Of a stretch of DNA of 64,000 nucleotides, positions 1 to 64,000 are shown one piece after another; position 1 is the stretch's first letter, and each line of letters opens with the position of its first letter. The stretch spans positions 1 to 64,000 of the forward strand of contig JAGVJP010000120.1 in NCBI GenBank assembly GCA_020051075.1, in the 5' to 3' direction. The notes beneath the pieces were generated by a model. It made no database searches. It saw only the letters and a program-made list of their open reading frames with translations, and was not told the origin of the DNA. The stretch comes from Parachlamydiales bacterium (GTDB taxonomy: Bacteria > Chlamydiota > Chlamydiia > Chlamydiales > Parachlamydiaceae). A program made the position numbers and the translations under genes.

Positions 1-87
1 CCTATCTTGTTTTTCCCTCTGCGCCTCCCCGTCTCTCCGTTAAATTGTCCTCCTTTGCGTCTCCGTGCCTTTGCGTCTTTGCGTTTA
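1..87 (-). repeat. 9-nt periodic repeat cluster (CGCAAAG / CGGAGAG types), cut by window edge
   Basis: Minus strand reads TTAAACGCAAAGACGCAAAGGCACGGAGACGCAAAG...TTAACGGAGAGACGGGGAGGCGCAGAG; 50-85 matches 54269-54304 at 35/36 nt. Confidence 0.8.
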
Positions 88-149
88 ATAGAAGCTAAGG
101 ACCATTTTGTACTCACAGGCGTCATATGGCGTGAATAGTGGCGAGTAAG

Positions 150-656
150 TTAGAATTCGATGAGTTCGGTCCAGAGAGGATGTCTCCAACAAGCGATCAC
201 CTCATCGTTGCTCTTGACCTCAGCGAGATAAGTTAAGATCCCTCCCGTTTTGAAATAGTCTTCGTTGACGAGTTCGTAAAGATAAGAGCCTCCCACGAAG
301 AGTTTGCAGTTCGTGTCGATTGGCATCGTCAACTCTTCCTTTTCATTGTTACGAAAACGTATTGCCAGATGCAGCGTTAGAGGGAGTCCGCTCACTTCAG
401 ACGCTCTGAATTTCCATTGTACCAAGAGACGCTGTCCGATTGTCGGATGATCTAGTTGCGGATCAGGTGTCAGGACATGGTAGCTTGCAAGGCTTTCTTT
501 GGTGATAAATTGCGTTTGAACTTCGAGGTGATGCATCATACAGCTGCTGAGCATGAGGAGATGGATGACACCAAGCAGAGGGATAAAGAAAGAGAAATAA
601 CGAGACATATTTACATTCACTCGATGAGAGTAGGGACTTTTTACAACGTTTTCCAC
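150..656 (-). CDS. Hypothetical, probable lipoprotein
   Basis: Hydrophobic stretch ending LMLSSC (lipobox-like); follows DAHP synthase by 3 nt; true start may be downstream. Confidence 0.6.
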   Translation of the reverse strand: MENVVKSPYSHRVNVNMSRYFSFFIPLLGVIHLLMLSSCMMHHLEVQTQFITKESLASYHVLTPDPQLDHPTIGQRLLVQWKFRASEVSGLPLTLHLAIRFRNNEKEELTMPIDTNCKLFVGGSYLYELVNEDYFKTGGILTYLAEVKSNDEVIACWRHPLWTELIEF

Positions 657-659
657 AGA

Positions 660-1787
660 TTAAACAATGCCGCAGATGTCGATGGCTTCAGCAGCGGCAC
701 ATTGCTGCTGCTGTTGAAGGGTTACAGCCGCCCATTCGATCAGATGTGCAGTGGAATGCCAATCTAAGCAGCTATCTGTGATAGACACACCGTATTTGAG
801 CTGCGATACGTCAGTCGGGTGCATCTGTTTGCCGCTATGTAGGTGGCTCTCCAGCATGACGCCTCTGATCGCTGTATTTCCTTCTACGATCTGATTGATC
901 ACAGACTGAAAAACAGCTGGCTGTTTCTCAAATTTCTTTCCTGAATTCTGGTGAGAGCAGTCGATTAATAAACGAGCAGGGAGGCCGACGTGTTCTAAAC
1001 GGTTGATGAGGTGGGCGACTGATCCAGGATCATAATTCGGTCCAGATTCCCCTCCTCTTAGGACAACATGAGCATCATGATTGCCGGAAGTCTTCTTGAT
1101 GATCGGCTTGCCTTGAGGGCACAGTCCCATGTAGCGGTGTGGATGTGAGGCGGCTAAAGCCCCATTGACCGCAGCGGAGACATTGCCTGCGATCCCATTT
1201 TTAAATCCGATTGGCATTTCCAATGCTGAAGCAAGCTGTCGATGTGGCTGAGAAGAAGATGTTCTGGCACCAATCGATCCCCAGGTAATCAGGTCGTCAT
1301 AATAATAAGCAGAGATAGGATCTAGAAATTCTGTTGCGGTGGGGACTTCCATCGCCGCTAATTCGAGAAGGAGCTCTCGGGTCCACTCGATGCCTTGAGG
1401 GATGTTGTGCGAGCCATCGAGCAGAGGGTCGTAGAGAAATCCTTTCCATCCAGCAACAGAGCGCGATTTCTCAAAATAGGTGCGCATCACCAAAAAAAAC
1501 TGAGAAGAAACCGATGCGGCAAAGTCATGCAGGCGAGAGGCGTATTCTCTTGTTGAAATCTTGTCGTGGATAGAGCAGGGACCGACAATTAAAAGAAGAC
1601 GAGGATCGCTTCGGTTGAGGATGGCGCGAACGGTGTCTCGGCTTTTGTCGATAAATTGATGTTGCTTGAGGGATGGCCTTTGACGCGCTTTGTACTCTTC
1701 ATATGGGGGGAGATATTCCATAAGGTCCTGTGCTAAAAACTGAATTCTTTTGAACCGATGAACGGATACATTTTCTGATCGTAGCAT
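660..1787 (-). CDS. 3-deoxy-7-phosphoheptulonate (DAHP) synthase, class I alpha (AroF/G/H type)
   Basis: IVGPCSIHD, RTYFEK, IGART, GFKNG, DCSHQNS, YGVSITDSC motifs. Confidence 0.92.
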   Translation of the reverse strand: MLRSENVSVHRFKRIQFLAQDLMEYLPPYEEYKARQRPSLKQHQFIDKSRDTVRAILNRSDPRLLLIVGPCSIHDKISTREYASRLHDFAASVSSQFFLVMRTYFEKSRSVAGWKGFLYDPLLDGSHNIPQGIEWTRELLLELAAMEVPTATEFLDPISAYYYDDLITWGSIGARTSSSQPHRQLASALEMPIGFKNGIAGNVSAAVNGALAASHPHRYMGLCPQGKPIIKKTSGNHDAHVVLRGGESGPNYDPGSVAHLINRLEHVGLPARLLIDCSHQNSGKKFEKQPAVFQSVINQIVEGNTAIRGVMLESHLHSGKQMHPTDVSQLKYGVSITDSCLDWHSTAHLIEWAAVTLQQQQQCAAAEAIDICGIV

Positions 1788-2339
1788 ACCGTCATATTTA
1801 GGGAAATGTCTAATCAGAATGCCAAGTTGGCTTCTCTATCTTTTTTGTTTTTAATAGGTAATGTTAGTTATGTAAAATTTATTTTAATAAAAGAATCATG
1901 TGCATATACTGAAACTTCGATTGTACATTTTGCTCACAGAATATTTTTTTGTTCTAGAGTTCATATCAATACACTTAGCCAATCCATTGATCAAATGTTG
2001 TATCGATAAAGAGGTTCAGAGGAGTCCCTGAGAGAAAACCAGAGATTCCTTTACATGATCATCGTCGTTTGGGGGATGGATTTGTTACGTCTTTATGGGC
2101 TTATACGGGATATAAAGTGTTAGTCGAGATGACAGTTGAATCAGAAAAAGAAAGCAACAATAGTGAATGGAACACTGGAGCAAGTCTTGGAGTTGGGAGT
2201 TGGCAATTAGGCGCTTCTTTTGATCGATTGACAAGTAAGTTACACTCTAGAGTGGTTTCTAACATTACCCTTCATCGTGATTCTTTCGGAAATTCTTCTG
2301 TCGATCACATTACTATGCAATTGAGAACGTTAGAAGAAG

Positions 2340-2576
2340 TTGATTTTCAGCAAAACGGTATATTTGTCTAGAACTAGAGGTGGAAGGAAAGAGTTGCGAT
2401 TCAGCAAGAGTGGTCATCCACAAATTGAGAGTGCGTATCGAACCCATTACGTTTCTCCAACGTTGAGAGAACAGAACAAAATAGCAAATCTAGAAGAGCT
2501 TGTAGAACCCAAAGGTGCGACTGATATGATGGATGACTTAGGGGTAAAAAGGGCTTTAAAGATAGGGTTGGAATAG
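2340..2576 (+). pseudogene. Truncated paralogue fragment of the 2597-3326 gene
   Basis: TVYLSRTRGGRKELRFSKSGHPQIESAYRTHYVSP aligns with IIYYGKTKDQRALQFTKDGGADVERFFRMHYFSP; in-frame TAG just upstream. Confidence 0.55.
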
Positions 2577-2596
2577 TTATTATTGTTGGAGGTTTT

Positions 2597-3326
2597 ATGA
2601 AAAATCAAAATCAAAATCAAAGAGCGTGCGATTCAGGCTGCTGAAGTGGTACTAAATTACCAAGGTTATGTCTGCCCCATCGATGTTCTTGTGGGGATGA
2701 GGCTATTGGATCCAGCTCATGTGCAAGAATGGAAGCAAGGAAAAATTCCTTACTTGAAAGAAGGAATTTACTGTCATCCTGATAAATTCATTTTTGCGAT
2801 GCAGTGTTTCCAAGAATGGTTGAGCGAAAAAAGGCTTGAACCGAAGGAAATCATTTATTATGGAAAGACGAAGGATCAAAGAGCCCTGCAATTTACTAAG
2901 GATGGGGGTGCTGATGTTGAGCGTTTTTTCCGGATGCATTATTTTTCTCCCTCACTGACAGAAAAGGAGAAAGAGAATCTCACTGATAAGCTTGAGGAGT
3001 CTCCGGAACTCGTGGTGTTCTTGGTTGTGAAAGACACTCAATGCTCACAATGTCAAATAGAGTTGTCTAGGGGAAGTTTCTTATTTATGGAAGGACAAAC
3101 CCCCTTGTGCTTAGGCTGTGCTGGATTAGATCAGCTCGTTTTTCTTCCCAGTGGCGATCCTTTCCCCACCCGTCGTGCTAAGAAAAATAGTGTCAAATCA
3201 GCCGTTGTTCTCAAGTTCAACCGCAATCGAGGGCGTTATGAGCGGCAAGGGCTCCTTGTCGAAGAAGAGGCTTTCAACAAGCTGAAGTTGAGGCAGATAA
3301 TAAGAAATCTCGAAAGAAGGTATTGA
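2597..3326 (+). pseudogene. Hypothetical protein with CxxC..CxxC zinc-ribbon; frameshift near the 5' end (open frame from 2646)
   Basis: GGAGG-ATG at 2597 is one base out of frame with KIKERAIQAAEVVLNYQGYVCPIDVL...; shift lies in an (AAAATC)3 run. Confidence 0.55.
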
Positions 3327-3420
3327 AAGAATAAAGATGAGATCTAAAACATTTTGCTGAACGGATAGGCATCAAAGAAAGTTGATAATAACGATGACCT
3401 CTCTAAATTTTGGAGACTCC

Positions 3421-3537
3421 AAGCGACGTCGTCTCTCATTTCAAAAAAGTAACGCTGCTAGAGCCATTTCTTACCATCCCTCTTATCCTTCCCATCCTGT
3501 CAATTTTTACAGGATAGGAAAGATAAGGCAGGATAGG
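3421..3537 (+). repeat. 111-bp dispersed element, copy 1, ending in the CATCCTGTCAATTTTTACAGGAT hairpin and CAGGATA units
   Basis: 3421-3531 equals 36926-37036 with 5 mismatches. Confidence 0.9.
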
Positions 3538-3559
3538 TTGTTATTCAGGGGTTAATGGC

Positions 3560-3687
3560 TTGACGAAGTTATGAAAAAAGCCAAATAATGTAAGAAACTT
3601 ACGAAAAATCATAAGTTTCTTGCAGAAAATAAAGAGAATAGCTAAAATTATGTTAGATACTTACGGAAATCGTAAGTTTTAAACATA
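3560..3687 (+). promoter_or_regulatory. abiE promoter with two inverted-repeat operators
   Basis: TTGACG 3560 / AATAAT 3584; IR1 3589-3604 with 3609-3624 (14/16); IR2 3649-3665 with 3671-3687 (14/17); shared ACTTACG core. Confidence 0.7.
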
Positions 3688-3694
3688 TTTATGC

Positions 3695-4354
3695 TTGGTG
3701 AAGATGGACCCAAATTTTGAAAAATTGCTTCAGGATTGGCCGCTATGTGTGATTAGAGACATAGATATTGCTACGGTAATATCTGACAACGCTCCAAGGC
3801 GTTATGCAGCGGTTAATCGAGCCTTAAAGAAGGGTATCTTAGTCCGATTGCGGCGTGGTGTTTATTTAACTGGTAAACGATTCAGAAAAGTTTCACCAAG
3901 TAATTTCCAGATCGCACACACCATTTATGGTCCAAGCTACATTAGTTTTGAGTCAGCACTTTACTACCATCAGTGGATTCCAGAGGCTGTCTATACAACG
4001 ACATGTGCTACAGCAAAGCGATCGAGGGAGTTTGAAACACCGTTAGGTCTCTTTCGGTATACTCATGTTCCAAATCATCTCTGTTATTTAGGCATCCAAA
4101 GAGTGGGAAACAATGATGACGGGTTTTTTATGGCAGATCCTTGGAAGGCGCTTGCGGATCACTATTATGCTTACAACAGGAATTGGAATCGACCGGAAGA
4201 TCTTTATTCAGATATGCGAATTGAGATGGAAGATATGTTAGGGGGGGATTTGACAACACTCCAGCTTCTCGCTAAACACTATCAAAGCGATCGAGTTCGG
4301 AAATTTTTGACTAAGATACTGAGGAGCCTCACCGATGGAAATAAGAATTATTGA
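3695..4354 (+). CDS. Type IV TA antitoxin, AbiEi-like transcriptional regulator
   Basis: wHTH-like LVRLRRGVY, PSYISFESALYYHQWIPE; overlaps toxin gene. Confidence 0.85.
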   Translation: MVKMDPNFEKLLQDWPLCVIRDIDIATVISDNAPRRYAAVNRALKKGILVRLRRGVYLTGKRFRKVSPSNFQIAHTIYGPSYISFESALYYHQWIPEAVYTTTCATAKRSREFETPLGLFRYTHVPNHLCYLGIQRVGNNDDGFFMADPWKALADHYYAYNRNWNRPEDLYSDMRIEMEDMLGGDLTTLQLLAKHYQSDRVRKFLTKILRSLTDGNKNY

Positions 4355-5189
4355 AGAACGAATTAAGGAATATAAACCCAGTGGAAAAGAAGAAGAATTG
4401 AATGCTTTCAAAGAGATTACTCAAGAAATCATCTTATCAGCTTTGAGCCGTGCGGAATTTTTTAAGTACGCTGCTTTTCAGGGTGGTACCTGTCTTAGGA
4501 TTGTGCATGGTTTAAATCGATTTTCAGAAGATATGGATTTTGTGCTATTTCAACCTAATCCCGACTTTGAATGGAACCGTTTTTTTCATGAAATTGGCTT
4601 AGAATTCAGCGGCTATGGCCTCCGGCTAGAAGTCAAGGACCGATCAAAAGCCGAAGACATCATCAAAAAGGCGTTTCTTAAAGAAGACTCATTCGGTCAG
4701 GTATTAAAATTAATTTATGAAAGAACGCGTTCAGACGTTCAAGTGGTGAATATTAAGCTAGAAGTAGATACTCATCCTACCATGGGTTCGGATTTCGAAA
4801 CGAAAGTGATAAGATTTCCTGAACCTTTTTCAATTGTCGTGCAGAATCTCCCCAGTCTATTCGCGGGAAAAATCCATGCCCTTTTATGCCGTGAATACAT
4901 CAAAGGAAGAGATTGGTTTGATTTCGTTTGGTATATGACGCGAAATACTGAGATTAATTTATTGAACCTGCAAAATGCCCTCATTCAACAAGGACCCTGG
5001 AAGGGAATTATGTTGAATATTGATTATAATTGGGTGAGTGAAAAACTCAGAGAAAAAATTGAAACCATCAATTGGGACATTGCCAAAAAAGATGTGCAAC
5101 CGTTTCTACGGGAAAGGCAACAGCGCACGCTCGATTTGTGGAACAAAGAATTTTTTCTTGAGCTTACCAACTCTCTTCCGAGAGATTGA
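4335..5189 (+). CDS. Type IV TA toxin, AbiEii-family nucleotidyltransferase
   Basis: FQGGTCLR..RFSEDMDF, KIHALLCR..KGRDWFD motifs. Confidence 0.9.
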   Translation: MEIRIIEERIKEYKPSGKEEELNAFKEITQEIILSALSRAEFFKYAAFQGGTCLRIVHGLNRFSEDMDFVLFQPNPDFEWNRFFHEIGLEFSGYGLRLEVKDRSKAEDIIKKAFLKEDSFGQVLKLIYERTRSDVQVVNIKLEVDTHPTMGSDFETKVIRFPEPFSIVVQNLPSLFAGKIHALLCREYIKGRDWFDFVWYMTRNTEINLLNLQNALIQQGPWKGIMLNIDYNWVSEKLREKIETINWDIAKKDVQPFLRERQQRTLDLWNKEFFLELTNSLPRD

Positions 5190-5232
5190 TTGTTGAAAGA
5201 AACCCCTCATAAAAGTATGTACAGAAACGTAA

Positions 5233-6222
5233 ATGATGAACGAACTAACGCTAGCCCTTTCTCAGATTGCTGATGGGGAGGACAAAAGCTCTCCTCTAAA
5301 AAATCGGATTCGGAAAAATTACCGCCATATTCGCAAATGGGCGAAGCGCTCTGCAACAGATTGCTTCCGCATTTATGACCGTGAAATCAGGGAATACCCT
5401 CTTGCGATAGACTTCTATGCTGGACGTTTCTGTGTGCACTATTTTTTTCGTTCGAGCGATACTGAATACCTTCCGGAGAACATTATAGAAGAGGTGACAG
5501 AGGCGTTATGCTCCCTTTTCGGGACTGTGTCCGAAGCCATCTATTGGCGCGCTCGGATGAAAACTAAGCAAACACGGCAATATGAAAAAATCGATGAGTC
5601 GAAAGAGTTTTTTACCGTTCTTGAGTATGGGGTGAAATTTAAAGTCAATTTAGTCGACTATCTTGACACGGGACTTTTCCTCGATCATCGGGAAACGCGC
5701 AAAATCGTAGCATCGGTGTCCAAGGGGAAGCGTCTGTTGAATCTCTTTGCCTATACCTGTTCGTTTAGTGTCCATGCCGCCGTTGCTGGTGCACTCTTCA
5801 CCAAGAGTGTGGACATGTCAAACACTTACACAGCTTGGGGGAAAGATAATTTCATTCTCAACGGGATTTCTCTGAAAAATCATGAGGTGGTTCGCGCCGA
5901 TTGTCTGAAATTCTTGGATGAAGAAATTCACTCTGGAATCAAATACGATATTGTTGTGATCGACCCTCCCACCATTTCACGATCAAAAAAGATGGACCAA
6001 CTCTTTGATGTCCAGGTGGATTATGTTGCTCTCATCGCAAAGGGGCTGAAACTTCTCGATGCTGAGGGGGTGATCTTTTTCAGTACCAATTCGCGCCGCT
6101 TTATTTTTGACCATAGCCTTTTCAAAGAGTGTTCCATCGAAGAGATATCGGATAAGACAATCCCTCTAGATTTTCATGATCCAAAGATACACCGCTGCTG
6201 GAAGATAACTAAAATAACATAA
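5233..6222 (+). CDS. SAM-dependent rRNA methyltransferase (RlmK/RlmI-like)
   Basis: YLDTGLFLDHR, LNLFAYT, VDMSNTY, IDPPT motifs. Confidence 0.85.
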   Translation: MMNELTLALSQIADGEDKSSPLKNRIRKNYRHIRKWAKRSATDCFRIYDREIREYPLAIDFYAGRFCVHYFFRSSDTEYLPENIIEEVTEALCSLFGTVSEAIYWRARMKTKQTRQYEKIDESKEFFTVLEYGVKFKVNLVDYLDTGLFLDHRETRKIVASVSKGKRLLNLFAYTCSFSVHAAVAGALFTKSVDMSNTYTAWGKDNFILNGISLKNHEVVRADCLKFLDEEIHSGIKYDIVVIDPPTISRSKKMDQLFDVQVDYVALIAKGLKLLDAEGVIFFSTNSRRFIFDHSLFKECSIEEISDKTIPLDFHDPKIHRCWKITKIT

Positions 6223-6420
6223 TCTATTCTTCTGTTATACCCTCTTGAGGCCCCTTGTCCCTTGCTTTTAGGTTCCTTCTTATCAAGCCTGATCTGTATG
6301 AGTTTGAAACCTATTTTATAATAATGACTATATTGTTCTACCATTTAGATTATATTTATTTCTTGAACTCTATATCCAAATGATGATATAATACTTTTTT
6401 CTCTTAATCATGAGTAGGAT

Positions 6421-7857
6421 ATGGAACAATTTGACTTTGTATTAAATCAAATCAAAGATTGGATTTGGAGCGCTCCACTGTTATTCCTTCTGTTAGGGAC
6501 AGGAGTCTACTTGACTTTCTTGCTCAAGGGCGTCCAATTTCGTTATCTCGGCTACGCTCTCAAACAGGTGGTTGCCCGTCAGCGTGAAGATTCAAAAGGA
6601 GATATCAGCCATTTTGAGGCATTGATGACCTCTCTAGCCGGTGCGATAGGAACCGGAACAATTGTTGGGGTTGCTACAGGAATCACAGTTGGGGGATTAG
6701 GAGCAATTTTCTGGATGTGGGTCACCGCCCTTCTCAGTATGGCGACAAAATATGCTGAATCGCTGCTTGCTGTCAAGTATCGGGAGCAGGATAAGAAAGG
6801 GGAGATGGCTGGCGGTCCCATGCAGTATATTTCTAAGGGATTGGGCTGGAAGTGGATGGCCTCGTTATTTGCTGTTCTAGGCGTGATCGGTGCATTAACA
6901 ACAGGAAACTTAGTTCAAGCGAATTCGATTGCTGATGGAATTAATCACGTCTGGAAGGTCGACCCCCTTATCACGGGGACGATTCTATTTTTCTTGATTG
7001 CAGCCGTTGTTTTAGGCGGGGTAAAGACCATTGGCCAGGTGGCAGGGGTCTTGGTTCCAATGATGGCGCTCCTTTACATTGGAGCTGCTTGTTACATTAT
7101 TGCGGTTAATTTTTCCTATATCCCAGACGCTTTTATGTTGATTTTTCATAGCGCGTGGAATGGTCAGGCAGCAACGGGTGGATTTCTAGGTTCCACGATG
7201 GTGATGGCGATTCAGATGGGGGTGGCGCGGAGTGTTTTCTCTAACGAAGCTGGTCTCGGCATTTCATCGATAGCAGCAGCAGCAGCTCGGACGGATAGTC
7301 CTGCACGGCAAGGATTGATCACGATGACTGGCGCATTGATCTCTACGTTGATTATCTGTACGATGACAGGTTTGGTGTTAGCTGTGACAAGGGTTATGGG
7401 TGCGACAACAGAAGCTGGTGTTCCATTAAGCGGTGCTTCAATGGCGATTACAGCTTTTAATTCCCATATTTATGGCGGCGAATACATTGTCATCATTGGA
7501 TTAGTTCTTTTTGCTTACACAACGATTTTGGCATGGTGTTACTATGGAGAAAAATGTTGTGAATATCTATTTGGCTCTCGATTCATTATTGCCTATCGGT
7601 TGCTTTTTGCCTTGGTTGTCATTCCTGGAGCTGCACTGCAGATGCACACCGCTTGGCATTTTGCTGATATCAGCAATGGATTGATGGTGATTCCGAATCT
7701 TATCGCTTTGATTGCTTTGTCCCGGGTTTTAGTCAAAGAGACACAGACATTTCTCGAAGACACTGAAAATCAAAAGAATGCACAAGTCATTGTGGAAAAC
7801 AGCGGAACTGATGACGTTAGTTCTGTCAAACCGCTCCCAATAGGCACCGACGTTTAA
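6421..7857 (+). CDS. Sodium:alanine/glycine symporter (AGCS family)
   Basis: GTGTIVGVA, GAIFWMW, GGPMQY, FSNEAGLG; many TM segments. Confidence 0.93.
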   Translation: MEQFDFVLNQIKDWIWSAPLLFLLLGTGVYLTFLLKGVQFRYLGYALKQVVARQREDSKGDISHFEALMTSLAGAIGTGTIVGVATGITVGGLGAIFWMWVTALLSMATKYAESLLAVKYREQDKKGEMAGGPMQYISKGLGWKWMASLFAVLGVIGALTTGNLVQANSIADGINHVWKVDPLITGTILFFLIAAVVLGGVKTIGQVAGVLVPMMALLYIGAACYIIAVNFSYIPDAFMLIFHSAWNGQAATGGFLGSTMVMAIQMGVARSVFSNEAGLGISSIAAAAARTDSPARQGLITMTGALISTLIICTMTGLVLAVTRVMGATTEAGVPLSGASMAITAFNSHIYGGEYIVIIGLVLFAYTTILAWCYYGEKCCEYLFGSRFIIAYRLLFALVVIPGAALQMHTAWHFADISNGLMVIPNLIALIALSRVLVKETQTFLEDTENQKNAQVIVENSGTDDVSSVKPLPIGTDV

Positions 7858-7889
7858 CACCTCAAAGGGATGGAGCCCTTATCAATGCT

Positions 7890-10205
7890 ATGCAACAGTC
7901 TGTTTCTTCATCAGTGGTTGCGCCATGGGTTGCTCGTTTAGCACATGGCGCTCGTTGTTTATGGGTAATCAATCGATCGACAGGGACGATCACGTGGAAA
8001 CGTCGAGATGACTATTCCTGTTTCAGAGAGAAAAGCCATCTGACTTCAGTTTTTGAACAGATGTCAGCAGATTTAAGCAGGTCTCCATCTGCCGATCCAA
8101 ATGATCTAACACTTCTTTGCAAGCTCCGATCTAGGGTAATAAAGAAGTATCAGAGATATAACACAGTTCACTGCTGGCTCTATAAATGGTTATTCGCGGG
8201 TCAACTTGAGTCGACCTATCGCACCCTCCTTAACCGTATTGACACATCTCTTTACACATGCCTATCTTCTTGCCGTCAGGTGCCCGAATTAGGAAGGGTG
8301 AACGATCAAGAGAGGCTTTTTTCTCTCCTTATCGAACGAAATACTGCTGGGCAGCAAAATGAGAGTTTGTTTATTTTTTTAAGCCGTTATCCTCAATTTT
8401 TGAGTCGAGTTGAGACTGAAACGATACAGACAAACCTATCTAGAATACCTATTGCGAATCTTTCACAGCTTTCTCAAGTGCAAGTTGCGTCGATATTACC
8501 TACTATCAATGCTCCTCTTCCAGATGAGGGGCAAGGGAACACTTCTACATCTCCTTCTTCGAGGGATGCAAGCGCTTCATCTGAGTCACCTTCCTCGACT
8601 AGAGATCGGAATTCCCCTGGAGCGCAGCGGCTGCTTGCCATCGGGATCGCAAGGTTACACGAATTCGGCCTCCTGAGTCGCGTGAACTTGGAAATGTTTC
8701 ATCCTGATGAATTGATGCAATTTATTGGGGATCGGCAGGATTTAATCCCCAGCCTTATCGGGAGCATTGCTTCCTCACAAAATGAGAGTGTATTTGACTT
8801 TGCAGACCGTTTTCCTCAATACCTGAGCAGGATAACACCTGAAGCGATACAGGCCAACCTTTCTAGAATCCCTATTGCAAATTTATCGAACCTTTCTCAA
8901 GGGCAAGTCGCAGCGATATTGCCTCATATCAATGCTCCTGTTCTCAATGAGGCCCTTTCGCAGAGTGCAAGCTCTTCTGAACAGAATGCAAATCCTCCTT
9001 CGGGAGAAGCGAGTTCACCCTCGGAGAATGCAAACCCCTCTTCTTTGACCACTCATCGGAATTCTCCTGGAGCGCAGCGGCTGCTTGCCATCGGAATCGG
9101 AAAGTTGCATGAGTTTGGCCTCCTTGGACAAGTGCACTTGGGAATGTTTCACCCCGATGAATGGATGCTATTTATTGGAGATCGACAAGATTTAGTCCCC
9201 AATTTGATCGAAAGCAGCGCTGTTTTATCACTTGCGAGTGTGTTTAGCTTTACAGACCGTTATCCTCAATTTCTGAGCGACGTTCCTGTTCCTACCGTAA
9301 AGGCGAATCTTGCAAGGATACCAATCCAGAACTTTTCAAACCTCTCTCGGGAGCAGGTCGTCGAAATATTACCCATGATCAATGACCCAATTTTTGAAGA
9401 CGGTGGCATCAGTGTGTCTTCTTCTCTATTTAATTCTGCAATCTGGTCGGTTGGTCCGCGACGGTTGATTGCAATTGGGATAGCAAGATTGTACGAATTC
9501 GGCCTTCTTGGTCAAATCAACTTAGGGTTTTTTGATGACAATGAATTGATTCAGTTTATCAGTGGTCGAGGGGATTTACTCCCTCATGTGGAGTTTGGAG
9601 GACTAGAAGCAAGTCTACAACGAATACCAATACCAATGATCAGAGATTTTGAAGATACACTTTTGCAGCGATTTTCTCTTTCTTCATTGGGTGAAGAGAC
9701 AGTAAGAGAAATTGGGCTGTGGCGGTTTGCTCTTGAACAACTTGAACGACATTTTCGACAAAATCCCAATCTAATAAAGATGGTAGATAGATCGAGAATA
9801 ATGGCACTTGACGTCAGAACGTTGATGCCTTCGCTGATCGCTGTTTTGTATGATGATTTATCAGACTCTCAAACTAGAGAGATCAATTTGCACCACTTGC
9901 CAAAAGAAGAAATAGGAATCATTTTAGATGGAAAATACTCTCGGATCAAGCGGTTGGATGATTGGGGCGTCGCTCAAAACTATGAAAAACTTCCCGACGA
10001 GGCAAAGATAGTCATCTCTCAAGAATCCAATCACCAGAGCAGCGAGGCAACGGCAGCAGTCCCTCAAAGACTCAATCATTTTACAGCTAGTCAAATTCGT
10101 GCATTAGTTGCATATCGAAAGAGTATTACTGAAATAACTTCATTTCCAAGTAGCAGTTCTTCGACCACGACCAATTCTGACAGTTCTTCAAGTACGGGTC
10201 TTTAA
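7890..10205 (+). CDS. Hypothetical protein with three ~150-aa internal repeats and Ser-rich linkers; candidate secreted effector
   Basis: Repeated RYPQFLS..NL(S/A)RIPI.N.S.LS..QV..ILP.IN.P and RL(L/I)AIGI..L.EFGLL units; DNA repeat 8607-8650 vs 9057-9100. Confidence 0.7.
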   Translation: MQQSVSSSVVAPWVARLAHGARCLWVINRSTGTITWKRRDDYSCFREKSHLTSVFEQMSADLSRSPSADPNDLTLLCKLRSRVIKKYQRYNTVHCWLYKWLFAGQLESTYRTLLNRIDTSLYTCLSSCRQVPELGRVNDQERLFSLLIERNTAGQQNESLFIFLSRYPQFLSRVETETIQTNLSRIPIANLSQLSQVQVASILPTINAPLPDEGQGNTSTSPSSRDASASSESPSSTRDRNSPGAQRLLAIGIARLHEFGLLSRVNLEMFHPDELMQFIGDRQDLIPSLIGSIASSQNESVFDFADRFPQYLSRITPEAIQANLSRIPIANLSNLSQGQVAAILPHINAPVLNEALSQSASSSEQNANPPSGEASSPSENANPSSLTTHRNSPGAQRLLAIGIGKLHEFGLLGQVHLGMFHPDEWMLFIGDRQDLVPNLIESSAVLSLASVFSFTDRYPQFLSDVPVPTVKANLARIPIQNFSNLSREQVVEILPMINDPIFEDGGISVSSSLFNSAIWSVGPRRLIAIGIARLYEFGLLGQINLGFFDDNELIQFISGRGDLLPHVEFGGLEASLQRIPIPMIRDFEDTLLQRFSLSSLGEETVREIGLWRFALEQLERHFRQNPNLIKMVDRSRIMALDVRTLMPSLIAVLYDDLSDSQTREINLHHLPKEEIGIILDGKYSRIKRLDDWGVAQNYEKLPDEAKIVISQESNHQSSEATAAVPQRLNHFTASQIRALVAYRKSITEITSFPSSSSSTTTNSDSSSSTGL

Positions 10206-12896
10206 AACACGATTTGTGAGCATACATAGAATCCATGCGATGACTGTTATTGCAGAGATGATTACCCATTCTGTTGAATGTAATGGCACCGTGTGAAAGA
10301 TACCCTGTAAAAAAGGAGTATAAACAATGAGCAGTTGTAATAGAAAAGAAATTCCCATTGCCACAATGATGTAAGGATTTGAAAGAATGTTGACATTGTA
10401 TGGTGCTCTGATGATTTGTACTGCCATGAGTTCTAAGATGACGAGCGTCGTAAAAGCCATCGTTTGAGCAAGTTCACCGCTTTGATGGATTCCAAAATAG
10501 CAGGCGGCTAATGTTCCAATTGCAATTATTACACTGAGCAGAAGCAGGTGAGCTGATCTTTTTCGAGGAATAATGGGGTCGGAAGGTTTTTTCGGAGATT
10601 TTTCCATTCCTTTTGGATCAATAGGGTCGAGGCCAATTGCAATAGCTGGAAAGCCATCAGAAGCTAAATTGATCCAGAGAATTTGCACTGCAGAAAGAGG
10701 AACGAAAGGGTTGCCAGAGAAATCGGTAAAACCAACGATCATTCCCATCAGAACAACAAGGATCTCAGCAATGTTTGAGGAGGCTAAATAACACACAAAT
10801 TTTGTAATGTTATCTTGAATCCCGCGCCCTTCTTCAATGGCGCTGACAATAGACGCAAAATTATCGTCAGAGATGACAATATCAGAAGCTTCTTTTGTTA
10901 CATCTGTTCCTGTTATTCCCATGGCGATGCCGATATCAGCTTCCTTGAGGGCTGGTGCATCATTTACTCCATCTCCTGTCATAGCCACAATAGCTCCTAA
11001 CGACTTCCAGGCATGTACGATTCTCAATTTATGTATGGCTGATGTCCGTGCATAAATAGCAATATTTTGTAAGCGGTTTTTCAGGGAATTTTCATCCATT
11101 TGATCGAGTTCGGCCCCTGTCACGACAGTAGAATCATTTTTTAATAAATTAAGCTCCTTAGCCACGGCAACAGCTGTATCTTTATGATCGCCAGTGATCA
11201 TCACTGTTACAATTCCTGCCTTGCCGCAGATTTCAATCGATTTCTTGACTTCAGGCCTAGGTGGATCCATCATGGCGATCAGTCCAACTATAATCAGGTG
11301 ATCTTCCAGAGAATGTGCGATTTCAGCATCTTGCGGTATTGGACGATACCCCACAGCAAGAACTCGAAGAGCTTGGCTTGCAAGATAAGCATTGGCATCT
11401 AAAATATTTTTTTTAAGCTCAATTGTTAGAGGATGTATTTCCTCATTCAGAAGAATAGATGTTGAATGGGCTAGTATTGAATCCACAGCACCTTTTATAA
11501 AGAGCGTGATCCCTGTAGGGGTTGTTCGAATCATACTCATCCTTTTTCTCTCAGAGTCAAAGGGGATTTCTGACAGAAGGGGATTTTCTCGGTCCAGGTC
11601 TTGCTTAAATAGATTGGCCTTCCCTGCAACTGAGAGCAAAGCCCCTTCGGTTGGATCTCCAGAGATTTCCCAAATCTTTGAATCCTTGTGGACTTGATGT
11701 AAATCTGCGCTGTTGCAAAGGACTCCAATTCTTAGTGCTGTGAGAAGTCCAGGAATATGATTGGGATTGATGGCGATGTGGTTAATTTCAAAGTTTCCTT
11801 CAGGATGATAACCGGTTCCAGTCACATCAATGAAAGTTTGATTAATCCAAATTGACCGTACAGCCATTTCATTTTGGGTGAGGGTTCCTGTTTTATCTGT
11901 GCAGATGACTGTTGTATATCCTAACGTTTCGATAGATGGCAGTCGACGAACTAATGCATTGCGGTTCGCCATCTTATGTACACCAATGGACAAGGCTATT
12001 GTGACAATAGCTAGGAGTCCTTCTGGAATAACTGCAACAGCAAGGCTAATTGAAATGAGGAAATTTTCTATTAAAGGGGTTCCCTTTAAAAAGCCCAAAG
12101 CAAAAACAAGACTCACAATCCCTAAACAAAACCATACAAGGCGAACCCCAATTTTTTGTAAACGGATTTGAAAAGGAGTTTGCTCTTCATTGTCGATTTG
12201 CAAAAGTGAAGCGATTTTACCTAGTTCAGTGTGAGTGCCTGTTTCAGTGATAATCATGTAACCTTTTCCGCTCAGAGCTATTGTACCGAGAAAACCCATG
12301 TTTTTCTTATCACCAACTGATAGCTCACATGTTTCCAGAAGAGGGTTTGCTGTTTTATGAATAGGTATTGATTCTCCTGTGAGGGCAGATTCCTGCGTCG
12401 ACAATCCAAATGACTGAATGAATCTGCCATCGGCAGGAATACGATCGCCTGCCTCAATGAGAACTAGATCACCCGGGACAATATCTTTTGAGGGAAGCGT
12501 TTGTAATTTTCCATCGCGCATAATTTTAGACGTGGGGTTGACCAATTTCTTTAAAGCTGCGAGAGATTGTTCAGCTCGATACTCATGGAAGAATCCCAGG
12601 AATGCGTTAAGAATAATGATCGCAATAATTGCTATAGAATCTATCCATTCTCCTAAGATGCCGGCAATGATTGCTGCAGCAATCAATATCCAAACAATAG
12701 AATTGGAAAATTGATCAAGAAGAAGATGAAGAGAAGATGATCTTTTTGTCTCTGTCAGTTGATTTGGCCCAAATTTTTCTAATCGTTTTTGAGCTTCATG
12801 TGGACTCAATCCCCGATCCGAATCGGTATTGAGATTGTGACTAATTTCTTGTTTTGACTGAAGCCACCAATTTTTGCTTTTTTCTTGTGTATTCAT
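10188..12896 (-). CDS. P-type cation-transporting ATPase (type IIA, Ca2+-like)
   Basis: LTGES, IPEGL, DKTGTLT, MITGD, TGDGVNDAPAL. Confidence 0.95.
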   Translation of the reverse strand: MNTQEKSKNWWLQSKQEISHNLNTDSDRGLSPHEAQKRLEKFGPNQLTETKRSSSLHLLLDQFSNSIVWILIAAAIIAGILGEWIDSIAIIAIIILNAFLGFFHEYRAEQSLAALKKLVNPTSKIMRDGKLQTLPSKDIVPGDLVLIEAGDRIPADGRFIQSFGLSTQESALTGESIPIHKTANPLLETCELSVGDKKNMGFLGTIALSGKGYMIITETGTHTELGKIASLLQIDNEEQTPFQIRLQKIGVRLVWFCLGIVSLVFALGFLKGTPLIENFLISISLAVAVIPEGLLAIVTIALSIGVHKMANRNALVRRLPSIETLGYTTVICTDKTGTLTQNEMAVRSIWINQTFIDVTGTGYHPEGNFEINHIAINPNHIPGLLTALRIGVLCNSADLHQVHKDSKIWEISGDPTEGALLSVAGKANLFKQDLDRENPLLSEIPFDSERKRMSMIRTTPTGITLFIKGAVDSILAHSTSILLNEEIHPLTIELKKNILDANAYLASQALRVLAVGYRPIPQDAEIAHSLEDHLIIVGLIAMMDPPRPEVKKSIEICGKAGIVTVMITGDHKDTAVAVAKELNLLKNDSTVVTGAELDQMDENSLKNRLQNIAIYARTSAIHKLRIVHAWKSLGAIVAMTGDGVNDAPALKEADIGIAMGITGTDVTKEASDIVISDDNFASIVSAIEEGRGIQDNITKFVCYLASSNIAEILVVLMGMIVGFTDFSGNPFVPLSAVQILWINLASDGFPAIAIGLDPIDPKGMEKSPKKPSDPIIPRKRSAHLLLLSVIIAIGTLAACYFGIHQSGELAQTMAFTTLVILELMAVQIIRAPYNVNILSNPYIIVAMGISFLLQLLIVYTPFLQGIFHTVPLHSTEWVIISAITVIAWILCMLTNRVLKTRT

Positions 12897-12900
12897 TCTG

Positions 12901-13548
12901 TTAGAAAGTGAATGTTATGAAGTAAAATGCTGCTGAGATAAAATATATTAGTGTTATTGAAGAAGCAAGATAGCCGAAGAGGATAAAGAGTCCGTCGTCT
13001 TCTAACAATCCCAATCCGAAGAGAAGTATCGACCAGGCAGCTATCAGATTTGAAAAGGGAAGAGGCACTGGTAATGCTAGGCAAATCCCCATGATCACAA
13101 TCACTGTGCTATTGATGATTTGAAAGAGTGGATAATTGCACAACCAAGATAGTCTAGGATAAACCCAAGATTTCAATTTTTTTAACATCCAAAGAATGCT
13201 CGCCGTAATTTTCTGCAAAGTCTCTGGAGTTATTGTTCTTTTGAGAATGGCCTTTGGTAGCCATACATACTTTCCTAACGCCATCTTTAAGCCTATAAAG
13301 GCAATGGCGATTCCAAATGGAGTTGATAATCCCGGAATTTGAAGAGGTTGGCAAAAAGGCAGGCATAAGAAGAGAAGGATTAACGATTGTCCTTTTCCAG
13401 ATAGAATATGCAAGACTTCTTCTACTGAAACTGGAGAATGCTTTCCTATCTCCTGTAAGAGTAAAATATTTTTTTCTGTCGATGAGTCTTGTTTTGTTTT
13501 TTTCACAACTCTGCCGATCGTGTGTTGAGCGGGAGTGTGATTTCTCAC
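12901..13548 (-). CDS. ExoD-family membrane protein
   Basis: LPFCQPLQIPGLSTPFG, VWLPK, PLPFSN, EDDG motifs; GTG start with GGGAG RBS. Confidence 0.85.
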   Translation of the reverse strand: MRNHTPAQHTIGRVVKKTKQDSSTEKNILLLQEIGKHSPVSVEEVLHILSGKGQSLILLFLCLPFCQPLQIPGLSTPFGIAIAFIGLKMALGKYVWLPKAILKRTITPETLQKITASILWMLKKLKSWVYPRLSWLCNYPLFQIINSTVIVIMGICLALPVPLPFSNLIAAWSILLFGLGLLEDDGLFILFGYLASSITLIYFISAAFYFITFTF

Positions 13549-13575
13549 AACTCCCTGCTTTGGGGCTTGGTCGGA

Positions 13576-15222
<1,647 letters not shown>

Positions 15223-15543
15223 TTATTTTTCGACAATTGCCACAATGTCATCGGCGCGGAGAATGACAAATTCTTCACCGTCTAAACTGACTTCTTGACC
15301 TGAGTATTTCTCCATTAAGATAATATCACCGAGCTTGACAGGCATGGGGATGAGGGCGCCGTTTTTATCTTTTTTCCCTAGGCCAACGGCAACAACTTCA
15401 GCCTGTTCTTGCTTTTTCTTCGCAGTGTCAGGAAGGATGATTCCTCCTTTAAGCTTCTCTTCTGCCGCTAATCGGCGAACGAGAACTCTGTTTCCAAGAG
15501 GTTTTAGCTTAATAGCTTGGGAAGTGGCTTGAGCTTGTGTCAT
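15223..15543 (-). CDS. groES: Co-chaperonin GroES
   Basis: LKPLGNRVLV, GGIILPDTAK; directly upstream of groEL. Confidence 0.98.
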   Translation of the reverse strand: MTQAQATSQAIKLKPLGNRVLVRRLAAEEKLKGGIILPDTAKKKQEQAEVVAVGLGKKDKNGALIPMPVKLGDIILMEKYSGQEVSLDGEEFVILRADDIVAIVEK

Positions 15544-15625
15544 AGATAATCTCCTAGTTAGGGTTATTTCAAAGGCTAGAGAATAACTCAGCGCCGATTT
15601 TTGCGCAATTAAATTAGCACTAAAA

Positions 15626-15652
15626 TTAGCACTAATCTTAATGAAGTGCTAA
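15626..15652. promoter_or_regulatory. CIRCE (HrcA operator) upstream of groES, with an extra half-site at 15614-15622
   Basis: TTAGCACTA-N9-AAGTGCTAA vs consensus TTAGCACTC-N9-GAGTGCTAA. Confidence 0.9.
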
Positions 15653-15656
15653 GCGC

Positions 15657-17459
15657 TCAGAGGAGTTCCTCTAATTCCGTTAGCAGGCGATCGAAATAGT
15701 CGATGGCAGCATGGATAGGTTCTGGCGTCGTCATGTCGATGCCAGCCATTTTAAGCATGTCAATGGGGTACTTGCTCGACCCTCCTTTGAGGAAGGAGAG
15801 ATAAGCTTCCCGCTCTTTTTCCCCACCTTTGACGACTTTGTTCGCGAGCGCTAAAGCGGCACTGATTCCTGTTGCATATTGGTAAACATAGAAATTATAG
15901 TAGAAATGGGGAATGCGGGCCCATTCGATGGCGATTTCAGGGTCGCTGACTAAAGCGGGTCCGAAATACGTTTGATTCAATTTGACATACTCTTTTTTTA
16001 ATAGATCAGGCGTCAAAGGAATTTGCTCTTCAACATATTGGTGAATCATCAGTTCAAACTCTGCAAACATGGTCTGGCGGAAGAGAGTCCCACGGATATC
16101 TTCGATCTTTTGGTTGATGAGAAAAATCTTTTCCTCTCGACTTTGACTGCGTTCAATAAGAAGCCGCGTCAGGAGATCTTCATTAAAAGTGGAGGCGACC
16201 TCAGCTAAGAAGATTGTGTAGTCGCTATAGTGGTAAGGCTGGTGCTTGCAGCTATAGAAGCTGTGCATGCTATGACCGACCTCATGGGCTAATGTGAAGA
16301 CATCCCGTAAGATCCCTTTATAATTCATCAAAATATAGGGCATGCTATCATAACAGCCGCTGGAATAAGCACCTGATCTTTTGTTTTCATTTTCATATCG
16401 ATCGACCCATCGGCCCTGTTTGAGTCCACGTCGTAACTCATTTTGATAGTCAACTCCTAAAGGGTGGACAGATTCGATCACTAGATCTTCAGCCTCTTCA
16501 TAGGACATGCGGATGTCGACAGCTTGGGTCAGAGGAACGTGGATATCGTAGTGATGCAGTTCTTTCAGGTTGAGCACTCGCTTGCGGATTTCCATATAGC
16601 GGTGATGAACGTTTAGGCGATCATGAACAGCCTGAACAAGAGCATGAAAAACACTCGTTTCAATATTTTTCGGATAAAGCGCAGCATTTAAACAGGAAGG
16701 GTAATGGCGTGAGCGCGCTTGAAAAAGATGGCTTTGCACTTGTCCATTTAACAATTCGCAGAGCGTATTCTCATATTTTTCGTATTGAGTACAATATTTA
16801 TTGAAGGCATTTTTCCGCAGCTGGCGATCATGATCGCGAATATAAAGAGCGTAAGTGGCATGTGAGAGTGGTTTAGAGGCGCCGCTGCTGTCAGAGACCT
16901 CACCAAATTTAAAATCTGCATCGTTAATTGCACTAAAAGCTTTGGATGGAGTTTGGAGAGACTGTCCTGCAAGAGCGATGAGCTTTTCATTCTCAGGTGA
17001 TAAGGTGTGTTTCTTTAACCGCATCATCTTTTCTAGAAAGAAGTGGTAATCGGCAAGAAGAGGAGAGGCGAGATAATGGCTAAGTGTTGATTCGGGAAGA
17101 GAGAGCAGCTCTGGTTGAAACCATGCAGACTCTTCAGCGAAAGAATGGGCAAGGGTGGTGATTTTTTCATAGTCTTTTTTGTATTCTGAATTGGCAATAT
17201 CTTCGTCATGCCGAAGATGAGCATACGTGTAGAGTTTGGATATCTGCCTATCGATTCCAAGGAATAGTTCCAGTGCTTTTTTTAATTGCTCAGGCCCTTG
17301 ATTTAGAGTTCCCATGTAAGAATGGAGCATGGGCCAATTGTGTTTTTCTTTATGGTCTTTAATCAGATCCTTGACTGATTGTTTCCAAGAAGTTTGTGAA
17401 GAAAATAAGGACTCAACGTTCCAACGATCTTCTACTGCGACATCACTTCTTTTTTTCAT
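15657..17459 (-). CDS. pepF: Oligoendopeptidase F (M3B)
   Basis: KRSGAYSSG, HEVGHSMH, AEVAS, WARIPHFY. Confidence 0.95.
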   Translation of the reverse strand: MKKRSDVAVEDRWNVESLFSSQTSWKQSVKDLIKDHKEKHNWPMLHSYMGTLNQGPEQLKKALELFLGIDRQISKLYTYAHLRHDEDIANSEYKKDYEKITTLAHSFAEESAWFQPELLSLPESTLSHYLASPLLADYHFFLEKMMRLKKHTLSPENEKLIALAGQSLQTPSKAFSAINDADFKFGEVSDSSGASKPLSHATYALYIRDHDRQLRKNAFNKYCTQYEKYENTLCELLNGQVQSHLFQARSRHYPSCLNAALYPKNIETSVFHALVQAVHDRLNVHHRYMEIRKRVLNLKELHHYDIHVPLTQAVDIRMSYEEAEDLVIESVHPLGVDYQNELRRGLKQGRWVDRYENENKRSGAYSSGCYDSMPYILMNYKGILRDVFTLAHEVGHSMHSFYSCKHQPYHYSDYTIFLAEVASTFNEDLLTRLLIERSQSREEKIFLINQKIEDIRGTLFRQTMFAEFELMIHQYVEEQIPLTPDLLKKEYVKLNQTYFGPALVSDPEIAIEWARIPHFYYNFYVYQYATGISAALALANKVVKGGEKEREAYLSFLKGGSSKYPIDMLKMAGIDMTTPEPIHAAIDYFDRLLTELEELL

Positions 17460-17560
17460 GCGATAACCCCCATTTTTCAGAAAAAGTTTGCTATTAAATT
17501 CTCAGACCCATTATACCAGCATCTCATCGATAAGGATATTGGATTAGAGGATAAAACGCG

Positions 17561-17857
17561 ATGGTAAATGAACTTCCTAAGAAACCAATTGCAAAAGGAA
17601 AGTTTATAGTCCAAAATGACCGTGGGCTTCACACCCGTCCTTCAACAGAATTAGTTAAATGCGCAGGTTCATTTCGATGCCGCGTCTTACTGACTTATCA
17701 TAAGCACTCAGTGAATGCTAAATCGCTGTTAGGGATCTTAATGCTTGGGGCGGTTAAAGGGGCTAAAATAAAAATTGAGGCTGAAGGCGATGATGCTGAG
17801 AGAGCTGTTGAATCTATCATTGAATTAGCTAATAACAAATTTTATATCAATTATTAA
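17561..17857 (+). CDS. ptsH: Phosphocarrier protein HPr
   Basis: GLHTRP (His15 motif), NAKSLLGIL (Ser46 motif). Confidence 0.93.
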   Translation: MVNELPKKPIAKGKFIVQNDRGLHTRPSTELVKCAGSFRCRVLLTYHKHSVNAKSLLGILMLGAVKGAKIKIEAEGDDAERAVESIIELANNKFYINY

Positions 17858-17961
17858 TTAAAACACAGAGACAGAGGGCACGGAGAGATATCTATTTATT
17901 CTGTGCCTTTCGATGCCTGCGTTAATTGATTATTCTCTATGTTTACCCTCTGTGTTTCTAT
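17856..17961. repeat. CACAGAG-type inverted periodic element between convergent genes
   Basis: AATTAAAACACAGAGACACAG identical to 62305-62325; shared ATGTTTACCCTCTGTGTT. Confidence 0.85.
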
Positions 17962-17972
17962 TTCCTCTTGGA

Positions 17973-18386
17973 TTACTCCTCAACAGGGATTGTTTTTTCA
18001 AGAACTTCTTTTGTGCAGTAAATCGGGGCATTGCCAGTTAGAGCTAAAATAAGGGAATCGCTGGGCCGAGCGTCGATTTCTATGATGTGTCTGATATCGC
18101 CTAGGTCTTGTTCTAAAAAAAGATGTGCATAGTAGATTGTGTCTTGTACGTCGTAGATGACAACCTGCTTGACGCGGATTTCGGTGCCTTTGAAGATTTT
18201 GTCTATGAGTTCATGTGTTTGAGGACGAGTACTCTCGACTTCTGTCAGAATCATCTGCAACGTTTTACCAACATTAGGTTCAGTATAGATAGCAAATCGC
18301 TTCTCTTGTCCTTTTAAGATAATGACAGTGTAGGTCTTCGTCTGCATGATCTTGTCAAATGAAAGTTGTAATAATTCTGATTCCAT
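17973..18386 (-). CDS. Bifunctional nuclease / DUF151 family protein
   Basis: RPQTHEL and IDARPSDSLILAL motifs. Confidence 0.85.
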   Translation of the reverse strand: MESELLQLSFDKIMQTKTYTVIILKGQEKRFAIYTEPNVGKTLQMILTEVESTRPQTHELIDKIFKGTEIRVKQVVIYDVQDTIYYAHLFLEQDLGDIRHIIEIDARPSDSLILALTGNAPIYCTKEVLEKTIPVEE

Positions 18387-18404
18387 TTTCCTTGTCCGTA
18401 TTTC

Positions 18405-19100
18405 CTATGTAAGAATTGTGACATTTCCATTTTGATATCCAACAACGACTCTCCCTGCGATATGGAAGAAGAGGCCAGTCTCAACAACTCCTGGAATAAG
18501 TTTAATTTTTTCATGTTCCTTTTCAGGCTCGTTGATAGCACTGTGAATGTGTATATCGAAGATGTAATTTCCATTATCAGTGATGAATAAATCTCCCGAT
18601 TCTTTGAAACGGATCGTCCCTTCATAACCTATTGCTTCTAGCCTTTTGATTGTTGTCTTGCAAGCAAAGCGAACGATCTCTACTGGGAGGGGAGCTCCTC
18701 CTAACTGTTTGACTAGTTTGCTCTCGTCGATGATCACCACCATTTCCTTACTGGCTAATGCTACCAGCTTCTCTCTTAGTAATGCCCCTCCCCCTCCTTT
18801 AATCATATTCTTATGAGGGTCCAGTTCATCTGCGCCATCGACAGTCAGATCGAGAGAATCAACAGCATCCGAGTCTAATAAAGGGATTCCAGCAATCTGC
18901 GCCTTCTGCAAAGAGTTCTGAGACGTGGCGACAGCATGGATAGAGAGTCCATCCCGACAGCGTTTTGCCAAAGCTTCAAGAAAAAATGCAGTTGTCGAAC
19001 CAGTCCCAAGGCCTACCAACATACCCTCTTCAATAAGATTTGCTGCAGCATAACCGGCGGATTTTTTTGCTGTATCATTTGAGGTCTTTGTTCTTGCCAT
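18405..19100 (-). CDS. rpiA: Ribose-5-phosphate isomerase A
   Basis: GLGTGST, DGADE, IKGGGGALLREK, GVVETGLF. Confidence 0.97.
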   Translation of the reverse strand: MARTKTSNDTAKKSAGYAAANLIEEGMLVGLGTGSTTAFFLEALAKRCRDGLSIHAVATSQNSLQKAQIAGIPLLDSDAVDSLDLTVDGADELDPHKNMIKGGGGALLREKLVALASKEMVVIIDESKLVKQLGGAPLPVEIVRFACKTTIKRLEAIGYEGTIRFKESGDLFITDNGNYIFDIHIHSAINEPEKEHEKIKLIPGVVETGLFFHIAGRVVVGYQNGNVTILT

Positions 19101-19240
19101 TTTAACCTAACTTTACCGATTCTTCCTAGACGCCGGTATAACATAACCACTTCTTTAACTGCAATCTAATCGCGCCTACGTCCAGCCAGCGCCCAAGCTG
19201 CTGATGCTTGTGAATCCTAATACGCATCAGACTAAGACCA

Positions 19241-19276
19241 TTCGTGCCCGTGCCCGGGCAGGGGCACGGGCACGAA
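19241..19276. repeat. GC-rich hairpin built from GTGCCC hexamers
   Basis: TTCGTGCCCGTGCCC-GGGCAG-GGGCACGGGCACGAA, perfect 15-bp stem. Confidence 0.85.
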
Positions 19277-19377
19277 AGGATAAGGGACAATCGGGCATGC
19301 GTGATGCAGGGGGAACTTGCATATTGATCCGGAAGAGGGTTAGTGATATCTTCAATCTCTCAATGGAGGAGGCGGAT

Positions 19378-20130
19378 ATGGACTTAAACGAATTATCAAA
19401 GTTTCTAGACGAATTATTGCCAAGCAATGGATTGACAGATCATTGTCCAAATGGTTTGCAAGTAGAGGGGAAAAGCCAAGTTCTGAAAATTGCAACGGCA
19501 GTATCAGCGAGCTTATCTACCATTGAAGTAGCAGTCGAGCAGAATGTTGATGTCCTCATCGTTCATCATGGCCTTTTTTGGCAGCGGGATAGTTATGTCA
19601 TTCAAGGAGTTAAAAGGAAAAAACTGTCTTTACTCCTGGAGCATGGAATTTCTTTATTCGCCTATCACTTACCTTTAGACATTCATCATTCTCTAGGAAA
19701 TAATTGGAGAGCCGCACTAGATTTAGGTTGGAAGAATTTACAGCCTTTTGGTTATGTCAATGGCGTTCCCATTGGAGTTATGGGGCAAGTTGACTTATGT
19801 TCGAGTGAGGAACTTCAGAAAAAAATTGAATCCTATTATCGACATCCTGCCACATGTGCATGGGGTGCGCGTAGACCCATCCAAAACGTTGCACTAGTTT
19901 CAGGAAGTGGGTATCGACTTGTTGGAGAAGCTGCCGCAAACGGGATCGATGCCTTTATTACTGGCAGTTTTGATGAACCGGCGTGGCATCAAGCGTTGGA
20001 AGAAGGGATAGATTTTTTTGCATTGGGACATTCGGCCACGGAACGGATCGGTCCTTCTGCGCTTGCAGAATATCTCAATCATCAGCTTTCTGTTCAAACT
20101 CATTTTATTGATATTGAGAATCCGTTTTAG
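19378..20130 (+). CDS. Nif3/YbgI-like dinuclear metal centre protein
   Basis: NGLQVEG, VHHGLFW, YHLPLD, GHSATE; start placed at ATG after GGAGG RBS. Confidence 0.92.
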   Translation: MDLNELSKFLDELLPSNGLTDHCPNGLQVEGKSQVLKIATAVSASLSTIEVAVEQNVDVLIVHHGLFWQRDSYVIQGVKRKKLSLLLEHGISLFAYHLPLDIHHSLGNNWRAALDLGWKNLQPFGYVNGVPIGVMGQVDLCSSEELQKKIESYYRHPATCAWGARRPIQNVALVSGSGYRLVGEAAANGIDAFITGSFDEPAWHQALEEGIDFFALGHSATERIGPSALAEYLNHQLSVQTHFIDIENPF

Positions 20131-20273
20131 TCCTTTAAGATCAATTATTTTTCCATCGGCTTTGTATGAAGTTGACAGAAAATCGACACAATACGACAAT
20201 GTCCACGCCCTATTCAAACGGTTTTTTGACGTTTTTGTTATTCAAAAACTATAACAATTTAGTGCTTAAGGAT

Positions 20274-21551
20274 ATGAAAAATATTATTGAAACATTGGAA
20301 GAACGAGGCTTCATCGAAGCGTTGACCAGTGAAGAAATTCGACGTTTAACTCAGCAATCTATCAATGTCTATTGTGGTTTTGATCCTACTGCAGACAGTT
20401 TACATCTCGGCAATCTTGTCGGAATGATGGGGCTTGCCTGGTTCCAGCGGTTCGGTCATCGCCCCTATGCCATCGTTGGAGGTGCGACTGGGATGATTGG
20501 AGATCCCTCTGGAAAAAATTCTGAAAGACAGCTCTTAGATGAAAAAACGATAGAATCTAACCTTATAGGAATAACAAAAAATTTAAGCGCCATCCTCGAT
20601 TTTTCCCACCCCACTGCATCAGCTCAAATCATAAACAATTTCGATTGGTTCAAAGATTTTTCGTTCATTCAATTCTTACGCGATGTTGGGAAGTTGTTTC
20701 GTTTAGGACCGATGCTTGCTAAGGATAGTGTAAAAGCACGTCTGCAGTCTGAAGAGGGGATGAGCTTTACCGAATTTTCTTATCAAGTTTTGCAGGGCTA
20801 CGATTTTTTACACCTCTACCAGAACCATCAAGTGGTTTTACAACTAGGGGGGAGCGATCAATGGGGAAATATCACAGCAGGGATTGAGCTCATCCGTAAA
20901 GAACTCGGCAAATCCTCATATGGGATCACTTTTCCTCTTATCACCCGGAGTGATGGACAGAAATTTGGCAAATCAGAGCAAGGAGCGATTTGGCTCTCCT
21001 CCGATAAGTTATCTGTTTATGAGTTTTATCAGTATCTCGTCCGCGTAGAGGATGCAGATGTGATTAAATTAATGAGAATGCTTACGTTTATGGAAATGGA
21101 GGAGATCCGTCGTTATGAACGGCTGATGGGTGAGTCAGACTATATTCCACGAACAGCCCAAAAACGTCTGGCAGAAGAAGTCACCCGCATCGTTCATGGT
21201 GAAAATGGATTACAGACAGCTATGAGAGTGACTCAGGGCGTTGCTCCAGGTTCAGAAGCTACCCTTAATCCAGAAATTTTAGAAAGCCTTGCTGGTGATA
21301 TGCCAAGCAAAGAGATCGATCGTGAATCGTTATTAGGAAAAAAATTAGTGGATCTCTTAACTGAGGTAGGTCTTCAATCGAGTAAAGGGGAAGCAAAAAG
21401 GTTGATTCGCAACGGCGGTGTCTATCTCAATAATGAAAAAATTATAGATGAAAATTATGTTATAACCCCTAATGCATTGATTGATAATCGGTTGATTTTG
21501 CTTTCGGCCGGAAAAAAAAATAAGGTTCTTGTCAGAGTGTATGGCAAGTGA
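20274..21551 (+). CDS. tyrS: Tyrosyl-tRNA synthetase
   Basis: GFDPTADSLHLGN, GGSDQWGNI, KFGKS, S4 domain; TTGACG/TATAAC promoter at 20226-20255 supports ATG 20274. Confidence 0.97.
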   Translation: MKNIIETLEERGFIEALTSEEIRRLTQQSINVYCGFDPTADSLHLGNLVGMMGLAWFQRFGHRPYAIVGGATGMIGDPSGKNSERQLLDEKTIESNLIGITKNLSAILDFSHPTASAQIINNFDWFKDFSFIQFLRDVGKLFRLGPMLAKDSVKARLQSEEGMSFTEFSYQVLQGYDFLHLYQNHQVVLQLGGSDQWGNITAGIELIRKELGKSSYGITFPLITRSDGQKFGKSEQGAIWLSSDKLSVYEFYQYLVRVEDADVIKLMRMLTFMEMEEIRRYERLMGESDYIPRTAQKRLAEEVTRIVHGENGLQTAMRVTQGVAPGSEATLNPEILESLAGDMPSKEIDRESLLGKKLVDLLTEVGLQSSKGEAKRLIRNGGVYLNNEKIIDENYVITPNALIDNRLILLSAGKKNKVLVRVYGK

Positions 21552-21780
21552 AAATAACTTGAATTCAATAGGGAATTCCATATCATTAAAGTGTGTTGAA
21601 AATTTTTTATTTACCAAAGTGAAGTGATAATTTTGTAGATCGATTGTCTGAAAAATTATAGACATTCGTGTAAGTTGTTTAATAAGATGAATATTCATAG
21701 GTTTTTTCGTTTCTAATAGAAAGGATCTGTGAGGCGTCTTTGTTTCATGAAAAAAGAGCAAAAGGAAGGAGTCCTAAGCT

Positions 21781-22113
21781 ATGGCAACAAGTAGTAGTAA
21801 GAAGAATACCACGACAAAAAAGAAGTTGATAAATTCCATCTCGCAAGATAAGGGAATTCATCCAAACGATGTACGTCATGTGATTCAAGCCTTTCTAGAC
21901 AAAATTACAGATTGCTTGTCACAAGGCGAGCGTCTTGAATTCCGTGAATTCGGAGTTTTTGAAGTTGTCGAAAGAAAGCAGAAAATTGGGAGAAATCCAA
22001 AAAATGCCACTGTACCCATTGTTATCCCTGCGCGGTTAGCGGTAAAATTTACCCCTGGGAAGAAAATGCGCTGTGTCGTTGAAACAGATCAATACGTTGA
22101 ATCTGAGGTTTAA
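21781..22113 (+). CDS. ihfA: HU/IHF family DNA-binding protein
   Basis: FREFGVF, GRNPKN, VKFTPGK. Confidence 0.85.
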   Translation: MATSSSKKNTTTKKKLINSISQDKGIHPNDVRHVIQAFLDKITDCLSQGERLEFREFGVFEVVERKQKIGRNPKNATVPIVIPARLAVKFTPGKKMRCVVETDQYVESEV

Positions 22114-22471
22114 ATCCAAAGAGGATTATAAGATAAAGATTATTCTTATCGAAGATAACTTGGGTGTTTAGCACTTTTTCTACATAAATCGAAATACTTG
22201 ACATACTACCCCTCAATTTCCGACCTTCCTCACCGACTGACTTGCTCTTCTTCTTAACCTCTCTCTCCTATTTCCCTTTAGACAATGCGACGGCTATACT
22301 AAAACCCGGCATGAACAAAACATTATGTTCTCTTTCAAGATTCGCTGAATTTTGATCGTTGGAAAAGCTCAGATATTCAACTGAATTCTGGCTTTTCTCC
22401 TTGAGTCTGATCATCTTAAATGATATCTTTATCTTGGAATTTTACAGTGACACTGATTTGGAATCAATCTC

Positions 22472-23953
22472 ATGGATTGCCCATTGCTTCAAGCGATTTA
22501 CCAGCAGCAGAGCCATCCCTTTTCACCTTTTGACGAAGCTGTAAAGAAGTTTTTCGATAGGCAGGAATGCCCATCTCGAGAAATTATCGATGAAGGGCTG
22601 ATTTGGAAGGAACCCCTTCTGTCCGAAGAAACTGCCATGTTAAATTGGAAAGAGCTCCTTGCTGTCAATTTTCTTTGTAAACTTTCCGGCTCCGGTTTAG
22701 ATGAGATGGAGAATCGAATTAGGTTTTATGAAGCGAAGCCGTGGAATCACCAATCCCAATACTTTCGGTCTGTCGTTGCTTTGAACCATGCTTTGGTTGG
22801 AATACCCATTCCCGCGACTGGAACACATCTTCTCCCTGGCGGCGCTGCTTTAATCGACTTATATGAGTATCGCCCATGGCTATCGCTCCCGTTCACCCCT
22901 CAGCATTTTGAATATGGGATTTTTTTGGGAGTCCTCGCTCTTCTCACACAGCGCGATGACCTCAAAGAACACACGCTTCGGATGGCTCATTGGCAAACGA
23001 ATACCCTTGACGCTGATGCTGTTCCCCTGGCAGGATTGTTTGTGAGAGAACAAGATGGCTCAAATCCGAGTTTTCTCGTTCTCAGTTATCTGTTGTTTAG
23101 AGTCGCAAGCCTATTGGACAAAAATGTTGTTTTTGAAAATGCTGCAACAGCATCCATTGAGAGATTAATGAAAGAAGAGAGCCGTTATTTAGAGCCTCTT
23201 CACCCTCTTTGGCCATTGTTGGAGAGATGGTTATTTCAGTTTCCATCAACTCCATTTTCTTCAACCGATTTGGCAGATCATATTCACGACCCATCAACAG
23301 CTCTCGTTGGATGCCGCAAGAAACGTCAACACGTCATTTGTACTTTGCATGGAGAGCATACTGGTTTGGGGAGCTTGCGCCAAGGGGATGTTGAGATCAT
23401 TAATTACGGACCACAATATCTGCCGCTTGAGGATTGCCGGGGTTTTGGCATAGAGGGGAATGTTTTATCGGATCATGGCGCCCGGAAAACGTTTGTCGAC
23501 TGGCGGGCTCATAGCTTCTCACTAAAAGGGTGTGCACGCCTTGTCGATCAGCCGGCAGCAACGTCTTTTGGAATGGGATTATTTCGAGGCATCTGGATCG
23601 ATATCGTCCAAGAATATAAGAATTCCACCTTCAATTTGAAAACGACTTTCATGAGTTTAGAAGGGTGGGATTCTGTTGTTTTCAGCTTTTTCGTCAAGGC
23701 GTCCAGCTGTCAAATTGGCGGCTGTTCTCTTAAACCAAATACGCTTGAAAGATATGAAGGAGAGATGCACAAAATTGTGTTGGAAGGGCAAGAATCTAAG
23801 CTGGATCTCGAAGCAACACCTTTCGAAGATGGGGCGATGACGGTTATCCCATTGGCTGGGACCCGCAATTTCTGGGGAGCCAATTTCTTGATTGCGTATT
23901 CCCTCTCGCCCAAAGAAAAACACTATAACTGGAAAATCGGTTCTTTTATTTAG
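22472..23953 (+). CDS. Hypothetical protein (493 aa)
   Basis: Long ORF; helical-looking N-half, beta-rich C-half; no family recognised. Confidence 0.7.
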   Translation: MDCPLLQAIYQQQSHPFSPFDEAVKKFFDRQECPSREIIDEGLIWKEPLLSEETAMLNWKELLAVNFLCKLSGSGLDEMENRIRFYEAKPWNHQSQYFRSVVALNHALVGIPIPATGTHLLPGGAALIDLYEYRPWLSLPFTPQHFEYGIFLGVLALLTQRDDLKEHTLRMAHWQTNTLDADAVPLAGLFVREQDGSNPSFLVLSYLLFRVASLLDKNVVFENAATASIERLMKEESRYLEPLHPLWPLLERWLFQFPSTPFSSTDLADHIHDPSTALVGCRKKRQHVICTLHGEHTGLGSLRQGDVEIINYGPQYLPLEDCRGFGIEGNVLSDHGARKTFVDWRAHSFSLKGCARLVDQPAATSFGMGLFRGIWIDIVQEYKNSTFNLKTTFMSLEGWDSVVFSFFVKASSCQIGGCSLKPNTLERYEGEMHKIVLEGQESKLDLEATPFEDGAMTVIPLAGTRNFWGANFLIAYSLSPKEKHYNWKIGSFI

Positions 23954-24374
23954 AGGACCTCAAAACCGCCGCCGAATGCGCGATTCCTCGCAAATATGCG
24001 TCGTTGATGAAGCTCCATACAGAGTGGAACGAGGTATGCGAGTGGGCTATTTTCTGGCAATTAGGGCATATGAAATCAGAATAAATTTTTTTTAATTCAA
24101 TTTTTATATTTTACTGTTTGGATTTTTTTGTTTTTTCATCAAATATTAAAGATGTAATACGAATAGATCAAGGAGAGGGGTGATAAAGAAAAATAAAGAG
24201 AGTAATTGCTTGGAAAAAAAACTTGGATTTGAGAGAATTTTGGAACATCTTTTTCTAGTACATCGAATTTGATTGAAATCTAAACGATTCTATTAGAATA
24301 ATGTTTTCAACTTATTACATTATACGAAAATAAAAGTGAGAACGAGATCTCACATCAAATTAAAGAGGTTTCAT

Positions 24375-25835
24375 ATGGAACTTGGACGTTACGAAATTGG
24401 AAGCAGTGTCTTCAAATTTTTACAATCTCATGACGGTAAGTCGGTTGTTGGGGAATACTTTGTGGACCAAGTTTTAAAAGGGACTTATGTAGTGAGTCTA
24501 TCGGTTTTCAAAGATTTAAATGAATCCTTATCTATTGAAAAACAGATTCCAAGACTCATCAGCTTAGGGTATGTTCCATGTCTTAAAAACGAGAAAATTA
24601 AATGGGTAAAACTCATTGGCCAAAGTCCAATCAGGCATTCAGGACCCTCGATTAGTCAAGAGACTTCATCCGTCTCAACCGATTCATTGGGTAAAAAGTC
24701 GTTGGTCTTGCCAGCATCATCTTTGCACCCTTCAAGTGCCTCAAGTTTAACTTCGTCTTCGAGCTCATCCTCATCTTCGAGCTCACCCATTTCTGGCTAT
24801 CGAACGAAAAGATCTCGAGAAGAACAAAGAGACAGCGGTCAGTTCTGTCATTCACTTCATCAAATAGGAATCGATCTTATGAGGTTAACTGGCTCAATTC
24901 GTCGTTTACAAGAATTAGAATCAATCGAAAAAAATCTTCTTCAATTAAAGCAGTTCAGTGCTCTTTTGCCAATTGAAGAGGAGATATTGCAGTTACGTAA
25001 AGAGATTTTTGGAGAAAAACATCCGGCTGTAGGATTAGCTTTAAAAAATTTGGGGAGTATCTATGTGGTAATAGGGGATTGTGAACAAGCTTATGCGTAT
25101 CAGAGTCAATCAGTGCGGCATTCTCAAGAGTTACTCGAAAAACAAAAGAGCGAACTTTCTCCCGAATTGTTAAAGGAAAGGATAATGTCGATCGTGAAGT
25201 CTTTAAATGGTTTGGGAAATACTTGTATTCATATTGGAAAGTATGAAGAGGCGTTGCGGCTTAACTTAGAAGCATTAGGATTGTGTCGAACAGTTCTAGA
25301 GAGTGGCGATCAGTATTTTGGTATCATTTTAAGTAGTGTGGGGAGTTCATATGGAATGTTAAAACAATATCGAGAGGCTCTTGACTATCAGGAAGAGGCG
25401 TTACCTTTTTTACAACAGGATGGTGATAATTTGACGTTAGCAATGTGTTATAACAATGGAGGAGTGGCTTATGGAAAGTTAAGAGAACATGATAAAGCTT
25501 TGGAAAATCATCGTAAAGCTTTGCAAATAAGAAAAAGGATTCTAGGAGAAAAGCATTCAGAAGTAGGAATAAGTTTAAACAATGTTGGGGGGACTTTGTA
25601 TTACTTAGGGAATTGGGAAGAGGCTTTAAAGTATTTTTTAGAGAGCTTTAAACTTTCCTGCGAAACGATTTGTCAGCAGTTATCACAGGAAATCATAATA
25701 GAAAATATGATTCATTGTTTAAAGGGTTTAACCGATTCTGAATTGATTCAACAAACAAAAAACGAAATTCTCCCTTTGGCCAATATAAAATTAGGGGAAA
25801 GTCATCCTCTTGTCATGCGTCTACGGGAACTTTAA
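24375..25835 (+). CDS. Tetratricopeptide repeat protein with Ser-rich linker
   Basis: GEKHP.VG.AL.NLG, SLNGLGN, KALQIRKRILGEKHSEVGISLNNVG repeats; GAGG RBS before ATG 24375. Confidence 0.85.
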   Translation: MELGRYEIGSSVFKFLQSHDGKSVVGEYFVDQVLKGTYVVSLSVFKDLNESLSIEKQIPRLISLGYVPCLKNEKIKWVKLIGQSPIRHSGPSISQETSSVSTDSLGKKSLVLPASSLHPSSASSLTSSSSSSSSSSSPISGYRTKRSREEQRDSGQFCHSLHQIGIDLMRLTGSIRRLQELESIEKNLLQLKQFSALLPIEEEILQLRKEIFGEKHPAVGLALKNLGSIYVVIGDCEQAYAYQSQSVRHSQELLEKQKSELSPELLKERIMSIVKSLNGLGNTCIHIGKYEEALRLNLEALGLCRTVLESGDQYFGIILSSVGSSYGMLKQYREALDYQEEALPFLQQDGDNLTLAMCYNNGGVAYGKLREHDKALENHRKALQIRKRILGEKHSEVGISLNNVGGTLYYLGNWEEALKYFLESFKLSCETICQQLSQEIIIENMIHCLKGLTDSELIQQTKNEILPLANIKLGESHPLVMRLREL

Positions 25836-25906
25836 AACTGATAAAAGAAATTTTGTCATAGAGAAAATGGAAGATGTTGTCTTGGGACCTCAGTGTTTAA
25901 ATTGCA

Positions 25907-25935
25907 TTGGCAAAAAGGTTCGAACAGCCTATAAT
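25907..25935 (+). promoter_or_regulatory. Sigma70/sigma66-type promoter for the LD-transpeptidase-accA-msbA-queC operon
   Basis: TTGGCA-N17-TATAAT. Confidence 0.6.
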
Positions 25936-25967
25936 CATGGCCTTAAGTTTAAGAATGGAGTGAGGAG

Positions 25968-27008
25968 ATGACGTTGCCTAAGTTACTTTTTTTTATTGCA
26001 GTGGCATTGTTCGGGCTTATCTCCATGGCCGCACTATTTAAAAAATCGGCCGCGGCAACTCATCAACCAAGTTCTATATCGGTTCCGCTTGAAGTGTCCT
26101 TGGATCAACAGGTGCAGGAGATCACCCCTGCTGCATTAGCAGTCCATAAACCTGCTGTCATTGAACCGAAAATCCCGGCTGCTGCTTCCTCTACTCCCTC
26201 ATTGCCCGTCACTTCCCTGCCTGATGTGGACCGTATTGAAGAGCTATTCAGTAAACAAGATCCAAAGTTTCCAATTGTGGAAACCATCACCTACAAAAGT
26301 CGTGTTCCCTGGCTGAAAGGGCGTCCGGCTTGGCTTTCCGATTATGCTTCGCATTACAACACGTCAAGGCACTTCATTGCGCGAAGCCTCAACGGCAAAC
26401 CCGATTATTTCAAGCAAGATTTAGCTGAAGGGGATCGTTTCAACGTCTTCCGTCTAGACAAGAATGTTGAATTCAGCCTCGTCGTCGATACCTCACGCTG
26501 CAAGATGTGGCTTTTTTACGTTGACACCGATGAAAAAGCACCGGTACTCATGAAAACATACCCTGTCTGCTTAGGAAGGCTTGACCCTTCAAAAGCGTCG
26601 GGGCTTCTCACTCCTTTGGGAAAATATTCTCTTGGCGACCGCATTGCAATCTATAACGCAAAAACAACAGGAACATACCAAGGGAATAAAATTGATATGA
26701 TTTCTGTGTTTGGGACTCGGTGGATTCCATTCAGCAAAGAGCTAGGACCGACAACAGCTCCTGCAAAGGGATTCGGGCTGCACGGAACTCCATGGAAGAT
26801 CGATGCCAATGGCCAGCGAGTTGAAGATATGACAAGTGTCGGTAAGTATGAAAGCGATGGTTGCATTCGTTTGACAACACCTGATGTCGAAGAACTCTAT
26901 TCCATCGTGATCACAAAGCCGACGACAATAGAAATCGTCCGTGATTTTTCTGAGTCGTCTCTCGCTGATGCTTTGAACCCTGAACGATTACATAAACAAG
27001 GGGGGTAA
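25968..27008 (+). CDS. L,D-transpeptidase (YkuD) family protein
   Basis: TPLGKY, FGTRWI, GLHGT, SDGCIRL; N-terminal membrane anchor. Confidence 0.85.
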   Translation: MTLPKLLFFIAVALFGLISMAALFKKSAAATHQPSSISVPLEVSLDQQVQEITPAALAVHKPAVIEPKIPAAASSTPSLPVTSLPDVDRIEELFSKQDPKFPIVETITYKSRVPWLKGRPAWLSDYASHYNTSRHFIARSLNGKPDYFKQDLAEGDRFNVFRLDKNVEFSLVVDTSRCKMWLFYVDTDEKAPVLMKTYPVCLGRLDPSKASGLLTPLGKYSLGDRIAIYNAKTTGTYQGNKIDMISVFGTRWIPFSKELGPTTAPAKGFGLHGTPWKIDANGQRVEDMTSVGKYESDGCIRLTTPDVEELYSIVITKPTTIEIVRDFSESSLADALNPERLHKQGG

Positions 27009-27012
27009 TGCC

Positions 27013-27972
27013 TTGGATACGCTGCCGCATGAAAAAGAGATCCATGAGTATATTCAAACCATTGAACGGCTCAAGAAACAAAGTCGAGATACCCCTCTGT
27101 TCAATACTGAAATCCGGAAACTCGAGCAGAAATTAGAAAAATTAAAACAAAAAACCTATTCGGAATTGACTCCTTGGCAGCGGATTTTAATCTGCCGTCA
27201 TTCGAACAGACCTCATGCCCTAGATTTTATTAAGGGGATGTGTGAGAAGTTTGTCGAACTGTCGGGCGACCGTCTCTATGGAGACGACCATGCCATCGTT
27301 GGAGGACTGGCAACGATAGCAGGGATCAATTGTGTCATCATGGGACAAGAAAAAGGGCACGATACTGAAAGCCGAGTCTTCCATAATTTCGGAATGCTTA
27401 ATCCTGAGGGGTTTAGAAAAGCGCTTCGGCTGATGAAATTAGCTGAAAAATTCAATCTCCCCATCATTTCATTGTTGGACACGTCTGGAGCGAACCCAGT
27501 TTTAGAAGCGGAAGAACGGGGGCAGGGGTGGGCCATTGCTCAAAACTTAAAAGAGATGAGTCTGATTCAAACTCCTATTATTGTCATAGTCATCGGAGAA
27601 GGCTGCTCTGGGGGTGCTCTAGGAATGGGAATAGGCGATGTCGTTGCGATGCTCGAACATGCTTATTATACTGTGATTTCCCCTGAAGGATGTGCCTCAA
27701 TATTGTGGAAGGACGCTTCAAAAAAAATTGAAGCTGCAACGGCCCTTAAACTCAATGCTGAAAATCTCCTCGATTTAAAAATCATCGACACCATTATCCC
27801 TGAGCCGTTAGGCGGCGCTCATCATGATCCGCATCAAACGTTCCATGAGGTCAAAACCTTTATCCTCGAACAGATGAGCATTCTGAGGCGAATTCCAACC
27901 CCCCTTTTGCTTGAGCAGCGCTACATGAAGTTTAGGCAGATGGGACGGTACCAAGAAGAAGAAAAATTATGA
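27013..27972 (+). CDS. accA: Acetyl-CoA carboxylase carboxyltransferase alpha
   Basis: GDRLYGDD, PEGFRKALR, GEGCSGGA, VISPEGCASILW. Confidence 0.97.
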   Translation: MDTLPHEKEIHEYIQTIERLKKQSRDTPLFNTEIRKLEQKLEKLKQKTYSELTPWQRILICRHSNRPHALDFIKGMCEKFVELSGDRLYGDDHAIVGGLATIAGINCVIMGQEKGHDTESRVFHNFGMLNPEGFRKALRLMKLAEKFNLPIISLLDTSGANPVLEAEERGQGWAIAQNLKEMSLIQTPIIVIVIGEGCSGGALGMGIGDVVAMLEHAYYTVISPEGCASILWKDASKKIEAATALKLNAENLLDLKIIDTIIPEPLGGAHHDPHQTFHEVKTFILEQMSILRRIPTPLLLEQRYMKFRQMGRYQEEEKL

Positions 27973-29924
27973 AGCGCCTTTTAAAAACAGCTCTGTTGGG
28001 AGTGCAGCACCGAGGCTTGATCCTCTTTACAGTCTCCGCGATGATTCTCCTCACATTTGCCTCTCAATTTGAGGTGATTGCTTTAGGAATCATCACTCGG
28101 AAAGGACCCGATTTCTTCGAGCTTTTCGCACCTATTCAAGAGGGTAAATTAGAGAAAAAACAGCAGGTGGATCGAAGCGATGTCAATGAACGTTGGCAGG
28201 CTCTCGACCCAACGAATAGCGGCACAATCACATTACAAGATACAACGCTGTTTCTTAGCAAATATAAAGGGGCCGACCTTATTGAGCGGGTGACTCATGT
28301 TGTCGACCATTGGCTTCCAATCAGCTCAAGTTTGAAGGCCTTATCGCTGTTTATCATCCTTGTGGCATTAATCAAATCGATCACGCTGTTTTGCCACCGT
28401 TTTTCATCCCGCGTTGTCGCCATCAGAGTCAGCTGTGAGTTGAGGCAAACTTATTTTGAACACATCCAATCCCTGCCAATGGATTTCTATCAGAAACATC
28501 ACATTGGCAGCCTCTCTTCACGCGTCGTTGGAGATGCTGCACTCGTTGCAGAAGCGCTGAATGCATGCATTGTGAACTACTTGCAAACCCCTTTTACAGT
28601 CGTTTCAACCCTTTCGCTCTGTTTCATCACCTCTTGGCAATTGTCCTTAATTATCTTTCTCGGATTTCCGCTCATTGTCTATCCTATTATCTTTCTTGCA
28701 AAAAGGGTGAAGCGGATTTCTAAACAGCTGCAAAAAAATCAAGAGACTTTTGCTTCCGTTCTGATCGATTTTCTCTCCGGCATTCAAACTGTAAAAGTGT
28801 TCTCGATGGAAGAGTTTTCTTTAAAGAAATATCGGGAGCAAAATCAAAAAATGGCAGGATTGGAGCAGAAAAGCGCTCGCTATGACCTCTCTTCAAGGCC
28901 TATTGTCCATACAATAGGAATGTTTTTTTTAGCAACAGCCCTCCTCTATGGGTTATATGTTCTTCACATGAATGTCTCTGAAGTTCTTGTCTATTGCGGA
29001 CTTCTCTATATCTTTTACGAACCGATCAAAAAATTTGCAGAAGAAAATACCCACATTCAACGGGGCATTGCTGCTGCAGAGAGAATGCAAGAGGTCCTTT
29101 CTCTTGACCCAGGCATCTCCGACGTCGATGGAGCCCTTTCATTAACGACCTTCAACGATGCGATCGAGTTCAAAAACGTTTGGTTTAAATATGAAGATCA
29201 GTGGGTTCTTAAAGGATTGAATTTCAAAGTCAAAAGAGGGGAAACAGTGGCGATTGTCGGACCGACTGGATCGGGAAAATCGACAATTGTGCAGTTGTTG
29301 CCACGCCTCTATGAGGTGAATAAGGGTGAAATTAGAATCGATGGATTGCCTCTCAAAGCCTATACTCAACGCTCTTTGCGCGAAAGCATTGCTTTTGTTC
29401 CTCAAAAACCGTTCTTATTCCTCGACACCGTAGCAGAAAATATCTCTTTTGGACGTCCCTTCTCAGATCAGGAGGTGCACGAAGCAGCAGTTCAGGCGTT
29501 TGCCGACGAATTCATCCAGACATTGCCTAATGGATATCAGACTGAATTGATGGAAGCAGGAAAAAATCTCTCTGGTGGGCAGCAGCAGCGATTGGCCATT
29601 GCACGGGCGTTGGTAAAAAAGGCCCCTATCCTTGTGTTAGATGAAGCGACTTCAGCGCTTGATGTGGTCAGTGAAGGCCATATTAAACGGGCTCTAGAGC
29701 AGCTTAAAGGTACAGTCACGCAAATTATCATAGCGCATCGCTTTTCTACCATCGAACACGCCGATAAAATCATCTATTTAGATAAAGGCGAGAAAATTGC
29801 TGAAGGAACTAAAGAAGAACTGCTGCAAATATGTCCTCCATTTAAGAAGATGTGGGATATGATGCGTAACCCCGATTCAGCTTCGGCTTTAGAAAATTCA
29901 ACGATTGAGATGGTCGATGCATAA
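27969..29924 (+). CDS. msbA: ABC transporter permease/ATPase, MsbA-like
   Basis: TM domain plus GPTGSGKST, LSGGQQQR, LDEATS; position after accA. Confidence 0.8.
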   Translation: MKRLLKTALLGVQHRGLILFTVSAMILLTFASQFEVIALGIITRKGPDFFELFAPIQEGKLEKKQQVDRSDVNERWQALDPTNSGTITLQDTTLFLSKYKGADLIERVTHVVDHWLPISSSLKALSLFIILVALIKSITLFCHRFSSRVVAIRVSCELRQTYFEHIQSLPMDFYQKHHIGSLSSRVVGDAALVAEALNACIVNYLQTPFTVVSTLSLCFITSWQLSLIIFLGFPLIVYPIIFLAKRVKRISKQLQKNQETFASVLIDFLSGIQTVKVFSMEEFSLKKYREQNQKMAGLEQKSARYDLSSRPIVHTIGMFFLATALLYGLYVLHMNVSEVLVYCGLLYIFYEPIKKFAEENTHIQRGIAAAERMQEVLSLDPGISDVDGALSLTTFNDAIEFKNVWFKYEDQWVLKGLNFKVKRGETVAIVGPTGSGKSTIVQLLPRLYEVNKGEIRIDGLPLKAYTQRSLRESIAFVPQKPFLFLDTVAENISFGRPFSDQEVHEAAVQAFADEFIQTLPNGYQTELMEAGKNLSGGQQQRLAIARALVKKAPILVLDEATSALDVVSEGHIKRALEQLKGTVTQIIIAHRFSTIEHADKIIYLDKGEKIAEGTKEELLQICPPFKKMWDMMRNPDSASALENSTIEMVDA

Positions 29925-30612
29925 AAAAGCCCTTGTTATTCATTCTGGAGGATTAGATTCATCCCTTTGCCTCTCCTTAGCCTGTCAAGAGTTCGGCCAG
30001 GCTGATGTATTGAGCGTTTCATTTTCTTATCATCAACGCCATGCTCCTGAACTCGTTCAGGCAGCTCAAATCTGCGCTGACTGGAATGTTGACCATATTG
30101 AGCTCGACATCGACTGCTTGCAGGTGATTACTAAAGATGCTCTAACTGACCATACTCTCCCTATCGAATTTGGGAATAGCCATCACACCAACACACTAAC
30201 GGTTGGAAGAAATGGTTTGATGGCTCGCTTAGGGGCAATTCACGCCAACTATCTCGGCGCTCATTGCCTCTATATGGGCGTGATCGAAGTTGATGGCTTC
30301 AGATGGGGATATCGAGACTGCTCAAGAGAATACTTCGATCTTAAGCAGAATCTTCTGAGAATCGATCTCAACGACCCTCATTTTGAAATTCGGACTCCCC
30401 TGGTACACCTTCAGAAAAAGGGTGTGCTTGCCCTTGCCTATGAAATGGGAATCCTTAGCTATCTATTAGACACGACGATCAGCTGTTACAATGGCATTCG
30501 GAGAGTGGGTTGTCAAGCTTGTCCCTCGTGCACATTGCGCAACCATGCCATACAAGAATTTCTCAAGGAACACCCAACCTTTGACATGCCCTACAAGATT
30601 CATACACATTGA
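29917..30612 (+). CDS. queC: 7-cyano-7-deazaguanine synthase
   Basis: SGGLDS, GRN, YRDC, TPL, SCY..GCQACPSC. Confidence 0.92.
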   Translation: MHKKALVIHSGGLDSSLCLSLACQEFGQADVLSVSFSYHQRHAPELVQAAQICADWNVDHIELDIDCLQVITKDALTDHTLPIEFGNSHHTNTLTVGRNGLMARLGAIHANYLGAHCLYMGVIEVDGFRWGYRDCSREYFDLKQNLLRIDLNDPHFEIRTPLVHLQKKGVLALAYEMGILSYLLDTTISCYNGIRRVGCQACPSCTLRNHAIQEFLKEHPTFDMPYKIHTH

Positions 30613-30672
30613 TAAGCCCTCATAGGCATTAGGTTAACTCGCCTTTCGCATCCAAATTGCTAGAGCACAACT

Positions 30673-30767
30673 GAAACACAGAGGCACAGATGACACAGAG
30701 AGGGTTATAGAGGTATATCTCCATCTTTCCTTTCCTATCAATTTCGCAGGATGGGAAGGATGGTATC
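30673..30767. repeat. CACAGAG units plus degenerate CAGGAT hairpin, left flank of the YafQ-type TA module
   Basis: GAAACACAGAGGCACAGATGACACAGAG matches reverse complement of 62361-62394; CCTATCAATTTCGCAGGATGGGAAGGATGG. Confidence 0.75.
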
Positions 30768-30768
30768 T

Positions 30769-31035
30769 TTAGAAGAGCTCTGAATGAGATCCTATACGAA
30801 CTAGATGAACATATTCATCATCAACCCAATAGATGAGTAAAGTATCGGATTTGATATGACATTCCCTGAAGCCAACATAGTTTCCAACTAACGGATGGTC
30901 TAAATATTTCTCTGGAAGATGCTCCTTTTTTAAGAGAAAATCCAATACCGTATTGAGTTCTTGTTGCACTGATTTGTTATGCTCAAATTTTTTTAAATCT
31001 TTTTTGAAACGACGCGTTGGATCGGGCTTAAGCAT
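30769..31035 (-). CDS. Type II TA toxin, YafQ/RelE family
   Basis: FKKDLKK, DHPLVG, RECHIKSDTLLIY, GSHSELF. Confidence 0.92.
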   Translation of the reverse strand: MLKPDPTRRFKKDLKKFEHNKSVQQELNTVLDFLLKKEHLPEKYLDHPLVGNYVGFRECHIKSDTLLIYWVDDEYVHLVRIGSHSELF

Positions 31036-31306
31036 CAGGATTCATACCCATCTTTTCCCAGAAATCTTCGATAGAATCACATTTTATCCCTTTACCTTCT
31101 TTACTTTCCTGCATAGCCTCAAGAGTGGCTTTGTTGGGCTTCTTCTCTTGAGGGAAATCCTTTCTAAGATAAGAAAGAATGAACTCACTTAAATTCATGT
31201 GAGCTCTGGCAGCTAACATCTTGATGTAAGCTCTTTCATCGACAGTACAATCGATGGTTACTTTTGCTTTATCATGATGGTGTTGAGAATGAGATTGAGC
31301 ACCCAT
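31028..31306 (-). CDS. Type II antitoxin (RelB/DinJ-like)
   Basis: RHH-like N-half, PNKATLEAM..DSIEDFW C-half; overlaps toxin start. Confidence 0.8.
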   Translation of the reverse strand: MGAQSHSQHHHDKAKVTIDCTVDERAYIKMLAARAHMNLSEFILSYLRKDFPQEKKPNKATLEAMQESKEGKGIKCDSIEDFWEKMGMNPDA

Positions 31307-31412
31307 ATTATTCCTCCTTGTTTACAACTTCATTATACCAAATTCTCAAGATTTATGGAAACCCAAGATCTCTTTTTCTTGGAATTTCCAATTTGCCAGA
31401 ACATGAACGAAC

Positions 31413-31530
31413 TTAAAGCAGAGACGGGGAGGCGGAGAGACGCAGAGGGACTTATAGAGATAATTGCATACGTCGGACCCTAAAGGACAAGGGACTAAAG
31501 GGAACTAAAAAGGGACGTAAGAGACAAAAT
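31413..31530 (+). repeat. Periodic repeat cluster (GAGAC / GGGAC types), right flank of the TA module
   Basis: TTAAAGCAGAGACGGGGAGGCGGAGAGACGCAGAG; AAAGGACAAGGGACTAAAGGGAACTAAAAGGGAC. Confidence 0.7.
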
Positions 31531-31587
31531 ATGCACCTAAGTGACTAACCATTTGACGTAATCTTCTGTCAAGATTTTCTTACCTTT

Positions 31588-31720
31588 AATGGCATTCGGA
31601 GAGTGGGTTGTCAAGCCTGTCCCTCCTGCACATTGCGCAACCATGCCATACAAGAATTTCTCAAAGAACACCCAACCTTTGACATGCCCTACAAGATCCA
31701 CACTGATTGACGAGCCCTCA
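31588..31720 (+). pseudogene. Duplicated 3' end of queC (last 40 codons, stop and 10 nt)
   Basis: Direct repeat of 30490-30622. Confidence 0.95.
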
Positions 31721-31920
31721 ACATTAAGCACAAAGACACATAAATTCTCAGGTCAACCCCTATGCACACACTGTTTTCCATGGCTTTTACTAAACTCAAA
31801 GACCCAAAACATAGAGAGCTGCGGTAGCAGCGAAAGAGCGACAGTTTATCCAAAATTCGCGTTACTTAAGAATATAGCTATTTTTAACAGCTTAATAGAA
31901 GCTAAGAATATTTGTGCTTC

Positions 31921-32012
31921 CTATCTTGATTATCCTGCCGCTTGCGATCCTGCCTATCCTGTTTTTCTGTACTGGGCAGTCAGTGTTGCCTATCCTGTGC
32001 ATCTTGTGCGTC
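31921..32012 (-). repeat. CAGGATA-type element overlapping the epimerase 3' end
   Basis: Core TATCCTGCCGCTTGCGATCCTGC at 31931-31953. Confidence 0.9.
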
Positions 32013-32810
32013 TGGATGGGTGAACTGAAATCCGGCTAATTTGAGTTTATTGTTTGAGACCCGCTTATTGCCGCTGTGAAGCCTGGGAAGAGAGGGGTCC
32101 CACGAAAATAGAGGGAGATGGTGCTGCCGGCACAACTGATTGTAAAATTCTTTTCGTTGAAGGTGGACATCATTGCATAAGTTGTAAATCCCTTCAAGTT
32201 GATGGATGAGGGCAAAATCGATGGCGCCTACGATATCTTCGATATGGATGAGATTCGTATAAGCTTCTCCGTTTCCTGGTAGAGCAGTGTTTACCATCTT
32301 TTTCAGTCTGTCTACAATCCGTCTGCCAGGACCAAAGATCTCTCCCAGCCGGAAGATACATACCTTGACGCCTGGGGAACGGCAGCCTAGAAGAGTTTGT
32401 TCTGTCTGTAATAAGATGTTTCCACTTTCGTTTTCAGGAATGCAACAGCCGGTTTCATCTACCCAATCTCCATTTAAATCCCCATAAACAGAGGTGCTGC
32501 TCGTGTAGATAATCTGTTTGAGGGATGGAGCGTGGTGCAGCGCTTCCGAGATCTTATGAGCCGTGTCGAGGTAGGTAGAGCGATAGTCTTCACCCGGGCC
32601 TGGAGCCACACAAACCAATAGGATCTCTTGGTTTTGAATAAAACCATCAAAAGAATAGTCATTTAAGAGACAGACATGTTGTGCAACAGCAGAGAGGCTC
32701 TCAATTTTCTCTGCTTTTCTTGTGGTAACAGAGACGTCATGTCCTAGATGATTACAGAAGGCAGCAGCTTTCATGCCGACATAGCCGCACCCAATAATCC
32801 CAATCCGCAT
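31980..32810 (-). CDS. NAD-dependent epimerase/dehydratase (atypical SDR, YeeZ-like)
   Basis: IIGCGYVG, SSTSVYG, FRLGEIFGPGR, NLIHIEDI, KRVSN. Confidence 0.85.
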   Translation of the reverse strand: MRIGIIGCGYVGMKAAAFCNHLGHDVSVTTRKAEKIESLSAVAQHVCLLNDYSFDGFIQNQEILLVCVAPGPGEDYRSTYLDTAHKISEALHHAPSLKQIIYTSSTSVYGDLNGDWVDETGCCIPENESGNILLQTEQTLLGCRSPGVKVCIFRLGEIFGPGRRIVDRLKKMVNTALPGNGEAYTNLIHIEDIVGAIDFALIHQLEGIYNLCNDVHLQRKEFYNQLCRQHHLPLFSWDPSLPRLHSGNKRVSNNKLKLAGFQFTHPDAQDAQDRQH

Positions 32811-33505
32811 TAGATGAGACCAAGGTGGGCAAAACGGGTTTTGAGCTCAAGATTTTCTGGCTTGTCAAAGGCTCCGCTAGAAGCAAGCCATTTCACATAG
32901 TCTTTGGGAACCTTAGCCAACGGGGTTCCTTGGTATTTGCCAAAAGGCATATGTTGCAAAGGAGCGCTTGGCTTGTTTAGGAGTTCATAGATCATATCGA
33001 TTGAAAGATCATCGATCATCTGTTGAAAAAGGTTGTGCAGGACAATGACATCGTCCATTGCACGGTGTGCGTTATTTGCTGGGATGTTGTAAATCTCGCG
33101 GAGAAATTGGAGGGTATGGCGAGGTAAGTCGGGACGATAGCGCCTTGCCCATTTTAAGGAATCCAAAAACTTCCAGGGAGGGAGGTTTAATGAGGCCCTC
33201 TTAAATTCATTGTTGAGAAAGTGATAATCGAAGCTGTCGTTGTTATGGGCGATGAGGACGACATCGCCTTCGCAGAAGGCAGAAAATTCTACCGCAACAT
33301 CTTTGAAACTAGGTGCTGAGGCAACCATTTCATCGGTGATATGGTGTATGGCTGTGGCGTCAGGCGGGATGGGGGTCCCGGGGTTTATAAATGATTCATA
33401 ACGGCGATTGTGAAGAGGGTCATATGCCGCGATTTCAATGATGCGATCTCTGTCTGATTTGATCCCTGTGGTCTCGGTATCATAGTAGATGGCCCTGAGC
33501 GGCAT
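32810..33505 (-). CDS. DnaQ-like DEDDh 3'-5' exonuclease with C-terminal MPFGKY domain
   Basis: DTETTG, AHN, HRAMDDV, MPFGKYQG. Confidence 0.9.
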   Translation of the reverse strand: MPLRAIYYDTETTGIKSDRDRIIEIAAYDPLHNRRYESFINPGTPIPPDATAIHHITDEMVASAPSFKDVAVEFSAFCEGDVVLIAHNNDSFDYHFLNNEFKRASLNLPPWKFLDSLKWARRYRPDLPRHTLQFLREIYNIPANNAHRAMDDVIVLHNLFQQMIDDLSIDMIYELLNKPSAPLQHMPFGKYQGTPLAKVPKDYVKWLASSGAFDKPENLELKTRFAHLGLI

Positions 33506-33507
33506 GG

Positions 33508-34044
33508 CTATTTTGTATCCATGTCTTTTGCTTTCGTGATGATCTCGTCAAGAGACATGCGACCGGTACTAATCGCTTCAATCGAATGAGAGAACATTTT
33601 ACAAATATATTCGGCGGTTTTGATAAAAGCTAATAGCAGCTCCGGATCAATTTTATATTTCGGAGTTGGGATCATCACACGATAGAAGACGACGCCGGCA
33701 GATTCATCCATCCCAAATCCTGGGATGTCCAACTCCTTATTGAATAGATGTAAAAGCCTTGCCATATCGCTCCACACTGCTTTTTTGTTTGCGTCGAGGT
33801 CGTTGTCAGAAGCAGCGGCTGATTGGGTGTTTGGAGCCAACAAAGGGTTGGATTCCAATTGGCAAGGGATGAATACAAGCAGTTGTAAAAGCTCTCCCTG
33901 CTCATATACTCTCAAAAACAGCGGGAATTCTTTTTTCTCTATTTTTAGAATAGTATACGCTTGCTTTGTATCTTTCTGAATTTCTGATAGATAATTATTT
34001 TTTTGTAGAAAAGTCAGTAAATTTTCTGGAGTTAGATTAATCAT
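33508..34044 (-). CDS. Type III secretion chaperone-like protein (YbjN fold; chlamydial Mcsc/CT260-like)
   Basis: RLLHLFNKELDIPGFGMDE motif; position next to dnaQ-like gene. Confidence 0.75.
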   Translation of the reverse strand: MINLTPENLLTFLQKNNYLSEIQKDTKQAYTILKIEKKEFPLFLRVYEQGELLQLLVFIPCQLESNPLLAPNTQSAAASDNDLDANKKAVWSDMARLLHLFNKELDIPGFGMDESAGVVFYRVMIPTPKYKIDPELLLAFIKTAEYICKMFSHSIEAISTGRMSLDEIITKAKDMDTK

Positions 34045-34077
34045 TGATGTTTTCTTGTTAGGTGTTTTTGAGGAATA

Positions 34078-34263
34078 TTAGTAACCGACACCAGGAACAA
34101 TGGTGGTGCTTTGTTTTTCGCACGTCACAGCAGGATTATTTGTGGTTGGAACCAGAGAAAATTCCCCTTCTTGGGGCATCCGATAGCATCCTGTCAACAT
34201 GAGTAGAGAGCAAACGACAGCGTATAGATAAATTCGACTAAATTGTGGTTGCTTCATCATCAC
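34078..34263 (-). CDS. Small lipoprotein
   Basis: LMLTGC lipobox; co-oriented with neighbours. Confidence 0.55.
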   Translation of the reverse strand: MMMKQPQFSRIYLYAVVCSLLMLTGCYRMPQEGEFSLVPTTNNPAVTCEKQSTTIVPGVGY

Positions 34264-34317
34264 ATCCTATGTTTAGGAAAACAATAACGAGGGAATGATA
34301 TATTCTGCAAGGACAAT

Positions 34318-34758
34318 TTAGGAATCGGTGATTTCAAAAGTGGCAATGTGGCTGACGGTTGAAGGGGATTCAGCGATCAATAAGCTGCTCCCTTGAATTT
34401 CGACGAGGTAAAGAGTGCATCGTGGAGAGAGGTGCCGTGTTTCAACGAGTTTAATATCACTAGAGATGTTCATCTGCTGGACGCGGGTTCTCATCATCTT
34501 CTTCAGCGCCCAAGAGGCTAAAATCATAAAACCAATCAGAAGTCCGAGGACAACAAGCATGTTCATAAATTTGGCTTCGAAGCTGTCTTTTTCTGGTTCC
34601 TTATGTTCATCATTATCGAGGATAATATCAGGATGTTCTTGTTGAGAGACCCAATCTGTCAAAATCCCTTCTTTAATCGTGTTTCCCTGTTTTTCTTTGG
34701 CATAGAGCGAGTAAGAGCAGCAAAAGACTAATAACACCAACAAAAATTTCTTCATCAT
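34318..34758 (-). CDS. FliO-like membrane protein
   Basis: Signal peptide, one TM, then IKLVETRHLSPRCTLYLVEIQGSSLLIA. Confidence 0.7.
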   Translation of the reverse strand: MMKKFLLVLLVFCCSYSLYAKEKQGNTIKEGILTDWVSQQEHPDIILDNDEHKEPEKDSFEAKFMNMLVVLGLLIGFMILASWALKKMMRTRVQQMNISSDIKLVETRHLSPRCTLYLVEIQGSSLLIAESPSTVSHIATFEITDS

Positions 34759-34896
34759 GATTGTCCTAAACGGTCGATTTTAAGCTCACTACACTATGCG
34801 ACGAGTATTTTTTTTTGCAAGCCCTGAAAATTCTTGAGGATTTATCCATCGATGTGGATACTGTGAAGGAATTTCATCTAGATTATAAGGAAAACC

Positions 34897-35394
34897 ATGA
34901 ATCACTCTCGTATATTGGCAATCCTTGGACTCGCTGTTTTTGCAATCATGACCAGGCTGGTCCCACATCCCCCTAATTTTACTGCTATTAATGCCGTTGC
35001 AGTATTTTGTGCTTTTACATTGGGACATTTCGGACTTGCTTGTTGTGTTGTTTATGGAGCGATGTTCATCACCGATCTGATCTTTGGGATCCATTCTCAG
35101 ATGCTATTCGTTTACGTCAGCTTAGGCTTGACTTTGTGTCTGAATCGTTTTCGCATCAACTCACTGATTGCTCTCCCTTTCTCAGCTCTCATTTTCTTTT
35201 TTGTCGTCAATTTTGGAGTATGGCTGATTGACGGTTTCTATCCACCCACATTCTATGGATTAGGACTTTGTTATGTAGCTGCTCTTCCTTTCCTCATGAA
35301 TCAGATAATCAGCACATGTTTGTATGGTTTTGTTCTATTCAAAGGTTTTGATTTATTGGAAAGGCACGTTACAGGAATTCAAGAAAGCTATTAG
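34897..35394 (+). CDS. Putative vitamin transporter membrane protein (DUF6580 / S-component-like)
   Basis: RLVPHPPNFT, FFFVVNFGVW, GLGLCYVAALPF. Confidence 0.75.
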   Translation: MNHSRILAILGLAVFAIMTRLVPHPPNFTAINAVAVFCAFTLGHFGLACCVVYGAMFITDLIFGIHSQMLFVYVSLGLTLCLNRFRINSLIALPFSALIFFFVVNFGVWLIDGFYPPTFYGLGLCYVAALPFLMNQIISTCLYGFVLFKGFDLLERHVTGIQESY

Positions 35395-35409
35395 GAGAGA
35401 TCACTCATT

Positions 35410-36192
35410 ATGCATGAAAGACCTCTTCTCACCGTAGGTGGACTGATTATTGCTTCAGATGGAGACCTCTTATTAGTCCGATCAAAAAAATGGCATGATC
35501 TCTATTCAGTTCCAGGAGGCAAAGTCGAGCTTGGAGAGACGCGTGAAGAGGCTCTGCGCAGAGAAATCTGGGAAGAAGCACATGTGAAAATTTTAAACAT
35601 CCGCTTTGCAACGATTCAAGAATCAATCTATTCACCTGAATTTTGGCAGAAAAATCATTTTGTCATGAATGATTATATCGCAGATCTTGATCCCGCTTTC
35701 CGAAAAGATCAAGTCATACTAAATGATGAAGCTTACGCCTATTGCTGGGTGAATCCCCTTGAAGCGTTGTCCTTCCCTCTTCATAGGGAAGCAAGAGAAT
35801 TGATCAAATGGTATATTGCGCATGAGTTGAATAGACGGGCGGGGATTGTTGGATTTGACCAACATCAAATCGATTGTATTGTTGGGACCCTCCCTGAGGA
35901 ACGGGTCAAAGAGCAACTTCTATGGGTCGATTTGAAAGTTAAGATAGACTTCTCTCCTTGCCTCCAAAGCGGATCGATCGATAAGACCGTCGACTATTCT
36001 CGATTAGCTTCTTTCTGTACAATGCTTGCACGCAATACACAATATGAACTCATCGAGTCTCTAGCATCCGATATCATTGCTGGATGTTTCGAACAGTTTA
36101 ATGCAGAATGGGCCTGGGTTCGTGTGAGGAAGCCTTCAGCTATTCCTACTGCCGCTTATGCTTTTGTTGAAATGGAACAGAGTAGGAGATGA
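35410..36192 (+). CDS. NUDIX hydrolase fused to dihydroneopterin aldolase (FolB)
   Basis: GGKVELGETREEALRREIWEE Nudix box; GTLPEER, TVDYS, LIESLA, RKPSA FolB motifs. Confidence 0.88.
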   Translation: MHERPLLTVGGLIIASDGDLLLVRSKKWHDLYSVPGGKVELGETREEALRREIWEEAHVKILNIRFATIQESIYSPEFWQKNHFVMNDYIADLDPAFRKDQVILNDEAYAYCWVNPLEALSFPLHREARELIKWYIAHELNRRAGIVGFDQHQIDCIVGTLPEERVKEQLLWVDLKVKIDFSPCLQSGSIDKTVDYSRLASFCTMLARNTQYELIESLASDIIAGCFEQFNAEWAWVRVRKPSAIPTAAYAFVEMEQSRR

Positions 36193-36204
36193 TCCCGTTT
36201 TAAT

Positions 36205-36549
36205 TCAAAGTCCCAAACAAAGTTTTATTGAAGCTTCTACCTCTTGGATTTTCAAAGAATCTAATTCTCCAATCTTCCCTTTAATCCTGATTTTATCAAC
36301 ACACCTAACTTGATCAGTCATGACCTTTCCTTTCTTTCCATTGACATCGACAAGAATCTGAAAAGGGTAAATATTTTGTATTTGGCTTGTAATTGGAAAA
36401 ATAATGACTCGAGGCATTTTTTTGTTGTAAGCATTAATGGAGAGAATAAGACAGGGACGAGTTTTTTTTATTTCAGTGCCTAAAGTGGGATCCAATTCGA
36501 TCCAATAGATTTCTCCTCTTAAGAGAGCTTTATCTTTGCTCTTCGTCAT
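36205..36549 (-). CDS. MazF/PemK family toxin
   Basis: RGEIYWIELDPTLGTEIKKTRPCLILS, PITS, DQVRCVDK. Confidence 0.93.
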   Translation of the reverse strand: MTKSKDKALLRGEIYWIELDPTLGTEIKKTRPCLILSINAYNKKMPRVIIFPITSQIQNIYPFQILVDVNGKKGKVMTDQVRCVDKIRIKGKIGELDSLKIQEVEASIKLCLGL

Positions 36550-36817
36550 ACCATTCCCATCCTTCAATTTCATTTAAATTATCCGATTCCATCCATTCTT
36601 TAGATTCTTGATTAGAGCGCTCATCTTTTGCAGCAGACTCAAACATCGCCTCTAATTCCAATTCTCGATTTTTGTCCAATTCGTCTAATGCTTTCTCGAC
36701 CGCTTCGGCTGTAAACTTACTGAATAGACCCCTTGCTAATGATTTGTGCATCCTCTGAAAAAGATGGACAGGGATAGATAAAGTCATGTTTGTGGTATTT
36801 TTATTGGTATTTTTCAT
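36530..36817 (-). CDS. Cognate antitoxin (RHH-like N-terminus, acidic C-terminus)
   Basis: Overlaps toxin start; MTLSIP...SKFTAEAVEKAL. Confidence 0.75.
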   Translation of the reverse strand: MKNTNKNTTNMTLSIPVHLFQRMHKSLARGLFSKFTAEAVEKALDELDKNRELELEAMFESAAKDERSNQESKEWMESDNLNEIEGWEWYDEEQR

Positions 36818-36925
36818 GTTGGTGTTACTCCCGTTTTCTCATCTTTATGATACAAGTTACGTAATTAATAATCAAATATTACTTAATGAAATGTTTAGTA
36901 TTTGGCTATTTTCATAATTGACCCT

Positions 36926-37036
36926 AAGCGACGTCATCTGTCATTTCAAAAAAGTAACGCTGCCAGAGCCATTTCTTTCCATCCCTCTTATCCTTCCCAT
37001 CCTGTCAATTTTTACAGGATAGGAAAGATAGGGCAG
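36926..37036 (+). repeat. 111-bp dispersed element, copy 2
   Basis: 106/111 identical to 3421-3531. Confidence 0.9.
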
Positions 37037-37141
37037 AAAATTTTCATCTCTGAGATTTGGGTTTGCCTTTTAGAGTAGTTTACTCTAGATTATCTGAGTT
37101 AAAAAAGATGACAGAATCATTGGCGTTAAAGGAAATCATTT

Positions 37142-37852
37142 ATGCGAGCATTAGTCACTGGGAGCGCAAAACGGCTTGGCTCGGCCATTGCCATCACTCT
37201 TGCAAAGCTGAAATATTCTGTGGTCGTCCACTATCGGCATAGCCTGCAAGAAGCAGAGCAAACAGCACAGCAATGCCGTGCTTTAGGGGTTGACGCAGAG
37301 CTAATTCAAGGAGATTTGTCAACACCTGAACAAGCCTCAGTGTTTGCCGGCCGCTATCTCGATCAATATTCCGACACAACTCTTCTTGTTAACAACGTGG
37401 GAAACTATCTCACCAAATCTGTGGAGAACACTTCGGCTGAAGAATGGCTAAGCATTTTTAATCTAAACTTACACGCTCCCTTCATTCTGACTAAAGCCTT
37501 GATTCCATCTCTTTTGCGTCAGCATGGTCAAGTGATCAATCTCGGTGTTTGCGGATTATTAACGAATAAAGCGCCTCTCTATGCATCTGCTTACATGATT
37601 GCTAAGCATGGGTTGTGGGACCTCACCCGTTCATTTGCTCGTGAGTTAGCTCCACAAGGTGTCAGGGTGAATATGGTCTCACCTGGACAGCTTGACATCT
37701 CCGTTGATTTACTTGAAAAAGAGCTTAGGCCTCCCATCGGATTCCCCTCCACATGCGAAGAGGTATGTCGTGTGATTGCGTTTTTAGTCGATCCAGTGAA
37801 TCGCTCGATCACAGGACAGAATATTGAAGTGGCAGGAGGGTTAGGGTTATAA
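37142..37852 (+). CDS. SDR oxidoreductase, pteridine reductase/FolM-like
   Basis: TGSAKRLG, VHY, YMIAK, VRVNMVSPG, ITGQNI. Confidence 0.8.
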   Translation: MRALVTGSAKRLGSAIAITLAKLKYSVVVHYRHSLQEAEQTAQQCRALGVDAELIQGDLSTPEQASVFAGRYLDQYSDTTLLVNNVGNYLTKSVENTSAEEWLSIFNLNLHAPFILTKALIPSLLRQHGQVINLGVCGLLTNKAPLYASAYMIAKHGLWDLTRSFARELAPQGVRVNMVSPGQLDISVDLLEKELRPPIGFPSTCEEVCRVIAFLVDPVNRSITGQNIEVAGGLGL

Positions 37853-39345
37853 TGGATTCTAATATGATTCAGCAAGAATGTTATAAAGAACTCCTAACGT
37901 GTGCTTTAGCAGCCGGCAAGCTGATGCAGAGTGAAAAAACAGGGTTTGTTCACTATTATCCTAACGAAGAAGAGTTGGGGCATTCTCAAACAATACCGGT
38001 TGTTGAGAATGTGTTATTCGCGCTTGCTCTCTTTCGTACACACAGCATTGAAAATGTTCAGGAAGGGAAAATCATTCTAAAGAAAGTGCTCTGCTTTCAA
38101 ATAGGGGATGATAGGGAAGGGGGCGGAAACTTTCCTGTATTTCTGCATGAATACCCCAATGGGCGGGATCCTGCTACAGCCCTTTATTTATTAGCTCCTT
38201 TCTATTGGATTCTCAAACTCTATGGCCACGTCATTGGAGCTGAATTAAAACTTCTCATTGAGCAGGCGGTTGTAAAAATCTTTGATTTTGTTTCAGTCCA
38301 TCACATGTCTCATCATTATCCTTATTTCCTGGCTGTTCGGCTCGCTTCCGCTCAATATGCTTTTGGCAATTTGTGGAATGAACCAAAGAAAGTTCAGGCG
38401 GGAAAATCATGCTTAGAAGGCCTCCAACGCGATCTCTTAGATGGGTGGTCTTCGACAGCACAACTTGGCGATCTATTAGCAGGTTTATATATGGTCTACC
38501 CCTCATTGGCTGAAAGTCCTTGGAACGCCCTCTGGAGTTTTATGGAGAAGACCTGGCATCCGCTGACAGGAGCATTTATCGGTCCATGTGTTCGCGAATG
38601 GCAGCGTGGGAACGAACCAAAACCCAATCTTTATGATCTGTTTGCCTGCACTTTCTCTGGTTCCTTTCCCAAGCGCACTTTAGTTCCTCGCCCCTTTCAT
38701 TTACAAGGAGTTCTCATCCCCCCTCCAACCGAACGATTTGCTCAGGCTGACAAAACAGAAATCGTTCATGGAGAATATCGGAAGCAAAAGTGGACCTTGA
38801 TGACATCTGCTCAATGGGCTTTGACGGCAGTAGAGAAAAAAGAGATCATCGACCCTGCTGTAGAAAAGACATTTACCCCTTTCAGCATTTTTTGGGGGAA
38901 CAAAGAGGCGGTTCATACGTTCGTTTGCCAAGGGGGGCGCTATACTGAAGTCGACTATTCTATTGAAGGGAACCGCTTGGATTTCTTGTTCACATTACAT
39001 CCAGATCCAGATGTTGAAGATCGTGAAAGAAGAAAGGAAATTGAATTTTTCACTGATATTTCCGCTGAATGTCAATTCACTGTTGATGGGCGGTCTTCAA
39101 CGACATTTGAAATAGAAAAACCACTGAAAATTATCTGTGGACCACTTTGTTTGTCATTTGTCTTTAATCTAGTTGAAGGCGAAGGGGATTTTTTAGGGCA
39201 CCTGATGCAAGGAAACCGCCCTTCGCAGACCTTGAATAAAGGAGAAAAGAGGTTTAATGCATATGATTGGACCTATTTTCTCCGGACGATACGAAGAAGC
39301 CATCGCTGCAAGTTAAAAGGAGAGATCACCTTCGAACAGGTGTAG
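37852..39345 (+). CDS. Hypothetical protein (497 aa)
   Basis: Long ORF translationally coupled to the SDR (TAATG). Confidence 0.7.
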   Translation: MDSNMIQQECYKELLTCALAAGKLMQSEKTGFVHYYPNEEELGHSQTIPVVENVLFALALFRTHSIENVQEGKIILKKVLCFQIGDDREGGGNFPVFLHEYPNGRDPATALYLLAPFYWILKLYGHVIGAELKLLIEQAVVKIFDFVSVHHMSHHYPYFLAVRLASAQYAFGNLWNEPKKVQAGKSCLEGLQRDLLDGWSSTAQLGDLLAGLYMVYPSLAESPWNALWSFMEKTWHPLTGAFIGPCVREWQRGNEPKPNLYDLFACTFSGSFPKRTLVPRPFHLQGVLIPPPTERFAQADKTEIVHGEYRKQKWTLMTSAQWALTAVEKKEIIDPAVEKTFTPFSIFWGNKEAVHTFVCQGGRYTEVDYSIEGNRLDFLFTLHPDPDVEDRERRKEIEFFTDISAECQFTVDGRSSTTFEIEKPLKIICGPLCLSFVFNLVEGEGDFLGHLMQGNRPSQTLNKGEKRFNAYDWTYFLRTIRRSHRCKLKGEITFEQV

Positions 39346-39349
39346 ACAT

Positions 39350-39670
39350 GATAGGCAAAAAACAAGATTAACAAGATGGACAAAAAACAGGATAGGCAAA
39401 AGGGGCAAAACAGGATAGGCAGGATAAAAAAACAGGATAAGGAGGATGGGAAGGATAGGAAAAGATAATCAAATGGGAAATAAGTCCTTTCTTGAATAAT
39501 AAAAGAAATAGACAATCATCCTCTATTTTTTTTATCTTTCTTATCCTCCTTATCCTGTTTTTTTATCCTGCCCATCCTGCCCATCCTGCCGCTTGCGATC
39601 CTGCCTATCCTGTTTTGCCCCTTTTGCCTATCCTGTTTTTTTTTGTTTTGTTTATCCTGTTTATCTTGTC
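39350..39670. repeat. Large inverted CAGGATA-type element between convergent genes
   Basis: Purine-rich left arm (39350-39470) and pyrimidine-rich right arm (39520-39670); core at 39582-39604. Confidence 0.9.
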
Positions 39671-39675
39671 GCGCG

Positions 39676-40575
39676 CTACGGTTGGAGGGTTGGGCTGTCA
39701 GTCGCAACGCCCATCGCATGGAGGCCATTATCAACATAGAGTACAGTTCCGGTAATAGCTGAGGCGAGTGGAGAAGTTAAAAAGGCAGCAGTGTAGCCGA
39801 CTTCTTCTCCGCTTAGAACCTTTGTTAATGGGGCATTAGCGGTGCTGTAATCGATCATTTTATCAATGAATCCAATGGCTCGGGCTGCTCTGCTCCTCCA
39901 TGGGCCTGCTGAAATGGTATTGACCCGTATTTGCCATTCCCTGCCAGCTTCCCAAGCAAGTGTTTGAGTGTCGCTTTCTAAAGCTGCCTTTGCTGAGCTC
40001 ATGCCCCCGCCATATCCTGGAATCACCCTTTCGGAAGCAATATAGGTTAGGGATAGGGCAGATCCTTCAGGATTGATATAGGGGCCAAAATGAGAAAGTA
40101 AACTGACGAATGAGTAAGAAGAGGCACTCATTGCCGCTAAATATCCCTTCCTTGAAGTCTTAAGGAGGGGGTTTTGGACTTCAGGGGCATTTGCCAAGGA
40201 ATGCACAAGGATGTCAATATTGCCAAAATCTCGGTGAACTGCGGCGGCAACCTCGGAAATCGTATAACCTTCGACTTCTTTATACCTTTTATTGTCTCGG
40301 ATCTCTTCAGGCACATCTTCTGGTTTATCAAAGGAAGCATCTAAAGGGTAAATTTTGGCAAATTCTAGCAATTTTCCGTTAGATAGTTGTCGAGATCCAT
40401 CGAATTTTCCAGCATTCAAACTTGAGGTAAAGATTTTTAAGATAGGAGTCCAAGTTCCAACAAGAATCGTGGCGCCGGCCTCAGCGAGTGCTTTAGCGAT
40501 AGCCCATCCAAACCCTTGATCATCGCCTATACCAGCAATAAAAACTTTTTTTCCTTTCAGGTTGATTGTCAACAT
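39676..40575 (-). CDS. fabI: Enoyl-ACP reductase (chlamydial/plastid type)
   Basis: [37 protein letters not shown]. Confidence 0.96.
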
Positions 40576-40704
40576 AGCGCCTCCAAACGTAAAATTTTGG
40601 CATCATATTAAAGCGGTTTGAGCTTAATTGCAAATTTTTTATGTCTACAAGGATTGATATGAATATATTGGATGAGATATATGTTAAGTCTATAACCAAT
40701 CCAG

Positions 40705-41544
40705 ATGGACTCCAAGATGAAGGCATTCCGTGACACGTTTTTGACTTTAGCCAAATTTTTTAATTCTGGTTTTTTGTTTTTGATTTTCCTTTTCCAAGGA
40801 GTTCCGAACAGTGCCTTGAGTGTCAACGCTATTTTTATTCCCACTCAAGAGGCGTTGATTCCTTATTACAATACAGACCAGGCGGTTATGGTTGCGAGCA
40901 CAGGTCGTTCGGGAAGTTCAATCCTATGCCAGTCTTTGTATAGCTGTGCTCCTCATGATTATTTACTCCTTAAGACGCATATATTACCTCCAAAAAAACA
41001 TTTTCTGGGCAAGATCATCTTTATTTTTTCTAATCCAGATAAATTTGCTGAATCCGTATTGTATCTCACCCTAACTGATCCTCAATGGATTAGGTTAGCT
41101 TTTTATCATATAGAATCTTCCGATAAAGAGTGGCTGAAAAAGATCGGAACAACACCTGAGCAAACAGAAACAGAAAATTTATTGGCTTATGATGCGTTAG
41201 GTTATTTTGAACAACTAAAGTGTTGGTTTTATGACCGGACAACACCATGTGAATTAAACGAAGCCCAAATTTTGGCGGTCAAGTACGAACATTTATGGGA
41301 GCCGGCGACTCAACAGGTGATCGAAGACTTTTTGTTGTTTGAGAATTTATCACTTCCACCTCAGCGAGAAAGAGGGCGCAAATGGGAGGTACTTACTGAA
41401 AAGGAACGTTCGTTCAGAACTCTATATAATACAGGAACTCAGCAAGATCCACGTTATGCTGCTTATGATGAGGCTCGACTGCTTTGGGAAAGTGCCCCTC
41501 CCTTTCAATTTCTATACATCAATGATGAATCAGAAAAAAGCTGA
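40705..41544 (+). CDS. Hypothetical protein, sulfotransferase-like fold
   Basis: STGRSGS, LKTH, FIFSNP, VKYEHL in the order seen in PAPS sulfotransferases; N-terminal hydrophobic segment. Confidence 0.5.
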   Translation: MDSKMKAFRDTFLTLAKFFNSGFLFLIFLFQGVPNSALSVNAIFIPTQEALIPYYNTDQAVMVASTGRSGSSILCQSLYSCAPHDYLLLKTHILPPKKHFLGKIIFIFSNPDKFAESVLYLTLTDPQWIRLAFYHIESSDKEWLKKIGTTPEQTETENLLAYDALGYFEQLKCWFYDRTTPCELNEAQILAVKYEHLWEPATQQVIEDFLLFENLSLPPQRERGRKWEVLTEKERSFRTLYNTGTQQDPRYAAYDEARLLWESAPPFQFLYINDESEKS

Positions 41545-43450
41545 TTTCTTCGGCAATGGTTTGGAGCAGATTAAGTTCCTCAATCGAGAGTGGGTTGGCG
41601 TTCGGCTTTGGATAATAGACCAGCACCCCTAAAGGAGATTGAGAGAACTGTAGCGGAAGGAATAGTCCTTCAGATGAGGAGAGAGTTGATGTTGACCAGC
41701 CGGCGGGCTTCCCATTTCGAAAGACCCATTGGATCCCGTTTTTTTCTTTTTCGTTGATTTGTGTGAGTGGACTATCAGAAATCAGGTTGTTGTTGCTGTC
41801 TTTAATGAGGAGGTCGAAATGACCTCCAAAAGTTGTTTGAAGTTTTGGGCAGACATTTAGACGGAGATCTCGGAAATTAGAGGCATTCGAAATCACTTTC
41901 TGTATTTCATAAAGGCTTCCAGCTTTTTTTTCTCTATATTTGATCAGACGGTTTTGTGTCCAGAGTCTGTTTGTGACTAATCCAATTGTCAGGGAGATCA
42001 TAAAAAATACCGCGCCGCTGACAAGATCTGAAGCCGTCAATGTCGAAAATGAAGGAGCGACAAATAAGATCATCCAACTGAGTGTGCTTAAAATAGCTGA
42101 AAGAATGACTGCTCCAAATCCGACGTAAGTACTTAAAAAAAAGATGCTTGCAATGAAAATAAACTCAATTTCTCTATACCCGGTCAGCTGTTGTAACAGA
42201 AGGCATAACAGGGTAACGACGCCAATCATGCCTGTCACAAAAAGATATTCTTTTACAGGAGTTTGAAAAGCTCGTTTTAGAGAGAAGCCTACAGGATTTT
42301 CCGCTTCTTCTTCTTGACGAATGATAAAGAGGTCGAGATTCTTATTTGCTTTCTCAATTTTATTAAAATCGTCTGTGTGGAATATTTTTGAAAAAAGACT
42401 CTGATCTCGCGATCTCCTCAAGAGTAATTGAGAAATATTTTTCAGTTTTGCAATGCGTTGAATGGCTGAAGAAATCGAGAGATCTTGAGTGACGACCACT
42501 TGGCCGCCGAGTTCTCTTGCAAGGTTGAGGTGAGTTAAAACCTGATTTCTTTCTTCGTCTGTAAGGGGGGTGCCGAGGTCGACGTAAAGGGCAACCCATG
42601 TGATATCGAGATCAAAAGCTCTCCGACGGGTTTCTCTGATTAACTCTTGAGAAAGAGCGCTTGGATTGATCACGACCATTAATTTTTCATGAGCTCTCCA
42701 CCCTTTGCCTTGGGAGAAGATCATGTGGAGATCATGCTCGACTTTATTTGCTGTGAACCTGAGAGATATTTCTCGTAAAGCTGTTAAGATATCCTCTTTG
42801 AAGAAATTCCGTTTTCCGCCTTGAGCCTGATCGCCTAAGAACACTTTTCCTTCTTTCAATCTTTTAAGAAGACCTGTAGGATCTATATCAATCAACTCTA
42901 TTGTAGCAGCTCTTTCGAGGATAACGTCAGGAACGCTTTCTTCTATGTGTACGCTAACGATATTCTCAACAAGGTCTTTATAGCTTTCAATATGCTGCAC
43001 GTTTAAAGTTGTATAAACGTTGATACCAGCATCCAAGAGTTCAATGACATCTTGCCACCGGTTAAGATGTTTTGAACCTGGAACATTACTGTGGGCCAGC
43101 TCATCGACTAAGACGAGAGCAGGTTTTCTTTGCAAAATTTTTTCAAGGTCCATTTCTTTAAAAGTTTCGCCGCGGGAGGTCAGAATTTTTTCAGGGATGA
43201 TTGGAATTCCAGTGATCAGCTGTTCGATCTCCTGCTGTCCATGGGTCATCACGATTCCGATGACAACATCCACTCCATCTTTGACTCTCTGCTGAGCTTC
43301 TTCAAGCATCGCATGGGTTTTGCCAACACCAGCCGACATTCCGAAGAAGATTTTGAGTTCACCCAATTTTGGTGCGCTCTGCTCTTCTCCGAATCGTTGT
43401 GTTGATTGGTCGAAATTTGAGAGTTGGGGTTGTTCTGTCATATTTCTCAT
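41519..43450 (-). CDS. KdpD-like sensor (KdpD, USP, TM and GAF domains) lacking the histidine kinase module
   Basis: GMSAGVGKT, VDELAHSN, NVQHIES, LTALRE; ends right after GAF. Confidence 0.85.
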   Translation of the reverse strand: MRNMTEQPQLSNFDQSTQRFGEEQSAPKLGELKIFFGMSAGVGKTHAMLEEAQQRVKDGVDVVIGIVMTHGQQEIEQLITGIPIIPEKILTSRGETFKEMDLEKILQRKPALVLVDELAHSNVPGSKHLNRWQDVIELLDAGINVYTTLNVQHIESYKDLVENIVSVHIEESVPDVILERAATIELIDIDPTGLLKRLKEGKVFLGDQAQGGKRNFFKEDILTALREISLRFTANKVEHDLHMIFSQGKGWRAHEKLMVVINPSALSQELIRETRRRAFDLDITWVALYVDLGTPLTDEERNQVLTHLNLARELGGQVVVTQDLSISSAIQRIAKLKNISQLLLRRSRDQSLFSKIFHTDDFNKIEKANKNLDLFIIRQEEEAENPVGFSLKRAFQTPVKEYLFVTGMIGVVTLLCLLLQQLTGYREIEFIFIASIFFLSTYVGFGAVILSAILSTLSWMILFVAPSFSTLTASDLVSGAVFFMISLTIGLVTNRLWTQNRLIKYREKKAGSLYEIQKVISNASNFRDLRLNVCPKLQTTFGGHFDLLIKDSNNNLISDSPLTQINEKEKNGIQWVFRNGKPAGWSTSTLSSSEGLFLPLQFSQSPLGVLVYYPKPNANPLSIEELNLLQTIAEEISFFLIHH

Positions 43451-43508
43451 CTTGTATAAGAAATTGGATTTAATTAAAATCGTTTCCTTTAAAAAGAGGC
43501 TATCTTAA

Positions 43509-44444
43509 ATGAAAAAGACTGCGATTAGGTTTGCTATTATTGGGATCATGATCCTCATTTGTTATGGAATTGGACGTCTTTACTATCATGTTACAGCTGG
43601 ATTTACCATTGGGAATATCACTTCAGATTTTGCCTATCAGCCGCAATGGGAAGTCCGCCCTTTAGCTTCTGATGAACATGTTGTTCTTGAAGAAGCCCTT
43701 CGGCAACCCTATCACTATCTAGGAAAGGGATGCCAATCTTACGTGTTTTCGAGCGAAGATAACAAATATGTCGTGAAGTTTTTCAAATACCAACGTTATC
43801 GTCTTTTGTCATGGCTGACCTATTTTCCACCGCTCCCAGCCATCGTGAAATATCGGGAACAGAAAATGGGGAAAAAATGGAGCAAACTTGACGGCTTTGT
43901 GCAAAGTTGGAAATTGGCTTTTGAGAATCTCAAAGAAGAAACAGGATTGGTTTTTGTCCATCTTAATAAGACAGATCATCTGAACAAACAGTTGACGATA
44001 TATGACAAAATAGGAATGAAGCATATTGTCAATTTGGATCAGATGGAGTTTTGCATTCAGAAGAAGGCAAAGATGTTGTGCGATGTGCTGATGGAATGTC
44101 AACGGAATGGTGATTTTCCAAGAGCCCAGCAGATTGTTCAAAATTTACTGGGGATGGTTTTATCAGAATATGCTCGAGGAATTGCAGATAATGACCATGC
44201 ATTGATGCAAAATACCGGCGTTTCTGAAGGGAAACCCGTTCACATTGATGTTGGGCAATTTGTTTTCAATGACGAAGTGAAGAATCAAGAAGTTTTCCAC
44301 CAAGAATTGATCACCAAAACATATAAATTTAAATTGTGGCTGCGCAAACAATATCCTGAATTAGCTGATGACTTGGAAAGTCAACTTTACCAGATTGTGG
44401 GGCCACATTATGACACCATTAAACCTAAATTCAGAGTCAGATAG
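43509..44444 (+). CDS. Membrane-anchored hypothetical protein, protein-kinase-like fold
   Basis: LGKGCQSYVF, YVVKFFK, IADNDHALMQNTG, HIDVG. Confidence 0.55.
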   Translation: MKKTAIRFAIIGIMILICYGIGRLYYHVTAGFTIGNITSDFAYQPQWEVRPLASDEHVVLEEALRQPYHYLGKGCQSYVFSSEDNKYVVKFFKYQRYRLLSWLTYFPPLPAIVKYREQKMGKKWSKLDGFVQSWKLAFENLKEETGLVFVHLNKTDHLNKQLTIYDKIGMKHIVNLDQMEFCIQKKAKMLCDVLMECQRNGDFPRAQQIVQNLLGMVLSEYARGIADNDHALMQNTGVSEGKPVHIDVGQFVFNDEVKNQEVFHQELITKTYKFKLWLRKQYPELADDLESQLYQIVGPHYDTIKPKFRVR

Positions 44445-44910
44445 CGCTCTGGGTGCTGGAAAGCATCCAAACATGTTTTTCATGAGCCCTTAATCGTTGT
44501 ATCAGAAGATCCGCTGTTCCTTCATCGCCAAGTTTTGAGGCCAGGTCGATAATTTCTCTCAGATAACGGATCATTGATTCATGCCCATCCAGCAGCTCTT
44601 TAGTCATCTGGGGAGCATGTAATAGGGCCGAAGATTCTTTGATCGAGGTCATCTCGAGGAATTGCTTAAGGCTGCCGGGAGCCTGTTCTCCTAACATCCT
44701 GATTCGCTCAGCAATTTCATCAATGGCTTCAGCGAGTTCTTCATATTGTTTTTCGAAAAATAGATGTAAGGAATAGAAGCGAGGATCGATGATGTTCCAA
44801 TGAAAATTTTGTGTTTTCGTGTAAAGGATATAAGTATCAGCCAGAATTAAATTTAACTTGTGAGCGATCTGCTTTCTCACACTTTCTTCAAGTCCTATAC
44901 GTGTATTCAT
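44437..44910 (-). CDS. dps: DNA starvation/stationary phase protection protein Dps
   Basis: KTQNFHWN, LHLFFEKQY, DEIAERI, EKHVWML. Confidence 0.93.
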   Translation of the reverse strand: MNTRIGLEESVRKQIAHKLNLILADTYILYTKTQNFHWNIIDPRFYSLHLFFEKQYEELAEAIDEIAERIRMLGEQAPGSLKQFLEMTSIKESSALLHAPQMTKELLDGHESMIRYLREIIDLASKLGDEGTADLLIQRLRAHEKHVWMLSSTQSAI

Positions 44911-45041
44911 GACATGCTCCATTCCATGCGTTATTGAAACTATCCACACTCATCCCATTTTTTAACGCAAAGGAGCTAAGACCTCCAACTACGCTAAGGA
45001 CCATCCTGTATTCACAGATGTATGCAATCTCATTAATTTTT

Positions 45042-45608
45042 TTATTGCGGTGGTTGTTGATGAGGTGCTGCCGCTTGTTCTTCAGCTTCGTCATTGATTC
45101 CTTGAGTGAAAAATCCACCTTCAGCAATATCTGTCAGATTCTCATCAGCTGCACTTTCTTCATCTAAACTGAGCTGAAGGCTGTCGGCTATCTCGTCAAA
45201 ATCAATTTTATCATTAATGCCAGCTCCTTGAAGATGGCGTGCAAGCGCTCGAGCAGATCCGTAACTTGTCATTTCATAATGTTCAATTTTTTGGCAGAGG
45301 ATAATCAGGGAAACATCTTTTATCGCAGGCGATGTCTCTTTTTTAAGTTCTCCGTCAATCGCATTCAATAGATCTTGAACCACGATGCAGCTTTTGCCAG
45401 TCGGGTTTTCATTAAGCGACTTGAATATTTGCTTTAACCGCTGGAGTTGATTCTTGGTTTCATCAAGATGTTCTGACAATGCGGTTTTAAGCTTGTGGTG
45501 TGAGACAGACCCGATAACTTTAGGCATGTTGTCAATGATCAACGTTTCATCGCTGAATAGGTCTCTTAACAAGTCTAAGAATACGTCGTATAAAGAAATC
45601 TTCTCCAT
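45042..45608 (-). CDS. YciE/YciF (DUF892) ferritin-like protein
   Basis: HLDETKNQLQRL, QKIEHYE..SYGS, LDEE..AD..LT. Confidence 0.85.
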   Translation of the reverse strand: MEKISLYDVFLDLLRDLFSDETLIIDNMPKVIGSVSHHKLKTALSEHLDETKNQLQRLKQIFKSLNENPTGKSCIVVQDLLNAIDGELKKETSPAIKDVSLIILCQKIEHYEMTSYGSARALARHLQGAGINDKIDFDEIADSLQLSLDEESAADENLTDIAEGGFFTQGINDEAEEQAAAPHQQPPQ

Positions 45609-45621
45609 AATTAACCTCCAT

Positions 45622-47652
45622 TTAAGATTGTTGAACTCTTAACATAATTGCTGAATAAGGCGCAAGCCGATAACTAGGTATTTCTAAGGGAAGTCGGTTG
45701 CCTTCTTCTAGAAAGTCGTTTGGGGATTGGTTTTTTGTATCGACGACCCAAAACCATTGATTTCCCTTCTTAAGAGTAGGGAGGATCACGGTTTGCGGTA
45801 AGTGCCAGGCATTAAATGCAATATACAGTCGAGGCTCTTTCTTTGAATCATTCAAAGTAAAAGCAACCAAGTGGTTGTCGTTGTCCCAATCTGGATGGCC
45901 TGGGGTTGTTCCATGCCATGTGATGTCGGTATCGTTGAGGAAAGCTTCTTTCTTTAAAAGCGGCTCACCTTGCCGAAAGTGCAGTAAGGACTTGTAAAAC
46001 CGGTAAAATCCAGGACGGATTTCTAGTCGATCCCATAGAAACCAATTCCGTTCATTATCTTGACACCATGTGTTATTATTGCCATTCCGAGTATGGACGT
46101 ATTCATCTCCCATTGTGATCATTGGGATGCCTTGTGAAACCATCAGGGCGAAGATGAAATTTTTCATCTGCCTCTCTCGAAGATAGACGATTTTTTTATT
46201 GCTCGATTGTCCTTCAATCCCGCAATTCCAGCTGTCGTTGTGGTCAAATCCATCTCGATTTTCTTCGCCATTTTCGAGGTTATGCTTGTTGTTATACGAG
46301 ACGAGGTCTACAAGGCTGAAGCCATCGTGAGCTGTGATAAAATTGACGCTGCATAAAGGAGATCCTCTCCAGCCATAAAGATCTTGCGAGCCGCATAGTG
46401 CAGTAGCAAATGCAGTTTTGTAATTGTCATTTCCTTTGATAAAACATCTGACAACATCTCTATAGCGGCCATTCCACTCTGACCAACGCGTGCTAGGATG
46501 GAATCCTCCAACCTGATAAAGTCCCCCGGCATCCCATGCTTCGGCGATCATCTTTGTCTCCGAGAGGATAGGATCAGCAGTGATAGCCTCAACGATTGGG
46601 GCGCTTGTTAAAGGAACCCCATTTTCTGATCTTGTGAATATAGAGGCTAAATCGAAGCGAAATCCATCAACATGCATTTCTGACACCCAATAACGGAGTG
46701 AATGGATGATTAATTCTCGCGTGATAGGATGATTGGTATTAGTTGTGTTGCCGCAGCCTGAGAAATTTAGATATTTTTCTGCTCTATCGACCATGTAATA
46801 GGCATGCGGGTCAAATCCTCGAAAGGATAAAACAGGTCCTTTTTCATTTCCTTCAAATGTGTGGTTATACACAACGTCAAGAATCACCTCTATTCCCGCT
46901 TTGTGAAGTTCTCTCACCATGGTTTTGAATTCAAGGATTGCATGATTATCTCTAGATTCGCTTGCATAGCGATTCATAGGAGAGAAAAAATTTACACTTG
47001 AGTAGCCAAAATAGTTGCACAACCTTTGTCCAGTCTTTGGATTAATAAGCACAACTTCACTTTCATTGAACTCATGGATAGGGAGTAATTCAACGGCGTT
47101 GACGCCGAGTTCTTTTAGGTAAGGGATTTTTTCTACCACGCCCAGGAATGTGCCTGGGTATTTCACCTCACTAGATTGGTCTTGCGTAAATCCTCTGACA
47201 TGCATTTCATAAATGATCAAGTCTTTAGCTGGGATCCGGGGAAATCGATCGCCTTCCCAATCAAACGAATGGGATGAAGGGACACGACCTAAAGGACGGT
47301 AAGACTCATCTTCAGAAGATCGCCAAACGAGAGAACTTACAACACCTCTTGCGTAAGGATCGAGCAACAAGTTTGCCGCGTCCTTTTGGTTTGTGATTCG
47401 ATATGCATAGGCTGTGGAGGGAGGCAGCTCCTGGATCAGAATGTGCCAGACCTCTCCGGTTTTGTTGATCAATGGATCTAAATCGATTTCTTCTCGGAGC
47501 TGAGAGGGGTTGTCTTCGTCGAATAAGCAGAGAGAAACCTTTTTTGCCTTCTTTGCATAAATGGAGAAATTAAATCCTGTTTTCGTTGAGGTGACTCCAA
47601 ACGGATAGGGATTGCCAGGTAAGATTGATGATGGATCAACTAGTTTATTCAT
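45622..47652 (-). CDS. glgX: Glycogen debranching enzyme (isoamylase)
   Basis: YEMHVRGFT, DVVYNHT, DGFRFDLA, AEAWD, HDGF; start at ATG after GGAG. Confidence 0.96.
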   Translation of the reverse strand: MNKLVDPSSILPGNPYPFGVTSTKTGFNFSIYAKKAKKVSLCLFDEDNPSQLREEIDLDPLINKTGEVWHILIQELPPSTAYAYRITNQKDAANLLLDPYARGVVSSLVWRSSEDESYRPLGRVPSSHSFDWEGDRFPRIPAKDLIIYEMHVRGFTQDQSSEVKYPGTFLGVVEKIPYLKELGVNAVELLPIHEFNESEVVLINPKTGQRLCNYFGYSSVNFFSPMNRYASESRDNHAILEFKTMVRELHKAGIEVILDVVYNHTFEGNEKGPVLSFRGFDPHAYYMVDRAEKYLNFSGCGNTTNTNHPITRELIIHSLRYWVSEMHVDGFRFDLASIFTRSENGVPLTSAPIVEAITADPILSETKMIAEAWDAGGLYQVGGFHPSTRWSEWNGRYRDVVRCFIKGNDNYKTAFATALCGSQDLYGWRGSPLCSVNFITAHDGFSLVDLVSYNNKHNLENGEENRDGFDHNDSWNCGIEGQSSNKKIVYLRERQMKNFIFALMVSQGIPMITMGDEYVHTRNGNNNTWCQDNERNWFLWDRLEIRPGFYRFYKSLLHFRQGEPLLKKEAFLNDTDITWHGTTPGHPDWDNDNHLVAFTLNDSKKEPRLYIAFNAWHLPQTVILPTLKKGNQWFWVVDTKNQSPNDFLEEGNRLPLEIPSYRLAPYSAIMLRVQQS

Positions 47653-47781
47653 GGAACTCCCGGTGTCTATACCAGCATGCAGGTATAACTGCAATCTTGC
47701 TCGTTTGTCATTTTTCTGCAATATTTTTTTGCCAATCATAGAAAGTGTATATTAATGTAATATGTTAAAACTATTAATAGT

Positions 47782-47811
47782 TTGATAAATATTTTTTGTT
47801 GTTAGTATAAT
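47782..47811 (+). promoter_or_regulatory. Sigma66-type promoter about 290 nt upstream of the CesT-family gene
   Basis: TTGATA-N18-TATAAT. Confidence 0.55.
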
Positions 47812-47813
47812 GG

Positions 47814-48082
47814 GATGAGAAGAGCTGTAAGTTGCTGGACCACCCTGTAAGGAATTGGTGAAAAAAAGCATTTACTTTTAAAATGAATTCGCTCATCTTG
47901 GGTTTGATAAAAAATTACGCTTGCCAGCGCGACGTTGAGTAAGAGTGGTAAGTTCTTAGAGATATCTACATCTGATGAGCGACCCATTGCTGAGATCTAC
48001 TTAAGGTGAAACTGTCTCAAGCGACGTGGAAGAAAATCAAAGTAACAAATTTGAGATAACACTCTAGTTTTACGTGTTGTCT
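47814..48082 (+). ncRNA. Candidate structured RNA or long 5' leader
   Basis: Two consecutive imperfect rods (47814-47897, 47903-48041) and a hairpin 48054-48082, found by eye. Confidence 0.4.
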
Positions 48083-48098
48083 TTGTAGGAGGTTTATT

Positions 48099-48605
48099 AT
48101 GTCACTCGAAAATGCAAAAGAAAATTTAAAGGAATTTGGAAAGGAACTAGGTCTTGAAGGACTAGAATTTGATGAAAATAACACCTGTATTCTAGGTATC
48201 GATGATGAGTTTTCTCTTCATTTGACCTATGAGCCAAATTCCAAACGTTTATACCTTTATTCTCCTCTCTTAGATGGTTTGCCAAGAGATGATAAAACTC
48301 GTCTTCGACTTTACGAACGATTACTCGAAGGATCGATGCTCGGTGGTCAAATGGCTGGCGGCGGTGTCGGTGTTGCAGTCAAAGAAGAATTGATCTTGAT
48401 CCACTGCACGATTGATATGGAGCATGCTCTATCATCTGCTCTCAGAGCTTTTGCTCCTCTTTATGTCGAAACTGTCGAAAAATGGCGTAAAATTTGCTCT
48501 GAAGTCTCTGAAGGTCGCGATGAAGGTGCTCAAACAGGCGGTCCTCGACCTCTTCCTCAATCGCTTCAAGGCGGTCAACCAGGCCAAGGCTTTATTCGAC
48601 CATAA
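48099..48605 (+). CDS. CesT-family type III secretion chaperone (chlamydial Slc1/CT043-like)
   Basis: FDENNTCIL, SLHLTYE, LLEGSMLGGQMAGGGVG; between glgX and ssb. Confidence 0.88.
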   Translation: MSLENAKENLKEFGKELGLEGLEFDENNTCILGIDDEFSLHLTYEPNSKRLYLYSPLLDGLPRDDKTRLRLYERLLEGSMLGGQMAGGGVGVAVKEELILIHCTIDMEHALSSALRAFAPLYVETVEKWRKICSEVSEGRDEGAQTGGPRPLPQSLQGGQPGQGFIRP

Positions 48606-48660
48606 TCCAGCCGGGAACGACATCACTGTTACTGCCGAAATTGCCGCCTTCCCAGTATAG

Positions 48661-48930
48661 ATTAACAGGATAGGCAAGATCGCTTCGCGGCAAGATAGGC
48701 AGGATAGTGAATAACTTAATACCTCTTCATTCTTCTCATCATCTTCCCCCATCCTGTCAATTTTACAGGATGGGGAGGATATGGAAGATAGGGCAGGATA
48801 ACGAATCATTTAATGCCTCTCCATCCTTCTCATCTTCCCCATCCTGTCAATTTAAGGTTGGCTTGAAGTTTCCTATCATCTTGCTTATCCTGCCGCTTGC
48901 GATCCTGCTTATCCTGTTTTTTGCTTATCC
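48661..48930. repeat. Composite inverted CAGGATA-type element
   Basis: Variant core 48674-48697, CATCCTGTCAATTTTACAGGAT hairpin near 48750-48772, inverted core 48886-48908. Confidence 0.9.
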
Positions 48931-50421
48931 GTGTAGGGGAATTCGATAAGCTGGAACAACCGCTTCTTGAATCCACTCGGGTTTGATATGATAGTTTGTT
49001 TCACGCCGCTGATTGAATAGCTCGCGATCTTCGTCTTGGAAGATGTTGTGCTCTTTAGAGGGGCTTGTCGTTACAGATACTGCGGTTGTCTCCCGAAATT
49101 TATGCAATAGTTTGGCTACAGACTTCAGATCTTCATCATGATATTCTGATTGATAGCCAGGGTAGTAAACAAAGCCAAATCGTTCGTAATATTTTTTGCC
49201 AATGATTGGGATGATACTGTGTTTCGTTTCGGTGTCGTTCTTGACCGTTAAAACGCCATCATAGGCTGAAAAAGATTTTTGCATGATATCTGCAATCAAT
49301 CTGTCGAAAAAAGCAGTGATCTCAATCGTGTCATCCCTTCCCAGAAGCAAAATGTCAAAATTGGGGTGTTTCTCTATATCTCTATTTTTTGCATGAATAG
49401 GAGAGTTCCAAGGACCAAAATAATAGCTTAAATTTGGATAAGCCTCTAATTTTTCACGCATCGAAGGAGTGTTCATGACCAGGTCATTTTCATCGAGTGT
49501 GACCAAAAAATGATAAGCGACAGTGCCGGAAAAGTTTCTGTAATACTGATTGAGAGCATGGAATAACCCTCCGGGGTTAGATCGGCTGGAAATTTGAATC
49601 AACAATTTTGGAGGCTGATTCTCAAGATGGTTCCACATATAGCTGTAGGCTCCATAGACAAATTTGTCTTCTTCAAATCTTTTTGAATCGGGTTTTGTCG
49701 ATAGTCCCTGTGGATTTAGATAATAGAGGCAATAAACTCCAGGAACTTTTTTGAATTTAGAGCCCTTGCTGACAGCACGATTCCACATCTCAAGATCCCC
49801 GGAAGAATAAAATTGTTCCGAAAAATATCCGGCTTTGCTATGTAGCGACTTCCGCCACATTGGCGCTGGTCCCCCCAAACAAAGATTCATGAGTTGTGGA
49901 GAAAATTCCGCGATATTGTTGTATAATGTGGCAGAGTGATTTTCGTAGGTTTCATAAGGTTTGTTGGTTATCCAGAAATCTGAATAGACTAAATCGACTG
50001 TTGGATCTTCATCCAGAGCTTTTGCATGCGTCTCCAAGCAGATAGGATTTCTCTGGTCATCAATATTGGCGTTCGTGATGTATTCTGCTTTGGCTTTTTT
50101 GATTCCTAAATTCCACACCCCATAGATTCCTGGATCTTTTTCCAACCGCTCATAGCTGATATTTGGATATTTCTCCAGATAAGGTTTGATGATCGGTTCC
50201 TCGTTGCCTGGGGAAGCGGCATTGATAAGAATGAGTTCGCATTCATCGAAGATTGTTTGTTTGACGATATTTGAGAGAAACAGTTCCATGTAATCATCCC
50301 CTTTGTAAATTGAGGTGATGATGGCTACGCGTGGTTTTTTTGGGATTGTTTGATGATCTGATGAAAAGCTGAAATTTGTGAGTATGATAAAAAGTAGAAG
50401 GAACTTAGAAAAGCATTCCAT
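48925..50421 (-). CDS. Two-domain glycosyltransferase (GT2 plus second GT-A-like domain) with N-terminal signal/anchor
   Basis: IITSIYKG, WNLGI, NANIDD, GDLEMW; second domain with LLGRDD; start placed at ATG 50421. Confidence 0.85.
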   Translation of the reverse strand: MECFSKFLLLFIILTNFSFSSDHQTIPKKPRVAIITSIYKGDDYMELFLSNIVKQTIFDECELILINAASPGNEEPIIKPYLEKYPNISYERLEKDPGIYGVWNLGIKKAKAEYITNANIDDQRNPICLETHAKALDEDPTVDLVYSDFWITNKPYETYENHSATLYNNIAEFSPQLMNLCLGGPAPMWRKSLHSKAGYFSEQFYSSGDLEMWNRAVSKGSKFKKVPGVYCLYYLNPQGLSTKPDSKRFEEDKFVYGAYSYMWNHLENQPPKLLIQISSRSNPGGLFHALNQYYRNFSGTVAYHFLVTLDENDLVMNTPSMREKLEAYPNLSYYFGPWNSPIHAKNRDIEKHPNFDILLLGRDDTIEITAFFDRLIADIMQKSFSAYDGVLTVKNDTETKHSIIPIIGKKYYERFGFVYYPGYQSEYHDEDLKSVAKLLHKFRETTAVSVTTSPSKEHNIFQDEDRELFNQRRETNYHIKPEWIQEAVVPAYRIPLHG

Positions 50422-50450
50422 GAAATTAGATCCTTTTAATGGGGTGGTGA

Positions 50451-50616
50451 TATACCGGCATCTAGTTGAAATTGCCCATCTGGACTGCGCGAAAGCTCCC
50501 GGGGTTGAACGATCGTAAATCACCCAATATTAAGTCAATATGGGGTGATTTACGATCGTTCAACCCCGGGGCTTTGGCGCAGTCCAGATGGGCAATTTCA
50601 ACTAGATGCCGGTATA
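50451..50616. mobile_element. 166-bp near-perfect palindrome, MITE-like
   Basis: About 80-bp arms with 2 mismatches and 1 bulge, 5-nt loop, TATA at both ends. Confidence 0.7.
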
Positions 50617-50836
50617 CAGAATAATCACATAAAGGATTAAAAAAAAGTTGTTTCTAACGGTTACGTAATGGGTAAAATTCTCTCTCAATCCATGATTTAT
50701 TCACTTTCACATAATTTTTTTGGGTGGTAAAATTCCTTTTGTGTTATTGTTTTTTGTCTATCTCTATTTCTAACCTGAGTGACAGGTGTCTAAGAGATCT
50801 GAATGATTTGAAACCTTATGGAGCAAGGAGAGTGTT

Positions 50837-51373
50837 ATGTTTATTGTTCATCTAGCTGGGCACCTTGGAAAAGATCCAGAAACACGATATACCCCAAATG
50901 GACAGAAGTTAACCACCTTCACAATGGCTGTTAATCAGCGCAAGGGAAAGGAAGACGTGACAATATGGGTCCGTGTTGTCATCTGGGGAGATCACTTGGA
51001 TAGAATTCTCTCGTACCTTAAGAAAGGAAGCGGTGTGATTGTCATTGGGAAAATGAATCCGCCTCAAAGCTATACAGATAAGGAGGGACGTACTCAAATC
51101 TCTCTCGAAGTGACTGCGGAAATGGTCGAATTTAGTCCATTTGGACGCTCAGACCGTAATGCAGATGGGCAAGGTCAAACAGCGAGTGCAAACGGATCCT
51201 CTGCAAAGAGCAACACATCATCTGCGTACGAAACTCCACATAACTCTTCTTATGAAGATGGACAATACCAAGCTGCTGGGGCGAATTATGGAGGAAGAGC
51301 GACAACTTCTTATGGCTCGCAAATGGGGCAAGGCTCAGGTCAGGCAATTGACGATGATGTCATCCCATTTTAA
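50837..51373 (+). CDS. ssb: Single-stranded DNA-binding protein
   Basis: GHLGKDPETRYTPNG, acidic DDDVIPF tail. Confidence 0.96.
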   Translation: MFIVHLAGHLGKDPETRYTPNGQKLTTFTMAVNQRKGKEDVTIWVRVVIWGDHLDRILSYLKKGSGVIVIGKMNPPQSYTDKEGRTQISLEVTAEMVEFSPFGRSDRNADGQGQTASANGSSAKSNTSSAYETPHNSSYEDGQYQAAGANYGGRATTSYGSQMGQGSGQAIDDDVIPF

Positions 51374-51388
51374 CACATAGAGGCGGTC

Positions 51389-52957
51389 ATGGAGTTTCTT
51401 CAATATTACAGCTTAAGTAAGCGACACAACGCTGATGCCCTTGTCATCCCTTTTTGGAAGGGGGATAAAGGCGCTGAGGCTGCGACCTCTATAGATAAAG
51501 CGCTCAAACGTGTGGTTGCTTCTCCTCTATCGTCAGGTGATTTTAAAGGAAAAGAAGGGGAAACTCTGCTGATCTACGCAGATGAGGGCTTTGAAAAACG
51601 GCTGATTTTGTTAGGGCTGGGAGTCCAAGAGAAAGTTTCTGTGGAGGTGATCCGACGGGCCTATGGGAGTCTAACCAAGACAGCTTTGCAGAAGAAGCTC
51701 TCTGATTTAAACGTTGTTCTTCCAGATTGCAAAGCGCTTGCGGGAGCAGACCTTTTCAGAGGAGTTTCTGAAGGACTGCTCCTTCCTAATTATCTCTACA
51801 AAAAATTCAAACATCAACAACCAGATGAAGAAAATGGCCAGACCCTCGTCCGAAAAGTAGCGTTGATCGGAGAAGATCCTTCTGCTTTAGAAGCAGCTCA
51901 AAAAGCAGCAGCGATTGTTGATGGAGTCTATTATGCCAGAGATTTAGTTAATGGCAATGCTGATGAAATCACTCCCCAGCATCTCGTTCAATGTGCGAAT
52001 GGGCTATCGCTTGAACAGCCGTCGCTTAAAGTCACCGCCCTCAACAAAAAAGAGATTGAAAAAGCGAAGCTCGGCCTTCTGTTGGCAGTGAATCGTGGAT
52101 CGGCTCTCGATCCAGCGTTAATTATCATTGAATATAAGGGGAACCCTAAGTCAGACGACCGGACGGTCATTGTAGGAAAAGGGGTGACTTATGATACTGG
52201 AGGGTTGAATTTGAAGCCCACCGGGTCAATGGAAACAATGAAATGCGATATGGCTGGCGCTGCAGCTTGCATTGGTACCATGTTGGCAATGAGTCACCTG
52301 AAGCTTAAGGTCAATGTCATTGCTGTGATTCCTTCGACGGAGAACGGGATTGATGCAAAGAGTTTTAAACCCGGCGACGTCTACACAAGCTTTTTAGGAA
52401 AGACTGTTGAAGTGATGAATACCGATGCCGAAGGGAGGCTCATTTTAGCTGATGGTTTGGCCTACGCAATCAAGAAGCTGAATCCTTCCCGCATCCTTGA
52501 TATTGCCACTTTGACAGGTGCCATAGACATTGCTTTAGGTTCTGAAGCGACGGGTTTAATGAGCACAGACGATGATTTGGCGCAAGCTTTGGTTAACGCT
52601 GGCGCAGCCACTTCAGAGCGGTTGTGGCGGATGCCATTGTTTGAAGAGTATTCAGAAAGACTTAAATCTGATATCGCCGATCTTAAGAATTGGAATGGCC
52701 GCCCAGGCGGTGCCAATGTTGCAGCAGCATTTTTAAAAGAATTTGTCGATTCTTCCGTTCCTTGGGCTCATCTTGATATTGCTTCTACAGCCTATCTATC
52801 TGAGCCGAAAAAGTATTTGCCAAAATATGCGACTGGTGTTGGAGTCCGTCTTCTCATCGAGTTCTTTGAACAGCTTGAAAAGCGGGTAAGGGACAAGGGA
52901 CCAAAGGGACCTAAAAAGGGACAAAACAGGATAAGCAAAAGGGACAAAACAGGATAG
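51389..52957 (+). CDS. pepA: Leucyl aminopeptidase (M17)
   Basis: GKGVTYDTGG, MKCDMAG, NTDAEGRL, WAHLDIA. Confidence 0.96.
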   Translation: MEFLQYYSLSKRHNADALVIPFWKGDKGAEAATSIDKALKRVVASPLSSGDFKGKEGETLLIYADEGFEKRLILLGLGVQEKVSVEVIRRAYGSLTKTALQKKLSDLNVVLPDCKALAGADLFRGVSEGLLLPNYLYKKFKHQQPDEENGQTLVRKVALIGEDPSALEAAQKAAAIVDGVYYARDLVNGNADEITPQHLVQCANGLSLEQPSLKVTALNKKEIEKAKLGLLLAVNRGSALDPALIIIEYKGNPKSDDRTVIVGKGVTYDTGGLNLKPTGSMETMKCDMAGAAACIGTMLAMSHLKLKVNVIAVIPSTENGIDAKSFKPGDVYTSFLGKTVEVMNTDAEGRLILADGLAYAIKKLNPSRILDIATLTGAIDIALGSEATGLMSTDDDLAQALVNAGAATSERLWRMPLFEEYSERLKSDIADLKNWNGRPGGANVAAAFLKEFVDSSVPWAHLDIASTAYLSEPKKYLPKYATGVGVRLLIEFFEQLEKRVRDKGPKGPKKGQNRISKRDKTG

Positions 52958-53101
52958 GCAGGATCGCAAGCGGCAGGATAAGCAGGATAGGGAAGATAAA
53001 TTGGATGTTTTTTTTCTCTTAATTTTGCCTGAATTTTTTATCTTCCCGATCCTGCTTATCCTGCCGCTTGCGATCCTGCCTATCCTGTTGTGTCCCTTTT
53101 G
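52889..53101. repeat. Inverted GGGAC/CAGGATA-type element overlapping the pepA 3' end
   Basis: Cores at 52958-52980 (+) and 53057-53079 (-). Confidence 0.92.
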
Positions 53102-53121
53102 ACTATCATTGAGGGGAAGTT

Positions 53122-54207
53122 ATGGATAATCGGAATGAGATGACCGGGGCAACTCTTTTTTTTCGGGATAAGATTTCTGTTGCCATCCTTGGTGCGACGG
53201 GCTGTGTCGGGCAGAAATTTGTTCAGATGCTCAGTTCGCATCCTTGGTTCGATATCAAAGCCTTATGCGCTTCAGAGCGATCTGTTGGGAAACAGTATGG
53301 AGATGCTGTGCAATGGCGCCATTCCACTCCTCTTCCAGAAGAGATTGCTCGGCTTGTTGTGCAGCCCTGCCAGCCTGTGCTTCCCTGCTCCGTGGTTTTT
53401 TCCGGACTAGATTCCCACGTGGCAGGGGGGATAGAAACGACTTTCGCAGAGCAGGGGAGCCTTGTCATCTCAAACGCCTCTAACCATCGTATGGATCCTT
53501 ATGTCCCACTTGTTGTGGGCGAGGTCAATCCCGATCATTTTGCTTTGATGGACAGGCAGCCTTTTTCTTCTGGCAGAATAGTGACAAACCCGAACTGTTC
53601 AGTGACGGGGTTAGTATTGGCCCTGAAGCCATTGCAGGAGAGATTTGGTTTGCAAGCTGTTCAGGTGACTACTTTACAGTCTCTTTCTGGCGCTGGCTAT
53701 CCAGGTGTGGCAAGCTTGGATGTCTGTGATAATGTGATACCCTATATTGAAGGGGAAGAGGCTAAGATCGAACGGGAACCACTGAAGATTTTAGGCTCGT
53801 TTAGAGAAGAAGGGATTGAAAATGCTGATATTGCGATAAGTGCTCAATGTAACCGGGTTGCCGTGTCTGAAGGGCATCTTGCTTGCGTCTCTGTTAAATT
53901 CCACACAAAGCCATCGATAGAAGAACTGATTGAGGCTTGGGTAACCTTCAGAGGAGAGCCTCAAGAGCTGCAGCTGCCGACAGCCCCTTTTCAACCTATC
54001 CACTATTTCGAACAGCCCTATTATCCACAGCCAAGGCTGCACCGCTCATTAGATAAGGGAATGGCAGTGAGCATCGGACATTTACGCCGCTGCAAGGTGA
54101 TGGATTATAAGTTTACCTTACTTTCTCATAATACTGTGAGGGGCGCTGTGGGAGCTGCGCTGCTTAATGCAGAACTTCTATTAGCTAGAGGGAAAATATT
54201 TTGGTAA
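53122..54207 (+). CDS. asd: Aspartate-semialdehyde dehydrogenase
   Basis: LGATGCVGQ, SNAS, NPNCS, QSLSGAGYPG, HNTVRGA. Confidence 0.95.
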   Translation: MDNRNEMTGATLFFRDKISVAILGATGCVGQKFVQMLSSHPWFDIKALCASERSVGKQYGDAVQWRHSTPLPEEIARLVVQPCQPVLPCSVVFSGLDSHVAGGIETTFAEQGSLVISNASNHRMDPYVPLVVGEVNPDHFALMDRQPFSSGRIVTNPNCSVTGLVLALKPLQERFGLQAVQVTTLQSLSGAGYPGVASLDVCDNVIPYIEGEEAKIEREPLKILGSFREEGIENADIAISAQCNRVAVSEGHLACVSVKFHTKPSIEELIEAWVTFRGEPQELQLPTAPFQPIHYFEQPYYPQPRLHRSLDKGMAVSIGHLRRCKVMDYKFTLLSHNTVRGAVGAALLNAELLLARGKIFW

Positions 54208-54244
54208 CTATTCACATCCCCCCATTAACTGTACTAGGACGTCT

Positions 54245-54306
54245 CTTTTGCTTATCCTGTTATATTCGCTCCTTTGCGTCTCCGTGCCTTTGCTTCTTTG
54301 CGTTAA
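54245..54306 (-). repeat. CGCAAAG-type periodic element
   Basis: 35/36 identity with 50-85. Confidence 0.85.
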
Positions 54307-54419
54307 AAAGGGGTGGATACTTGAATAGTTGCATATTTTGGTAATTCAGTGGTGAGAATGGGGAAAGGTATGCTATCATTTTCCCCTTATCAACCATTGA
54401 TCAAGATGGGGAGAATATC

Positions 54420-55424
54420 ATGCCGCTGCCCTGTATTCGAGATTGGACCACTGCAGAAATTCAAGAAATTTATCAATCCCCTTTATTAGAACTGATTCAT
54501 CGAGCTGGCGTCGTTCATCGCGAGCACTTTAACCCTGCTGAAGTGCAGCTATGCCACCTGATTTCAATCAAAACTGGAGGGTGTCCCGAAGATTGCAGAT
54601 ATTGCGCACAATCTTCACGTTATCAGACTTCTGTCGATGCACAACCTATGATGCAGGTAGAAGAAGTGTTGAATCTAGCTCAGGAGGCAGCCAAACAGGG
54701 AGCTTCTCGCATTTGTCTAGGTGCAGCATGGAGAGAGGTGAGAGATAGTCCTCAATTTGATCGTGTGTTAGAGATGATTAAATCGATCACTGCCATGGGT
54801 GTCGAAGTGTGCTGTTGTTTAGGCATGTTGAATCCTCGCCAAGCAGATAAATTAGCTGAGGCCGGTTTGTATGCTTATAATCACAATTTGGACACCTCGC
54901 CGGAATATTATCCAACCATTATAACCAGCCGAACCTACGCAGACCGTTTAAAAACACTCGATGCCGTCGAAAATTCAGGCATAAGTGTTTGCTGCGGAGG
55001 TATCATCGGCATGGGTGAGAGTATTGAAGATAGAGTACGGCTGTTGCAGGTGTTGGCAAATCGAAAGAAACATCCAGAGTCTGTACCGATCAATCTGCTG
55101 ATTGCAATTCCAGGAACCCCTCTTCAAGACCAGGCTCCTATTTCTGTCTGGGAATTCATCAGAATGATTGCGACAACACGCATTGTTTTACCTGCAAGTA
55201 TGGTGAGATTATCTGCAGGGCGTCTTCATTTGACTTTGGAACAACAAGCGTTATGTTTTTTGGCTGGAGCTAATTCCATTTTTTATGGAGAGAAGCTGCT
55301 GACAGTAGAGAACTCCGACATAGATGCAGACCAGTATATGCTAGAATTATTTGGATTAAAACCGCGCCCCCCGTTTATAAAACCATCTGGACAGATAGAT
55401 ACATGCACCTCAATGACTTCATGA
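54420..55424 (+). CDS. bioB: Biotin synthase
   Basis: [29 protein letters not shown]. Confidence 0.98.
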
Positions 55425-56545
55425 CAAAGCGTTTATCAGAAAGGGAGCTTAGAGGGAATCTCCGTCATTTACGGACGAGGGAAGGTTGTATCGATTTCAC
55501 ATCAAATGATTACTTAGGACTGGCTCGAAGCGGCCAGCTGCACAGTGCGATAACAGAAAAAATTACTGCCCTTCAAACGTGCGTCCATGGTTCAACCGGT
55601 TCTCGCCTTCTTACAGGGCACTCGGTGTTGTTTGAACAAGTGGAGAAGAAAATCGCTCATTTTCATCGCTCTGAAGGGGCTTTGCTGTATAACTCTGGAT
55701 ATACTGCTAGCATAGGGCTCCTTGATGCACTGTTACAGCCCGGCGATTGCGTCGTCCATGACGTTCATATCCATGCCTCTTTTCAAGATGGGATTCGGTT
55801 ATCTAAAGCAAGAAAAATCCCTTTTAGGCATAATGACACACAACATCTTGAGAACCGGCTTAAAACGTTAGATCGAGAGCAAAGAGTTTTTGTTTGCGTG
55901 GAATCAGTCTACTCTCTGGACGGGTCAATCGCTCCACTAGAAGCAATTCTTAAGTTATGCTTAAAGCATCAAGCTCAGCTGGTTGTCGATGAAGCTCATG
56001 CCATTGGAATACTAGGAACGCATGGAGAAGGGTTGGTGTCTCAATTAAATTTAGAGTCTCTTGTGTGTGCCAGAGTATGCACTTATGGAAAAGCCTTTGG
56101 TGTCCATGGAGCGGCTATTGTTGGCAGTAATCTTCTCAGGAAATATTTAATTAATTTCTCCAGACCGTTCTGCTATACAACTGCCATGCCGATTCATAAT
56201 GTCATTGCCATCGATTGTGCCTATGACATCATCACAAATGCAGAAGTTGAACGAGAGCGCTTGATCTCCCTCATTGCCTATTTCCATGCTTTAGTAGAAG
56301 GCAGCAACATTCCAGTTGTTAAGAGTTCTACGCCAATTCAAGGGGTTTTGATCCCAGGCAATGAAAGAGTCAAAGCCGTTTCGGTAAGGCTGGCAGCATC
56401 GGGCTTTGACGTCAGAGCAGTGATGAGTCCTACGGTTAAGCGTGGCAGTGAAATATTACGTTTATGTCTTCACTCGTTCAATCGACCTGAAGATGTCGAA
56501 CGGCTGGTTCGTGAGATCGAAAGGGCTATCAAAGAGGTTTCATGA
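55403..56545 (+). CDS. bioF: 8-amino-7-oxononanoate synthase
   Basis: SNDYLGL, GSRLLTG, VDEAH, TYGKA. Confidence 0.93.
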
Positions 56546-57164
56546 GATATATCGTCGCTGGAATTGGGACTGAAGTGGGGAAAACCGTTGTTTCCGCTAT
56601 CTTGACTCAAGCGTTAAACGCTGACTATTGGAAGCCGATCCAAGCAGGTTGTTGCGAAGCAACCGATTCAATGATTGTTCAGGATCTCATTCGACCCATA
56701 GATGTTGTCTGCCATCCTGAAGCTTATCAATTTCTAGAACCAGTTTCGCCTCATCTGGCGGCACAGTTAGAAGGGATAGAAATCAATCCGGAAAGCATTA
56801 GGCTGCCGCAAACAGAAAAACCGTTGGTGATCGAAATGGCGGGGGGCTCTTATCTCCTCTGAACGGCCATCAGACTCAATGTGAACTATTTTCAAAATGG
56901 GATTGCCAGTGGCTATTGGTCTCCAAACATTATTTAGGAAGCATTAATCACACTCTTTTATCGTTAGAGTATATGAAGCAAAAGAAACTTCCATTAATGG
57001 GGATTATTTTTAATGGTGATGCCAATCAATCTTCTGAACAATTCATTCTGGACTACGCTCAAGTTCCTTGTCTTGGGAGGCTTAGACAAGAGCAAACAAT
57101 CAATGCAGCGACGATCGCAAAGTATTCAAATGAGTGGAGGAAAACCTTTTTATGCAGAATCTAA
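56542..57164 (+). pseudogene. bioD: Dethiobiotin synthase, split by a one-base frameshift in a G6 run
   Basis: TEVGKT, WKPIQAG, SPHLAA, EMAGG; adding one G at 56841-56846 gives GGLLSPLN...YLGSINHTLLS. Confidence 0.9.
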
Positions 57165-58426
57165 GTGAAAGAGATAGAGCCATCATATGGCATCCGTTTA
57201 CACAGCATTTAACCGATCCTTGCCCTATTCCCATTGTGAAGGCTCAAGGGGCCTATTTGTTTTCTGAAGACGGGGAGAAATATATCGATGCCATTTCCTC
57301 CTGGTGGACAAATGTTCATGGCCATGCTCACCCGCATATTGTGGAGATGATCACCAAACAAGCTCAAACATTGGAACATGTTATGTTTGCAGATTTTACG
57401 CATGAACCTGCCATTCTATTAGCCGAACGTCTGCTACCTATTTTGCCGCGAGGGCTATCCCGTTTTTTTTATTCGGATAATGGTTCAACAGCTGTTGAAA
57501 TCGCTCTAAAAATTGCTTTCCAATACTCTTATAACAACTCTCCAGAAAAACCTAAACGAAAAATCATCGCTTTCAGGGGAGCTTACCATGGAGACACGTT
57601 TGGGGCAATGTCAGCAGCAGTCCGATCCACTCACAACCGCCCTTTTTGGCCTTTTCTCTTCGATGTCGACTTCATCGACCCTCCTTATCATGGAAAAGAA
57701 GATGTCTCTTTGAAACAGCTTGAGGAGCTAATAGGCAAAGATGATACCGCATGCTTTATCTTTGAACCCCTCGTTCAAGGATTCAGCGGTATGGTTATGC
57801 ACAGTGCATCGGGGTTGAGTCAACTCATGAAAAAATGTCGCGACCACCACATTTTGCTTATTGCAGATGAGGTGATGACAGGATTTGGACGGACAGGTCC
57901 ATTGTTTGCCTCCGATCAGCTGAGCGAGCCACCAGATATGATCTGTTTGTCAAAGAGTTTGACTGGAGGAGCGCTTCCTCTTGCTTTGACAGTATGCACA
58001 GAAGAGCTTTATGAAGGTTTTCTCTCAGAAGAGAGGAGCCGCGCCTTCTTGTGGGGACACACTTATACTGGCAACCCTCTTGGCTGTGCAGCAGCTCTAG
58101 CGAGTTTAGATCTATTACTCACTCCTCAATGCCACAGACAGCGTGTGACGATTGAAGCAGCTCATCAATCATTTAAACAGCGGTGGGGATCTCAGTGGAA
58201 ACGTTGCGACGTGTTGGGAACGATATTGGCATTGGAATATTTTGATCCTTCCGATACCCGCTATTTCAGTAAAATGCGGGATCGTTTAAGCCGTCATTTC
58301 TTGAATCATCGCATTGTTATTCGTCCATTTGGCAATGTTGTCCATGTGATGCCTCCTTATTGTATTGAGGAAGATGATTTGAACGCTGTTTATCAAAGTT
58401 TATTAGAGAGTTTAACCTGCTTATGA
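57152..58426 (+). CDS. bioA: DAPA aminotransferase
   Basis: WHPFTQ, SSWW, DNGSTAVE, YHGDTFG, DEVMTGFGRTG. Confidence 0.96.
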   Translation: MQNLSERDRAIIWHPFTQHLTDPCPIPIVKAQGAYLFSEDGEKYIDAISSWWTNVHGHAHPHIVEMITKQAQTLEHVMFADFTHEPAILLAERLLPILPRGLSRFFYSDNGSTAVEIALKIAFQYSYNNSPEKPKRKIIAFRGAYHGDTFGAMSAAVRSTHNRPFWPFLFDVDFIDPPYHGKEDVSLKQLEELIGKDDTACFIFEPLVQGFSGMVMHSASGLSQLMKKCRDHHILLIADEVMTGFGRTGPLFASDQLSEPPDMICLSKSLTGGALPLALTVCTEELYEGFLSEERSRAFLWGHTYTGNPLGCAAALASLDLLLTPQCHRQRVTIEAAHQSFKQRWGSQWKRCDVLGTILALEYFDPSDTRYFSKMRDRLSRHFLNHRIVIRPFGNVVHVMPPYCIEEDDLNAVYQSLLESLTCL

Positions 58427-59070
58427 TCGAGCAACCTTGCGTTTCGTTAGAAGATGAGTGGAAAGAGATATTATCACAAGTCGTCGGTGATCCATTGACT
58501 CATGCAAAGTGGTTAAATACCCTTTCCTACCTGGAAAATTGTGGAGCAAGAAAGATTGCAGCCTGCGAGCACCCGACTAAAGTCAAGACTGAGATGCTCA
58601 AACACGCTGCCGAAGAGTTTCGTCATGCCTATTATCTCAAAAGTCAAATTAAAAAAGTGATCGACCAAGAGCTCGAAGATTATTCTCTAGCAACAATGCT
58701 AGGAGGGGTTTCCGCTCTGCATTACCTCCAGGCGCTTGATGTCTTGACTTGTCAACATCTGAAGAGAGAGGAACAGATGTCACCGCTGCAGATTAGAGAG
58801 GCTGCTTATATTCTCGTGACTTATGCTGTTGAACTGCGGGCGTCTGAACTGTATCCTCTCTATCACGAGATCCTCAAGGCAGCCAAATGCAAGGTCGCTG
58901 TCAAATCGATTCTTTTAGAAGAAGAGGAGCATCTCGCAGAGATGAAAAGAGAGTTAGACGGCATTCCAGGAGGTGATTCCTTGATCAAAGTTGTCTGCAG
59001 CATCGAAAGCCAATTATGCAAGACGTTGATTCACTCTCTGAGAGCATCAATATCCACAAACACAGGATAA
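58423..59070 (+). CDS. Ferritin-like diiron protein in the biotin operon (BioE-like)
   Basis: WLNTLSYLE, HAAEEFRH, YAVELRA, EEEEHL; ATGA overlap with bioA. Confidence 0.75.
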   Translation: MIEQPCVSLEDEWKEILSQVVGDPLTHAKWLNTLSYLENCGARKIAACEHPTKVKTEMLKHAAEEFRHAYYLKSQIKKVIDQELEDYSLATMLGGVSALHYLQALDVLTCQHLKREEQMSPLQIREAAYILVTYAVELRASELYPLYHEILKAAKCKVAVKSILLEEEEHLAEMKRELDGIPGGDSLIKVVCSIESQLCKTLIHSLRASISTNTG

Positions 59071-59250
59071 GTAGCAAAAACAGGATAGGCAGGATCGCAA
59101 GCGGCAGGATAAACAGGATAGGAAAGATAATGATGATAAGATGAGATAGGTTTGTCTCTATATTTTTTTAAGCCGTTTGCTTAAATTTTCCTATCATCAT
59201 GCTTATCCTGCCGCTTGCGATCCTGTCTATCCTGTTTGTCCCTTTTGTCT
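59062..59250. repeat. Inverted CAGGATA-type element between convergent genes
   Basis: Cores at 59089-59111 (+) and 59204-59225 (-). Confidence 0.92.
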
Positions 59251-59294
59251 ATTCTGTATTATTGTCCTGGAAAGTTGGAATGTCGGCAATGTTT

Positions 59295-60434
59295 CTAGAC
59301 ATGCTGAGCTTGTTGGCGAGCCAATGTGTCGACTTCTAGGATGGCCTCTAGAGAAAGAGTCTGGCTGCATTGGTGGTTCATCATGAGTGTTTCTAGCTTC
59401 TCGCTGATGCCAACCCAAGAGATCTCCTTCTTCAAAAAACGGTGGACTAACACTTCATTGGCAGCATTCATGTAGCAGGGGAGCGTTCCTCCTGTTCGCA
59501 ATGCCTCATAGGCAAGGTCTAAGCAACGAAACTTAGAGATGTCTGGTTGATAGAAATCCAAACGGGTATTGTTGATAAAATCATAAGGTTTTAGAGGGCC
59601 TCTGCACCGTTCAGGATAGGTCATGGCATATTGGATGGGGATAACCATATCAGGCTCGCACATTTGCGCAAGGATGGAGCCGTCAACAAATTCTACCATG
59701 CCATGAATTTTTTGCTGCGGATGGACTAAGACTTCAACTTGTTCTAATGCCAATCCAAATAGCCAATAGGCTTCGATGACTTCCAATCCTTTATTCATCA
59801 TTGTTGAAGAATCGATGGTGATTTTTGCTCCCATTGTAAAATTGGGGTGCTTCAGAGCATCTTCTACGGTGATTTGACTTAACCGCTCAGCCTTCCACTC
59901 TCGAAATGGTCCTCCAGAACTCGTTAAAATAATTCTTCGGACGGAGGATTGCTCTTCTTGGTCGAGACACTGAAAAATCGCATTATGCTCGCTGTCGACA
60001 GGAATAATAAAGACCCCAAGTTGCTTTGCTAGAGGGATAACAACCCCTCCTGCAGCCACTAGGACTTCTTTATTCGCCAAAGCAATTGTTTTTTTTGCTT
60101 TAATTGCTTCAATGGTTGGGATCAGACCGATAGAACCGACAATGGCTGCAACTACAGTCTCAGCTTCATGATAAGTTGCTACTTCGCAGATCCCCTCTAT
60201 CCCCCCGACGACACGGATGTTCGGCACTCTTTTCTGCAAGCGTAAAGCTTGTTCTTTGTCATAGACAGCAATCAGTTTTGGGCAATGTTCTAAGGCTTGT
60301 TCTTCGAGAAGATCGATGTTCTGATTTGCAGCTAATGCCACAACTTCTACTTTTTCTTTAATGTTTGCAGCGATTTTTAAGACATTTTTACCGATCGAAC
60401 CTGTACTTCCAAGGACAGAAATTTTTTTCCGCAT
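59295..60434 (-). CDS. dxr: 1-deoxy-D-xylulose 5-phosphate reductoisomerase
   Basis: LGSTGSIG, LANKE, PVDSEH, NKGLEVIEA, NAANE. Confidence 0.97.
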   Translation of the reverse strand: MRKKISVLGSTGSIGKNVLKIAANIKEKVEVVALAANQNIDLLEEQALEHCPKLIAVYDKEQALRLQKRVPNIRVVGGIEGICEVATYHEAETVVAAIVGSIGLIPTIEAIKAKKTIALANKEVLVAAGGVVIPLAKQLGVFIIPVDSEHNAIFQCLDQEEQSSVRRIILTSSGGPFREWKAERLSQITVEDALKHPNFTMGAKITIDSSTMMNKGLEVIEAYWLFGLALEQVEVLVHPQQKIHGMVEFVDGSILAQMCEPDMVIPIQYAMTYPERCRGPLKPYDFINNTRLDFYQPDISKFRCLDLAYEALRTGGTLPCYMNAANEVLVHRFLKKEISWVGISEKLETLMMNHQCSQTLSLEAILEVDTLARQQAQHV

Positions 60435-60446
60435 GCTTAACCTTTC

Positions 60447-60965
60447 TTATTGTTGTTCCATTGCTGCTTTCATTAGATCTGTGATCTCTTTTATTTCAGC
60501 CGGTGTTATTGGATTTTTGAAATTGGCAACGTACATTTTGAACATGAATTTAAGTGTGGAATCATCCCCTAAATGTCGAGGAATATAATGAAAATGAAGA
60601 TGAGGGACTGTTTGTCCCACCTCAAGTCCGTTTTTCTGAAGGAGGAGGTATGAAGCTGTGCCAAAGACTGTTTCAGCTGCCTGATTGACCTTTTTGATAG
60701 TATTCCCGATATGGATCATTTCATCCTCTGATAGCATCTCAAAGCGTTCAACATGTCTTTTAGGGATAATGAGGCTGTGTCCTGGGAAAACGGGCTTGTG
60801 CGTATAAAGGGCGATGACGAGCTCATCTTCATAAAACTTCTGGAGATTGAGTTGATGGCCGTCACAAAATGGGCAAGGCCCATCCATTGATTTTGTTAAG
60901 GGAAATAAGGTTATTCCTATTACAACGGCCAGCAGTAAAATGAAGCAAACTAATTTTTTTGACAT
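60447..60965 (-). CDS. HIT family hydrolase with N-terminal hydrophobic anchor
   Basis: CPFC, PGHSLIIPKRH, GQTVPHLHFH. Confidence 0.9.
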   Translation of the reverse strand: MSKKLVCFILLLAVVIGITLFPLTKSMDGPCPFCDGHQLNLQKFYEDELVIALYTHKPVFPGHSLIIPKRHVERFEMLSEDEMIHIGNTIKKVNQAAETVFGTASYLLLQKNGLEVGQTVPHLHFHYIPRHLGDDSTLKFMFKMYVANFKNPITPAEIKEITDLMKAAMEQQ

Positions 60966-62203
60966 TATTTAGGCTTGTACATCTGCAACAGAAGGGCTGC
61001 ACGGTCTATTGTTTCTTTTCCATAAAATTCTCCTCCAAAAGAGAGCCTCGATTCAAGAGTCTTATGCCTCCATGACTCAGGCAATATGATGTATCCATGC
61101 GCATCGTTGGTCAGTCCAAAGATGGAGACGTGGGAATAACCCATTTTGGAGCCTAATGCTTTGAGGAAATGATCGTAGATGCAGCTCAATTCTCCAGGGA
61201 TCGTAATGAAAGCATGCAGCTGGTTAAAGATGAGAATGTTTATTTCACTAGAATAGTGCTGAAGAGGGAGGCGAAGTCCAAACGGGGTCTCTTGGGGCTG
61301 AAAGGAATAGGAGATTTTATCTGTGATCATTTCAAGATTCTCATCAACTTCTGTCGCATCCCAAATTTCCCTGATCGATGCCGCCAATTGCCTGCCAATC
61401 GCTTCACATGCAATCAAGCGGTCTTCTCCCGGAGAGATTTTTGGAATCACATCCCCTTGAGCCCCATTGAAATAGATGGGTTGCATCGTTGAACCTAACA
61501 ACGCTTGGAGTTCATTCCTGGCGTACCCGACAAAATCAGAGGAAAAGAGAGTATTACTGCTATCTAATGCTGTCGGATGAAGAGGATAATTAAAAAGAAG
61601 AGCTAGTGGTTCCCCGTCAAGCGTTGTCACCTTGATGATCGATACCTCAGACGAAGGGGGGATTTCAAGAGGCCAGAGGCCACGGTAGTGGCTTAAATTC
61701 GATGTTTTGCCATACCCGATGCCGATTTTAGCTTGCACTTGTGCTTGGCTTGCTTGAATAATGGCTTGAGCAGTTTGTTCTTCATAAAACCTGGTGATTT
61801 GGGGGTTATAAGGTCCCGCTAAGCTTTCGCCCATCACAGGGATATCTAAATGAGCGCCTCCTCCCGAATGGGTGTGAGAAGAGGCGATATAGATCTCACA
61901 ATCTTCAAGCCCTGGGTGGGAGTGAACGTGCCGATTGATGTTCTGCACCATTTCATAAGTAAACCCTAAATGGTCTACACTGCAGAGAATAATGTTTTTT
62001 TCGCCGTTGTTAATGAAAAGTGCAAGAGCAGCCAAAGGGTCGTGCGTCCCCTCCATCCCCTTTCCTTGACGTTCAGAATATCCCGCAGAGGGAGTTCCAG
62101 CTGGAGGTGTGATTTCAGTTTTTCCTATTCCTACATGAACGGACCCATTTACAAGGATAGGGGCAATGATGAAAAATAAGAACAAAAGCCGATGAAAGAT
62201 CAT
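60965..62203 (-). CDS. Neutral/alkaline ceramidase-family protein
   Basis: EITP..GY, SHTHSG, NYPLHPT, SSDFVG, GAQGD, PGE; signal peptide. Confidence 0.8.
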   Translation of the reverse strand: MIFHRLLFLFFIIAPILVNGSVHVGIGKTEITPPAGTPSAGYSERQGKGMEGTHDPLAALALFINNGEKNIILCSVDHLGFTYEMVQNINRHVHSHPGLEDCEIYIASSHTHSGGGAHLDIPVMGESLAGPYNPQITRFYEEQTAQAIIQASQAQVQAKIGIGYGKTSNLSHYRGLWPLEIPPSSEVSIIKVTTLDGEPLALLFNYPLHPTALDSSNTLFSSDFVGYARNELQALLGSTMQPIYFNGAQGDVIPKISPGEDRLIACEAIGRQLAASIREIWDATEVDENLEMITDKISYSFQPQETPFGLRLPLQHYSSEINILIFNQLHAFITIPGELSCIYDHFLKALGSKMGYSHVSIFGLTNDAHGYIILPESWRHKTLESRLSFGGEFYGKETIDRAALLLQMYKPK

Positions 62204-62304
62204 GTTGATTGAGACCTGTAAGCTAAGAATAAGAAGAATAGAATATAACGATTGTCAATAGGAGTCAACGGTTTGTGTGGGTAACATCTAAAGTTGGTAG
62301 GTGC

Positions 62305-62397
62305 AATTAAAACACAGAGACACAGAGAGCACAGAGAGAGACAATTGATTGTTCTCAATGTTTACCCTCTGTGTTCTCTGTGCCTCTGTGTTTCTAT
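62305..62397. repeat. CACAGAG-type inverted periodic element
   Basis: AAACACAGAGACACAGAGAGCACAGAG ... CTCTGTGTTCTCTGTGCCTCTGTGTTT. Confidence 0.92.
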
Positions 62398-62407
62398 CAT
62401 TAGGAAC

Positions 62408-62860
62408 TCACATAGGAATCCAGTTTTTGTCTCCCCCTATAGGCTTAAATAATTTACGGCGTGCTCTTTTGCTTTCTCGCACGTGATCTTTTTCTTTTTT
62501 TGTTTTGTCTTTGACCTGTTTGGCTGCTCGGGAGTAGGCCAATTTCAGCCTTCGTGCATCTGTTTCAATCGATTGAGACATCTTAAGCAGTTGCTTTGTC
62601 TTTGTGGGGATGTTAGGGTCATGAAGAGTTTCAGCAAGATTCTCCTGAGGAGATATTCCCATTTTTCTTAAAGCTTCTTCATCCATGGTTTGTATCATAT
62701 CAACAATTTCTTGCAGATCCTTCAATTCCTTTTCTATCTCAGGTGTGATATTAAAAGGACCTTTGTGATTTTTGAGTTTTTCCAATGACTCATGTAATTG
62801 AAGTAAAAGGGCTTCTGCATTCGAAGTGATTTTTCTTGGTTCATCTTGATTCATAAACAA
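62408..62860 (-). CDS. Hypothetical coiled-coil protein with basic C-terminus
   Basis: 150-aa ORF with GAGG RBS. Confidence 0.6.
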   Translation of the reverse strand: MFMNQDEPRKITSNAEALLLQLHESLEKLKNHKGPFNITPEIEKELKDLQEIVDMIQTMDEEALRKMGISPQENLAETLHDPNIPTKTKQLLKMSQSIETDARRLKLAYSRAAKQVKDKTKKEKDHVRESKRARRKLFKPIGGDKNWIPM

Positions 62861-62993
62861 CCTCTTAAGAAGTTAGTCCAGGGCATCTCCAACCTATACC
62901 TATTTATTATTTTAACAGGAATATCAATGTTTGGCTACTGCTCAGTTTTTGTTACTAACTATCTGAATATGAGTGATTAAAAAAAAACTGCTT

Positions 62994-63464
62994 TTACAGC
63001 TTCAAACGATTCTTCAGTAAATTGTAAGAGGGCAATCCTTCGAAGAAATCATACTCCTTCTTTTCTACTGAGTAATGCCCAGTATAAAGGGAGGTTTGAT
63101 TTGCTACCGTCAAGTAAAGCGCTCCCACAACTTGGTTATATCCGATGGCTTGTCTAAAGGTCTTTGCGTTGATAGGAACTGCTTTGCATTCGATCAAAAG
63201 TAAAGGATAGAGTGCGTGGTCAGGGTGGAGGTCTTTGGAGAAAACAATAAGATCAGCTCTCCTTCTTGGGAGCTGATCTTGTAAATGAGAGCTCAGATGG
63301 GGGAGGTTTGTTAAGCTCACTTCCAAGGCGAGATGGCTCTTTGGAAACTGAAGCTGTTCAACCATCTGGCGGATGAGATTCTGCCTGACTACTTCTTCCG
63401 GTAGTGCAGCAACCCATGATTGACGAAGAGGACAGTAGAGCAAATCAGCCACAAGTCGGCTCAA
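62994..63464 (-). CDS. HsdR N-terminal-like PD-(D/E)xK domain protein
   Basis: PEEVVRQ, RRADL, IECKA, Q..GYN. Confidence 0.8.
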   Translation of the reverse strand: MSRLVADLLYCPLRQSWVAALPEEVVRQNLIRQMVEQLQFPKSHLALEVSLTNLPHLSSHLQDQLPRRRADLIVFSKDLHPDHALYPLLLIECKAVPINAKTFRQAIGYNQVVGALYLTVANQTSLYTGHYSVEKKEYDFFEGLPSYNLLKNRLKL

Positions 63465-64000
63465 TCACACCGTAATTGCCATTATCACATCTGTATATCA
63501 CATTTAACTTTTGCGTTGCCTCATTTTTAAATAACAAGAAATGATCATTTGAGAGCTCCATTTTTACAACCGCTTCATCAAAGGTTAATGTTTTAAGAGG
63601 GAGTGTCTTTTGCTCAATGATTGTATGCGGTTTAAATGAAACTGTTGCATTTTCCATAGGAAGTGTTTCATCGAACTCTAATTCATCGATCTCGCTTGGC
63701 CGAATCACATTCACTTTCATGTCGATAAGAGCATGCTGTTTAGCATGGTGGTCTTGGATTTTTGATTTGTATCTTCTGAGTTGTGCTTCTAGCTTGTCAA
63801 CAGCCTGATCGATAGAGATGTACATATCGTTGGAGATGGCTTGGCTGGTAATTTTAAAATGCCCTACTTTTAGAATAATATCGACGCGATGCTGCAATTT
63901 TTGGATATCCATGATCACGCCGACATCGATAATCCGATTGATGAATCGTTCAATCTTAGATACTTTTTCCATAGCATAATCTTTCATCGAATCTGTAACT
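63445..64000 (-). CDS. hpf: Ribosome hibernation promoting factor (long HPF/RaiA), 5' end outside window
   Basis: DMYISIDQAVDKLEAQLRRYK, C-terminal VIYR...YGVIEP. Confidence 0.9.
   Translation of the reverse strand, partial: VTDSMKDYAMEKVSKIERFINRIIDVGVIMDIQKLQHRVDIILKVGHFKITSQAISNDMYISIDQAVDKLEAQLRRYKSKIQDHHAKQHALIDMKVNVIRPSEIDELEFDETLPMENATVSFKPHTIIEQKTLPLKTLTFDEAVVKMELSNDHFLLFKNEATQKLNVIYRCDNGNYGVIEPTCG

Follow-up and report, generated by a model that had tools for sequence, protein, structure and literature searches.

MITEs derived from insertion sequences are short, non-coding, multi-copy palindromes that lie in spacers and break assemblies, and integron attC sites are imperfect palindromes that vary in sequence and have AAC...GTT ends. 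The elements described here have all of these properties, those of MITEs and those of attC sites alike. They differ from MITEs in that complementarity and internal periodicity extend over the whole arm and not just a short terminal repeat. They differ from attC sites in their word periodicity, in the position of the gene within the palindrome, and in that neither an integron integrase nor a cassette array was found here. In the available portion of the work on REPINs and RAYTs (Bertels and Rainey 2011, PMC3116915), a genome carries extragenic inverted-repeat hairpins by the hundred; these fall into several sequence groups, and every group is associated with one single-copy gene that itself has these repeats on either side. 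Compared with that portion, the present system likewise has hundreds of hairpins per genome, a group-specific single-copy gene and gene-less copies that are presumably mobilised in trans. Nevertheless, the gene is a 137-aa PD-(D/E)XK (Cas4/RecB-like) one where RAYT is an HUH Y1 transposase, arrays of 7-9-nt words in arms of up to ~100 nt take the place of a pair of 20-40-nt REPs, and the Y1 gene of the genome is unlinked to the arrays. The 23S rRNA intervening sequence of Coxiella burnetii, as covered by the accessible part of its description (PMC4990558), has an internal S23p/four-helix-bundle frame with variable-number direct heptameric repeats beside it, and its cutting by RNase III was shown. 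As far as that part goes, both are stems of terminal inverted repeats with a small gene or none inside; the window elements lie between protein genes and not in rRNA, are mostly gene-less, and would involve RNase III only by analogy. No published description of the present element class was found.

The window (the whole stretch analysed, 64,000 nucleotides of an environmental chlamydia-like bacterium of the Parachlamydiales) carries word arrays that are read here, with a probability of about 0.6, as arms of palindromic hairpin elements that are gene-less, non-autonomous relatives of GxxExxY cassettes. Because the arrays are the same arms that enclose a small nuclease gene, GxxExxY, elsewhere in this genome and in many bacterial phyla, they resemble copies of a widespread mobile element that carry no gene. 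The window elements, full hairpins and single arms, are all gene-less, and their AGGAT-word arms match those around the sole GxxExxY gene of the genome. Among the mechanisms offered in a preliminary description of this DNA, an insertion system is the best reading of the arrays.

Purine-rich word arrays were confirmed at all 13 intervals of that description. Across the 2.94-Mb genome, 699 arrays (at least three unit hits, gaps of at most 17 nt) were counted, compared with 54 in the locally shuffled genome; 592 of the 699 lie for the most part outside genes on a proxy coding map covering 85% of the genome. The commonest 9-mer, CAGGATAGG, was counted 484 times where chance predicts about 18. An arm consists of tandem words, each with a conserved 5-6-nt core and 2-3 variable purines, behind an A/T-rich ...AAC end. 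Measured as same-strand core-to-core spacing, the period of AGGAT cores is 9 nt in 678 cases, with 6-21 cases for each other spacing within 5-12 nt. ACAGAG cores are spaced by 8 nt (56) or 9 nt (33) and GCAAAG cores by 8 nt (80), while GGGAC words (AGGGAC cores) have no single period (7, 9, 12 or 15 nt). As the counts differ by word family, the originally proposed period of about 9 nt is exact for AGGAT words only. Stacking of unit types at one site is real and mostly represents one fixed composite arm, AGGAT-GGGAC-AGGAT.

A shared head had also been proposed. TT[AGT]A{0,3}C was found immediately 5' of the first unit in 127/505 AGGAT, 25/77 ACAGAG-type, 35/59 GCAAAG and 0/57 GGGAC arrays, as against 7/1851, 2/154 and 0/111 internal units and a background of 1.9%. 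A TTxAC/AAC head thus precedes the first unit far above chance, though not always; GGGAC words are outside the rule, and only AAC is common to the heads, the longer form being family-specific (aAAC, GAAAC, TTAAAC). The TTGAC and TTTAC variants at 3498-3512, 37003-37017 and 48760 proved to be opposite sides of a single Y-arm/R-arm junction, GTCAATTTTTAC.

Inverted arms, described as usual, were found at a majority of the window loci: 8 of the 13 form long hairpins (z -3.8 to -18 against dinucleotide shuffles), and five (1-90, 30670-30770, 31410-31532, 31915-32015 and 54240-54310) are single arms. Genome-wide, 179 of 420 clusters contain both orientations, and the purine arm comes first (5') in 111 clusters and second in 11. 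The largest AGGAT-word hairpin of the window (39350..39670; z -14.9 and -17.2) occupies a convergent-gene spacer downstream of fabI; another, with a CGCAAGCGG core (59062..59250; z -13.2 and -10.0), sits in a spacer of convergent genes before dxr. The hairpin at 52884..53107 (z -16.5 and -18.4) has GGGAC words outside, AGGAT words inside and 71-nt arms that are 94% complementary. The leucyl aminopeptidase gene takes its final codons and stop from this element, which ends 15 nt short of asd. In the nested element at 48661..48930 (z -10.1 and -10.9), outer AGGAT-word arms with a TTAAC head enclose two short inner hairpins. ACAGAG words form a compact hairpin at 62305..62397 (TTAAAAC-ACAGAG...CTCTGT-GTTTCTA; z -9.9 and -11.4) and one with a TTAAAAC head at 17856..17961 (z -4.0 and -3.1), near the loop of which a GCAAAG-type fragment with a GCGTTAA end is inserted. 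The composite A2 element, a family of ~255 nt with terminal repeats GGCTATTTTCATAACTT..., is present as a partial copy at 3400..3582 (z -7.3 and -8.6), made up of a short hairpin CCCATCCT-GTCAATTTTTAC-AGGATAGG (3470-3537) and the right terminal repeat GACGAAGTTATGAAAAAAGCC. Its left part, terminal repeat GGCTATTTTCATAA plus a short hairpin, lies at 36903..37036 (z -3.8 and -6.7).

The single arm at the contig start (1..96, minus strand; z -0.9 and 0.0) does not fold alone and is stacked on the minus strand as TTAAAC-GCAAAG/ACGCAAAGG/CACGGAG, then TTTAAC-GGAGAG/GCGCAGAG, then one AAGATAGG unit; a partner arm, if there is one, would lie past the assembly break. The single AGGAT-word arm with a CGCAAGCGG core at 31921..32012 (minus strand), which is repeated 240-280 times, does not fold alone either, and the single arm of GCAAAG/CACGGAG words with a TTTTTAAC head at 54245..54306 (minus strand) has no fold. 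A short single GCAAAG unit with a TTTTTAAC head and GCTAAGGACCAT flank, absent from the earlier list, was noted at 44950..45035 (minus strand). The left border of an inserted block (30626-31587) is formed by an ACAGAG-word array and, after it, a short AGGAT-word Y/R junction (30673..30767, plus strand; weak fold). Between arrays lie a YafQ/RelE-type toxin gene and a RelB-like antitoxin gene (30769..31306, minus strand), a pair that is cargo or neighbour, outside any hairpin. The single arm at 31413..31598 (plus strand) runs from GCAGAG/GGAGAG through GGGAC words into a GGGAC-family conserved centre, and is 79-83% identical over 123-124 nt to C100:88884-89006, C91:4354-4474 and C99:18586-18706.

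The contig of the window was found to contain neither a GxxExxY nor a four-helix-bundle gene, which extends the earlier statement that the window itself has no GxxExxY gene. The only GxxExxY gene in the genome, at C100:55356-55694 (TIGR04256, 132.7 bits), sits within inverted AGGAT-word arms; just two PF13366 matches occur, one of them weak and within a 523-aa frame. The best matches to the predicted fold of the 137-aa protein (pLDDT 87.8) are Cas4 SSO0001 and lambda exonuclease, and D73 and E83-x-K85 are invariant across 30 sequences. GxxExxY genes encode small predicted nucleases of the PD-(D/E)XK, Cas4/RecB-like type. Only the two ~105-nt arms of the C100 cassette recur, 250-330 times; gene and leader are unique. 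Since the gene-less copies have nothing in common at their centres with the copy that bears the gene, and no remnant of the gene turned up in the genome, they are not simple deletion derivatives. The four-helix-bundle gene of the same genome (on contig C93) also has inverted word-array arms, with GTTAAC ends.

The link to GxxExxY genes, suggested in the preliminary description, holds both in this genome and in named genomes of other phyla. In a sample of the phylum, inverted repeats bracket 15 of 27 GxxExxY loci with enough flank (12 had none by the same test), compared with 5/150 random small ORFs and 0/45 shifted intervals. Word arrays make up 14 of these 15 brackets (9 ACAGAG-type, 2 AGGAT, 2 GCAAAG and 1 GCGGAG). 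In named genomes, which include Geobacteraceae, Acidobacteriota, Chloroflexota, Verrucomicrobiota, Spirochaetota and others, 62 of 74 loci for relatives of the C100 protein have such brackets (12 do not), vs 2 of 134 shifted controls. At least two xGAT cores were present in 57 of these 62 arms and ACAGAG in none; core spacing was 9 nt in 85 of 146 cases, and TAAC occurred in the first 22 nt of 20/62 left and 18/62 right arms against a 4% background. For the other GxxExxY subfamily, on metagenome contigs, 55 of 75 loci were bracketed (20 without); shifted-interval controls covered the phylum sample and the named-genome set. Here, at least two C[AG]GAG words were seen in 28/55 arms and at least two xGAT in 0/55. 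Word type follows protein subfamily across phyla, GAT words going with the C100 type and GAG words with the other, which contradicts the earlier notion of interchangeable sequence read by its geometry. At least five CACAGAG tandems occur in 22 of 33 genomes with a GxxExxY gene vs 4 of 87 without, and at least three AGGAT triplets in five genomes, each with the gene. Both proteins with AGGAT arms fall into a single clade (99/96); over the whole protein tree, arm labels were no better clustered than shuffles (9 changes vs a mean of 9.8).

Relatives show filled, empty and differently filled states at orthologous sites, and arms change by whole units. The pepA-asd site is empty in G011, carries a single ACAGGATAGGC unit in G004 and has other words in G005 and G009. 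After fabI, an AGGAT-word hairpin was found in 0 of 13 relatives; 11 had no repeats by eye, one had a GCAAAG hairpin and one a different repeat. A near relative (~93-95% identity) lacks exactly one 9-nt unit at 39565, shows small unit-level gaps at 52885-52888, skips 54215-54289 and differs in the inner part of 48661..48930. It also lacks an 84-nt segment. In four runs that contain a relative, 25 letters take the place of 44923-45031. Neither a target-site duplication nor an exact empty site between close strains was recovered, and no transposase-bearing parent with these ends was found.

The arms could instead be an independent mobile or recombining module that a host factor or some other enzyme moves, with GxxExxY, four-helix-bundle and perhaps toxin-antitoxin genes as loop passengers and the word-protein match due to co-inheritance of cassette lineages and not to recognition. 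This is possible, though rather unlikely. Four-helix-bundle genes, which are not enzymes, were found at 8 of 11 loci within arms of this kind, so the enclosed gene may be cargo. The YafQ/RelB pair between arrays, the hundreds of gene-less copies vs one gene, and four genomes rich in CACAGAG arrays in which no GxxExxY match was found are consistent with passengers. Nevertheless, the 5-6-nt core is kept across phyla with the rest of the unit variable, so that the word looks like a binding site, the split of words between the two subfamilies is complete both ways (0/62 and 0/55), and the arrays around the toxin-antitoxin pair are direct, not inverted. Signals kept by the host at the RNA level behind genes (two-way terminators, processing sites or mRNA stabilisers), spread being secondary, are improbable. 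Placement would suit them, with clusters in 103/323 convergent vs 132/1077 tandem and 54/371 divergent spacers and median distances of 51 nt to a gene 3' end vs 155 nt to a 5' end, as would the very strong folding, the A-runs and T-runs flanking the stems, and the presence of some word hairpin at the pepA-asd junction in several genera. However, the 17 consensus terminator-like sites in 39000-58999 (17.7 expected by chance) all lie outside the elements, in agreement with the earlier rejection of ordinary terminators. Stem mismatches (39 G.T vs 29 A.C) gave no clear strand bias for G.U pairs and lend no support to an RNA element read by periodicity. The 54 clusters in divergent spacers and the stems of 40-100 pairs, beyond any known need, do not fit, and the bracketing of nuclease genes is left unexplained.

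Recombination sites of the attC kind, imperfect palindromes with ...AAC/GTT... ends recognised by shape by a tyrosine recombinase, are very improbable. AAC/GTT ends do border palindromes of varied sequence, and toxin-antitoxin genes adjoin some arrays, but the best TIGR02249 match scores 78 bits vs a cut-off of 265, the elements are dispersed among housekeeping genes with no co-oriented cassette array, and in gene-bearing copies the gene is inside the palindrome, not beside it. Periodic words are not known as a feature of attC sites. Even less credit is given to in-place slippage of short repeats with local inverted duplication and no movement between loci. The one-unit difference at 39565, the gaps at 52885-52888 and the unequal unit counts that the two arms of a hairpin can have are of this kind, and qualify the earlier dismissal of slippage. 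As sole cause, slippage is contradicted by copies recurring at unrelated loci: one 21-mer occurs 66 times and the arms 250-330 times, whole elements compared pairwise reach 93-95% identity, and the same 41-nt core is 88-97% identical in four other genera where pepA is only 65-70% identical. REP/REPIN elements moved by a REP-associated tyrosine transposase (RAYT) have scarcely any likelihood. Abundant extragenic hairpin-forming palindromes are the defining look of REPINs in the available portion of PMC3116915; yet no word array lies within 500 nt of the single strong Y1 transposase gene (C131:9638-10003, 150 bits), which adjoins a 373-aa frame, as in IS200/IS605.

For the gene-less relatives of GxxExxY cassettes favored here, a cognate nuclease would bind the iterated words, act at or near the AAC/GTT ends and mobilise gene-less copies in trans. 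The elements would spread by copy-and-paste into spacers, mostly a short way past the 3' ends of genes. With no cognate gene in the assembly, the ACAGAG and GCAAAG families may be orphans or fossils. Once transcribed, the long stem is probably either cut or tolerated, as with 23S rRNA intervening sequences; a 23S rRNA gene was not found in the assembly. Contig ends hold 43 of the 420 clusters.

The window spans the opening 64 kb of contig C79, in a source assembly of 2.94 Mb, 133 contigs and 43% G+C. Window genes are ordinary housekeeping genes, one of which has its nearest named homologues in Parachlamydiaceae and other environmental chlamydiae. Purine-rich arrays built from four families of repeat units, or words (AGGAT, ACAGAG, GCAAAG and GGGAC), were found dispersed through the genome. 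A census with the four unit patterns gave 699 arrays compared with 54 in the locally shuffled genome, and 592 of the 699 lie mostly outside a proxy coding map covering 85% of the DNA. The AGGAT-type unit CAGGATAGG is the top 9-mer genome-wide, with 484 copies compared with about 18 expected. A second over-represented word set, CGCTTCGCG and GATCGCTTCGCGAAGCGATC (387 and 244 copies genome-wide), largely represents the core of the AGGAT-word arms and alternates with CGCAAGCGG on the opposite arm. Clusters of arrays are closer to the 3' than to the 5' ends of genes, with a frequency of 32% in convergent spacers compared with 12% and 15% in the other spacer types, and 43 of the 420 clusters abut a contig end. 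Since every unit also contains C and T, most arrays escaped a purine-run detector. Strict self-similarity scanning returned only 121 regions, too low a sensitivity for a census; outside genes its foremost lag was 9 (31 of 59).

The described arrays were present in every interval listed in the preliminary description, which had proposed a shared architecture of a TTAAC-like head, a 9-nt period and, usually, inverted arms. The period is exact for the AGGAT words, which follow one another at 9 nt 678 times compared with 6–21 times at each neighboring spacing (5–12 nt), but the other families keep other spacings: 8 or 9 nt for ACAGAG, 8 nt for GCAAAG and 7 to 15 nt for GGGAC. Each unit has a fixed core and ends in three variable purines. 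A head does exist, though in a looser form than originally stated. The pattern TT[AGT]A{0,3}C stands before the first unit of 127 of 505 AGGAT, 25 of 77 ACAGAG, 35 of 59 GCAAAG and 0 of 57 GGGAC arrays, compared with less than 1.5% of internal units and a background of 1.9%; AAC is the sole part common to the three heads. Inverted arms form strong hairpins at 8 of the 13 window loci, but the other 5 are single arms. The 5' arm is the purine arm in 111 hairpin clusters and the other orientation occurs in 11.

The genome has a single gene of the GxxExxY family (PF13366/TIGR04256) of small PD-(D/E)XK nucleases. It is located on another contig (C100:55356-55694) between inverted AGGAT-word arms that have the same CGCAAGCGG/CGCTTCGCGG core as the window hairpins. 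Of this cassette, the arms alone recur (250–330 times); gene and leader are single-copy. The model of the protein (pLDDT 87.8) has a predicted Cas4/lambda-exonuclease-like core with invariant D...ExK residues, and a PDB sequence search with the protein gave no matches. All window copies are gene-less, with no match to PF13366 or to the four-helix-bundle (S23p) family PF05635 on the window's contig, and they share with the GxxExxY hairpin cassettes their inverted arms of tandem short words. Among the word families, only AGGAT has a gene with matching arms in this genome; the assembly yielded no cognate gene for ACAGAG or GCAAAG words. A search for cargo between far-apart arms yielded 18 candidates. 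Those examined are ordinary or unknown genes, such as that of inositol monophosphatase, with no family match indicating cargo, and the arms around them are read as two separate elements flanking a normal gene.

Among 120 genomes sampled from the phylum, 33 have a GxxExxY gene. Inverted repeats bracket 15 of the 27 loci with enough flank, compared with 5 of 150 random small ORFs and 0 of 45 shifted intervals, and 14 of these 15 carry word arrays of families seen in the window. CACAGAG tandems occur in 22 of the 33 genomes with the gene and in 4 of the 87 without it, and AGGAT triplets are confined to gene-bearing genomes; both are counts from kin genomes and are not independent. Across named genomes of many phyla, loci encoding relatives of this genome's protein were bracketed in 62 of 74 cases (controls, 2 of 134). 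The association of arrays with GxxExxY genes, already suggested in the preliminary description, was borne out within the phylum and beyond it. Arms of these relatives consist of GAT words at mostly 9-nt spacing, often with TTAAC in front, as in the Geobacter arm AATTAAC-AGGGATATT-CAGGATAAT-CAGGAT.

The word family matches the protein subfamily. Arms of the own-type relatives have xGAT in 57 of 62 cases and ACAGAG in none. The other subfamily, on metagenome contigs, had 55 of 75 loci bracketed by GAG words at 8–9 nt (a set without shifted control), and none of these 55 had two or more xGAT. Since the arms of each type are free of the other's words, there is one architecture but cognate pairs of word and protein; the conserved geometry of the preliminary description stands, but its interchangeable sequence does not. 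The two proteins with AGGAT arms form one clade. Over all arm labels, the tree test did no better than shuffles, as arms were not detected for many rows.

In the proposed mechanism, the nuclease would bind its own iterated words and act near the AAC/GTT ends, gene-less hairpins would be moved in trans, and unit slippage would reshape the arms. A bolder reading, given a probability of about 0.35, would make GxxExxY proteins the enzymes of a large and so far undescribed class of mobile elements in bacteria. Under it, each subfamily would read its own 5–6-nt word (xxGAT or xxGAG), iterated every 8–9 bp on two inverted arms ending in ...TAAC/GTTA..., and a Cas4-like nuclease and its DNA would be linked by a simple, evolvable 'word code'. 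One gene copy would maintain hundreds of gene-less hairpins, and the origin of ribosomal RNA intervening sequences would be explained. A test for RNA-level selection counted 39 G.T and 29 A.C mismatches. The main rival to an enzymatic role is that the GxxExxY gene is cargo only, a view favored by four-helix-bundle genes, which at 8 of 11 loci are enclosed by arms of an analogous kind. For one four-helix-bundle gene of this genome (C93:41875-42186), the arms are 64 nt long and 95% complementary, consist of CCGAGC words and end in GTTAAC. The enzymatic reading draws instead on the pairing of each word with its protein subfamily.

Among known systems, REPIN/RAYT (PMC3116915) and rRNA intervening sequences (PMC4990558) come closest. 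Like REPINs, the window elements are extragenic palindromic doublets forming hairpins. Nevertheless, the Y1 gene on contig C131 is IS200/IS605-like and has no array within 500 nt, which argues against REPIN/RAYT. As regards a transposase-derived miniature element, no parent bearing a transposase with the same ends was found among the Y1 transposases searched. The rRNA intervening sequences have a stem of terminal inverted repeats and an optional PF05635 frame, as does the C93 copy outside the window; that paper (PMC4990558) mentions heptameric direct repeats. Such intervening sequences sit in helix 25 or 45 of 23S rRNA and are removed by RNase III; the window copies lie between protein genes, and 23S rRNA is not in this assembly. 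Integron attC sites were rejected, as the best integrase match scored 78 bits against a cut-off of 265 and the elements are dispersed without a co-oriented cassette array. Intrinsic terminators (a short G+C-rich stem, a 3–8-nt loop and a T-run) were likewise rejected: none of the 17 such sites in 39000-58999 lies within an element, and 17.7 are expected by chance. The window gave no Rfam match at gathering thresholds. Searches of open-access full text found neither an account of word-array arms flanking GxxExxY genes nor a published name for the cassette class, and CAGGATAGG occurs there only as primers.

A survey of the superfamily in 2012 listed the function of GxxExxY as unknown (PMC3424549). 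The family is very large, with at least 5715 proteins at E ≤ 1e-10 in one search, and among the matches listed most homologues are on contigs of about 1 kb. Should the proposed enzymatic role be true, the family would gain a function through a defined DNA partner with cognate words, fixed spacing and AAC ends. This role would also account for intergenic hairpins that number in the hundreds per genome and fragment assemblies, and a connection could be made to the long-unexplained rRNA intervening sequences. The specificity of protein for word would offer a compact system for the co-evolution of DNA recognition.

Comparison with relatives showed gain, loss and change of elements. At the junction of pepA (leucyl aminopeptidase) and asd, the end of pepA comes from the window's 224-nt hairpin (52884-53107). 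The two genes are 4 nt apart in one relative (G011), a single ACAGGATAGGC unit is kept in a second (G004), and hairpins of other words are found in two more (G005 and G009). After fabI, inspection by eye showed no repeat in 11 of 13 relatives, a GCAAAG hairpin in one and another repeat in one. In a relative from public runs, about 93–95% identical, a 9-nt unit is absent at 39565 and so are about 84 nt around 44950-45035; further differences fall at 54215-54289 and within 48781-48864. The runs containing it all had small shares (0.18 or less), and contigs of all runs break at the repeats. Copies at unrelated loci reach 93–95% identity. In G004 (locus L228) the site downstream of fabI is occupied by another repeat family, whose tandem units measure about 55 nt and each comprise a GGGCCGAAGGCCC hairpin and a TTTAACC start. 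In G009 (locus L225), likewise downstream of fabI, a frame beginning MTHTYRNHHFHLIWSTKNRE follows a small G+C-rich hairpin and looks like an IS200/RAYT-type Y1 transposase. Relatives may possess a genuine REP/RAYT system in addition to word hairpins.

Other elements were also observed. The queC 3' end is directly duplicated over about 135 nt (30490-30625 and 31588-31725; 93% identical over 133 nt), and between the two copies is a block of about 960 nt with arrays and a YafQ/RelB-like toxin–antitoxin pair. The second copy begins where homology to the center of a GGGAC-word element ends, with a shared CATTCG.GAG stretch, and the block looks like an insertion by illegitimate recombination. An unrelated nested palindrome (50451-50616) at the end of a glycosyltransferase-like frame has 53-nt outer and 34-nt inner arms, both 94–97% complementary. 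In the near relative 102 letters replace 50426-50667, and shorter forms without the inner part exist; the palindrome probably represents a further family of small mobile hairpins. A composite element, about 255 nt long, encloses two short AGGAT-word hairpins and has terminal repeats of its own (GGCTATTTTCATAACTT...); it has copies at window 3400-3582 and 36903-37036 and elsewhere in the genome (G000 C1:43889-44158 and C100:49114-49363). Two copies are 95% identical with unrelated flanks; the flanks show a possible 8-nt direct repeat in one pair and none in the other.

Window 34318-34758 and 48099-48605 carry a weak FliO-like match (44 bits; cut-off 55) and a CesT-type secretion chaperone; flagellar-type genes are unusual in chlamydiae. 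A BioD-like frame (56542-56862) of only 106 aa matches positions 2-110 of a 166-position model; this may be a truncated or split gene between bioF and bioA. Locus L015 (G000 C4:25800-26950) shows a recurrent A/T-rich module, about 110 nt long (…TATTTTTATTTGTTTATAAATAA…TTACTGAATATGA…), placed directly after AGGAT-word arrays and ahead of small membrane-like frames; it may be a shared promoter or leader.
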